In this document: in pieces, positions 1 through 64,000 of the stretch | Position numbering within the stretch: the stretch's first letter is position 1 | Layout of the letters: each line of letters starts with the position of its first letter | DNA from: Seison nebaliae | Taxonomy: Eukaryota | Assembly (NCBI GenBank): GCA_023231475.1 | Contig: JALJEE010003284.1 | Coordinates: 1 to 64,000 of the forward strand | Length of the DNA stretch: 64,000 bases | Direction of reading: 5' to 3' | Program-made: the position numbers and the translations under genes | Notes under the pieces: generated by a model | What the model saw: only the letters and a program-made list of their open reading frames with translations | What the model was told of the DNA's origin: nothing | The model's database searches: none

Positions 1-60
1 ATTTAAAGCTCGCAGGTTTTCATAATTTTTATAACGTTCGAATAATATTAGTACATTTAA

Positions 61-387
61 GGAGGTATTCGTAGCTTCAATCGGGAAAATAAACTGGCAG
101 AAGCACTGTGTAGAAAGTATGCCAGATTGAAGAACATATCCCTCTTTGACTATTTTATGGGAATATTGTCGAAGGATTATCCATTTAAGGATCATGAAGA
201 AAGCGATGCAGATGAAGAGACTGACGAGGAGGATAATGATGAAGAAAATGAAGAGAAGAGTGACGAAGAAAAGGAAGAGGAATGCGAAGAAAGTGAAGAA
301 GAAAACGAAGAAGAAAACGAAGAAAGCGAAGAAGAAAACGAAGAGGAAAATGAAAATGATCATGAAAATGAAGAAGATATTAATTAA
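61..387 (+). CDS. Partial ORF with long acidic (E/D/N) tail; possibly the C-terminus of a decayed Mutator-type transposase
   Basis: Frame open from 61 (GGIRSFNRENKLAEALCRKYARLKNISLFDYFMGILSKDYPF) followed by GAA-rich repeats; no start in window; a possible element end lies at ~676-699. Confidence 0.3.
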   Translation, partial: GGIRSFNRENKLAEALCRKYARLKNISLFDYFMGILSKDYPFKDHEESDADEETDEEDNDEENEEKSDEEKEEECEESEEENEEENEESEEENEEENENDHENEEDIN

Positions 388-983
388 AAGGAAAATGATC
401 CCTATTATGAAGATCAACATCGACAATATCAGACCTATGGCCATTATAATTATTAACTAAACATAAAAGGCGCCAAAAAACTTATTTCAAATATATATTT
501 TCCTCTATCTTAATTCTCCTACTGCCTACTAAAAAATAAATTCTATTATAATATACTTTTTTGGTGAAAAAAAGTTTATAAAGCCTAAAATTTTTAAAAT
601 ATAAAGACTATTATGTTCAGAATCGTTTCAAAGGTCTATACGTTTAATTTCAGACAAAAAAAAAATTTTTTTCTGTAGCGTTCAAACCGAATTTTACCCA
701 AACAACTATAAAAACTCTCACTTTACCATGTTCTTATCTTTACAACACATTTTTTGAATTATACATAAATATAATTTATTACAAAATGTAAATAAAATAA
801 TGAACAAAATTGGAAAAAAATAATAAAAAAAAAAGAGTGTTAAATCTTCAATATGGGCATGTCAACCATACGTAATTTGAAGACTTGTTTATGAAGTAGT
901 CACTTCATCTCTGATATATTTAGAAGAATTAAGATTAGAGAATGAATATTTACACAAATTTAAAAATGTAAAAAATAATAAAA

Positions 984-2614
984 TTATGAAGGATATTCTG
1001 TTTCGAATTCATTAATAATTAACTCTAAATCATCTTCAGTTAGTTTATTGTCGAAAAGAGTGATATTTGAGGATTCAAACAATTTCTTTAAAGTTTCATC
1101 GAACTCTTCAATAATTGTGTTTGTTGTTTCACTAAAGTCAATACTTTCATTATCGGACGATCTCCTTCGTTTTGTTATAGAAATACCTGAGTCAGAAGAC
1201 TCTACAGAACTGATGTTCCAATTTAAATGATTTTTCGTCGATAAATCTTCCTTTAAAATTATTGGAACGGTTTTCATCAAAAAAAAATCCATAAGTATTT
1301 CAGATGTTATTCTTCTTTCAAAATCAACAATCTTCACATCTGATATGGAAGTATTCATGCAAATTTTGTTTGTTATTAAAGATTGTAATGGATCATTGAG
1401 AATTAATTGATTTAATTCAGAGAACATGATTTCTAAATAAGAAAAGATGGAATATTCTTCTTCGTTCCATATTCTCCGACTTGTTAACATGATCGATATT
1501 GGTGAATGGATATCAATCTTATTGAAAGTAACAAAGAACGGATAATATTCATCATTCATTCTTCTATGTATAATCGTACCATAAAATTTGTTCAATTTTT
1601 CTTCTTCTGCCAAACCTGATGAGAAAATAATTTATTAGTCATTATGAAGAAAGAGTAAGATGAATTTGAACATGAGCTATGAATTTTTTGAATTTTCTTT
1701 AAACTCGTTAAATCCACTTCATGATATAAGTTCTTTTGAGTTAATTCGAATTGATTTGAATACTGATTTAAAGAAGAAGAATAAAATTCCATATTATAAT
1801 TAATTGACTTTTCCACGTTCGATTTCAACACATTAAGTGAATTGTGAACTGTGAGAGAAAATGAGATATTAAAGAAAAAAATGAAAATTAACTGTGTTCA
1901 TCGACGGATGAAACGTTATATGAATTTATTAAATTATCTAAACATTCCCATTCGGTGAGAAGAAAATTATTTGTCCATTTAATTCGAATTAGAAATGGCT
2001 AAAAGAAGAAAATTGAGAAATAAGTTTTCTTCTATAAATAAAAATAAACATGAATCTTTTTATTTTCTCTCTTTGTCTTAATCCAATGCCACCATCCAAT
2101 GAATGAATAACTTTCATTCGACAATTTCCGTTTAAACATCTCATCAAGAGCATCTGGAGGATAAGTATGAATGAATGTTGAATTATTTCCATTCTCATCC
2201 TTATCAGTAATATTCTCAAAGTTTCCCAAAAGATCAATCTTTTTATTATTTGAAGAAGAAATTTAAAAATAAAGAATAATAAAAATGAACTTTGTTATAT
2301 CCAGTTCTATAAATATTTTCATCTGGTCCTTCAACAGTCAAAAATGTTCCATCTTTATCAAATAACATATAAAATTTATCTACATCGCATTTGGGAAATG
2401 ATTGTGCAATTAAGTTATTAAGAGTCTCTGATGGTTTCTTTCTAATGAAATCTTTCACTAAATGTTTCGCGTTGATTATTTTGAATGTGGCGGATAATGT
2501 CTCATTCTTACTCAAGACGGCACAATCCGAATTGAGTATATGTCCAAGACCGTTTCGCAATTGATCGAATTCTTTATTTTGATTTTGAGTCCAAGCTCGT
2601 TTAGCACCACTCAT
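984..2614 (-). CDS. Divergent bHLH-PAS transcription factor (5 exons)
   Basis: bHLH-like NKEFDQLRNGL..LSKNETLSATFKII; PAS-A-like FYMLFDKDGTFLTVEG..GYNK|IDLLG..FIHTYP; PAS-B-like LYHEVDLTSLKKIQK; four GTT-AG introns (first 2290-2239) join the ORF-track fragments in frame. Confidence 0.6.
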
Positions 2615-2795
2615 AATTGATTGTAAATGAATTAATGCAAAAAAATGGTATATAGATCAACTTATGTAATTAATAAAATTAGGAAAAACAGCACAGCCGT
2701 ATTCGAAGGAAAGTTGAGAATCAAATTTAATTTTGTTCGTTTTTATAATGTGTTGAACATATATTTATTTCAGTTACTCCCAATAACTTGTACTA

Positions 2796-5582
2796 TTAAC
2801 TAATCAGAAGATGACTGACGTCATTCGAACGAATAAATCCTCCGCCTACGCCATACAATATGATGTTCTCCAATGCGTTGGAGAGGTCAAAATAATATTG
2901 AAAATAGAGCGAATTTGTCAAAGTTTCTTCATACGATTTCTTTTCCAGCATAAAACTGTAGACGTCCAATAAAGTAGTGAAATATTCTTCATTTAGTCTC
3001 GTCATTGTTAGTATAATATCTCCATTATATTCAGGGTCGATGTGAAAGTTATAAGGAGATTTCATCAAATATTGTCTAATGCTTTCACAATATTCATCGA
3101 TCAAATCAAATATTCGATAAAAGAATGAGTCACATTTGAATAAAATGCATTTCTTATAATCGTCAATTAAATCACCATGAATGGTGAGTAAATGAGGAAG
3201 ATTCAAATATTTCAATGTGGCGATTTGTTTATGGAAAATGATTTGAAGTTGTCTTTCCATTGTTGGAATGATAGATATGAAGAGAAAATCTTTCAAATAC
3301 ATTTGAGTCGATTGTAAAATTTTCAAAATATTTTTCTCAAAATATTTCATATATAACGTGAGATTTGACAATTTTAATTTGATAATTTGCATTCTTATAA
3401 AGAACTTATTGATTTCTTGATATTCTTTCATAAATTGATTTGATAAGAGAATATTGAATGGTCGATTGAATGTGGTTTGAAATAGGAATGAATCCAATTT
3501 CGCCTCTTCATTTCTTTCATACCATTCGAGATTGATGTTAAGATATTTTAAATTAACTGAATAATTTCGATTTAAAGTGAGAAATCGTTGGAAATAATAA
3601 GTCATTAAACAATGTTCAATTTCATTATTTTTCAATTCTTTTAACATATAATGGTGAATGAACCATTGGAAAAAATTGTTGATGAATGGAAGATTTAATC
3701 GAATATTGATGGCGAATAATAATTTAAAGAAGAATTGAATTGTTAAAGAATTGTTCGTTAATAATTGGAAGAATTGATCATCAATTAATTTTAATTCATT
3801 CCGAATTCTTCCAAATAGTTGATGTTCTCGTCCGTTTGATGTTTTCGTAAATCGCAAATTTATCGAATTGTTTCCACTTAATGTTTCCTCGTCGACAACG
3901 AATTGATAAAAGACTGACGTTTTTATTCCATAAATTAACAATCTCTCAATCTCTTCATATTGTTGTTGAAAGAATGAATTAATAGTAAAAACATGATTAT
4001 ATTTCTGATTAATTTTATTTTTGAAAATTTCATTCCAAAAATTATTAATTTCACTAAAACATTCCCCATTCAATAGGAGATTAATTGATGATAAATCGAT
4101 TAATTTCTCCAATTTCTTCAATTGTAAATTAATCGATTCATCTTCATCATTTCCTTTTATCAGACATTTTAATTGGAAATATCGATGGAGATTTGAAATA
4201 TTCTTCTTACTAATAAATGACATGAAGAAATTGTCGATATGTTCCATTATTAATCGATATAATTGTCGTAAATTATCTCGATGTCTCTCTTCCATTTTCG
4301 TCCAATTAACTGATCGTTTCAATCGATTCAATTCAAATAATGAAATCAATTCTAAAATTAAATATTTCATCTGATAATCGTTTGACTCGTTGAAATTAGA
4401 GAAGAAATATCGATGGAATTTCTCACATGATATTGTTAATTGATGATAGAATGGATGAAGTATATGAAGTAATTTCATTTCATTCGAATAATATAATTCT
4501 TCTTCGATCGACAATCGACTTAACGACAACGAATCCCAATCACTTTTTCGAATTATTTGTAAATTGGAGAGATTCAATTGAATTTCTAAACGTTTCTCGA
4601 TTTCGTTCACTTTATTCAAGAATGGTTGATAGAAATCGATGGAAATTCTCTCGAAAATTGAATTGACAATTTGAATGAATAATTTCATTAAACGATTATG
4701 TCGATGATTATTGTCATTTCTCATGAGAATTTTTTCTAATTGTTCTTTAATGAAATGATGAAATGAATAATTAATATTTATTAATAATGAGGAAGCTTTT
4801 AAAAAATCTTCAGGAATTCCTTCATTTGATAATATATTGTGAATTAATTGGAATTTATTGAAAATATCTTCATTCTCCTTATGGAACAATTGATAATTTT
4901 CTAAATTGAATGAATTCTTCACTTCTTTCTTTACTTCGATTTCTTCTTCTTCAATTTCTTTCTTTATTATCTTTTCATCATTTTTCTTCTCATTCACTTC
5001 CTCTTCAACATTCGACCATTCACTTAAAGTGGAAGATGACGAGAATGAATAATTCCTTTCGATCTTTTCAATATCGATAGGCAAATGATTTTTGGATAAT
5101 TTTAATTTCTCATTTTTCATCTTCTCTCTCAATGATGAGAGATCCATATCGATTATTGATTCATATGTTAAATTATTCATCAACATTAAAAATTTCAATA
5201 TTTTAAAATTGGTCGAATTTAATTTTTCAACTATTCGATAATTGGACAAAGATTTCAGAAGGAAATCTTCTTTCTTCAAAAATTTACTCAATATGAATTG
5301 CTTCTCTTTCAATTCTTCTTTCGATTGATAAATATTCTTCGTATAATCTTCATCGATGATCGATTTGACACAACGAAATATTTCTTTCCCATAATTCTCA
5401 TCAGGACCATGTATCAACCATCGTTCTATAATTCCATTATATTCTCCAATCAACTTTCTCGTTTTTTCAGGAATGTCTTCCTCAATCGAATTCTTCTCCG
5501 TCAAATCATCGACATTCAATTGATCGACATTAAAACTGTTTTTGAAATCGTCTTGTAATAATTGATTAATATAAATTTTCAT
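2796..5582 (-). CDS. Gamma-tubulin complex component (Spc97/Spc98 GCP family), intronless; subunit identity uncertain
   Basis: 928 aa ORF with GRIP2-like segments LSSINLLLNGECF and FNRPFNILLSNQFMKEYQEINKFFIRMQIIK. Confidence 0.65.
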   Translation of the reverse strand: MKIYINQLLQDDFKNSFNVDQLNVDDLTEKNSIEEDIPEKTRKLIGEYNGIIERWLIHGPDENYGKEIFRCVKSIIDEDYTKNIYQSKEELKEKQFILSKFLKKEDFLLKSLSNYRIVEKLNSTNFKILKFLMLMNNLTYESIIDMDLSSLREKMKNEKLKLSKNHLPIDIEKIERNYSFSSSSTLSEWSNVEEEVNEKKNDEKIIKKEIEEEEIEVKKEVKNSFNLENYQLFHKENEDIFNKFQLIHNILSNEGIPEDFLKASSLLININYSFHHFIKEQLEKILMRNDNNHRHNRLMKLFIQIVNSIFERISIDFYQPFLNKVNEIEKRLEIQLNLSNLQIIRKSDWDSLSLSRLSIEEELYYSNEMKLLHILHPFYHQLTISCEKFHRYFFSNFNESNDYQMKYLILELISLFELNRLKRSVNWTKMEERHRDNLRQLYRLIMEHIDNFFMSFISKKNISNLHRYFQLKCLIKGNDEDESINLQLKKLEKLIDLSSINLLLNGECFSEINNFWNEIFKNKINQKYNHVFTINSFFQQQYEEIERLLIYGIKTSVFYQFVVDEETLSGNNSINLRFTKTSNGREHQLFGRIRNELKLIDDQFFQLLTNNSLTIQFFFKLLFAINIRLNLPFINNFFQWFIHHYMLKELKNNEIEHCLMTYYFQRFLTLNRNYSVNLKYLNINLEWYERNEEAKLDSFLFQTTFNRPFNILLSNQFMKEYQEINKFFIRMQIIKLKLSNLTLYMKYFEKNILKILQSTQMYLKDFLFISIIPTMERQLQIIFHKQIATLKYLNLPHLLTIHGDLIDDYKKCILFKCDSFFYRIFDLIDEYCESIRQYLMKSPYNFHIDPEYNGDIILTMTRLNEEYFTTLLDVYSFMLEKKSYEETLTNSLYFQYYFDLSNALENIILYGVGGGFIRSNDVSHLLIS

Positions 5583-5676
5583 TATCTTCTTTATAAATTA
5601 TGATTTAATAAGCCTAATTTCAAGAAAAGACGTTCAAATCATTATTCTCTTTTCCATTATGAACGTATTTTCACTT

Positions 5677-5689
5677 GTTACTTAGTAAC
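5677..5689. promoter_or_regulatory. RFX X-box-like motif in the divergent GCP/NEK1 promoter
   Basis: GTTACTTAGTAAC, a near-palindrome resembling GTNRCY-N-RGYAAC, ~95 bp from the GCP ATG and ~240 bp from the NEK1 ATG. Confidence 0.5.
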
Positions 5690-5931
5690 TATCTGTAAAA
5701 GTTTATTATTCAGAAAAATATTTAAAGAAAAATATATATAATTTTGACAGTACTAAAAGTTCAATTATAGACAGATTAGAAGAATAAAATAAAACTTCTT
5801 CTCCTACTAATTGGAAATTATTCTCTCTATGTTTATTTTAGAAATAAATTAAGTTCATTAGAACACAAACCATTCCTACAATATTATGCAACAGTTGAGA
5901 TAATAAAATATTATAATAAAAGTTTAAATTA

Positions 5932-8900
5932 ATGAATAATTATATAAAGATCAGGAAGATTGGGGAAGGATCTTTCGGTAAAGTATGGTTAATAAAGGAA
6001 AGAACCAATCAATTTCAACCATCATCCCCAAAAGTGGAAACTCAAGTTATGAAAGAAATCGATTTATCTAGAGTTCCTTCAAATATTTCCTTCCTTCAAC
6101 ATATTTCATCAAATTTAATTCTCGTTCATTGAATTCGAATAGTTGCGAGTAGCGGATAAAGGGAAAGCGTTAGCGGAAGTAAAAGTTCTAGCTAACATTA
6201 ATCATAGTTGCATTGTAAAATATTATGATTCGTTTCAAGGTTCAAGAATAAATTATTTTCCCTCATTCCGTCCATAACCACCAATTGCAGATTTAGCCAT
6301 ATTATGTATAATAATGGAATATTGTGATGGAGGAGATCTACAACAGAAAATTCTTCAACAAAAGAATCGAGTAAATGCAACTTATTTTGACGAAACATTA
6401 ATTACCAATTTGTTCTCACAAATAGCTGCTGCAGTGAAACATATGCACGACAGGAAGATTTTACATCGTGATCTAAAATGTGAAGTTCACAAAAAATTTC
6501 TTGCTTTATTAAATAAAAATATTATTCAGAATATATTTCTCTCAACAGGTGATCGAATAAAATTGGGTGATTTTGGAGTTGCAAAAATATTAACAGGGTT
6601 AGAAATATAATCATAATAATTTTTTATTATCTGTCTTTTGTAGAACTGTAGATTATGCATCAACATTGATCGGTACTCCGTATTATATGTCGCCAGAAAT
6701 TTGGTCGAATCAAAAATACAACAACAAAACGTTAAAATTTTTAAACGTTTGCTTATAATTTATTATTCTGAATTTCAGTGACATTTGGTCGTTAGGTTGC
6801 ATTCTTTATCAGATGATGTCGTTGAAGAATCCTGTTAATTCTTGTTTCATTAAATTAATTTTAATTCAATTTTTAACAGTTCGAATCGAAATCACAAAGA
6901 GAATTAATTTTGAAAGTTACCGGTAGAGGAACAGTAAGCGAACTGCCAAATCATTTTTCTTATGACTTACGCTTGCTTGCCAAACAGATGTTAAAAAAGT
7001 CTCCAAAAGATCGTCCATCGATTAATTTGATTTTTGCCAAATCGTTTATTCATACTGCTGCTTCAAAATTTATTCCAAATGAAGTTTCCGAGATAAAATT
7101 ATTAAAATTTATTCAGTTTGTTGAAGGAAATGGAAGAAGCGTTATCTCACACAGTTCTTCATGGATATAACTTAAATCGAGCTCCAGTCAAACCACAAAC
7201 TCCAAAGAAAAAAGCGATCGAATTGTCCAAACCGAAATTTCTTACAAAATCGAACAAGAAGAAGTTTTATTTGAAATTATGAAAGAATCTATTCAGAGAT
7301 TCATTCTTAAAATTATCCTATTAATTTAGTGAAGTGAGAACTACTTCGAAAAGTGAAGCATATTCGAAATTCATGAAAAAGTTAGGAGATACACATCACA
7401 TCATTCGATAATTAATATTTATGGAACGTCTTTAGACAAAATGAAGAACGGAAGAAAATGTTATCGAACGAAGGAAAAGTGATATTTTATTTCGAAATCT
7501 TATCAATAATTCTTTTGTTCATAGAAGAAAGATGTAGCATTACAAGACGTTTATTTCAAATTTTTCTGAAATATTTTTATGAAATTTTTAGAGAAATCGA
7601 ATAAACAAAGAACGAGAGAAAGGATGGAAACCGATTGTAGCAGATTATAGACCAGCAAATTACGGTCAAAACCACCGAGAAATTGTAAATAATGACAGAA
7701 TGAATGTTATTTCGAGGGAAAGATATAGTATGTATCATGATCTATTAGGAGATTTGAGAGCGAATAGAAATCAATTAAGTAACGTTTCACAACAAGCACC
7801 ATTCATGCATAATTATCAAAGACAAAAGTTGGAATTTTTAAGAAAAATAGAAAACAAATTTTTATCAGATCTGACAATCAAGTTCAAGATGAATATATAC
7901 AACGACGAAATGAAGCGTTGAGAAATAAAATTAATTACGAGAAGGTTTATAGTCATGATGACTATCAACGAGTATCTTATCGATCTCCCATCGCCCCTCA
8001 CATTGAAACGAAATCATCAGAGTCCGAATATTTAAGGAAATTAGAGGAATGTAGAATACAAAATCATCGAGTTACAATATTGGGTATTTTTCTAATAATA
8101 ATTTCATATTGTAATTCAGGAAAGAAAAGAACTTTTGGCGAAACATAAACCGTCCAATTTCCGATATCCTTATCAAAAGCCGAAATGTTCAGAACAGAAC
8201 GATAACATTGATGATGTATTGAAGAAATTAAATTTGAATGATAAACCCTTATCAGAAAAGCAAGAGGACAAAGAAGAGAGTAAAGATAAACGACAAATTA
8301 ACAAATCGAATATTCCAAAAGATGATAATAAATGGAATAAAAATAAGACTAAAGAGAAGGAATGGGATATGAATGGTCATAATACTGAATTCCGTCAATT
8401 GATTGATAATCAAACTGGAATAATTACAGATACGATGAATATGAAGACGGTAAGTAGTGCATCAAGTAAGAAAACTGATGAATCGGAGGACGACAGTTTA
8501 GGTCTCTTACAGAAACTCAAAAAGATTAAAAATGAGAATTTGGAGAAGATAAATAAAAAGTCGAATAATGGAATTCGATGTAAGACGGCGAATTTATCTA
8601 AAACAAAAACAATTAAAAAAGAGGTAAAAGAAAATGTTTTAGATGGTTTAGCAACGGGTAAATTTGATATGAAACATCCGACGGTTTCCATTTATCATTA
8701 ACTATTTGCCAATTTCTAATAATTTTACTTCCAGTTGTTAAGAACAGCATCAGTGCCAAATATAATAGTTGAGTTGGAAGAAAATGAAAATGAGAAGACG
8801 AATGGGATTAAAGTTGAAGAATTATCCGAGAATCTTACGGAAAAACCGATTATTCGAATTATGTCGAAAAAACGGAAAAATTCGGCACACCTAATAAAAA

Positions 8901-9639
8901 ATAAAAGTGAATCCGAAAATGACGATGATAATCAAAAATCAACATCTAACGACGATGATGATGATGATGATGATGAATATGAATTAATCACTTCTCAACA
9001 AATTTCTACAGTAACTTCATCAACGAATGATGATGATAATGATGATGAAAAATTAAAACGGGCTGAATTGAGACATGATATCAGTTTGAGATTAACAAAT
9101 CCAAAGATTCAAAAGAAAAGAAAACAAAATCTTATGAATGATATTGATGATATTACGTTGAGTACGATAGCGGAAGGATCATCTGAATATTTTACATTAC
9201 CAGACGATAATCCACTAGAGAATGTTGAAACAACAGAAGACGATTATTTCGAAGATGAATATGGTTCTTCTTTTCATTTCTTTTTCGAACTTTCTTCATT
9301 TTTTAGATGATCTTCCAATTATTCCGTCGAAGAGTAAAGTGGAAAATTTAAAGAAAGAATTATGTTGTCGTTTGGGAGAAAGAAGATTTAGAGTTTCTTT
9401 TTCTTTTTATTTCAAATCGTTTATAATTCAAATGAAAGGTTATTTACAATAGTATGAACGAATTGTTAAATCAAGATCCGATTTATACATCGAATGATGG
9501 TTATTACGAAAAAAAGAAAAAGATGAGAAAGATTCTAGAAGAAGCTGTTGGTAAAGATATTCTTGATAAATTATGGGACGATATGATAAAATTAATTACA
9601 ATCAAAAATATTTTGGACGTTTCTTCCTCCAAATCTTGA
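5932..9639 (+). CDS. NEK1: NIMA-related Ser/Thr kinase, NEK1-like (~17 exons)
   Basis: IGEGSFG, MEYCDGGDL, HRDLKCE|NIFL, DFG, GTPYYMSPE and DIWSLG reassembled across introns 6073-6142, 6240-6290, 6485-6529, 6598-6643, 6731-6778, 6834-6879; C-terminal GLATGKFD..LLRTASVP resembles NEK1. Confidence 0.8.
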
Positions 9640-9762
9640 ATTATTTTTCTTTTTGAAATCTTTTCCGATTAATTCAAATAAAGTCGTCTTGTGAATTGTT
9701 TAATAATTGTTTGATTGTTAATTAAAATAAATATGGAAAGAATTTGGAGAAAGAAATAAAAA

Positions 9763-10335
9763 TTATTTATTGGAATGAACAATATCCAATAAATCATCAT
9801 CATCATCAGCAGCTGTATCATCTAATATTTCCGTTGTATTATCCTGTTTTTCATCTTCGTCATCTTGAGAAATTTCATCGTTTTTTGATAATTTATTTTT
9901 TTTTGAACGATTAATTGCTCGTCGTCGTCGTTTATTCCTTTTCTTTTCCGTTTGCTCTTCAATTTCTTTTTGATTCTTTAAAATTTTTTTATTATATTGA
10001 TCTTCGTTCTCTAATCGTTTCTTTTCTCTCAACATAAATGCTTCTCGAATCTTTTGCCGTCGACGAATTCCTCGATAAATATCAAACTCTCCAGAACCAG
10101 CACCCGAACTTGCTCCCATAATATTTCTGATGTACATGTGAGGATTGAATGCTCTTGGTAATCGATTATTCTTTGGCATTTCAGGAATGATAACCGGTTT
10201 CTCTGGTTCTTCCATTAATCGTTTTACTTTATATTTCATGAGATTTTGTGCAGTATTCAACACAATATATTCCTCATCTTCTTCATCTTTCTCCGTTTTC
10301 AATTCTCCATCTATTTCCTTCTCTTTCATATCCAT
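9763..10335 (-). CDS. PRKRIP1: PRKR-interacting protein 1 (spliceosome-associated, DUF1168), intronless
   Basis: RLMEEPEKPVIIPE..RNIMGASSGAGSGEFDIYRGIRRRQ signature; first in-frame ATG at 10335. Confidence 0.9.
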   Translation of the reverse strand: MDMKEKEIDGELKTEKDEEDEEYIVLNTAQNLMKYKVKRLMEEPEKPVIIPEMPKNNRLPRAFNPHMYIRNIMGASSGAGSGEFDIYRGIRRRQKIREAFMLREKKRLENEDQYNKKILKNQKEIEEQTEKKRNKRRRRAINRSKKNKLSKNDEISQDDEDEKQDNTTEILDDTAADDDDDLLDIVHSNK

Positions 10336-10723
10336 TAGAACAGAAAACAGAAATGATAAATCTGATAAAATATGAAATAAAAAATTCAAAAGAATATTAA
10401 CATTTGAATGATATTCAATGAAATGAATTGATGATTATTTTAAATTCAATTAAGAAATTCATAGAATAATTATCATAATATATTTTATTTTTTCTAAAAA
10501 TGACAGCTTACAAATTGATTTTATCATAAACTGTTAGAAATTTCACAATTATTTATTTTATTTAAATATTTTTTCGTTAAACTTTCATTCTATGTTTTAT
10601 TAAATTCTAACATTTGTAAGATATTGTAAGTTTACATATTGTCTATTGTAATGAAGAATAAGAATTTGTTAGGTAGACTTTATATTTATTATAGATACAC
10701 GAATAAATTACAAAATTAGCAGA

Positions 10724-11890
10724 TTAACAAAAAGACATAAAATGAATGATAATAAGAAATAATGAAATAAATGAGGATTTGATGGTTGATGGGGAAGAAT
10801 TCGAGATAAATTTCATTGCTTCTGATGATGCAGAGTCTTCAAATGTATAATGAATTCTGTTATTCTGAATAAAAATACGACGATTACGACCCACAGAAAG
10901 ATTTTTCCTTTTTTCTTTTTTCAGAAACGCCACAACAACTGGAAGGTTGTTAGAAGAATTTCTTAATTTCATCTGTTTCTTTGACTCTCTTTTTTTCGTC
11001 GTTAATTCAATTGGGAATGACGTCGTTGAAGTTATCGACTTCATAATTTTGAGCGGGGTGTTGATAATTGTGGATGTTACCGAACTATTATTAGCTAGAG
11101 AGGAATTATTCATATTCTCCATTTTCGACAAATGGGAATGGACAAGTATTTTTAATTTCATATTATTCTTCTCACAAAGACCATTCTCTTCATTATTTAT
11201 TCCATTCTTTGTTCCATCTGACGTAGCTAATAAATGAAAATAAAAATAATAATTCAAATAAAGAATGAAAATAACTGATAAAATAATAGATATTATTCGG
11301 AATTAAATTGAATGTACCGGGAAGCATCTTTATGGGAGAAACGAGAATTGTACGTTTCCTTACAGATCTTTCTGGTGAACATGTCAATAATAAACGAGCA
11401 AATTTCTTTTTCACCTTTTTCCCCAACGTTATCTTCTCAATTAATTCCTTCTCGAAATCTTTCAATTTCGTTAATTTACAATTCTCATAATCAGATTTTG
11501 AAACGGAATAAATTTTGTAGTAAATTTCCGATGATCGATTCATCATATCATCACAAATAATATCCAAACTTTGACCATTGAACACATGATAACTGTTACC
11601 GAATGTTATCCAATCGACGTAATTTTTTTTATTATTTCCATTAAGTTCTGATTCGTTCATTTTAAAAGAATATCGTTGTCGTTTCGTTCTAACGATATCG
11701 TCTTGTTGTAAATTGGAATTAAATCTGAAATTTGAATTTCGTTCGATACAAATATTAAAAGAATTCTATCTAACAATTCTTTGTTGTGAATATTGAAATA
11801 GATTTGTTGAGTAATATCGATCGCCAATAAATGATTGATTAGATCATGAAGGTGGAAAACTAGAATGTATTGGAATAATTTCATGTTCAT
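10724..11890 (-). CDS. Ephrin ligand, probably GPI-anchored (3 exons)
   Basis: Signal-like N-terminus; IYFNIHNKEL|F, LDIICD, YKIYSVSKSDYENC, LLLTC, YYFIT|TSDG..GLC..NMKLKI; hydrophobic C-terminus SSFISLFLIIIHFMSFC with no cytoplasmic tail; two GTT introns. Confidence 0.85.
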
Positions 11891-12167
11891 CTCGACGTTA
11901 TGTGAGTGACATTTGGATCATGACAAATGGAATTCTGAGGAGAAGAAATGTTAAGTGAAGTTAATCGATAAATGTTTATGAGAGATTATAAAGAAAATAA
12001 TCGGTAGTGATTTGATAAGGAGACAAAAGAAACAGAAATCACAAAAGAAAATCTTCGTTACAATAACGTTGAGAAACGGAAAATTGATATGGAATGTCAA
12101 CAATCATTTTTGTTTAATACAAAACAGTGAATGTGCAGTCGATAAATGAAAATAAACAAATGTATCG

Positions 12168-12189
12168 ATATATATATATATATATATAT
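12168..12189. repeat. (TA)n microsatellite
   Basis: Run of alternating A/T directly visible. Confidence 0.9.
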
Positions 12190-15100
12190 GACTGTCGGCA
12201 AGATGTTTATCAATATGACTTGAAGAAAATATGGAGTTAAAACATTCGTCTCATATGACAACGTAAATAAATGGAATCATCAGATGTGGTGAGTGAACAG
12301 CTGTAAAATTTTTATTTCTCACTTTGTTTGGATACGTTTGAAAGAATTCTATGACAAATTGAATACTGAAAATGGAAAGATATGATACACTATTCCACTT
12401 GACGACTACGAAACTATTAAACTTGGAACAATTCTGTTTTCATTACAAATGATATTTACTAGAATTTATTAGAATTTCTCAATTATAAATGTATGGAAGA
12501 AAGAAAATGAATGAATAAGTAAATGAAAAATGCTGCGAAGTGGAAATTGTGACAAAGAGACTACTTTATTCCATTTTCGTTATAACCGAATAACAAGTGT
12601 AGTTCAGGTACTTTATCTCAATACGTCTCTAAATTTCAATTCGAAAACTTCTCACAAATATTTTATGAAAAGCATTCACTCGTTAAAAAAAGTGGTTTAA
12701 TAAACTTTCTTTTTCCTCTCAATCATTCCACTAAAAAATGTTTCATAATTCCTACTTGCAACAGGAAAAAGTAATAAGGATAAATTGAAGTCGGAAACTT
12801 TAACGAAATTCTTTCCTGTTCTTCGAACACTACTACTACTATAAGTGTTAGTGCGCTGAATTAATATTGGATTAATAATATAATAGTTTAAGAAAATTGA
12901 TGTTAAACTTTCGTAAAATAACTTTTCTATTTATTATGAACGAAGTTATCATTTGGTTGAATACTCGATATTGGAAAGAATTAATTTCAATCAATTTTCT
13001 TTATAATTCTTCATTTCAAATCATAATTATGTCAAGTTGTTTTAGATGAATTTCTACAACAAATTAAATAACTGAAATAACAACAAGAAATAATTGTGAT
13101 ATTTCAAAAAAATTAGTTTTAAGTACTCTTCGAGTAATTGGAATAACTGGGACTTATTCCAATATACATTTTCAGATGACGATTATTTGATTTGAGACGG
13201 TTCAGATTACATAGTTTATAACTCAAATTACGTTCATCGAAATGATTAATAAAAATTTTATCACATCAATTAAATTTCTTCTCAGACTTCTGAACATCTT
13301 GGACGAAACATAAAAATATTTGTTCGTATAAAGATCTATTTTTTAGGGATTCCTTAATGGATCGTACATATTGATAATTTACTTCTTTTTCATACGATTC
13401 CATTTCACTTAGATGATTCTCAACAAACGAAGAAAATAGTCGAGAATATATTGAAAATGATACTTTCGGTTGAAAAAAAAAAGAAATCTTTTAGTAAATA
13501 AGTTTCGTGAGGTAAATATCTTTTAGGATTTGTTTATCGGCTTCTCAATATCTTTCATTCTAATTAGCCTACTGTGAATGTTTTAAGCGTTGATCGAGTG
13601 ACAATAATCTCCCTTTTCCTTTATTATAAAAATTCTCGCCCTCAAATTTATTATTAAGGGAATTATATCATTATATTCTCTTAGATCTCATCTCAGAGAG
13701 TGGAATTCACAGATTGATTTTCGGTAAGTCCCTCTCAATTACATGAATGAAACGAAAATTTTCTTTTCAATCGATAAAAAATGAAAATTTTAAAAAATAG
13801 AAAAAATTATGTTTATCATATAATTGATCGCTCCATTTGCCATATGGAAACAATTGTCGAATGGGCCGTCTGTCTTATCTACGTACAACGACTGTTATTC
13901 GTCCATCAAAAAAGAATTACAATATATTTACGACGTAAATTGGAAAGCATCGTCTATGGACAAGGTAATCAACGAACCGAATGACAACTGATTAACCGAC
14001 AAAGAACTATGCGAATATTTATCTTTTGTATCGAGATTTCCAATGAGCGTATCTACTGTCAATCCTCAACTAGTTTAGTATTGTCATTAAAAAAGAAAAG
14101 GAGAGTAAAATAAAAAATCATTTCTTTCATCACCGATAAATAATCGATATATCTGGTTGAATGTTTGAGATTGCCCAAAATAAAAATGACCATTGTACAT
14201 TCTAATTGACGATAAAAGACGGAAAATGATAATTTGAACCAGAAATTAAGAAGAGAACAATAAAAGTATCGATATCCCAGTCGATTCTCATACAATGTTA
14301 TGATAATGACCGTTATGTTATTATTGTAGATAGGAAAGATCGGCAATTGGTGAATTGATGTGATTAATTGGAAATTGTTTCCTTATTTATTTTTCGCTCG
14401 TTCGTCTCTTATTGTTTCGATGGGTAAAAAATTCTCATAATTCCCAAAATAAAATATTCATTTTCATTCGACGATTATTAATCGATGTGATCACGTGAAA
14501 TGGTTTCTATCACATGATATCTTTATTTCAATTAAGTATCTGAATTATAATCGTTTTTTTTTGAGGAATTTTCATCTTATCACTCCCATTTCTCTCATTC
14601 TTAAAAGACACTTCTAATGATTGTTGAAGTGCGAAAATTTCTTTCTTTTTTGATCCAATTCTAAATGAACAACTCTAAAGTTAAATGCTACTTCTTTTTC
14701 TTCTTTGTAATTGAGATGGATAGGTTCATCATTGGCAGTCGTATATCATTTGATGATAGTCTATCATTGATAGAAATGATAGAGTAATGAAATAGAACAA
14801 TGACGAATTACATAATATACTTGTTTTAATGCATGGTATTTCATGGTCATCATTCTTAATCATCTCTCAGTTGATGTTTTGGCATGTTGTTCATTAGAAT
14901 TTTTATTAAAATTAGATGTATGAAGTCAATGATAAATATTATCAGGTAGAAATACTAAAATGCAATGGAACTGAATGACGGAAATATCGTGTGTCTTATG
15001 TGATAAATGGCGATAGCAATACCATTTAATGGAAGAAATTCAATTATATTTACATATTATAAATAGATGGAAAAGAATGATAATGAAAGGAAATTTCTTC

Positions 15101-18100
15101 TAAATTTCTTTGTAAAAATTTATTATCGATTAAATTCATTTGCATAAAAGTAAAAACAATATTTTAAGGTGATATATCGAATGGACTGATTTTTCGATAA
15201 AGACAAATGTGGAAAGAATAACTGAATGAACTTGAAATTGAATTATGAAAAAATTAAGTTCGCTAAGCAAAAAAAACTTATCGATAAATTAGTAATTAGG
15301 ATAATTTTGAGGTAACTGACGTTAATGAAATACTAATAGACTGTTGACATTCAATTTAGTGTCAGAACGAAAGAGAATAATCTGGAAGTGAAAGAGAATA
15401 AGAAAATCCATATACACACTCAACGAATAAACTTTCCCGACTGATAATATTTATGAGACGAACAACCATCATAATGCAAATTGAAGGTTTCCACTTCCTT
15501 CATTTCCATACTAGATATGTGACTACTACATTTGTATATTATTTATATAAGACGAGGTTATTCCAGGTGATATTGCGTGTAAAATTGATTCTTTCTTTTT
15601 TTCTTTCTTTTGTGCATATCATGAAAACATTTTTAAAATATCATCAAAAATAACGGATGTTGTTGAAGAGAGTGGGATTTCATATGAGGCCTATTCACAT
15701 GCAATGAGTAACCATTTATGTAATTTTCCACTTCATTCTCCAACACTCCGACGAACCACATTTTCCGCTTTCTGCCAATATCATCATCAAGCCGACAGAC
15801 ATCGAATTATTTCTGTTTAATATCGATTCCTGAGAATTACGAGCGGAAATTCGACAAAAACTTTTCATTGAAAATGTGTAAAAGTCAATTAGGTTCAACT
15901 ATGCGAGAAGAATTTTCATTCTAATTTCCAACCGATGATTCTTCACAGTAACATGTCAATCATCAGGAATATGGTAATGGAATGATGAAGATTTTTCTTC
16001 ATTATAACTAATATAAACGAAAGGAAGATTTTGTTCAATAAAATAACTTATAAAAAATTGAATGAGAAGTTTTCGTGTATGAGAACTTTTGTTTAAGATA
16101 AACTTAATCATGAAATTGTGTGAAAGAAGGAAGAAGATTGTTGTGAAGGAAGAGAAGTATATTCTTATTTGAAGAAAGATTATTGATTATTGAAATTCTC
16201 CTGTACATTCTCGATTTTGTCAATAATTCTCTGGAAAATGAAGAATAAGAAAAGAATTTGATAAGATCCTTATATGATATTCATCTTCATCAGTAATCCG
16301 ATATATGAAAGTACTTAGAGCAAATAGAGGTGAAAAAAAGGAAGAGTTATTGTTTGCACAAATGCTCCACACACTGCTTCATCTAAACAAACAGATAGTG
16401 AAATTGATAGAAGGATTGAGAGAATATCTTCGGTGTTATCCATATCTCCTATGGCGGCTCACGAAAATTGATATCTTTTTCAAAAAAAAATACCGTTACT
16501 TAATAAAATGTGGAAAATTATCTTTTTGCATATTCCTCATTAATACGAACAATATAAGTGGAAGTTTATAAGACTACAATGGAATGATGTTATCGTAGGA
16601 AATGTGTTGAGAACAGCAGGAAACGAAAGCAGATTATATTTTTCATTATTTCTCCATTATAATACCATCGTTATTATACAAATCATTATACATCTTATCT
16701 TTTATAAGATAAAGATAGTAGTCGATACAACGAATAAAAATATGACGAAGAATGATAATATTTATGATGGAAAATGAATTCGATGAAATAACTGAAAAAA
16801 AATAGATGTTTAGATATAATGATGATTTAATGAACATTTCGCGTTACCTCCTATTGGTGTTATGAATAGGCCATCCCTAATACATCTTGAGATGACTAGA
16901 ATATTCGGTTAACCATAAAACATAGAAAAAAAGAGAGAGGAGGAGTGAGAGAGAGACAAGTGGACAAACTAGCAACATTTAATTATCATTCATGTCTTAA
17001 TTGCAATTTGATTAGATGAATAACCTTTCGTGACGATGTACTAGTTGGCTACCATTAGTCGATGAAAATAAATCGACTCTAGTACTTCTGAGAGTCATCG
17101 AACATCTGGTTCCAATATGATTTTTTAGAAACCACGCCGTCTTCTTTATTCCGTTTTCATTAACTATCAAACAAATTCTTTCACTTCATTCACTTTTCAT
17201 ATGAAAATTTTCATATTTTATTCTTCTAATCGATATTGCCCGAATGACTAACGGTTAATATTTAGGAATAAACCGGAAAAGAAAAAATACTTAAGCGTCT
17301 TAAACTTGAACATTATTCTTAATAATACTAATAATTTTTGAAATAATAATTCATCGACTTTTGACTGAACATACGTCGAACGAAAGAAGATTATTCGATG
17401 AAACTGAAGGAATTCGATGTTAATGATAGTTTTGAAGACTATAAATATGCATGAAGTGAATTACCTCTTAAGAAATTAGTTAATTAGCCAAGGGTCATTT
17501 AGAATAATTGCTCTTCTTAAATAAATTCACCTTTCTTTTTCTAATACGGAGAATAATGGAAATATCTTGCGAAGGTATTTTGACAAATCTATTCTCAATT
17601 TGTCTTTAACGGTCGATTGAATGATAAGAATTTTTCACACAAATTAACAAAAAGGATATTATCTCATCTCATAAAATGTTCGATTTTCGTGAAATTCCAT
17701 TATTTATATTTTGTTCATTTTTCTCCAAGACGATGGGGGAATGATTTACAAGAAGATAATTTATCATCATGTTTATTATCATAATAATTTTACTAGGAAT
17801 CTGTTAAAATCGAATATGCATAAATTGGAGAAGAATGCATAAGGGAGAAAATTAAACATAAAAACTGATCTTTCCAGTTATTATCGACCAATAATTTATT
17901 AAGATGTCTTACTTATTTACTCTTTCTTACGAATTAACAGAATATTGTTTGACATCTCTCAACAAATTAGAATTCCTCAAAGATTCATTATTAGTAAGAT
18001 GATTATTTATATAAAGAATGTTTTAACGTACATTCTAGAATAATAGAGTGAAATGAGAGAAATAAACATATTCTCTAATAAAAAAAATTTCTTTTGATTT

Positions 18101-18810
18101 TGTTTATATGCTAGAAAAATAACACTCTTGTATTTTCCTATTGTTCTCGATGAAAAACTATGGTCGGAAATGGGATTAAAAAAGAATGTATTATGCTTGA
18201 AGCCTAATCCTTCAGACCGTCAACAGTTTCATTCAGCCCAAACATCCGAATGTTCCATTTCGTTTTGAAATGTCTTACAACTTGTTAATTGTTTAAAGTT
18301 AATCAGCCAAACTCGGAAATCCAACTAAACTGCTATAAAATATAGATAAGAAAATTCGTTAAAAGTTTAGAATTTAGAAATTAAATAATTGAAATGATGA
18401 TCCTATTTTTAGAATGATGACTTTAGTTTCAATTGTGAATTTCAACAATTCTCTTTTAAATTTAACATTCAACTTCGATTTGTTCATTCAAATAAAAAAA
18501 AGATTGAGATATAAATATTATACTTAATTAAAGTAATTTTGGTATTTTAGAAGTAGTAAATTTCAAAAATTAGTAAATTTAACTTTATCAAATGAATTGT
18601 GAAAATAAATGGAATTATTGAAAAAAATGCGATTGGTCGACCTTTCCAGCTTAATATCATATCAAAAAAATAAGAGAGAAAGATATTCATAAAAATTTTT
18701 CAAATAAAAATATCATTTTTAAATGTGTGGCGTAATAATTTGAAGATTTGGTAAAAAGACAAATTTCTTTATTAGTTTGTAAATCATCTGAAAATTTCCA
18801 GTTTCACAGA

Positions 18811-21800
18811 ATGAGTGAGAAGAAGAAGAGAATGGTGGAAGAGGAAGAAGAAGGAAATGAATTAATGACAACTAGAGAGAAATTGAATGAGAATGGAAAT
18901 GATTTGTCTTCGGATGATATTTCAACTTTTCTCCAAAATGATTCAATTGACAAATATGGTTTAGATAACATATATCATGTTCAAATGAATGTAATGGAAC
19001 GACGATATGATGAAGTGGCGAAAACGACATTTCAGCAATTGAAAGAATTTCATGAGAATCTCCTCGTCAATGTCGAATTGAATGATGAAGAAAAATTCAA
19101 ATCGATTAATATCATTAGTTATGTGATGATTATTGAGAATGATTTCCGAAGATTTCTCAATTTTATCAATTATTTTATGATAGAAAAAAAAGATTTTTTT
19201 TCTGAAGAAATTCGATGTCATTTCATTTTGCTCTTTCAATGGATGATAAAATCGAATGAAAAGGAAATGGAAAATGATGATGAATTGAGTGGAATGATCC
19301 AGAATATCTTTATCAATTTCTCATTAAAATTAACTGATATGGATTGTATTCGACTTCTTTTATTTGAGAATGGAATGATGAATTTGGAAGAAATGGATTT
19401 GAATGAATCAATTCGACTAATTCGAGTAAATTTGAATGTGTTTTTGAAAACATGTCGAATTATTATTGGACAGAAGAGATTAAGGAATTTTATGACGAGT
19501 CATCTTTTCTTTCAATTTTCACATTTCCAATTGAATTTGTGGAAGAAATGTGAATTGATTTATGAGAATTTCCAACATTTTTATTTATTGAATTGTGAAA
19601 TTTTAGAGGATTGGTTCAATTTCTTCCAAATAACATTTGAAGATTCGACTGAATTGAAGAATGACACAAAATTGGAGAATTATTTGGAGAAGAATTGTTC
19701 CATCATTCTCGAACATTTATTTGAAATGTTAACAAATTTAGTTCATGGAGAGCATGGAGAAGAATGTAATGAATTGATTCTTCGAATTATTTGTGTGCTG
19801 ATTCGATATGGAAGATTTTTGTCGAATGGAAAATTGGTGAATCAGATGGAAAGTATTTATCAACATTCATCAATTCAACAAATGATCGATAATGAAGGAA
19901 TAAAATTACAATATTTATTAAGAAGATTAATGGAAGATGATAATCGTTTGGAAATAATTAAAAGGAATTTCGAAATTATTCGACAGAATATCACCGAAAA
20001 TAATGATGAAGTACAACGATTATTCTATTGTGTCATCTTTGAGAAAGATTTATCAATAATCAATTATTCAAATGGTATTTTTGATTATGAGAAGAAATTG
20101 AAGGAATATTCATTAACATCCATATTTCTCCATCAAATGAAATTATTAAAAGGGAAGAAAGTGTTGGAATTTATTTTGGAGAATAATCTCTTTTTCAAAT
20201 TCTTTAAAGAAGCGAAAGATAATCAGAATCATTGTGATAGATATTTTGATTGTTATATAATTCTGTTTCAACTCATCGATTATTTCCATGAAAACGTCTT
20301 ACAATTATCGATAATGAAACAAGGTATTAGTGAAGAGGAGATGATAATGATTGATGAAAATAATTTTTCCGTTTTATTCCAAATATTCCATTGGAATGAA
20401 TCATCGATCAATTGTAAGATATTGCGCTTACAATTATTGGAAATGATCAGTCATCTCTTATCACATTATGAGGAAGATTTGAATGGAAATGAATTATTTC
20501 GAGAATTATTATTACCGAATTTTGAAAATTTTATTCGAATTTATTCCACAAATCAATTCAATGGGAAATTATTGGGATTCATATCCAATATTTTAATTGA
20601 AACGTTTTCCATTTTGAATGATGGTGATGGACGATTAATCGAACGAGATAATTGGGAATTATTTCGTACGAACATGTTCAATCGAATGAATTTGCGAGAT
20701 GATAAACGACGAAATGTTCCATTTACTGATTCGATAAATATGTTGACGATGTTGAAAATGGCATGTGAACATGAATGGAATTTGTTCGTATTATTGACAG
20801 GAAGTGAAAATGAGAAGGTGAATCAAAATTTTTTGAAATCATTTAAACATTTATTCAATGAACCATTATCGACGAATGTGTTGAATAAGGGCGCGTCATT
20901 ATTATTGAGTATTTGTGAGAAGATTGGAAGAATTAAATCGAAAGAAGATAAATTGAAACATTTCATTTCTTTAAAAAATATTTCGATGATATGGCCAAAA
21001 TTACTGATGATTTTAGAGAGTAAATGTCAATGGTTGACGAATAATCAACGAATAAATTGTTTAAGTAATACGATGAAATTGTTGATTTATTATCGATTAT
21101 TAAATCGATTGAATTCGATCGAGAACAATTTAATAAAATTTCAACGTCTCGTTAATTATTGGTTAGAGAATTTGTGTAAGATTGAAGATATATTTCATGG
21201 AGGAAAAATGAATGATTTGATCGAATCTTTTGTTTATCTTTTCTCCAACGTTCCCAATGAGAAAAATAATTCAATCATTTCATTTAAAATCATTCAAATC
21301 AATTTGAATAACATCCTCCAATTTCTTTCAATTATCCTTCGAAGTTGTCATGATATGGAATATGGAGAATTTGTCACTTTGATAAATAATTCAATAAAGT
21401 TATTATTCCTTCAAACAATTCATTCTAATGGGAAATCATCGATATTAATCGATATGACAATTGTTGGAAAGATTGTGGACAAGTTGCGAGAATTGTTTTT
21501 TAATAGAAATTCCGTAACGAGTAATGATGAAATTCATTGTAATAAATTTTTTATTTCTTTAAATTATTTATTGAAGAATCAACAAATGAAACAGATCGAT
21601 TGGAATAATGGTGAAACATTAGAACTCTTCCATCCATTGCAACGTCTTCTCAAACGATTCTTAATGGAACGGAATGATGACACGATAATTTATCGACAAT
21701 TCTCTCAATTATTCACTTTATTCATTTCTAATAACGACATCTCGTCAAATAATCGACACATATCTCCATTGATCAATAAGAAGATTCTTTATAATTTCAT

Positions 21801-23619
21801 TGAGAAAGCTAAAACGATTTTGGAGAAAGATCTCCATCTCAAATTCAAAGAATTTAATAGACGAGAATTAATTGTATATTATCTCAGCAAATTCGACGAA
21901 TTCTCCACAATCCTTCTTGAAATATCAGCGAGACATGAATATTCGATGGAATTTCTTTTGAATACTTTTATGTCTGTTACTCATCTACTTCATCTTCCTA
22001 ATATTATCAATGAGAATTATTTGAATTCTCATGAAAATGTGGAAGAGAAAAAGAATTCGGTTTTTTCATTTAAATCCGATATTTTAAAAGAATTAATGAT
22101 TTTAATGGGAGATTATTTCAATTCGGCAGATATTGTCACCGAACTCAAAATTAATTTCATTGTCAATTGGATGAAATGTATCAGAATTTATATGGAAATA
22201 TTTAATGAAGTTTTAAGAGAATTGAATATCGATAATTATTTGTATTCATTCGCTCTCTTCTATAATGAACGATTGAATGAATTTATTTATTTCTTAACGA
22301 ATATTCTTCAATTGAAATTTTATGTAACAGAAAAAAATAAAGTGAAAAATTATCGTTTTCATCAACAAAATCTCTCAAAAGATCAATCATTAAATTCTAA
22401 TTCATTCAACGTAGAAATTGATAAAATTGAAGAAATGTTCATTTCTTCTCATATTATCGAATCATCATTTTCTTTTTTGATTTGTCTTATTCAAAATTTG
22501 AAATTATCATCAAATATTTTATTTCCATCACTTGACGATAATCAAATCATATCAAACAATAAATACAATAATGGTTTCATTCAATCAATTGGTTATCTGT
22601 TAAATCAATTAGAATATACCATCTCTCATTTGTCGACATTCAATGAAGTGAATCCATTCGATTGTTTAAAAAGTTTAATGGTGATCTGTCTAGAAATATT
22701 TTATTTTTATCTCCAACTCTCTCCAACATTACAATCATTTATTAATGAAGAGAATCGACGATCATATTTCCATAAAAAATATTTATTAATCAAATCTTCT
22801 TCCGAGAATGATCATCAGAGAATGTTTACAACTACATCACAATCAGACAATTCTCATCCCATTGAAGTAATTGATACAATTGGAATTGATAAAAAATCTA
22901 ATCTTTTAAATTCTATTTTCTTATTATGTCATATTGATGCATCGAGAACTTATGATTCTCATCGTTTTCCTTCATTTGGATCGTTAAATAATCTTATCAA
23001 TTTCTCTCAGAAACTTCTCATTCGTTCTTATACACAAGATCCGAGTGGGAAAATTCCATTACAAGAATCGAAATCATCTGAAAATCAAATGAAAAATAAA
23101 GAAACGAAAACTGTCGTTCGTTTCCAAGATGAGAATACGAATAGAACAAGTCAAATTAAACGAACATCATCTGTTACTCCAGTTTCATCATTGATCATCG
23201 ATGTTCCTATTGATAGTATTTCTGGAAGTTTCTTATCAGAATTTATTGAAATTTCTTATTTGTTATTTCTATCTCAAATATCTGTTTATTTGCAAGTTTT
23301 ACGATCTTATTCTTTTTATACCAATTACAAGAATTCAACTAATCTTATCATTCTATCTGGTGGAGTACAACAATGTTATGAAGTTATTCAATTCGATCTC
23401 TCAAGGGAATTAAATCAATCTACTAATTCTTTAATGAGATTATATCGTCGAAGTCTTTCTTCAAAGAATTCTCGTTCTCCATCTTATGCTAAACAGAGAG
23501 GTACATCCACATTCCGTTTCTCTACTTCATTAGATGATAGTAAATTGAAAGAGATTGATGAATTATCTCTATTCTTTCGATTCGTCAATTATTTCCAAAA
23601 GAACTTCATACAATCTTAA
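18811..23619 (+). CDS. NUP188: Nucleoporin NUP188-like, intronless (~1600 aa)
   Basis: Helical L/I/F-rich ORF; C-terminal motifs FPSFGSLNNLINF, EISYLLFLSQISVYL and DLSRELNQSTNSLMRLYRRS resemble the NUP188 C-terminus; first ATG at 18811. Confidence 0.7.
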   Translation: MSEKKKRMVEEEEEGNELMTTREKLNENGNDLSSDDISTFLQNDSIDKYGLDNIYHVQMNVMERRYDEVAKTTFQQLKEFHENLLVNVELNDEEKFKSINIISYVMIIENDFRRFLNFINYFMIEKKDFFSEEIRCHFILLFQWMIKSNEKEMENDDELSGMIQNIFINFSLKLTDMDCIRLLLFENGMMNLEEMDLNESIRLIRVNLNVFLKTCRIIIGQKRLRNFMTSHLFFQFSHFQLNLWKKCELIYENFQHFYLLNCEILEDWFNFFQITFEDSTELKNDTKLENYLEKNCSIILEHLFEMLTNLVHGEHGEECNELILRIICVLIRYGRFLSNGKLVNQMESIYQHSSIQQMIDNEGIKLQYLLRRLMEDDNRLEIIKRNFEIIRQNITENNDEVQRLFYCVIFEKDLSIINYSNGIFDYEKKLKEYSLTSIFLHQMKLLKGKKVLEFILENNLFFKFFKEAKDNQNHCDRYFDCYIILFQLIDYFHENVLQLSIMKQGISEEEMIMIDENNFSVLFQIFHWNESSINCKILRLQLLEMISHLLSHYEEDLNGNELFRELLLPNFENFIRIYSTNQFNGKLLGFISNILIETFSILNDGDGRLIERDNWELFRTNMFNRMNLRDDKRRNVPFTDSINMLTMLKMACEHEWNLFVLLTGSENEKVNQNFLKSFKHLFNEPLSTNVLNKGASLLLSICEKIGRIKSKEDKLKHFISLKNISMIWPKLLMILESKCQWLTNNQRINCLSNTMKLLIYYRLLNRLNSIENNLIKFQRLVNYWLENLCKIEDIFHGGKMNDLIESFVYLFSNVPNEKNNSIISFKIIQINLNNILQFLSIILRSCHDMEYGEFVTLINNSIKLLFLQTIHSNGKSSILIDMTIVGKIVDKLRELFFNRNSVTSNDEIHCNKFFISLNYLLKNQQMKQIDWNNGETLELFHPLQRLLKRFLMERNDDTIIYRQFSQLFTLFISNNDISSNNRHISPLINKKILYNFIEKAKTILEKDLHLKFKEFNRRELIVYYLSKFDEFSTILLEISARHEYSMEFLLNTFMSVTHLLHLPNIINENYLNSHENVEEKKNSVFSFKSDILKELMILMGDYFNSADIVTELKINFIVNWMKCIRIYMEIFNEVLRELNIDNYLYSFALFYNERLNEFIYFLTNILQLKFYVTEKNKVKNYRFHQQNLSKDQSLNSNSFNVEIDKIEEMFISSHIIESSFSFLICLIQNLKLSSNILFPSLDDNQIISNNKYNNGFIQSIGYLLNQLEYTISHLSTFNEVNPFDCLKSLMVICLEIFYFYLQLSPTLQSFINEENRRSYFHKKYLLIKSSSENDHQRMFTTTSQSDNSHPIEVIDTIGIDKKSNLLNSIFLLCHIDASRTYDSHRFPSFGSLNNLINFSQKLLIRSYTQDPSGKIPLQESKSSENQMKNKETKTVVRFQDENTNRTSQIKRTSSVTPVSSLIIDVPIDSISGSFLSEFIEISYLLFLSQISVYLQVLRSYSFYTNYKNSTNLIILSGGVQQCYEVIQFDLSRELNQSTNSLMRLYRRSLSSKNSRSPSYAKQRGTSTFRFSTSLDDSKLKEIDELSLFFRFVNYFQKNFIQS

Positions 23620-23813
23620 GATGTAAACTGATTTCGAAACATTTCTTCTTTTTTTTTCTTATTTTAATATAATTTTAAAATTTCTGTTTATTTTTATTAA
23701 AAAATTTTTAAAAAATTAATTCAATTTTTCAATTAAGGTTCAGAATTGTTTTTTAGGAGGAGAATGGGAATGATGAAACTATTTAATAAATAAATGAAAT
23801 TACTTTTTCAAAT

Positions 23814-25067
23814 TTATTTCAATTTACGTGACGCTTTGCTTGTCTGACTAAGGACTGATTCATGATCACCACTTAATAAATTGAGTAATCTCGACAATAA
23901 TGAAGAGATGTAGGCATAGAATTTAGTAAGTGCATGATAACCGATAATCATACAAATAGCTCCATTTTTGAACATGTATAAAAAGATGTGTTTCGTTCTT
24001 ACCTCATAAATGAAATAAGCGATGACACGTACCGTTACGAATGGTAAATCTTGACAAAGAATTGTTGTAATCAAATTCCAGCTCCGTTTACTAAACGGAT
24101 CGTAATAACAGAGTTTGGCATCAGGAACATCTTCGTCAAATTCGGAGAACGCGAAACCGCCTATGTATAATGAATTTTAGAATAAGACCAATGATAGAAA
24201 AGTATTCTACCTAAATTGAGACATAGTCGAAATAGAGCTACAATCCAAAAGATCATACAAGTTAAAACGACTTCCGATTGTACAATACATTTAGGAGATT
24301 GTAATAGAGCGAAGAAATCCCAAATATCGGAAACGATGGAAATGTAATAGAGTAAACGATCAGCTTTGTCTTCATTCGTTTCGTCCGTTCTCGGTACAAT
24401 CCATTGGACTATTACGAGTATTATATAAAATATATTCTCAACAATTTGCACATTAAATCTCCAACGTCCACGATGATATAATTCACCAAAATACTAAAAG
24501 TAATTTTGAATTTAAAAAAAAATAATGATATTCATCTGATTATGTAAGATATCTAACACCCCAACTAGTCGCATATGATATTGTTGTTCTTTCCACTGCA
24601 TGAGCAATAATTTCGTCATTAATTCGATATGTGTCCGTGTAATCACTATTGATCGCTTGTAGTACTAGAAAGCGGAAATTATCTAATTTATATCTCACCA
24701 ACATCAATAACATCGGTATCATTCCTGTGATGTACAAATAAATCCATAAGGATAACCAATGTGATTCAGTAATATTCCGATAGATGACGAGATTATAAAC
24801 GAATTCTATAAAACAAAATATGAGAACTGCAATCCAAAATGAATTTAGCCAATTCCTTGTGAATAATACAACATACCATACAGTAAACGCATAATTCACG
24901 GAACATATCAATCGAACTAAAGCGGCTACAAGCCATTGTTTTTGTTTGCGCAATTCTTGAATGAAAGATACCTTTTCCTCTTTCTTTTCTACAACTACTG
25001 GTTCTACCGGTGTTTCCTCTGTCTCTACTTCTTCCTCGGCCTTTTTATCTACAAGATTCTTGAACAT
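23814..25067 (-). CDS. TMEM26-family multi-pass membrane protein (3 exons)
   Basis: IIL..QWIVPR, LLYYISIVSDIWDFF, FWIVALF, WNLITTILCQDLPFVTVRV and FKN motifs of the Tmem26 family; introns start GTTAG and GTAGA. Confidence 0.75.
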
Positions 25068-25268
25068 TCTTTTTGTCTTTATATATATTATCTATTAATT
25101 ATATTGCCAATATGTTGTAATTTATACAGATCTAATTTATATTTATACATCTACAATATTTAATACCATCCAATATAATATTGGAACAATATGAGAGAAT
25201 TTTTGAATAAATCCAACAATACAATAAACATTTCCATCAATATTTTTTATTTAAAAATTATAAAGCAA

Positions 25269-26070
25269 ATGTCGATAGCATCTGAATTTCCGTTGCAAAT
25301 CCATAATATTGGAAAAAGGCATATTTGCTTTATTGCTCAAACTAGAGGAAATCAGAGAAATGAACCAAATTTGGCGACGTTTATTGAATTGAAGACACCA
25401 AAATTGTGTAGGAAATTTCGAATAATTCAAGAATTTCCCTTTTATAATGATCAAGTTTATTCAGTTATTTAAAATGTGAAAAATTTTTTATTTATCTTTT
25501 AAAATTGATGGAATAGAAAAAGATTGATAAAGGAATAAGGTTTTTTATTTCATTCCTTTGTAAAAAATTCTAATATATTAATATATTAGAAATTATGAAA
25601 ATAAATGGAAATATTATGAAAATGGAAATAATATGAAAAAAACGAAAATTCCAGAATTTAAATCGCCAAGACCTCGAATATTTAATTCGTTGTTTAATCG
25701 ATTATGTTGTGCTACCAAAACAACAGATATTAGTGAAATTACTATTCAGTCTATTAGAAGGAAATCAAAAGCATTCCCAATGTTCTTTAAAAAGATGTAT
25801 GAATGGGAAAAGAAGAAATCTTCGAATATTTCATCTTTTGATAATACGTCAACATTGGCTGAATCGACTGTGGACGATGTTGATTTAAAACAGTTGGAAC
25901 AACGTGTCAGTCATAAAGATTCAAAGAAAGTCGATGGTACCATATTAAAAAATTCATATAAAATCAACAATATAACCATCAGTAGATCTGTGAATCATAT
26001 TCCACCAGAATTGGCTAAACCTTCCATTATATTGGAAAGTAATTTCAATTTGATTGATGAATCAAAATAA
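25269..26070 (+). CDS. Orphan protein, 3 exons (middle exon only 23 nt)
   Basis: Two GTT-AG introns join ORF-track ORFs 25191 and 25633 exactly in frame through micro-exon 25517-25539. Confidence 0.6.
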
Positions 26071-26148
26071 AATTTTTGATTTAAATTTTAGAGAGATTAA
26101 TAAACTTTTAATTAATTATTAAAGATTGAAATTTAATTAATGTTTCAT

Positions 26149-26817
26149 TTATTCGATCGCGTTATATAAAGTAACGGTTTGAGTATTTACCAAAGCGGGA
26201 CGTGGCGGTCGATTTGCTGTGAGTAAATCTAAAACATGTTGACTTTTTGATGGTCGCCGTTCCTGGGTTAATGTGTATTCCGCTTTTAATCGAGGTGATT
26301 GACGGATTGTTATCGTACCGATCGGTGTATATTTCGGTCGTAAAATATTCGTTGAGGTAGTCAATCGAGCGACCATATCGAGAACTACATATTTATCTTT
26401 TACACCTTCCAATGACAAATAAATACCTACAGCAGTCATTGTTCCATATTGGATCTTTCTTGCATTATATTCTTGTGAGAATTTAATTCTCCTTAACATG
26501 TATTCAGTTAATTCGCACCAATAGATCGCTGACAAGAATTCACACAATTCAGTGTCTAATTGTATAAGTAATTCATCTACATTCTTTTCATGACCACTGA
26601 ATATTCGTATTAATAGAATGGCATCAATTATAACGAGAGCGAATAGAGTTCCTAATGTTAATCCGATCAAATAATTTCTTGATGGATGTTCTGCAGTTGT
26701 TCGAACGATATCGGTACTGCTTAAATCGTGTAATTCATGAAAATGATAAATGTCACTCGTACTCTTCACATTGGAACAGAGAAGAAAAAATAAAGTTAGT
26801 TCGACAATTGATAACAT
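26149..26817 (-). CDS. Orphan type I membrane protein, intronless
   Basis: Signal peptide MLSIVELTLFFLLCSNVKS, short ectodomain, TM segment LIGLTLGTLFALVIIDAILLI, ~150 aa cytoplasmic tail. Confidence 0.65.
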   Translation of the reverse strand: MLSIVELTLFFLLCSNVKSTSDIYHFHELHDLSSTDIVRTTAEHPSRNYLIGLTLGTLFALVIIDAILLIRIFSGHEKNVDELLIQLDTELCEFLSAIYWCELTEYMLRRIKFSQEYNARKIQYGTMTAVGIYLSLEGVKDKYVVLDMVARLTTSTNILRPKYTPIGTITIRQSPRLKAEYTLTQERRPSKSQHVLDLLTANRPPRPALVNTQTVTLYNAIE

Positions 26818-27166
26818 TATTTTTATTTCAACTGTCGAAATAACGTTATAATACGTTTAATTAGAAACATATGTATATTCCCTATATTTATATCGGCCTT
26901 CATTTATTTTTCAAACGTAAAGTTTGAACGTTTCCTGTGAAATTTGAAGTTATTGGGGCTAACAAGGAAACCACACGTTGGCGCAATGGTCAAATTAGCT
27001 GAAAAAACATGTCTTAAACATAATGAAGAGGAAGTTAAGAAAAAATTTGTTACATTGGAAATTCTTTACTTCTTCACATGTTATTATTAATTAAATTCTA
27101 AGTGAAAATTTATCGTTTATTTTGAAAGGAAAAGAGTTAAAAGAAAAATTTTAAGATTCGAGCAGA

Positions 27167-28546
27167 ATGATTGAAAACGAAGATACAACGGAAACACCAC
27201 AAAGAGAAGAAGTAGAAGACACATTAAAATTTATGAGTGGAATCAGTGAGCCTCCTGAATCTATTACGGTGGCACACTCGCCAAACTCGTCTGAGTGTTC
27301 CTTTTATACTTGTTGGTCTTATGACGAAGACGAGGATGATCTTTTTGCTCGAATGTTGATGGTGGAATATGAATCAGATATTGATAACGAAAGAAGTGAA
27401 GATGTGGTAGAATCAACAAATTCAAAGAATGAGGAAGACAAACCAGTGGAAGGTAAAGGAGAAGAAGATATTTCAGATAACTCGGAAAAGGATGAAGGTA
27501 GAAAAGAAATAGTTAGTGACGAAGTTGAAAATGTTAAAGAGATCGAAGAAGTGGCAGATGAGCCAGGTCTATCAAATGTGTCAATTACATCAATTGCATC
27601 ATATGAATCAAGTAAATCAAATGAATCAAGTCAATCAAATGAATCAATTGCATCAAATGAATCAAGTCAATCAAATGAATCAATTGCATCATATGAATCA
27701 AGTAAATCATATGAATTAAATAAATCATATGAATCAAGTAAATCATATAAATCCAGTAAATCATATGAATCAAGTAAATCATATAAATCTAGTAAATCAA
27801 ATGAATCGATTGAATCGAATGAATCAATTGAATATTATGATGAAAGTGAAAGTGATGAGGAGCAAATTGAAGAAGAAGAACTAGAAAGACCAAGCGATAA
27901 CGATATGCAACTAGTGGAAAGTGACAGTGAATCCGATTCCCAGTCGGAAATAACATATAGCGTAATAAAAGAAGAAGCGAGAAAATGGTATTCAAATGAT
28001 AATAACAAAAGTATTAATAAATCTCCTAGTCCAAAAATTAAGACGCCCCAGGCAAGAATTTCACCCGTTTTATCATCTGTCATAACCTCGAATTGTTTTG
28101 ATACTCTCCCTCCTAATGAAGCGCCACAAAGGAGAACCTTTCCATTTCTTAACAACCATACTCCCAATAATGTGTGTGAAAGGCCAACCGATCCCTATTA
28201 TGATCCTCTATATCCGGTAAACAACTCATCACAATTTTACCCATATCCATATCTACCTATGAAACACACACCTTCTGGAAACCATCAAGTTAACCGTGAA
28301 CATTGTCCAAATGATCAAAGTCTAATATCAGATTGGCCTTCATTAAAATCATCGCCAATTCCATATTTTAATCCACATCCAAGTTTGAATCGGAATTACA
28401 ATAATTTATATAGCAGTGAATATAAACGTAATGCTAACAAACAAATTCTTGAACAACCAGAAACTAAGAGAGCGAAAAGAATGGCCTATAGTCAGAGTAG
28501 CATAAACAATTCAAAAACCAATAAATGCTCTCAAACTTCGTTATAG
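27167..28546 (+). CDS. Orphan intrinsically disordered protein (acidic N-half, Ser-periodic repeat, Pro/Tyr/Asn-rich C-half), intronless
   Basis: 459 aa ORF with strong compositional blocks and a possible C-terminal NLS (TKRAKR). Confidence 0.65.
   Translation: MIENEDTTETPQREEVEDTLKFMSGISEPPESITVAHSPNSSECSFYTCWSYDEDEDDLFARMLMVEYESDIDNERSEDVVESTNSKNEEDKPVEGKGEEDISDNSEKDEGRKEIVSDEVENVKEIEEVADEPGLSNVSITSIASYESSKSNESSQSNESIASNESSQSNESIASYESSKSYELNKSYESSKSYKSSKSYESSKSYKSSKSNESIESNESIEYYDESESDEEQIEEEELERPSDNDMQLVESDSESDSQSEITYSVIKEEARKWYSNDNNKSINKSPSPKIKTPQARISPVLSSVITSNCFDTLPPNEAPQRRTFPFLNNHTPNNVCERPTDPYYDPLYPVNNSSQFYPYPYLPMKHTPSGNHQVNREHCPNDQSLISDWPSLKSSPIPYFNPHPSLNRNYNNLYSSEYKRNANKQILEQPETKRAKRMAYSQSSINNSKTNKCSQTSL
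27590..27832 (+). repeat. Coding minisatellite of 9-bp units (18/27-bp higher order)
   Basis: TCAAATGAA / TCATATGAA / TCAAGTAAA / TCAATTGCA units encoding S-x-x triplets (SNE, SYE, SSK, SIA). Confidence 0.9.
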
Positions 28547-28957
28547 AAGAAAACAGAAAATTTTGTTTTAAATTTTTTTAAAATTTTTTATGGATTGCTG
28601 AATTAAAAATTAGATTTATTTGAAGCTTCTTTCGAAGGAAACTTCCTAAAAATCTACTTTATATCAAAATAAAACTTTTCTTTATTTATCAATTCATTAT
28701 CCCAAAAACCATCTCCGTATGTCATCAAATTAATATTTTTCTTTTAGTTAGATTATAAATGTTAACAAGTATTAAAATTTGTAGGATATTATTAGTAAGT
28801 CAATCGAAAAACGTTTATAATTTGATTAATGTTTTATTAATGACTCTGCATTAGATGAAATCTCAAGACTAATCGAGGTGAATTGGAATAAATTTAAAAG
28901 TTCAAAGTTAACTTTTCTAGTTAATTTTGTTTTTTTTTTAATTTTGGTCTGTATGTC

Positions 28958-30580
28958 ATGGCGTCTTTCCAACAATATTTCAAACGAATGGAAACTGTAT
29001 GTAAACCAGTTCAATTCCCACTTCGTAGTTTGACAATGCCGGTCCATGAGAATGCTGTACCTTACAGTATAAGAATGATACGTATTGCAAACCGAATGGT
29101 AAATGATATTCATGTGAATGATATTATTAGAAACCCGAAATGTAGACCTCCAAGTTTAAAGAATCCCATCGGTACGTGTTATAGTATAAGTCTCTCTCAA
29201 CTATTATTATCGACATATTCTTTGTTAAATCTTCTATTCGAACTTAGAATAGATTCAACAATATTGACAACAAACAAATTTCAAAAGAGATATAAGTTCT
29301 ATAGCGATGTGAAACTTTTTTCCAATAATAAAACTAGTAAGATGCGTGCATCATTAGAGCATGCTCGAGTATTATATCAATATATGATGCTCGTTAAAAT
29401 GGGAATAAAAAGTAAGGGAACTAATTTTGTAAATAATCAGAAATTTTATGGTTGTCAAATAATTGAATGTGGCAAATTATTTAAAACTTTCCGTGTCAAC
29501 AATTTAGGCCATCTACCCGAAAACATCACAAATGTCCAATTAAACGAAGTAATAGAGAAAAATCTTTTTTCTGTTCATCGTCATGTTCCCATTTTACATT
29601 TTACTCAATTTCTATTCCAAAAAGAAAAATTTTCACACGAATGGGAAGTGATGTATCCGGGAGAGACAAACGGAACCAAAAAAATTTTTACTTTCTATCA
29701 AAGTTTCGATGTGGAAGAATCTTATTATTATTCGGAAAAATTTAACATTTTAATTGTTAATAATAATCCATATAATGGAACTTATACAAACGATATGCCA
29801 GATGTTAAAGATTTTATGTCCTTTGTTGCACCTTTGAACATTTGGCATTCTCGATTTTATCACCAACTCCCTAACATTATTATCTTTAATTATGTGACGA
29901 GCACTTCACCAATTTACTTCGATTTTTCAAATTATGCCGATTACGAATCTGCCATAATTTCCCTGAAGCTTAACAAAACTGAATATGACGATCATTATAA
30001 GAAGAATGAATATTATATAAGTCTATCGACAAGGGTACCATATTCACATTTAGCAGGTAGACATAATTATCGACTTACTCAGCATAATTTATTTGGAATC
30101 ACAAACAATCCAAAAGACAATTTTTTGTATCACACCGTTGGCTATATCATTAGCAACTCGATATATTTAAATTGTAACGAACGAATGGCAGCCATTATTA
30201 AGAGAGAAGGACGTCCACTTGGTGGACTGTCTGACTTAAAAAACAATTTTCTAGATTACGTAGCGAAAGAAAAGAGTTTTTTAGTTAAACATCTTAAAAA
30301 TGAGCAACGATCTTGTCCTAACTTGAAAAATTGCGTAGTGGACGGATGTAAATTATTTTATCCGAATCGAGGACATGCTATTGCAATAATTATGAATTTG
30401 GCTCGTACCCAATGGTATCTGATCAATAATCATATGGTTATTCCAATTTTATTACCTTATAGTTTGGTTCCTTTGGGTGGGATGCCACCGACCAACCAAC
30501 TATTCGAATTAACAACGGCTCATTTAAGCATGTATAAAAAATTGGCTGATTTAATACGTTTAGTAAACAACTTACAATAG
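28958..30580 (+). CDS. Highly divergent ubiquitin-specific protease (peptidase C19) family protein, intronless
   Basis: Cys box SLKNPIGTCYSISLSQLLLS; QLPNIIIF; YHTVGYII; His box RGHAIAII..QWYLINNHMV. Confidence 0.65.
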   Translation: MASFQQYFKRMETVCKPVQFPLRSLTMPVHENAVPYSIRMIRIANRMVNDIHVNDIIRNPKCRPPSLKNPIGTCYSISLSQLLLSTYSLLNLLFELRIDSTILTTNKFQKRYKFYSDVKLFSNNKTSKMRASLEHARVLYQYMMLVKMGIKSKGTNFVNNQKFYGCQIIECGKLFKTFRVNNLGHLPENITNVQLNEVIEKNLFSVHRHVPILHFTQFLFQKEKFSHEWEVMYPGETNGTKKIFTFYQSFDVEESYYYSEKFNILIVNNNPYNGTYTNDMPDVKDFMSFVAPLNIWHSRFYHQLPNIIIFNYVTSTSPIYFDFSNYADYESAIISLKLNKTEYDDHYKKNEYYISLSTRVPYSHLAGRHNYRLTQHNLFGITNNPKDNFLYHTVGYIISNSIYLNCNERMAAIIKREGRPLGGLSDLKNNFLDYVAKEKSFLVKHLKNEQRSCPNLKNCVVDGCKLFYPNRGHAIAIIMNLARTQWYLINNHMVIPILLPYSLVPLGGMPPTNQLFELTTAHLSMYKKLADLIRLVNNLQ

Positions 30581-33500
30581 TACTTACAACAACTTACAAC
30601 TGTTAGAATAACCGTATTAAAACTTCAACTATATAATTTAAACGTGAAATATATTATTGCAATATCGTTAGAACAATGTTCCCAATTGATTATATGGAAA
30701 CTGTTTAGGCATGAAATTTAGGAACAAAACTACCAAATTATTAATTTCTCCAAATTGTTAATTGTATATGTTCGAAACTGAAAGAATTCTTAAATTTCAT
30801 TGTCTAACATTTATTAAATAATCAAACTGTGAATTATATGCAAAAAACATAAGAGATTACTAATCATTTTTAGCTAATCACTTCCTAATCATGTTGTAAA
30901 CAGTTCTCTAAGATGTAGAATCTGAAGGACGTTGTAATTATAAAATAATTATAAACACAATAATATTCCATAAAAGAATAAAATCATATATAAAACACAA
31001 CTATTTGATATCACAATCGTCTTTAAGAGTATCAGTTAATTATTTTAAAATCTAAGACGATTATTGTTCCAATTCTTAAAATTTTAATTAAATTAATATA
31101 TTGTTGAAATCGTTTTATTAAATAAATTCTTCTTAAACATAAATTAATATTCCTTAATCTTTTTTAGAAATTTTATTAAAAAACTAACAATTATAGCACA
31201 ATTGTAAATCATTTTTTGTTTCTTGTTGCTGTTTTTCAAGGTCTATGGTTCAAGTGATTGACATATCGAAAATCTTTTCTCATGTGCTTAATAAATTGAC
31301 GATATTTTATTCAAGTTGAAGGAATATGATATCTCTTATGAGTTATAATAAAATGAGTATCTTCTCCAACAAAAGTTTGATATTATCAAGAAATGTTATT
31401 AAAATAAGATTTGAAGGTAGTTAATCAAAATTAAAACGGTTTTTTAAGAAGGCAGTTAAATATGAATATCCGTATCGTTAATTTTGTTATTGCAATGAAT
31501 CATAGATGATAGTTACTGATAGATGACTTGATAGTTGTTTATTTAGAATTATTCACATTTAGTGGTAATATAATTTTATTTACGAAAAGTTGAATGTTTT
31601 TATTTCTGTCAGATGTCCATTAATTTTCATTGCATAAAATGCAATAAAATGTTCCGATGTATGGATAGTGTTGGAGGCGAATATTTTTCTTAATTTTAGA
31701 AGAAGACGTAGAATTTTTCTCATTTATCATTTGCTAATCAAATAGAATGCGTATAATTTATTTTCCTTCTTATAGATAGATAGATAAGCAGATAGATATT
31801 CGAGAATAGTAGGAATTACATAAGAAATGCATTCTTTCCCCTTACTTTACTCACACTTTCACATTATCAAGATATACATCAAAATCTGTTCTTATGTACA
31901 TTCCGTTGGTAGAGACGTACTATACGTCTTCCGAACCGATTAGAGTTTGTTTAAAGTTCTTTCCATCCATATAATTTGAAAGAGCACTAATCTCTTATCA
32001 TCAACGTTTACTCTCATGTCAACGAATTTGCGTCGATCAATTTTACTCTAATTAATTAATAATAATTGATTAGAGGTCGTTTCTTTAAATGGACATGATA
32101 ACTTATTGATATAATGCCATATATTGAAATGAATAAATAATTATATGATATTATATAAATAAACGTTATAAATAAATGGAGTTGATTTTAAGTAATAGTA
32201 TTAAAATTTTATCCAACATATACATGTAATGTATGTAACAAGTAATATAAAGAGGACGAAACATTTTATTTCCAGATATAGATTTATATATATTATTATG
32301 TTTCATTATTATGACATATATTATATTTATATATATTAAGAATTTTAAGAACTTTATTTTCGTTCAGTCGTATATTTCATTATAGGAAATATCTTTCAAA
32401 ATATATTTATGAAATGTGTAAAATTATTCTATTGGAAATCTCGAAATTCTCATGAAAATTTCCGTCAAAATATTATTTCAAAATCAAGAAAGTTTCTCTT
32501 GAATATTTCATACAAAAATGAAATTTCTATGTGAGATTGAAGGTAGTGGCACTGATGATGATGATGATAGTATCGATAGTAGTGGGAGAGATAAAAAAAA
32601 TTATTAATCATTCAATTAGTAAATTCTTTTTTGGGAATATGAATGAAATAAAGATGCGATGAATTAGCAGTAGATGAAATATAAGAAAATTAATTGAACG
32701 AATATTTCCGATGTGATCGAACATTATCCAAGAATGGGTGTTCTGTTAATAAATATTTATTTTTCCTGAATCAGGTGGAAACAATAAACTTTAATTCGCA
32801 AATATCGTAGCGTTACATCGCATCGAATTGCATTCGAAGGAAATATCGTATAAGATGGATTGATATGAATTAATTTATTATCAACAATTCCTTTCTCCAA
32901 TTTATACATTTACCTTCCACAATATACTATTTGAATTATCTGATGAGAAAGGAAGAAGATGATGAAGAATAATACAATTATTCATCTTCTATTTCATCAA
33001 CATTCATCAGATTCCTCTGATTATCATCATATCCATATCCTATTTTGACAATTGGAACAAATGGAATTTGCTCAACTAAATTCTTTGTAAATTCACATAA
33101 TGTGTATTATGTAAGATTGAGAAGTATTGATAAGAATCATTCATTTCCACTATTAATTTGTTCTTTTTAAATACGTGTGAGAAAAAAATTTATTCGTCCA
33201 ATTTATTGTTCTACTGATGAGTCTCCCATCGAACAATAACTGTGAGATAATGTTTCTAATACGTCCAACTTTCTTACCTTTCCGTCAAATTCACTTTCAT
33301 TTCCAAATATACTTACGCCTTATTGATCGTGGAAGATATACAAAAAATAAATTTCAGTAAATGATTTCAAATGATGAATTTCAATGTGGTATGCCAATAG
33401 AATGCACGGACGCCAATATTTCACTTTAACGGATAATTTTCATTTAAAGAATTAACTTTAATTGTTATGAAATGAATAGTTCTAATGAAAATGAATGTAT

Positions 33501-36500
33501 GATAATGGGAGAAAGAAAATCTTGATCGAACTCAATCAACTCTTATAGTAAAAGATGCAGTTTATCAGAATTATATTCCATTTCTCGTTACTCACCAAAA
33601 GAAATGTTATGCAACACAATTCCCACAATATTCAATAAAGAGATGTTATTTGATTTTGATTAATGAAGTTAATTAGGTAAGAGCAATTAGAAAAGAAAAT
33701 AATAAGATGGAAATAGATAAGTCTTCAGGAGGATTTTCGTGAAGAAATTAAAACGTAGTTTCTAAATGTTTTGCTGTTTCCAGTTCTGGTAGACTGAAAA
33801 AGCAATTAGCTTAATATTTCTGCTTCTTGTGTGAACTTCGTTCTTTGCTTCTTTTATCGTTCCATGTGGAATTAAGTAAGAATTATTTACATTAACGAAT
33901 ACGTTCATATCTCTTCTATCCATCCGAAAGATGAGTCATTCGTCAATTATATTACACTTTTGCCTACTTGGAATAAATATCTGTCCCCCATTCATATCTT
34001 TCGGTGAAAATCCTCATTAGATACTCGTTTAAACACTAACATTATCTATTGGGATAGAATTCATTTCTTACTATGTTCCTTATTCTTTTTCCCGTCTATC
34101 CTGTGAATTCGACTATTGATTAATTAATAATTTCCTCTAACTTCAGGTAATGTAATAGATTGAACTATCTCACTGATTCTCTTTTTCTGTCTCTCTCTGT
34201 TTTCCCACATCATTTCACTTCAACTTTTTCAATCAAGTGACGAAATCTGATTGAGATGATGAGGCCACTTTGGAAGACATACATTGAAAAATAAAGATCC
34301 TCACTGATCATCATCGAGTTTTCAACAGATACTAAAAAAGTTTTTTTAGAAACGTCTCTTACCGATCCTTAATTTTTTGTTAATTAGCAAATTAATTGTA
34401 AACATATCTTTAAGTGATCTAACTCATATTTCATTCTAATAATAACATTAATTTTATTATTATTATGCCACTCTTACTATAAACAAACAATATAACAAAC
34501 TTTAAATTTGAAGGATAACAATCATTTCCAAAAAGAATAATCTTTTTTATCTTTAATAAAAGATATTTTAATTTTGGTGTCTTACTACTCCGTTAGATAA
34601 CATAATTGATGACAAAATTCCTTCATAGATATTTACTATCAACTTTCATAGTAAACAAAGTAATGGAAGCGAAAATAGAAAATTTTTCATTATTTTTGGT
34701 GAATAGGACAAAACAGCGTCCGCAGACTAATCGACTTCATTTGAAAATGAATTACGAAAGTTGGAAATGTCAGATAACGGTAAAGAATTGTGAATGAATT
34801 AGAAACAGAATGAACTCTCTATTTTGAATATTTTCATTTATTTATATATTCCGTAATCATACCTCTTGCACCAGATATTGACAATAACTCGAATATTACT
34901 GATACATTCGAATTGGAAATATTTATTTTTATATCATTTTTCTTTCGTTGTTAATTCCCTTCATTCATTTCATTAAATTTATTAATTATTTGAATTCATT
35001 TTCTTTATGGATATCTTTATACAAAGGTTGTTCAGTGCAACGAAATGAAGTTGTCTCCGCAGATTATGGTTAACCGAAAACTCTTATGTTCTTCTTCAAT
35101 TCTTACTATTGTTTAGGAATATATTTTAGGGAAAAATTTAAATAGAATTATTAAGAGATAATAATTTTTCTTTAATTATCGTTCCAGAGTATTTAAAGTG
35201 AATGTTTGTGCATGTATGTCAGTACGAGAGTTTAATGGATTATCCATTGGAGTATTATTTGTTGTGCATTATTCATTTTTTCCAAATGGTTCAAAAGAAA
35301 AATATAGTATAAATAAAATAAGTTAAAAATAACACGTTTTCTCCAATTTCTTTTACCCAATGATGATTTTGACCAGAATTTTTCAATTTCATTTAGTAAA
35401 TAATATTAATAAAATAATCTTCATATTGAATGATAAATTACTTTATTTATTAATTTACCTTTTTTCATCAGTCATCATGAATCATGATTACCATGATGAC
35501 GACAGACGATGATAAAAGTACCTGCCCGTTCATATATAAGTTTGATGGTAAATGTTATGTTTAAATGTTTGTGCATGTATTCTATATATGCGGTAATGGT
35601 GAATTAATCTGTTCTCAAATCTCCGTCAACAACCATTCGTCAAGGAACACTTATACGTTTGTGTGTTTGAGGAAAATTGAAGGGAAATCATTTATTTTTA
35701 CAATTCATCATTAACGAGAGTTAGAGAGGAAAGTTATACATTATATAACACGTGTAATTATGACAGAAATTACATCTATTTTCCTTTATATTATGAATAA
35801 AATACATTTGGAAAGTAAACGATTTGAGAAATGTGAAATATTCGTTTCATTGGAAAGAAGAAAGAATGGTAAGTTATGATGCTTCGTCCCAATTAATGGA
35901 CATAATTAACTCGTAGACTATGAAACACGTTGTGAATTTGTCATGGAAATTCCTTTTTTCTCCTTTGGGAGAAGTTGGAGAAGAAGTGATTTTATTTTTT
36001 GTATGTCCTTCATTTGTCTAGTTGTAAGTGTCGAGAGAAGAATTATAAAGTAAACGATAGAGATCTCTACAAGTGGGTGGAAGATGTCAGAAAGCGGTAG
36101 AATTGATGGATGGAGAATGTATAACGTTAATTCTTATTGCCCAATGGCTAATAGCCATTTCTTCTCAATTGAAATGTAGAAGAATAATTTGAAGAATCCT
36201 GGTTCATTCTTATTTCCGAAAGAAAGAATAGAACAAACAGAAGAAGAAGAAGAATATTAATGTATTCATCTCCACAAGTCTGATGAGAAACGGTTTCGTT
36301 CCATCATTACCATCCATGATGGATCATCATTCGTTCCAAATTGATGGAAAATAATTTTTTCTTTCTTATTTTCATCTCAATAGATATCGTAATGAATTTG
36401 AAAAGGAAATTGAAGAAAAGTTGATTTATTCGAATATTTTCAAATTTATGTTCATTATGTAAATTTTATTAATTATTTTATTTTGAATTTAAAGAATTTA

Positions 36501-36770
36501 AATTTTTTTAATTTTATAGAATGTTGAAAAGTGAAAATATTAAATTTGTCAATGCTTATGATTTGAAAGGAATGAGTTAGGAGAAATTGGAGAATGTATT
36601 CGATTCTCAACGTTCTGCTATCAATTTATTTACATTTACTATATTATTAATAATTATCAGAATATTAAATGTTAATCTTGTTGTTCTAATTAGATTAAAG
36701 AATGGGTGGATGATTAGCCATCTGTCCATACTAATCTTCAAATTACAGGAAAGTTTATTGAGATTGGAGG

Positions 36771-39088
36771 ATGTCAATTGAACGTTTGAATAGAATGAAT
36801 TATGAAGATCATTTTACAACGGATGAGTTCGACTGTAACTCATTGGGATCGAATAATTTATTTGGTTGTTCGAATGAGCAAATGCTCTTCAATGATTATC
36901 CATCAGACAATTTAATATCATTTCCATTCAATTCTAATGAGATGAATCATATGTCATTCACATCGCCTTATATCTCATCCTCTATATCATGTTCATTGTC
37001 ATCATCATCATCATCATCTTTCTTGTCGAATAGTCAATCGAAAATTGATGATAGTCATATGCAATTATTTAACGTCACTACCACCATCACCTCTTCTCCA
37101 CTCATCACAACGACAAGTTCATTATTCTTCAATTCATCGATTCCACATTTTACAACAACTACCACAACTACCACCACAACAACATCAACAACGGAAGATT
37201 ATAATGAATTTAATAATTCCACTTATTTCCCGACGACATGTGAAATGTTATCGAAATCGCAAGATTTATTTCCATCATCATTTCTTTCTTCATCTACCAT
37301 CACCAATATCATCACTACCACCACCAATACAACGACGACGATTAATTCTTTCCCTTCCACAATTAATAAGAATAGTTTTGAGAAATGTCGTGAAAATTTG
37401 AAGAGAAAATTGAATGAACGTCCATCGATGAATGAATTGATGGAACGAGGTCTTTTTGTCAATGAGACGAAGAAGAATATGAAAATGAATTCATTCAAAG
37501 AGAAAAGTGAATTGATTAATAATAAAATTATCAAACGACCACAACGTGAAAAGTTGATTGAACAACATATCATGGAAGATACTCCATCACTTGTGGCACC
37601 GTCACTTGTGGGATGTCAAAAGAATTTAAAAAGAGCCAAATTAACTTATGAGTTAAAAGAGAAATTATTACATCGTCCTGGTCCATTGGAGTTGGTGGAG
37701 AAGGACATTCTTCACATTGATTCATTACACAAATATTCGGAAGGCAATCAACAATCGAATAATCATATTCCATCATTAACGACCACATCTCTCATTTTCC
37801 ATTCACAACCAGATGAAGATGAAAATCATAATTCATATAAGAAAGCATTAGAATTGGGTGAGATTCGATATAGGAAAACCACCGATTATCAATTGCCATC
37901 AATGAGAGCATTTTATTTACCATCATCATCTTCTTTTCCCAATTCTATTAAATCATCATCTAATTTAGATAATGAGAATGATCAATTGGAATGGAGTCCA
38001 ATGATCAATGAAGATTTATTAACTAATGATCATTCATCACCAAATAATACATTGAAACAAATCCATTCCATTACCAATATCCCAATCATATCTTCTTCAG
38101 TCCATACAATGAACAATTTGAATGACAATCTCTTCCAAAGGAAATCTCATACGAATCTTTTCTTTCCCGAACATTCATCGAACGATAACAAATCTTCATT
38201 TTCATCTTCTTCTTCCATCTTCTCATCATCTTCATCCATCGACTCATTGAATGGAAAAGAGAAAATGAAAAAATCGAAATCGATTACTCAACCACCACCA
38301 ACTCCAATGAAAGATACAATTGTCTTCCATGAATATGATGGAGAGAATGGGAAGAGTGTAGTCAAAGATAAAATTTCTGGTGTGAATCATTCATTATTTC
38401 TTTCGTCCATAAAGAAGTCGAATGAGAAAATTTTTCGACAACAAAAATTACGTAGCAAAGAATTAAAAGCGACACTTTTCCATCTCAAAATACTTCAACA
38501 ACAACAAGGACTTTATTTGAAATTATGTGGAATGAAGAATCGAAAGAGAAGTGGTGCTAGAAGGAATTTGAAGAAATCGATATCATCCACTAATTATTTA
38601 TCATCGACAAATGATTCGATGAAATCCACAAATATTCCACAATCAATTGAGAATTGTGAGAATGTTTTGATGTCATTCGATAATCATACGTCAACAACAA
38701 ATAATACAGGAAATTCAAACAAATTAATATTCTCTCAAAATAATAATTTCCAACAACAATTCCCATATAATTCGGATACAATGATGATTATGACACCCAT
38801 TTCATCACCTTCCAATTCGTTTGATCCAAAAGCTTTAATGAATTATGAACAATCGAACGGAATCTCAACTGATCACAGATCCTCTTCAACATTCATCAGT
38901 CCTAAATCAATTAATTCCAATTCGCAACAAATTCATTTCGCTTCCAATGTCTCCTCAGCCTCATCATCATCGTCTTCCAATGGAACTGCTGTGACATCGA
39001 AAAGGAAATTTCCTAACGATCAACAATCTACTGATTATCTTCGGAATACTCAAAATAATAAAAATAATTATTTCACTTCAAATCCACC

Positions 39089-39134
<46 letters not shown>

Positions 39135-40286
39135 TGTCATCGAAATAATATAAATCAACAATCAAATGATTTTAATTGGAATCTTTCTAATAATCAATTT
39201 TTGAATCAATCTGATAATTTCCTTGTTGACATGAACACAAATGTCAACTTTCCAAAATCGAATAATTCTCAAAATTATACTGAATATATAGATCCGATGA
39301 AGAAGAATAATGAAACTCATCATCAATTCTTCTCATCAAACAATATTTCTCCAATTATTGGACAAATTAATTCCAACCAATTATCAACACAACATAATCA
39401 ATTTAATCATTCGAAAGAGAATCAATTATTAACGAATAATTCAAATCATCAATTTATTCATGGAAATCAGATGAATGAAAATTTAAATAAAGATTTATTG
39501 AGTTCAAATTGTCTATTTGAACAATCATCTATCTCAACTATCAATCATCCACAAGAACAAATTCTATCGAATAATTCTTCATCATTAATTATGAAAAATT
39601 CGACGACTAAAACCCAATCACTTCCCACTTCCACGGCAATAATAAATCAAATTCCACAAACGAATGAGGAAGAAATGACGAATTCGCACAAAATCGTTAC
39701 AACGGAAACATATGAATCATTTTCATTACAACAATTGAAAAGTGAAACGAGAAAATTCTCATTGACAGTTCGTGGGACGAAACGTCAATTGATCGAACGT
39801 TTACTCAATTATCATAATTCGGATAAAAGTAAAATAATGAATAAGACGAATAATTCACGTTCTCATCATTCCTCATCAAAAAAGGAGAAATTGTCAAAAG
39901 AGAATTTGAGTTTTTTTGATCGGAAATCAAAAGAGATGTCAGAATTGGCACAACGTCTTTTTTCCCTTCAAGCTGAATTGAAAAATAAGAGAAATGATTT
40001 AACAGAACAACAACGGAAACAATTAGATACGACAGTTAATCAATCGATTATCGATAAGAATGAATTCATCGAAAAACATTCATCTTATGATAGCGATTTA
40101 CTCGTAACAAATTTAGCTGATGGAACTGTGATGATTGTCGCTTCAAAATCTTTCCCAACATTACCATCTCCATTAAATCTTCATGATTCGTTGATGAATC
40201 AAATAGGGAAGAAATTGAAAGAGCAAAAATTGACGACCAATTCCGCCTGCATTATGACGATTGACGAAGCGAATCGTTTTTTGTAA
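36771..40286 (+). CDS. MRTF: Myocardin-related transcription factor (SRF co-activator)
   Basis: Three RPEL repeats (RPSMNELMERG, RPQREKLIEQHI, RPGPLELVEKDIL); basic/FHEY and KILQQQQ boxes; SAP domain LQQLKSETRKFSLTVRGTKRQLIERL; coiled coil. The 3' end may splice to a small exon at 40521-40581. Confidence 0.9.
39090..39133 (+). repeat. (AAT)n coding microsatellite, poly-Asn in MRTF
   Basis: Directly visible. Confidence 0.9.
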
Positions 40287-41398
40287 GTTTCACTTCCACA
40301 TTGTTTGTCTTCTCCCAATTCAATTATCTTCTTTTCTTTCTTTTCCCCTTTTCTTTCGATGTGAAGCGATGACGATAATTTTCCCTTTAACGATTGAATA
40401 ATCCGCGTGAATTTATTTGTTTGATAATTAAAAATTTTTCTTCTTTCATTTTTCATGTTAACCCGTTTTCATCATCACGAAAATTCAATGGTTAAATGAT
40501 TCTCTTCTATTTCCATTTAGTCAACATCGACAATTAGTGGAGGAAGGGACTAATAAACTTCCTAATACAAATTCGCATTAGATCATTGAGAAGATTATTT
40601 AAAACGAACAAAATCTTTTTCCAAATTAAACAACATCATTCCACAATGGAAAAAAGAGAAAAATTCTTAGAATTCAATTATAAATATATTCTCTCATCTG
40701 AGAGATATCGATATCTATCCCATCATCATTAATGGCAATCACTTCATTTCCATTCGTATCATATTTAGAGTAGATTCACTTCTCACAATTCTATATACAA
40801 ATAACAATTATGAGAAGAAACAATTTAAAATTTTTTATATATAAATAAATATAATTTATTGATAAATCGATTTGAATTCAAATTATTTATTATTTCAAAT
40901 CATTTCTCTTAAAATTGCCGTTATAGAACAGATAGAAAATAGATAAATATCATGATAAATTCCTTGTAAATTTCATTATCTTATAATATATTGACCATTC
41001 TTAAAATTCTAATAATCAATAAAAGGATAAATGGAATCATTATCAATTTTAAAAAATATTTCACTTATCTACAACAAATAATTTAGTTATCCGATTTGAA
41101 ATATTTTTATTCTTTTCATTTATAATTTGAAATTGAAATTATTGAAAATAAGAAGAAAAGTTTAATGAAATTTTATTATTATTATAAAAATAAGAAATTC
41201 GATTAATAATTTATTGACTAATCAAACATTAAGAACTTCAGATGAAATTATGATTTTAAGATATTTTACGAATTTCATTTACATTAAGAAAGATAATAAT
41301 AAGGACAATAACAACTAATATTGAAGGGGATGAGAAAGTGAATTAGTTCGTTGAACTAACGGCTCTCAAAACCTTTAATTTTTCTATTTTTTTCCACA

Positions 41399-44300
41399 AT
41401 GAATTGGTTGTCCACTAATAATATTACAAATCTTTCAAATATCTCGAATATTGCAAAGAATGCGTTGAATAAAGCACAGAAAGGAATTGATGCAGTTTTA
41501 GATATAAATGAAGAAGAACAATTGAAAAGATTAAATGATTTAGAACAAACGTTGAAGAAAGAAAATAATTTGAAGAAAAAAGAAGATTTAGTGAAAGAAG
41601 AAGATTTTCCCATTTCTGTTCCTCCAAGTGGATCGAATATAACTCTATTGGAAGAAGATTTAAACAATTCAATATCTTCATCATCATCATCATTAGAAGA
41701 TAATGAAGAGAATGAACGACTCTCTCATATTCAACAATGGATAACGGAGACAGTTGAATATGCTGATCAATTAGAGAAATTAACAGAAACGAATGAAGGA
41801 GATGTTATCTCATCCACATTGAAGACGATTATTGATCAGATTGTAATGAACGATTCTATTGACAGTCAAACATCATCTATCGACACAATTATTGAAATTA
41901 AAATCGATAAAGAAGAGAATGATGAAAAAGAGAATATGTCAAATCAGGAAAGTTTCGTTCAAACGAAATCATCTTCTTTGGAAGAAATTGAAATATTAAG
42001 TTGTCCGTCAACAATCGATGACAATGGACATCAGAAAAACCGACAACAGAATTCGTCCTCCAATAATAGTTCCGACCTTCCAAGTGATATCGTCTTGTTA
42101 AATGATCAAAATGATAAATTGAAACTGTTCCAAATTTCTTTCCTCCAATTATTATTCTTCAATTCAATAGATTAATACATTCGATGGAATCGCAGATAAA
42201 TGAGGAGAAAGGAAAGACAACGGAATTGGAGAAGATTAATATTAATTTAATGAATGTTCCAACAATTATTGTGTGATAATATTTAAAAGAATTCTCTTTT
42301 CTCCTTCAGATAAAAAGAACATTAATCGAAGAAAATGAAATGTGCAAACAGGAACTTTTCCAAAAGTTTTTTTTATTCCAAAAAATTTCTTCCTTTTTTC
42401 TAAAGTTGTTTAGAGAAGAATTACTAAAAAAATTGAATGAAGAGAATAATAATTTGAAAATACTCAACAATGAACTTCGGGCGGAAGGCGAATCTTTCTC
42501 GAAACAATTACACAATCATTCACTTGTCACGAAGAAATTGAGAATAAAAGAGAAGAAACAAGACGAAGATATCAATTCTTTAAAGTATTCTAAATAATTA
42601 AAATTCTGATTATTTCATGTGAATTTCAAATAGAGAACAAATCGAAAAATTACAAAAGTCAAACGAGACATTACAACAGAAATTGAACAATAACGAACAA
42701 TTATTATCAGCTGATCAATGTTTTTTTATTATTCTTTTCCTATAAATATTGGAAAGATTTTTAGTAAAATATAATCGAGCGGATCAAACGATCAATGGAT
42801 TGGAATCAGAATTAGTCGCTGCTAAATTGACAACAAATGAAGCGAATATGAAATATGAGACGATGAAAGAATCGTTGGATAAAGTGAACGAAGAATTAAT
42901 AGACGTTTCCAATTTTTCTTTAATTTAATTCATTAAAAAATTATTTATATTAATTTCTAATTATTAAATTTCGTTTTCCAGTTGAAGAAGAATATGACAT
43001 CATTAGATAAAGAATCAAAGATATCATTCGCAGAGGAACATAATCGGAGAGAAATGGCAGAAAATGAAATGAAGATTATTCGGAATGATTATGAATTCCT
43101 TCAAAACAAAATGAAACAATTACAAATAAGTTTACATGAAAATTCGAAAGAACATCGAAAAAAAGATGAATTGCATATAAAAGAAAATGAGAATTTGTTG
43201 AATCAACTTCGAATGTTGTCGAATGAATTTGAGGAGAGTCGAGAGAAGGAATCCATCGAATCTCGTCCATTCATTCAACAAATGGAAAGTATGAAACGAT
43301 TCTATTCTCGACAATTGGAAACAATTGAAAAAAGTGAAACTCAAATGTCCGAGCGATTAATCGAACTACAAGTAAAAGTTAAATTTCATTAAATATCGGA
43401 TTGAATAAGAAACATCTTTTTCTTTCAGACAATTTCACAAGAAGAAAGAATGAAATCGATGAAAACAAGTGAAACTTTCCTTAAAAAATGTTTGGAAGAG
43501 CGTAATAGAATAGTGGATGATCTGAGGAAAGAGTTGGAGAAAGTTGAAGAAGAATTGAAGAATTTAAATTCGTCTTCTTCTAATCAAATCAAATGTTTGA
43601 AGAAGTTTTATTTTTTTTTCAATATAATATCATCCACATCTTTTCCTCTACTTCATTAAATGATAGAGAAATTGAAAAGATGAAAAAATTATATGAATCG
43701 ACGAAAGAGAATTATGAGAATCTTCGATGTGATAAAGTTTAAATTTCTCTTCTTTTTCATTTATAAGAAGAATGTTTATTGGTTAATTTTGTAATTCAGA
43801 TTCAATTAGATGTATCACATGTATCACTCGAATCAAAATATAATCAATTATTGGAAGATATTCAATTGAAGAAGAATGACATTAAAATACAACGACCATC
43901 TAACGACAAACAAATAGATCATTCAACACTTCCATCAGACAATCTTCCTCATCAATTATATTCGATGGTGCGGCAAACAAACGGTTCATCATTATCTGTC
44001 ATCGAACAGTTGCAAGCGAAAGTTCAAACATTAGAAAATAATCAATCTTATCTCCAAGTTTTCCATCTTTATTATTCTCTTTTTATCATCCGTTCACAGA
44101 ACGAACTAACCAAATCACAAGAAGTTAATATTGTAAAAGAAGAGAAATTGAAAGAACTCTTCCATTCGATCGACGAATATGAATCCAAATTGTTAAAACA
44201 ACAAGAATTGTCCAAAGAGTTTTTCATTTCTTATAAATTCTTTTTTTAATTTTTACTTTTCAGATATCATATGATGCAAATACGCTTCAACGAATTATTG

Positions 44301-44423
44301 AACATGTACGGCGAGATGGAAGAGAAGAATGACGAATTGTCGATGGATCTGGTCGAATATAAAACTATGTATAAAACACAATTAGAAGAATATTTGAAAC
44401 AGAAAGAATCTCGAAATATATAA
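41399..44423 (+). CDS. TMF1: TATA element modulatory factor / golgin TMF1 (12 exons)
   Basis: N-terminal IAKNALNKAQKGIDAVLDI; ELRAEGESFSKQ..KKLR; C-terminal LLNMYGEMEEKNDELSMDLVEYKTMYKTQL; 11 short introns restore frame. Confidence 0.9.
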
Positions 44424-44978
44424 ATTTCTTCTCATTTTCATTTCATCCGTCCTAATAATATTATTTGTATCTTCTCATGTCACATCAGGAAACATGATTT
44501 AATTCCAATTATTCATCTGAATTCCACATTTTTCACAAATGAGTTTTCATTTAAAAGTCTTCATTCTCAGAATTCATAAAAACTCTAATTTGTTTATGAG
44601 GTAAAAATGTTAATTTAATAAATATCATTTATTTATCTCAATCCACTTCAGAATAATCAAAGTGGATGTGCCAACTCTCCACAATTAAAATAAGAGAATC
44701 ATTCCAGTGTAATATATTCTTCTATCATATCAGATTTGGTAAAACTATTAAATTATATATATAAATAACATTATTAACTATAAATTTTTAGAAATAATTA
44801 AGAAATCCAATTGTTCAATTTGGATCAACACAACTGATCATGGAAATAAATGTTGATTTTATTTTCAATTACATCAATTTAATTCGATATTAGCACTATT
44901 ATATTTGCGCGGTATTTTTGTTAATAATTTAAATTTTGAATATTGAATAAGTTCTTATTCAGTTTTTAAGAAACGATA

Positions 44979-45828
44979 ATGAGTTTCAAAAATTATGCAG
45001 CGGAAGATCAATTAGATGCAATTATTGAGTTAGAAAGTTCTTCTCAAAAGATTGTTCAAATATAACTATAGATCGACGAGATTACCCAACTCAAATTTTA
45101 AGGAAATAGTTCGACCGTTTGTAGATTATGTGAAAAAAGATAAAACTCATCCGGCGAGAAATGATCCAAAATTTTCCGATTTACTCATTCAATATCAAAA
45201 GCATTCGCAGAGTACTACAGGATTCTACCGATATGTTCTAAAAAATGAATTAGTCAACAATTTTATAAATTTCCATTTGGAGATGATTCAGAATATGATA
45301 GATGAAGGACATGAAGATAAATGTAAAGATCTCGTGGAGAATATTATCAACAAAAACAGAAGTTGGCAACCTCAATTAAGTGAGAGATTTCCACAATTAT
45401 TCCCTCGCACTCCGAACATATGTAGTCACTTAGAAAAATGTGATGGAATTAAAAATATCTTTCAAAATAATACAGTCAATGAGACTCACAATGAACCAAT
45501 TGTAGAGGATGACATCTCAAACAAACTATCAGACGATTTTAAAATGAAAGAAATCTTTACAAAACAATTAGAACCAGTTAAAATTGAAATAGAGAACTTG
45601 AAAGTATCTGTAGAAAAATTATCTCACAATATAAAGAAAATTGAAACGAAAATTGATGAGAAGATGTTGTCTTTGGAACATACGGTGGAGAAATATTTCA
45701 ATAATCAAGTTTTCATTACCGAAAGAGTTCAGAGACAAGAATTGACAAATGTAACTGAAGATGCTAGAAAAAATTCAAAAATTCCTCCGGTAAACCAGAA
45801 AACCGTAAGCCATTCGGGGAAACGGTGA
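44979..45828 (+). CDS. Orphan protein with coiled-coil C-half (2 exons)
   Basis: ATG at 44979; a 43-nt GTTAG..TAG phase-2 intron joins in frame to ORF 45052; coding-like but interrupted sequence follows the stop. Confidence 0.5.
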
Positions 45829-46671
45829 ATGATTATAAACATAAAATGCAATTGGAGCGAAGTTAATTAAAAGAAGTTTCAAAATTGTTTGAACGGATGA
45901 TTGGTACGTATAAGAATTTGGATGATTTGAATTTTGCAATTTGCATAATGCGACAATTTTGGAAAAGAATGTTTTTTGAAGGAAACTGACAGATCAGATC
46001 AAAACTTTTCATATTGAATTCGAAACTGAAAGACCGTACATAGAATGGCAGGAACTAAAGTCTCATAGTTTGAGATAGAAATATTCAAAAACGTTTCATA
46101 TTGAAAGAATGAAATAAAGCTTATGGGAAATTCTAACGAATTTTTCAAATATTTAACAAATTTTAATTTTTCAAAGTTTATATTACTTAATAGAAATGTT
46201 TATTAAATTACAATGAATTTATAATGTAAAATATTATATTTTAGAGTTTAGGTATTATTGATTTTATATCTGACAATACGAAGAATCACTTTAGTGACAA
46301 TCATCTAATTAAACACCATAAATGATAATTGCTTGCTATAAACGATAATATTTTATTAATAAATAAATAAGACGATCATACGTATGTGTAAGAGAAAGAA
46401 AATCGGAATTTCAGTTTTTTCTTCTTGAATCCTCTTGAATTTCATAGTTGATTCTTGGGAGCTCTTATTTTTTACAAATGATATACGCCATTTTAGTACG
46501 ATAAAAATTTTGAAGGGGAATAATTATTATGAAAATAATGACAGCATTTTAAAAATTCGTTGTGAGACAAAATATTTTAGAATTTGAATAGAAATCGGAC
46601 ATTGAAAGGATAATATGAGAATTATATTAAAATTTGAAAATAGAGAAAATTAAATTTATATTCTTAGTGAA

Positions 46672-47713
46672 TTAGTTGAATTGAAGACCTCTGATAACGA
46701 TATGGGTGGCGTAACTCATATCGTTTGCTAGTAAAAAGATTAAACATTACCAATAACACTAATAATACACTTACTTTCTTCATTACCCGCTTTTTGATAA
46801 GTAATTACAGGGAAATTACGATTCCTGCATAATAGCCCCGGAATATCTATACAATTAATAAATACAACAAAAGAATAATTCACAATGTATTTTTTTTCAC
46901 ATGCCAATATTGTGATTAGTCCGTCCAAAAATGGGTTTATTATTGTGAACCTCAATTAGGTAATTATAAATAGAAATAAACATTGTGAGAACTATTATTA
47001 ACCTTTTCAAAAACAAAGAACTATCTCTGATTGCTTCAACAACACTCTGTTTAACTGGATCGTACACTTTAATGTATTTTATCTTCACTGTGGAAAACCA
47101 ATAGAAGGTTCTAGGAGCATCATTTATCTCGAAACTGATTTCAATCATAACTTTAGGCCCGTCGTATATCTGAAATAAAATCTTTAGAGTAAATAATTTC
47201 CGATGAAATCAGTTAATTATTAAAAAAAGGAACTCTATCATATATCTGACTTTCTATAGATTGGTGAAAATAATGTGGTGTTTGTTTTGAAATCGACGAT
47301 AAATCAGGAGGAGGTTGATTTGTATATGAACCCCTGTTATTTATGAACTTTTCCAACCAGCTATTATCACCATTACCATCCACCATAATCGATAGAATTT
47401 GTTCGTTCTTAATACGTGGAATTTTTGAGGAACAAGTTTGATCAATCATATCAGATGGAGCACTTATAACAGATTCACAAGGAGGTTCAGTTGTTTCTTC
47501 ATTCTCCTTCATTCTCCCTTCAATTGATTTTATTGTTAATTTGTCTTCCTTTCCGCTTTTATCCACATCAATATCATAATTGACGTAGTTCATTGAGCTT
47601 CCTTCAATTTTCACTTTTTCAGCAAAACGCATGATATTCGATTTCGGTTGACGACCATCAGTTAGTTGAAGAATTATCATTATTAAAAAACGAAAAAATA
47701 AATTAGACATCAT
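46672..47713 (-). CDS. Orphan secreted protein (5 exons)
   Basis: Signal peptide MMSNLFFRFLIMIILQLTDG; introns (GTT, GTT, GTG, GTAAGT) join ORF-track ORFs 47213, 46897 and 46740 plus a last exon ending ..HIVIRGLQFN*. Confidence 0.6.
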
Positions 47714-48101
47714 TCTTAATCTAAAAAGAAAATTCTAAAACAACTTCTACTACCTAAATAAGAAATAAATGTTTCCTTAAATCTAAACGTCCAAGAATCG
47801 ATAAATCGATAACGAGAAAAATGAAACGGATTAATGCTCCTACTCAATTTACAAACAGATATATTTTGAGTTGCTCCTAATAATAAATCTAATGCAAATT
47901 CAAACACAATTTTCTTCATAATTACAAATATAACTTTAATCATTTTTCAACATTTCGTCGACCTGTTAAAATTCTCTTAATCTAATGAACACCTAAAGTA
48001 ATTCATTTTACCTTTATGCAAAAGTTGGACTACCCAAAATCAAAATGTTCAAACTAACTGAATTAAGATTGTATTAGCATTTAAATATAGTATTCTCATT
48101 G

Positions 48102-48877
48102 GGGGAAGGACAAAAGAACCACGGTGCAAAAGAGCCATAGACAAAAGAGACACGCATACTTCTAAAAATAAGATATTTACTCTATTACAGATAATTCATA
48201 CAGTTTTTCTTTATTTCTTCGAAATATGATAAAAAGTCCATCGTATCAAATGCGTCAATTAAGTTTTTCAAATGAGCAGTAAGTGTTTTCTTCATTTTTG
48301 GATTTTTATTCTTTTCTCCTTCCAAAATCCTTATCTCAATGTATGTTTCAATTTCTTGGATGTTGTCCAAGAATCGGAATATATCTACCCGTTAACCCGA
48401 GGATATTCAATTGAAATAATTATTGAAACTTTCACTAATATTATTAGTAATAGAAGGAGTGCTGTTTTTCCGCATTGCTTCGAAATTGTTCCAAACATGA
48501 ATGGGAAAATGGTTATTTATCAAATTATTCCTAATATCCCGATAACCAATGAATTGTTGATGGAAATAATTAAAAATCGGATCCCAAATTAACGGAGCCT
48601 TGTGATAAAATTTTTTAAACTCGAGTTCAACTTTATCTGTAAATTCCTCTGTAAATTTTGGAAAACCAAAATCCAGACATGATAATCCTGTACAGTCCTA
48701 TACCGCGTTTTACTTATTTTACTTCACTTTGAGAGGAATCCATTCCAATTCATGACCCGACTCGAATCAAAGCATGAACCTGACTTTTTATGTTTCTGCT
48801 GTTCGAAAAAAATCAATGCCTGTGTGGCTCTTTTATCTCGTGGTTCTTTTGTCTCGTAGCTCTTTTGTCCTAGACTT
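48102..48877 (-). mobile_element. Internally deleted Mutator-like DNA transposon (MULE) with repeat-built TIRs and 9-bp TSD
   Basis: TTCTCATTG at 48093-48101 and 48878-48886; inverted arrays of ~GACAAAAGARCCAC at both ends; internal frame IFNYFHQQF..FPIHVWN..TNNISESFNNYFN*..IFRFLDNIQEIE with in-frame stops. Confidence 0.85.
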
Positions 48878-49609
48878 TTCTCATTGTCAGGATCTTATTT
48901 CAAAGTATTATATCGAGTTATGTTTATCTTGATTACGTTAATGTAATTTATAAACTTAGGGAAGAAATATTCTGCATTTTCTCAATAATTTCCCCAAAAC
49001 TTCATTTGGAAATACATATTATTATAGTATTAGATGAAAATTGGATCGTTCAAGTCTTGTATTTAAAATAAAGAGAAATTATTTATAAATTCTAATAAAA
49101 TTTCCGCCTACGAACATAAGCCTAAGTTAGTTGTTACTACAGCCAAAATAGACATTTTATTTTACCATGTGTTGATAATTAAATGTGTTAGCACCATAAG
49201 AATCATAGAAAATTACTAGTTTAATTAATAACTCGTAAGTCGACTCAACAAAAACCATTCAATTTGACATTGTAATTCCAAATGTGAAGAAATATTTGGA
49301 AAAATGTTGGACTTATCCATTGTTAATGGCTATTTTATGTCAGATATTCTACCATTAATTCGTCATAGAATAAATTTTTAAAATTTGAAACAAAAGTATC
49401 AGCTTTCTAATTCACAATAAAATTGTCACTAAATGTATGATGATCCTATTAGATCGTTTTAAGGTATTCGTGTATTCACAAAATATTACTCTTCAATACC
49501 TCTTGGAATCGACTTCATTCAAAAGTTGATGATTGAAAGAAATTTTTTCCAAATTCGCGATTTAAGTTTTCGGCCTTTAATTTTTCCTGTGTAAATTGCT
49601 GCACAAATA

Positions 49610-51143
49610 ATGAGCAAATTAGATCGGTTGTATCGAGGAATTGTTATTTCCAAATTCTTTAAAAGTGGTTGGGGATCACCGAATTTGTTGCATAAGTTTG
49701 TCGATTTCCTTCGTACAACTTTTTGGATAATATAGCTGATGAAGAATTGTTACAAATCATCATAACTACTATAGGAGTCGTACGAATTTCCTTAATCAAT
49801 TCGCTTATCCTTTACCTGAATTTCGAGTTGAAAAGGTTTCTATTTCGAAAATGTTTATAATAGACAAACACTTTTCTTTCAGATACGAGAAACGAACAAT
49901 TATCAGACGTACAACGTTAGATTTCGAACGTCGTTTTGGAATTGGTGGATTGATGAGATTGAGAATGATGTTGTTGATATTGCCGAGTTTGTTTTGAATA
50001 AATTCTACTAGCGAATTCGAATAAGGATTTCAGTGTAGAGATGGTCGTTCCGAAAACTGTGAATAAGAATGAAGATATGAATATCATTATCCATCTAGCT
50101 GGTACTGGTGATCATGTTATTATTTATTTTTCTTATTTTTTGTGTATTTCTCCTTTTTTTTTCGTTTAGTATAGTTGGAGACGAAGATTAATGTATGCAT
50201 TACCTTTAGTCTCCAAAGGTAATTATGTTTCGATGATTTTAGAGAATCCATTTTATGGTCGAAGGAAACCCAAAAATCAATTGTTATCATTTATCTCTTT
50301 TATCATTTTCATTAACATTTCCATTCATTTAGACGATCAGCTTTAAATAAAATTTCTGATCTCTTCTTAATGGGAGGAGCGTTAGCAACTGAAGTATATC
50401 ATTTAATCCAATGGACGAAACGATATGGATTATTCGAAGGAATGAATTTGAAATTTTGTGTGACAGGAGCATCGATGGGAGGTCATATGGCTGCTGTCAG
50501 TTCAACATTTCTTCCAGAACCAGTCATCTGTATTCCTTTTCTCACTTGGTCTAGTGCGTCGTTAGTATTCACACATGGTGTAATGAGTACATCATTACCA
50601 TGGAAAGTTTTGGAAAAAGAATTAATGGAAAATTTTGATGAATATGATAAGAAAGTTTTCCAATATTTTTCCGATATTCCTGGCGCTGTCAATGATAATA
50701 ACATATCAGAGACACGTCGAATATTGATGAAATTATTAGATGAAACAACATTTGTCGGTCATTATCCTCAACCGTTCGATGACAAGAATAATTGTGTTGT
50801 CACAGCAGAATATGATGCTTATGTACCTCGTTTTCATTTTATTCCTCCGTTGGTTCCCAAACCGAAAAAAATTCTGAGAAATAAAACGAAAGATCTTAAA
50901 GGAATGATATCAAATGCTTTTGATAACACGATCGTTAAAAAGGAAATGAATAATTCAAATGATTATATCGTATGGCCGAATGCATCTCATTTGCAAATGG
51001 TGAATCAAGGTCATGTATCGAGTATCATGAATTATGCTGATATCTATCGGTTCACATTTTATTCGTTTTATTATTTATTGATATATATTTATTACAGAAC
51101 AATTATTATGAATCGAATGAATTATTTATCAGTTTCAAATTGA
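49610..51143 (+). CDS. ABHD18: Alpha/beta hydrolase ABHD18 (C4orf29/DUF2048), 7 exons
   Basis: MSKLDRLYR..FFKSGWG, IHLAGTGDH, LENPFYGRRKPKNQ, SDLFLMGGAL, TGASMGGHMA nucleophile motif, DAYVPR, GHVS; six GTT introns. Confidence 0.92.
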
Positions 51144-51497
51144 ATGGAATTCTATTTCATCATCGCTCAGTTAAAAGTATTACAAAAATTTTAATTGAAA
51201 AAAACTTCGTTGGGAATATTATTTATAAATTTTCGAGTTCCATACAATAATTATTATTTATTTAATAATAATAATAAATATTTAAGAGAAGAAAAAATTT
51301 GATGAAAGATAAAAACCAATTATTTTTATTTATTTAATATTTTCGAGAGGACCTTTAATTCATAATCTTCACATATATCGATATCAAATAAAAACGAATA
51401 ATTTATATTAATTTCATAAATTTTAATAATTAATTATTATTCAAATATTTCTTTGATTTAATATTGATAATATTGAAAGATAATTTAAAAGATTTAA

Positions 51498-54378
51498 TCA
51501 AATTTTTTTCTTATTATAATGATAGTTAGTGATGGATCTCGATGAAGTTAACAGTTTTCGAGAAGAAAAATATTTAGGTTTACGTAACGAGTTTCTCAAA
51601 CTCTTCACTGTAGTCATTCGACACATTCCTGATGCTTCACTTTCATTAATTAATCGAGTAACAGGATTCATTCCAATCAAATCCAATAACGAGATTAACA
51701 TTCCACGACCAACCTAAATAGAGAAATAATTTGGAAATGAAAATTTCATAAATCAGAATAAAAACATTATAATAGTTTTCTGGTTGGAGTATTGTTCTTG
51801 CAGGACAACTCTTCAAATTCTCATTATTTCCTTCCATAGCTAATCGTTGAAGAGATAAGACTAATGACTTATCCGTTCGATTTCCGTAACCACTCACTTT
51901 CAACTTCTCTAATCGTGACGCTTCTTTACAACTGGCATAGGAACATTCCAAAGTATAAGAATGAACTATTCCTAAATGTGTATACATTGCTACACGACCA
52001 GCACCAGCTTTTGATAAGTCTCTTTTGTCCTTCATGTACATATTCCGTTGAGTGAAATTACAATTAGTGAAATCGACATATTTCGAATTGAATGCAACAA
52101 TTCTTGGGAATAATTGTACATCAATCTAATAATAATGTGGAAGAAAATGAAAAAAAGAATGAAGCAATAAAAGTAATGAAAAAATGAAACATTTCGTTCA
52201 TCGTCGAAATGATTTCCATAAAAGAAACAACTCTTTTTACCTGCATGTGCATGCAGATCGATGTACATTATGACACCACTATGTTGCCAATCGATGAGAT
52301 GTAAAAGATTTTCATACCAATTAAAATCTTCCGTTTTTATCATATGATTACTCATAATATGTTTACTAGAAATTGCATCAGAATCAGAATCATCATTAAC
52401 TGATTGTGAATTGTGATCACTATCTGATAAAGTATTATTATTATTATTATTATTATTGTTGTTATTATTCTTATTCTTATTGTTTAAATGAAGAAACAAA
52501 TGACTTTTCCTTCTACGTCGACGTACGAAATTATCTTTTGAGAATGATGTATTCGATTTAAATAAAGACATTTGATGATTAGTTGATGATTTCGGTTTCA
52601 TTGATGATTTCGGTCTTTCAATCTCACAGAAAATATCATTTGGACTTTTCTTATTAAAGTTTCTTTCTACTTCCAATAAAACATTCATTAAATTCAATGA
52701 ACCATTTTTCGATTGTTGTTCGAATGACATATTCTCCAAATATTCGAAAATTGTTTCATGTGATTTGAAAGGAGGGAAAGTTATCTTCTCTCCCAAACCT
52801 TTCGATTTCAAATTTTTCAAAAATGTCAATTGCTCTCGATGAGAATACCGTAGAAATCTTGCCAACCATGCTAAAGTTCTTTCTCGATTCGGTTGTGCTA
52901 ATCGATAAAAGATATGATAATAAGTTAATAAAAGTTTCGCTGCGTAAATGGATGGATGTGACAATGGTGATGGATTCTCATAGTAACGATTCAAATTATC
53001 TCCAAAAGCATTTGATCGATAATTGCCCATTGCAACACCATCGGGATTTAATAAAGGAATTAATTTGAAAATGAAACAAGATCGTAATAATTTCGAATGA
53101 ATATTTTCTTCATCCAACAGAAATTTCAATAATCCATTAAATACAAAAGATGATGGCGTTTCACCTGGATGAACTCGACTGGTTATGAATACGATTCTTT
53201 TCTGTAATGCAAATGATGGTCGAAATAATTCGAGAACGGCATTCTGTCCTTTATATTTCCCACATTCTTTCTTCATCTTATTCCGTTTAGTTGTCATATA
53301 TAACTCTTTGAATAACAATTGAAATGATGACGGTTTTTCACCGTTCGTCGTCCCATTTTCATTCACTAATAAACTTTTGAGTAAAGTTCTCGGATTATCA
53401 ACTTCTAAATTCTAAATCGAATAGAATGAATAATAAAGAAAATTAAAAAAAAAAAACGAACAAAATTCCCAAATGGCATTTCCGAATGAATATATTGATG
53501 ACATCGTTTCCTTTTGTGGACATTAGGAAATAAATATTGACCGTCAATCGTCGGTTCTCGTTCATCCAATGGATGAAGTTGCATTCCATCAGTTGAAGAA
53601 ATTGTCAACAAATCAACATTTCGTTGACATCTTGAATGACAAAGAAGTTCACGATAAAAATAAATTTTACTTTTATTCTGTTTTATCGATTCATTATCAT
53701 AGAAATGACCATATTTCTTATCTAATTCATTCAACATATTCTGAGTCTCTTCATAACCGAACGGATAACAATAAGCAAACGTTACGGTAACTGTTTCCTT
53801 CTCCAATTGATCATTCATAATGTGAATGAATGACAAATAGAAACTTCCATCTACAGTACTACAAACACAACGACTCAAATTGATACGATGCAATTTTTGA
53901 CCATTATTTATACGATACACTGGAGTATGACCAGATGTGAATAATTTTTCTTGACGATTCATATTCATAAAATTGAATCGAATAACTTTCAATTTCTTTG
54001 ATGTACATTTGAAATGGAACCAACTTCTGTTCTCCAATAAAAAATGAATAAAGAGAATTTTATTCAATTAAATTAACCGATTTCCTGTATAATAATTTGT
54101 CGATTCACAATCTCCATTAATCCAAATATTCACATCATAATTGACAGATTCTATTAAATAATTATTAATTGGATGAACATATAAAAAGAGCTTGTAAGAC
54201 CTAAAGATAATTGATATAATTTCTGTAATTTCTTATTATCTTTATTGAATGGTCGTCTCATATGATCGATTAAGATCGTTTGGAAACGTTTATCCATATC
54301 AATTTCATATTTTTGCAAATTTCCTGCATCTGCTGCCGCTTCCACCTGAACTTCAGAAGTAACCGCAGTGTCAATCAT
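51498..54378 (-). CDS. AGBL5: Cytosolic carboxypeptidase 5 (tubulin deglutamylase, M14 family), 6 exons
   Basis: NR|SWFHF, FAYCYPF, RELLCHS..VDLLTISS, SRVHPGETPSS, LNPDGV..NLNRYY, IDLHAH, MYMKDKRD..GAGRVA..SYTLECSY. Confidence 0.9.
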
Positions 54379-54480
54379 AATTGTAATTTATGTATAAATT
54401 GAATGACAATGACAACAATCAATTTTGTTCTTACCCTTAAAGAAATATAATTCCATTGTTATGAATGTCACCAAATCTCT

Positions 54481-54494
54481 GTCTCCATGACAAC
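54481..54494. promoter_or_regulatory. RFX X-box upstream of AGBL5/CCP5
   Basis: GTCTCCATGACAAC matches GTHNYY-AT-RRNAAC, ~100 bp upstream of the ATG. Confidence 0.65.
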
Positions 54495-54650
54495 CAATAA
54501 TGGACACACAATTTTAATTATTATTTCGAAGAATAAATATAAAACTTTCAAATTATAAGTTAATTAACAAATCGTCATATTTTATTAGAATAATAATTTT
54601 TTTTTTAATTTTATATATTTACATGAGAGATGATTAATGTTATGGAAATT

Positions 54651-55352
54651 CTAATTATTATTATCATCAGATTGATTTTCATTCATCTTCGGTGATGGTG
54701 GTGGTGGAGGAGGTGGAGGAAGTAATATTTGTTTCGTTGGAGTTGGTGATGAAAGAGTTCTATGAATAGATGGAGTACAATTACCACGAAAATCTTCATA
54801 AATATCGAATCCCAAACGGAAATTAAAATAGTTTTCGAGATTATCATTTTGATTCATTCTTCTTTTTTTCCATTTGCCAATATTATTATTTTTCGGTACA
54901 ATAATGATATCTTGATCTTTATCTACAATTGTATCAAACTCATCGCTATCTTCGTCTTCAGATGAGGAGGATGTCAAATCTTCTAATTCATCTGCACCAC
55001 ATAATTTCGTTCTATCTGATCCTCCTTCATTTAACAATAATTTAACTTGAATCAATTTCGTTAAAGTTACATCAGCATCGCCAGAATCTTCTGTTGAATA
55101 ATAAACAGAATAATTGTCAAAAGAGAAATCATTATCAACTTCCTTCTTCAATTTAATTGAATAAAATGGTTTCATGACAGATCCTATAATTTCCAAAACT
55201 TTTCCCTCCATTATTTCACTTTCATCTTGATCATTTACAATAAAAAATGTCGAATCAACATCCATTGCCGGTGCATCATTCTCCGTTGTTCGAATAATCA
55301 ATTCATCAGTTGCTTCACATCTTGTATAAATTTTCCCAAACTTCTTCATCAT
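54651..55352 (-). CDS. NAF1: H/ACA RNP assembly factor NAF1-like, intronless, short
   Basis: Gar1/Naf1-like core (AMDVDSTFF..GKVLEIIGSVMKPFYSIK), GSD..DE acidic segment, C-terminal poly-Pro. Confidence 0.7.
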   Translation of the reverse strand: MMKKFGKIYTRCEATDELIIRTTENDAPAMDVDSTFFIVNDQDESEIMEGKVLEIIGSVMKPFYSIKLKKEVDNDFSFDNYSVYYSTEDSGDADVTLTKLIQVKLLLNEGGSDRTKLCGADELEDLTSSSSEDEDSDEFDTIVDKDQDIIIVPKNNNIGKWKKRRMNQNDNLENYFNFRLGFDIYEDFRGNCTPSIHRTLSSPTPTKQILLPPPPPPPPSPKMNENQSDDNNN

Positions 55353-55539
55353 TCAAAACAGAAACGTGCATCATTAAATAAGCTTAAAATTTTGAAAATA
55401 AATTATCTTTAAGAAATTTGTTTCGATGGAATTTTTCTGAAATTTCTCTAAAAAAATTTCTATAAAAAAGTTTCTCTCAAATAAATTTCTTAAAAACCAT
55501 TAACTAAATACAATTATGAGTTTATTATTTTTTTTTAAT

Positions 55540-56080
55540 TGATGATGGACCGAATAAAAAGATCTGAGGAAGTTACATTTAATTTCATTAATTGTAGTAA
55601 TACTCTTCTTCTTACCATCAATTTTCATACCTAAAAAACAAACATTCTTATCAACTAATTTTCTCATATTATTCCTGATCCATCCAAAGAGAGATATTAG
55701 TTAAGATTTTACATTTATCTTGATTACATACGATACATTTTTCCGTTGATAATTATTTTCAATTCGATTATTCATTGTTCATCGATATGGAATTTCTTTT
55801 GAAATTTTTCTCTTTAAATTCCCACGTTCCAATTTATCTTCTCCATTCAAATTGAGAACGTACAAATTCAATTGTTTTCTTGCATTCACTCAAATTACTT
55901 GAACAAATAAGGATGTCATCAGCATATGCTGAGACCGATGGATAAATTACGTCACCAATCTTAAAAGAGAACATCTTATTTGCATCCAAAAGGTGTTGAT
56001 CGATAGCTTACCTTGCCTTACTCCTTTATTGATAGGGTATCCTTTATCCTAATTACACCATAAGCATTGGTTAAATTCTT
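55540..56080 (-). mobile_element. Decayed non-LTR retrotransposon reverse-transcriptase fragment
   Basis: PINKGVRQG (GVRQG at 56024-56010), frameshift, SAYADDILI (YADD at 55926-55915), then NQDKCKIL and VCFLGMKI; boundaries approximate. Confidence 0.75.
55747..55854. repeat. 108-bp direct copy of 59621-59728
   Basis: Manual alignment shows 4 mismatches and no indels. Confidence 0.9.
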
Positions 56081-56300
56081 AAAATAAAACTGAAAATAAT
56101 TCTTAACTTTAAACTCTAACTCTCGGATACTTTAACCATTTATCCTCCGACATTTTGAATTCATATTTTTAAGAAAGTTTTAAGAAAACAATTCAAAATT
56201 TAATATTTCAACAATTCTTTTTCGGACAATTTGGCAATTCATCTTCTGATATATTGACTGTTTACTCTTGTGCGTTTGAAACTTTTTCTTTTGAAAGTTT

Positions 56301-56450
56301 ATAACCTTGATCTTCGATCTCCTTCTCTACCGTCAGTGGTAAGAGATCTCTATGTTGCGTGAGATGTGTGTCCTATCCTTGTGGCATTGGGAATGTGCAT
56401 AGATCATTGCGCTATGCACGCCGCAATATAACTCTATCGAAATGCAGGAT
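56301..56450 (+). ncRNA. Unassigned structured RNA candidate
   Basis: GC-richer island with nested stems (GATCTC/GAGATC, TACCG/TGGTA, TATGTTGCG/CGCAATATA, TCCTA/TGGGA, GTGCATAG/CTATGCAC); G-U pairs favour the + strand. Confidence 0.45.
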
Positions 56451-56882
56451 AAATTATTTCGTAAATCAGTACGTTTGAATTAATCATTCGAATCACGGTC
56501 ATAATATCTGAATTGGAAGTCGAGATGAATTGGGATTATTTTATATGGAAAAAAATTATTCTTTTGAATTATCTTTATTATGTTTATTGAAAAATTCGTA
56601 TTATATTTCGTCAAATTGATGAGCAGGTTTTGAATTGAAAATAAATTTAGTATATAATTGACATTGTCACCACGCTTATCAAAAACAATGATGAATAAAA
56701 ATTCTTTCTAAACAAACTTATAGTAATTTACATCTCCATAGTTTATCGTTCGAATTTCATTAATAACTTTAAATTCTCGTTGAACTTTGAGATCGTATTG
56801 TTTTTCTACTTTGTACATTAAAAACACTTGAGGATTAAGAGGAAATTGAGGTGACGTACGAGCAGAATAGAAGTTTGAGAAA

Positions 56883-57273
56883 ATGAAATTACCTAGTAGT
56901 ACCCTCCTTTCTTTCCTCCTCATCAACTTATTAAGTTAATTCTAATTATTTTAAATTTATTTTATTTCGTTTATTAACAGTCTCTGAAAGTTTTAGTTTG
57001 AATTGCTACAAATGTCGTGGATGGAGATGCATAAATGAACAACTGGAAGAAACGATTTGTCCTCATCAATGTAAAGTTACAAAATTCATTATTAAGAAAA
57101 TTTAAATAATAAATTATTTTTAGTATCAAAATATTTTATGGTACAAAATTTTCGATTGTGGCGATATTGAATGTGTATTGAATGCACATCATATACCAGT
57201 AATTGGTTGGTTCATAGGTCTGTTTTATACGAGACGATGTTGTTCGAAAGATATGTGCAATGATGGAGAATAG
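56883..57273 (+). CDS. Secreted Ly6/uPAR (three-finger) protein, 3 exons, absent from the ORF track
   Basis: Exons 56883-56934, 56981-57075 and 57124-57273 give MKLPSSTLLSFLLINLLISESFSLNCYKC..C..C..C..C..C..CCSKDMCNDGE* with 10 Cys. Confidence 0.85.
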
Positions 57274-57310
57274 AATGATAAGAAATTTTTATAAAAAAGT
57301 AAAATAATAA

Positions 57311-58780
57311 TTATTCGATATCTTTATCATTGTTAATACTCCATTGGAAATAATCGGGACGTGTTGCCGCATGATATTCATCGATCAATTCCCGTACAAC
57401 TTCAGCGGAATGATGGAATTCTTCAATCGAATCAGCAAACATCGGTTGTTTCCGATATTGTTCTAAAAATGCTTCTCTCTTAATAAATTTATCGAAATGT
57501 TTCAATGTCGTTGAGAATAGATGTGAGATCGATGTATGATTAGCTAACATTAGACCGCTAATTCGATGTTCCGTTTTCATATATGGTGAACGACGAGCTA
57601 CGGCCACCTGAATGGAAGCCGGACCCCAATCGATAAATTTGATGGGTTCCCGTTCCTTAATTCGAAGTAGACTATCATTTATTTGCATAATATCAACTTC
57701 GCCTTGCAGAATTTTCAAAATAGAAATATATGCGTGTTGTATGGTTTTAGATGGATCTTTCGCCAACATATTTGAATTGACATTAAAATTATTATTATAT
57801 TGAGAATAATGAGATGCGGCGAATGAAGAAACCATCACATTTTTAGGTTTCAATAATCTTCTCATAATATCAATTGTGGATGTTTTTCTGATTTCTGATT
57901 CGACCGTTTCTGATGTTAATGGCGTATAAGAACTAATAAGGAAATGTAATCGTGGTGTTGGTATTAATGGTGAGATCATTGAAACTAAATCATTATTCAT
58001 AAAATCTGGATAACGTAAAGGTGCAGTAGATGCCGCCATAATAGTAGATACAAATTGATTTATTTCCGATAACGATGGTTTATCAATATGTAATCGTTCT
58101 ACTGCTATTCGATCTAACGCCGTATTATCTAATACCACAACAGAATCGGCATGTAATGTTAATCGTTTCAATGTCAATATGGAATTATATGGTTGAACGA
58201 CAACTTCGGAAACTTCGTCTTGTTGAGGAAATACAGAATAAGTTTGAATTAATTTTCCTGAATATCGATCATTCAAATGTTCGAGAATATGAGAGCCTAA
58301 ACCAGATCCCGTACCACCAGCAATTGAATGACATAAAACGATTCCTTCCAACGAATCTGTATTATCAGCTTCTCGATCGATAATATCGAAAATCTCTTCG
58401 AATAATTCTTTACCTTGTTCATAACCGATTGCCCAATTATTTCCTGCCCCACCACCTTCTTTTGATACATAAATATTTTCACGATTATACAAATTCTTAT
58501 AATCAGATGACATCATAGTATTGATGACTCTTGGTTCCAGATCGAGTAATACAGCTCGTGGAATGAATTTCTGATCATCAGCTTGATAGAAAAAAACATC
58601 TTTCCGATCCACCATCGAAAAATCAGTTACATCAGCAGAAGTTAAACGACTCCTCTCCACATTCGGATCGATCAAACCATCACTACTTATCGCATGTTCC
58701 ACACACAACTTCCTCCAGAATTCCATTCCGATCTGATTTCCACATTGTCCCAATTGCAACGTAATTATTCCACGTGGCAT
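57311..58780 (-). CDS. TUBG1: Gamma-tubulin, intronless
   Basis: [68 protein letters not shown]. Confidence 0.97.
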
Positions 58781-59045
58781 TTCTCAATTCCGAAAAGTTA
58801 AATTGTCTCTGATTCCCGAAAATATGATAAGGGATAATCGTAAAATATTGAAAGAAAGAATGTTTTATTTGATAAAAAAAAACAAATGTTTTCCTTTTTT
58901 TTTTCAATTTAAAAATGTCAAAAAAATATATTTTATTTTTCTTTCAATTTTACATACATTTTCCAAATGTGAAGCTTATGAAGATATTTGGAGGAATTTT
59001 CATTTTATTTAACTTAAAACGCAAAACCGACTTACAAAACGACAT

Positions 59046-61009
59046 TTAAATATAAAGATCAACATCAGTTTTCGAAATTCTTTCGATTCCCAATTTCTGG
59101 AAATAATTATCAATTTTTTCTTGATCTATTTCAAAAAAGGAGAAATATATTTCAAATTAAAAAAGAAAAATTACAAATATAATTTAAACTTGCTAAATTG
59201 ATAATTTTCTTCCAATAACTTCCGTAATCTCCCAAATCGTCCTCACCTGTCATTTCATCATTAGGACCTTTAGAATCGAAAAGTGAAATTTGAGAATATG
59301 ATTCTAATAATTGTCTCATATTATCTTCACTCAATGCATTCATTTCTAATAATTGTTTAATTTTTCCTTTTTTCGGTCGTGGTCTACCTTTCATTATTGG
59401 CGGAATATTCTCAGCTCGTGGAATACGTTTTGTTGAATTATCCTCACAATTTCTCTTACGATAACGATTATTTTGAATAATGTTATTATTCCTAAAAACC
59501 GATTGTGCTGGCATCAAATCTTTCGAATTACAATTCCGAATAATTTTTATTGGAGTTTCAGCGATAGTCGTTACACGAGGAATCGTCATCATTTTATATT
59601 TGACATTTGGTGGTTTGGAATGATAATTATTTTCAATTCGATTATTCATTGTTGATCGATATGGAATTTCTTTTGAAATTTTTCTCTTTAAATTTCCACG
59701 TTCCAATTTATCTTGACCATTCAAATTGTGAATTATTTTATAATTATAATTTTTCTTAGAAATATCATCGTCAATCTCTTGACCATCAACAGATGATTCA
59801 TTTAATGTTAATGTTGAAATTGGTTGAGATGATGAATTTGAATCTATCGATTTCTGTGTCGAATCAATAAACGATGAAATTGTGGTGGAAGGTTGAAGTG
59901 AATGATCTGAATTAATTTCTTTCAATTTGAATCTTTTCGATCTTCTCATCTTCTCGGAACTTCCCAATTTTCCTTCATTTCTCAAGCACATATCAATCAA
60001 TGAGCAAATATCGACTTTCTTCTCTATTTCGAATTCATACAACTTCCTCAATAACATATCTAAAAATCATCATAATAAATTTTAAACGGTTTTTAATTAC
60101 TAACAAAATTCTCTACTTTGTTCCATTTTTGGTGTATTTATATGATGAGTGAATGTTTCCTTCAATCTGGAAAAATGAAACGAAAAATTATTTTCATCAA
60201 AAAAATTAACTGAATTAGATAATCGGAATAAGAATGTTTATCGCTCGGGAATTTGTTAATTATTCGATGAATTACTTCATAATCATATTTTATCTCATCA
60301 GTCAAATAAATTTCTTTAATAAAACGTTGAATGAATTCGTGAGTCTCAGTCAATGTCCATTTACCCACGGAAGAAGTTTGACCTAAAATAATTTATAAAA
60401 ATTTAAAAAAAAAATATTAAAATTGAAATATAATTTAGATGAACTTTTATAATGTGCTTCTTCAAAATTCTTTCCTGATATTCTTTCTAAATCCGAAAGG
60501 AATTGTTTATAGCAAGTCGAATGATATTTTGCTTTCTTATCCACCAAACCAGAAACATGATAAAAACGATAAATGTAAAGTGGATGAATTTTAGATAATT
60601 CTCGAATTTTTCGACATGTTCCTTGACGTTTCGCCAGAACGATACGCTCTGACGTTTCCATTTGACAGAAAATACATTTCACATAATCCACCACATACAA
60701 ATCGTGAAGAAATTTACCGTTCTGATGGTTATGATTAGGTAGGTTTATTTTGACTTGAAGAAAATTTCCGTTTTTTTTTGCTAACATTGACATGAGACAT
60801 TCGGAATTGTCGATCTCCTTAAACTTATGAGAACAGATGTAGGAGATTTCTTCATATTTCAATTCGGTATGTTTCACCGAATCATCAAAATTCAGATCTT
60901 TATATCCATTCCGTCTCAATTTCATATCCTCTTCCGATTCATAATCCTCAATCGCTTTCGACAACTCTTGGAACGAACTATATTTCGCATTATGCTTCAA
61001 TTTCACCAT
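59046..61009 (-). CDS. Protein with FAR1/ZSWIM3-like (MULE-derived) N-terminal DNA-binding domain and disordered basic C-terminus (5 exons)
   Basis: YSSFQELSKAIEDYE..LKYEEISYICSH..C..LPNHNH; CIFC..KYHSTCY; AT-hook-like KGRPRP; four GTT introns restore frame. Confidence 0.6.
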
Positions 61010-61433
61010 TTGTTCTCCGATAAATTTTTGATAACGATAAACCTTTTTCGCCTACTTAATTTTTTGAGAGAAAGTCTTAAGCTTAAAAATAGCACAATTC
61101 CACTTTGGAAAAAATTGAGCTGAAAATTTTTGAAGAAAAAATTTGGAAAAAAATTTATTGATTTACAAATATATTTATTATGAACCATATTTTTATTAAG
61201 TGAGGTTATTGGAAGACTAGGTATTTGAGAGAATAACTCCAAAAATTATTATTCTTTATCGGACTTTTATTTTTAGTTATTTAAATTTTTTGAAGCTTTT
61301 TTATAAGTTTTCTTCCATTATCAGTTCCATTAGAATCTAATGGAATCTAATGAATAGATACTTCAGCAACAATCCTTTTATCTAATTAGAATTTTAGCAA
61401 TTAGAATCGAATGATTAGAAAATGAGGAACGAT

Positions 61434-62853
61434 TTAATTAATCAAATTCAAATTATTTATTTTTAAGATGATTTGTTGTTCGGGAAGATTGTTATTCAAT
61501 TCTATAATTCTTATCATACGATTTATAATCTTCTTGTATTTGTCGGAGAAGTGAATTGGTAAATTTTGAAGCATATCATTGTTCATCGACCGACTCAAAA
61601 CATTCAATTGACAAAAAGAAGTTTTTCTTAGTTTCTCCTCATTCGAAGACTTTTCCGATGGAGATTTCGTGATTTTCTCACAGATATTATAAAGAATCCG
61701 ATTAAGTAATTTGAATCGAGCGATCTTATGGATAATTTTATTCGAATGATTGATCGTTAACGGTTTATTGCTTCGCATGAAACGGAAAAATTCTTGAATA
61801 TTTGATGAACGATATTGATTTCCTAATTGTGATAGAAAAGTTTCTTTTAATACTTCGAAGATCATTTGATCAAATCTGGAAATATGATTGAAAATAAATT
61901 TAAAAAAATATTATAATATAAAAAAACTTTAAATATTTTTCAGCTAATGGTCTCATTTCTTCGATTTTTTTATTAGGTAAATAGTTTCCATTAGTTTTCT
62001 CATTTTGAATGAATGCAAATAAATAGAAATCGATATGGATTTTATGAGAGAAGAGCAACAATGATAAATAGCTATACTCTTTCAATAAGATTAATTGATA
62101 AGAATTTTTTAAACTGTTAATCCAATAATTTATTTTGTCGAGATCTGAGGAATGAGGTAAAAACTGCAATTTATCTTTTTGGCAATTGCTCAACAATGAT
62201 TGACATAATGAATTCCTGATATTGTTAATACATTGATAATGGAGATATTTGTTCGATATCGAATTCTTTCGTAGACTTTCATATTGAAAGAATTTTTCCG
62301 AAATATTCAGTCGTTTCATCGAAAGGAAAAGTTCTTTGGCATCCGAGAAAACTAATCCCTTACAATGATTAGTTAACCAAACTTCGTCCTTCAGTTTATT
62401 CATTAATGTAACAAAAGGATCTTCCAATAAAAGTATATTTAATGTATGAACATTCACTTCAAATTTACGACGTATCTTCTTTCTCTCGGCTAACGGAAAT
62501 AAATTGTATTGAAATGACTTTCCGGTATCTAATCGATTTTGAGCGATATTCTTCGATAGTATCGTACTTGGAATATTATTCTTAATGTTATTTCGAATAA
62601 CAACATACGCTGATTTCGTTCGATATTCCAAATTGTTTATCAATTTTAATTTATTCAAAATATTTCTAAAAATGGGATTTTGGAATTCTCCAATATATTG
62701 CACCAAATAAATATCATGAGTTCGATATTTGTCCTTTTCATAATTATCATCCTCATTCGACATTAAATGACTCCAAACCACCCATATGAGGAAGCATGCT
62801 CCAACATTCAGAAGAAGACGCTTTCTCCCAAACATCATTTCAAAATCGTTCAT
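61434..62853 (-). CDS. Galactose-3-O-sulfotransferase-like type II Golgi protein, divergent (2 exons)
   Basis: N-terminal TM; LLLEDPFVTLM, YQLILLKEYSYLSLLLF and YLK|FDQMIFEVLKETF resemble Gal3ST family motifs; one GTT intron. Confidence 0.55.
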
Positions 62854-63812
62854 TCATTTTAGCCTCACCATCTTTATAAATGATGAAGGACGCTCAATGA
62901 CGTCAAATACCAAATCTAGGCATTTGATAGATGTGCTAACGAAACTGAAAGTTTAATCTAAACAATTATCAACATTTTAAAATGACAATCAACGAATTAT
63001 GGTGATTTGGTCACCTGCAAGATGGTTACTTTGGCTACGTATTTTAACAAAAACGATGATTTGGCCATCCATGTTCTACACAAAAGAGGTGGTCAAATCA
63101 TTATTAATCTTTTAGTGAATTATCTTTTTTTTTTCAACTTTTCCGAACTTACGTAGGAAACAATAGTTTGGAGAAATCATCGTGTGTCCAATCAACGTCG
63201 AATGTTTAGCATTTGAATGTAAATTAGATAATCTCACTAATAGGATCTCCATATTGTCTCCAGACAATTTTAGTAACCAACTAAAAATAATGAGCATATT
63301 GACTACATGAACAAGGACAGTTTTGATAGTTTCTTCTTAAGTTCGGATATTTCTGTTACTTATTTGTGCAATATTTAGATTTTAGAAAAGTTTTACATTC
63401 ATGCATCTAATAAACGTATTACAGATGTTTGAAGAACAATATCAGTAATACTATGTAACTCTATAGTGACTATATATTACTAGTGACTATGTTATATAGT
63501 ATATAACATAAAATTTATACATTATTACTTTCCTTGTAAGCATCCTATTAGAAATTTATTATCATTAATATTTATTATTGAAATTTCAGTCAGGTTAAAT
63601 AGGAAAATAATTTTAAAAAATTTCCATCTTCATCAACGTTGATGAGATATTTATTTATGAAATATATTATGTTAACGTTGATTTGATGAAACTACCATAA
63701 ATATGGAATAACATTAATCCTGATTATCTGATCATTTTAATTTTAGACTATTTATTACTTACAAAGTTAGTAAAAAAAGTTACTTATTGTTAGTTATTTT
63801 TTTTTTTATTAT

Positions 63813-64000
63813 TATAATAACAAATCCCCGAATGAGGTTATATGCTCGATCGATGCAAAGTAACGATTTATGCGTGCTTGATAGGGAGATGGCGAGACCA
63901 TAAACGCCACAACAAAAAGTCACAAATAGACAAAGTTTCAAAGGAATTGAAAAGTATTTGCGCTTGTGATGAAAGGAATAAAACAACCGAAGAAATTTAC
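63813..64000 (-). CDS. Possible internal exon of a membrane protein (GPCR TM3-like), truncated by the window edge
   Basis: FCCGVYGLAISLSSTHKSLLCIDRAY loosely resembles a TM3-DRY segment and is followed by a GTT donor; downstream exons not resolved. Confidence 0.2.

Follow-up and report, generated by a model that had tools for sequence, protein, structure and literature searches.

Introns beginning with GTT predominate in a 64-kb window of the Seison nebaliae genome: a non-standard animal donor and its possible basis

Background

Few features of animal 5' splice sites (donors) vary as little as the purine at intron position +3 and the G at either exon position -1 or intron position +5; in some nematodes and bdelloids a substantial minority of donors starts with GTT. 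Roca and Krainer reportedly described, in 2009, rare human donors recognised by U1 in a shifted register, supported by pairing at positions +4 to +9 that includes a G at +6.

Donors starting with GTT have already been published for the amoebozoan Entamoeba, whose short AT-rich GT-AG introns nearly all carry U at +3 as part of a rigid donor (88-90% GUUUGU), accompanied by a U1 5' end that reads ACAAAC (10.1101/2022.06.08.495308). Such a change of U1 is a minority outcome among lineages with odd donors, since the standard ACUUAC has stayed in place in 227 yeast genomes despite switches at +4 (PMC10581693) and is kept in Thecamonas, Giardia and S. cerevisiae, which have atypical donors (10.1101/2022.06.08.495308). 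Loss of METTL16 weakens donors with A at +4 in fungi, worms and human cells (PMC10581693, PMC11347140), and METTL16-null splicing prefers AG|GU and U at +4 (PMC11347140); U at +3 is not mentioned in the accessible text on these systems, which comprise Saccharomycotina, C. elegans and human and are marked by loss of METTL16 or of U6 m6A43 (PMC10581693, PMC11347140). Among animals, splice-site recognition is rewired in the tunicate Fritillaria borealis, in which U6 m6A is lowered, U2AF is duplicated, donors are remodelled and 95% of the introns escape GT/AG (PMC13326754). No animal precedent for GTT-dominant donors, in Seison, in rotifers or elsewhere, was found in a literature search that left most subscription papers, figure logos and bioRxiv supplements outside, and such donors are not mentioned in the accessible parts of PMC10125929, PMC11347168 and PMC3033335.

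Results

Genes and introns of the window

The window, i.e. the whole 64-kb stretch of Seison nebaliae DNA analysed here, has a G+C content of 28.7%. An ORF piece at 6290-6478 was 100% identical to the NCBI protein SNEBB_010716 of this seisonid (Rotifera/Syndermata), and six more genes correspond to named NCBI Seison nebaliae proteins, located on a 78,603-base contig. Exact spliced mapping of these seven proteins onto the window yielded an annotated set of 37 introns; the later mapper demanded GT/GC..AG ends, and the first had no such demand. Thirteen further introns, in ABHD18, CCP5 and ephrin, were placed by conserved motifs and open frames, which brought the number to 50. The scope is thus this one window, with introns taken from annotation, homology and gene models. 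A pooled profile search with 11 pieces returned six proteins and nothing for ABHD18, CCP5, ephrin and the genes at 47213 and 59152.

The NEK1-like kinase gene SNEBB_010716 (5932-9639, plus strand) contains 16 introns, starting at 6073, 6240, 6485, 6598, 6731, 6834, 7084, 7264, 7381, 7479, 7549, 7828, 8071, 8684, 9264 and 9393, and all except the one at 7479 (GTG) start with GTT. The TMF1 gene SNEBB_010725 (41399-44423, plus strand) has 11 introns, with starts at 42127, 42256, 42366, 42585, 42720, 42905, 43378, 43605, 43737, 44058 and 44219, of which only 42585 (GTA) deviates. SNEBB_010714 (984-2614, minus strand) carries four GTT introns (2290-2239, 2049-1999, 1892-1849 and 1671-1616), the TMEM26-like gene SNEBB_010719 (23814-25067, minus strand) a GTT intron at 24557-24494 and a GTA intron at 24210-24161, and SNEBB_010733 (61434-62835, minus strand) a single GTT intron at 61927-61876. 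Two orphan ORF groups that the sequence-only reading had joined through GTT donors are annotated with GTT donors as well: SNEBB_010720 (25269-26070, plus strand) has two GTT introns (25455-25516 and 25540-25589) and SNEBB_010726 (44979-45828, plus strand) a single GTT donor at 45029. The latter protein also shows a weak match to the Mad3/BUB1 homology region (E=7e-4, below the Pfam cut-off).

The 13 motif-read introns comprise 12 GTT and one GTC. Six GTT introns (49696-49744, 49836-49882, 49987-50033, 50116-50169, 50283-50332 and 51050-51097) were read by eye in ABHD18 (49610-51143, plus strand), where their removal gives one open frame of 412 codons; its N-terminal motifs are presumably those of the human protein. 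In CCP5/AGBL5 (51498-54378, minus strand), alignments to PDB 8v3m/8v3q and the open frame place the GTC intron at 54200-54151 and GTT introns at 54077-54027, 53461-53412, 52190-52126 and 51765-51714, and the junctions sit at motifs common to human CCP5. Ephrin (10724-11884, minus strand) has GTT introns at 11774-11725 and 11275-11227 (the latter acceptor possibly at 11218), its two ORF pieces matching Pfam PF00812 and meeting at Pfam positions 108-112 in an open frame. An unnamed gene on the minus strand (59046-61009), with model donors at 60444, 60210 and 59189 (GTT) and 60116 (GTA, or GTT slightly downstream), was kept outside the 50, and no locus was found for the Ly6 gene of the sequence-only reading. 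The names 'FAR1-like' for this gene and 'bHLH-PAS' for SNEBB_010714 come from the sequence-only reading alone, and Pfam assigned no family to the pieces of either.

Intron density is very uneven, as long, apparently intronless frames lie beside genes with 11-16 introns. These frames encode gamma-tubulin (57311-58783, minus strand), proteins of 933 aa (2796-5597, minus strand) and 1626 aa (18739-23619, plus strand) without a Pfam match, and an RPEL+SAP myocardin-like protein (36762-40286, plus strand). The closest match in a search with the gamma-tubulin was ~64% identical, with no near relative, and a search of metagenomes with Rotaria gamma-tubulin gave, among the best 80 of 592 loci, only identities of at most 73%, in which no rotifer donors could be counted. 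An intronless ORF block at 26149-30580 (223, 460 and 551 aa) has no Pfam matches and a slightly higher G+C content, is possibly foreign or mobile, and includes one ORF with short tandem peptide repeats. ORF fragments at 48263-49749, for which Pfam gave no match, resemble what we take to be a decayed Mutator-type transposase.

The GTT excess and its independence from annotation and composition

The annotated introns, 41-77 nt long (median 50), start with GTT in 34 of 37 cases, the others being GTA (42585 and 24210) and GTG (7479), and the proportion over all introns is 46/50. The ~90% that had been claimed from the letters alone is thus reproduced, and so are its counts for individual genes: those for NEK1 (15/16), TMF1 (10/11) and the 984-2614 gene (4/4) by exact mapping of NCBI proteins, and those for ABHD18 (6/6), CCP5 (4/5) and ephrin (2/2) from motifs and open frames. 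Each of the 37 annotated gaps has a unique GT..AG placement, with no alternative slide to GT/GC..AG ends.

Composition alone favours GTT over GTA by almost 2:1, contrary to the premise of an earlier argument that AT-richness should favour the two about equally: in the window, GT is followed by T in 42% (plus strand) and 43% (minus strand) of cases and by A in 24% and 23%, and inside introns T follows in 16 of 28 cases (57%). The conclusion of that argument nevertheless holds, as 34/37 (95% CI 78-98%) exceeds this intronic background of 0.56 with p=2e-6. Unused in-frame GT within 30 nt were GTT in only 4 of 13 cases, and in-frame GTA or GTG within the same distance, present in 6 of the 34 GTT introns, were passed over by the annotation.

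For the introns of the NEK kinase domain, all frame-keeping, stop-free GT..AG alternatives within ~40 nt (2-11 variants per intron) were scored with a profile of seven NEK kinases from species other than Seison, and the annotated GTT junction scored best in 7/7. A self-trained gene finder in which positions +3 to +6 were never modelled recovered 34 of the 37 annotated donors and placed T at +3 in 52 of its 70 donors; when the finder was begun from a GTRAG prior, +3T rose from 17/40 to 53/65. The donor-blind proportion of 74% is likely an underestimate, because three of the five false donors called within annotated genes were non-GTT. Among the finder's calls, a CCP5 'intron' with a GTA donor (51985-51932) was ruled out, as homology continues across it, and introns at 6934 and 9339 are missing from the NCBI NEK1 model.

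Low-depth contigs with ~15-20% divergence, representing a second haplotype, cover NEK1, including 6551-6691. Among 40 of the 67 entries of this comparison, third codon positions account for 23 of 33 exon changes, and intron 6598-6643 shows at least seven substitutions and at least four indels, the first at +6 and none within GTTAG; the comparison bears on this one intron, which it supports short of proof. In the DNA reads this haplotype covers 5900-7900 and 13500-17700, and it could be used to gauge selection on +3T.

Two isoforms of SNEBB_010726 are annotated with the same GTT donor and acceptors 9 nt apart (45071 and 45080), and 4 of the 37 annotated acceptors are not YAG, which together suggest that the NCBI models are transcript-supported. 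Part 1 of 400 of a Seison transcript-to-genome table lists 32 distinct gaps of 42-92 nt, the same size class, given without donor sequences (PMC8351084 supplement 2). In the same table the aligner logged most intron-sized gaps as deletions of undetermined direction, which may reflect a poor fit to standard splice models (PMC8351084). Taken at the levels of DNA and protein, the GTT pattern in this window is very probably real.

Intron class and anatomy of the donor

The introns have GT...AG ends and their removal restores conserved proteins, as expected of U2-type introns, whereas only 3 of 50 donors have a purine at +3, against ~37% A+G in intron interiors, and 27 of 37 lack -1G and +5G alike, so that they depart from the GTRAG animal consensus with -1G or +5G. 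Judged from the letters, they would thus be introns of the major spliceosome whose donor is non-standard. A U12-type reading was rejected, an RTATCC donor occurring in 0/50. A CTRAY branch-point motif was found in 6 of 37 introns, 19-28 nt before the intron end, and the introns are T-rich with no distinct pyrimidine tract. The acceptors are YAG in 33/37, with three AAG and one GAG; they too are loose. Intron phases 0/1/2 number 18/6/13, phase 2 thus exceeding phase 1 in this small sample of 37 introns.

On the exon side, for which expectations were based on codon position in the 37 annotated introns, A was found 22 times at -3 (14.6 expected), 25 times at -2 (15.2 expected) and 21 times at -1 (14.9 expected, p=0.03), whereas T was avoided at -3 (2 against 10.4) and -2 (1 against 10.3, p=9e-5) and G at -1 showed no excess (6 against 5.9). 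This signal had been overlooked by the sequence-only reading. On the intron side, counted in all 50 introns, position +3 has T46 A2 G1 C1 against an interior composition of 50% T, 32% A, 13% C and 5.5% G. Position +4 (T23 A15 C10 G2) is at background, and so is +6 apart from a single G in 50. Of the recurrent motifs proposed earlier, GTTTY is explained by the 50% T of the interiors, while an excess of G at +5 holds modestly (9/50 against 5.5%, p=0.001, uncorrected). What is left is a minimal donor: an exon end rich in A and poor in T, the GT itself, +3T and a weak +5G.

In the normal register, the used donors can form on average 4.70 Watson-Crick pairs with a standard U1; shifting by one base gives 4.73, while unused GTT decoys reach 4.32 and unused GTR decoys 4.85. 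Because these GTR decoys pair better, a standard U1 in the normal register would not prefer the used sites over nearby GTA or GTG. The share of sites with neither -1G nor +5G is likewise the same in used donors and in unused GT (145/198). A departure of donor recognition from the animal norm, as claimed from the letters, is thus supported by the scarcity of +3 purines and by -1G and +4A at chance.

Comparison with described systems

Compared by donors alone, the window shares with Entamoeba the +3U and the short AT-rich GT-AG introns, but it belongs to an intron-rich animal, with 16 introns in one gene, and is loose beyond +3. A rigid donor of the Entamoeba type was rejected, as GTTTGT occurs in 2/50. 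With the METTL16-loss systems it shares the absent +4A preference, the exon-side signal facing U5 and a METTL16 scored as missing, but the AG|GU and +4U preferences are absent: +4A (15/50), +4T (23/50) and -1G (6/37) are all at background, -2A is enriched, and SNRNP27 is scored as present. The shifted-register human donors resemble those of Seison in the GUU start and -1A, but they are rare, whereas GTT is the norm in the window and comes without +6G. Fritillaria is likewise an animal with rewired recognition, but Seison keeps GT-AG and only the flanks have changed.

METTL16 and spliceosomal components

SPF45/RBM17 is needed for short human introns. In a BUSCO table covering 25 syndermatans, METTL16 is scored 'Missing' in Seison alone, 23 of the other 24 species being scored Complete or Duplicated and one Fragmented, so that bdelloids, monogononts and acanthocephalans are scored as retaining it (PMC12256650). 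U5-40K, SPF45/RBM17 and the minor-spliceosome factors ZMAT5 and ZCRB1 are also 'Missing' in Seison, and SNRNP27, PRP8, PRP6 and SF3B1 are 'Complete' (PMC12256650). METTL16 and SNRNP27 had both been named earlier among the factors to be checked for loss or substitutions; the score is suggestive of absence for the former and speaks for presence of the latter. Of the 954 BUSCO genes, Seison is scored as lacking as many as 356, including 76 that do not count as missing in Neoechinorhynchus (PMC12256650). By our own arithmetic the chance rate of a 'Missing' call is therefore sizeable, about 14%, and the METTL16 score may reflect divergence. The names METTL16, U1C, LUC7 and SNRNP27 had no matches in the supplements of PMC8351084. 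Rfam gave no matches, and hence no snRNA gene, in the 64-kb window, and a motif scan of the window and the 80 metagenome loci revealed no convincing U1 or U6 gene.

Discussion

That the machinery is unchanged and the pattern arises from T-rich introns, a GTT-rich composition or a predictor or reader biased towards GTT is highly improbable and is largely refuted. GTT is indeed the commonest GT trinucleotide in the window, and the introns are known from NCBI models, homology and gene finding; nevertheless, the excess persists against the intronic background, the donor-blind model and the foreign NEK homologues point to the same sites, and neither the false donors of the blind model nor the unused GT nearby share the bias. 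Moreover, A is the base that a standard U1 should prefer at +3, yet it is observed there in 4% of donors against 32% of interior positions. A standard U1 could instead bind one base out of register as the new default, with U10 facing -1A, C9 facing +1G and A7 facing +3U. Both shifted and bulged registers have been described (PMC9311317), and this arrangement would cover +3U, the excess of -1A and the lack of a -1G excess without any snRNA change; however, it predicts G at +6, purines at +4 and +5 and C at -2 (4/37), none of which is seen, and with practically no gain in pairing over the normal register its pure form fails the sequence test. We regard it as rather improbable.

Alternatively, U1 may be standard and of minor importance, with +3U set later at U6, U5 and Prp8 after loss of U6 m6A, either through a wobble between U and G44 of U6 or through an altered U6 box (G44A) that would also remove the METTL16 target. 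According to reviews, the site of cleavage is determined by U5 and U6 and not by U1, and a purine at +3 pairs only weakly with G44 (PMC11732430), the Fritillaria donors accompany lowered U6 m6A, and the scores for METTL16, U5-40K and SPF45 and the A-richness on the U5 side of the donor point in the same direction. Against this, the best partner of G44 is C, yet GTC was found once in 50; U at +4 and +6 is at background and +5G reaches only 18%, so that the donors seem to make as little use of the U6 helix as of the U1 helix, and PRP8 and SNRNP27 are both scored Complete. On balance this course of events appears doubtful, if less so than a shifted register.

The best explanation, to which we give a probability of roughly 0.4, would be a major spliceosome in which the 5' end of U1 reads ACUAAC or ACAAAC instead of ACUUAC and so puts an adenosine opposite +3. 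The donors avoid A, G and C alike at +3; the partner of this position is therefore likely an adenosine, and would be neither pseudouridine 6 of U1, which favours A or G, nor G44 of U6, which would accept C; a change at position 6 of U1, as in Entamoeba, would be its simplest source. The preference for +4A, absent under any of these mechanisms, would have gone, probably with METTL16 and hence with the m6A of the U6 ACAGAGA box. The uridines of U5 loop 1 would be the pairing partners of the A-rich exon ends, and what the donor lacks in information would come, through intron definition, from the short length and the U-rich, G-poor interiors of the introns, possibly with recruitment of the TIA-1/U1-C type. 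Apart from the rarity of U1 changes elsewhere, this changed U1 is opposed by the chance-level -1G and the free +4 and +6, which a single change would leave unexplained, by a helix of only about four pairs, and by the absence of the METTL16-null preferences from the Seison donors. The wider proposal, that Seison is the first animal with a genome-wide AA|GTT donor code for major introns, a co-evolved U1 5' end and a spliceosome freed of U6 m6A by METTL16 loss, is tentative and seems unlikely to hold in full.

An intron-rich animal that lacks both the +3 purine and the -1G or +5G rule offers a natural experiment on the question whether donor choice depends on U1 or on U5/U6. It also bears on whether loss of METTL16 precedes or follows a change of splice sites, as close relatives are scored as keeping METTL16. 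In the Seison lineage, standard splice models will mis-call genes.
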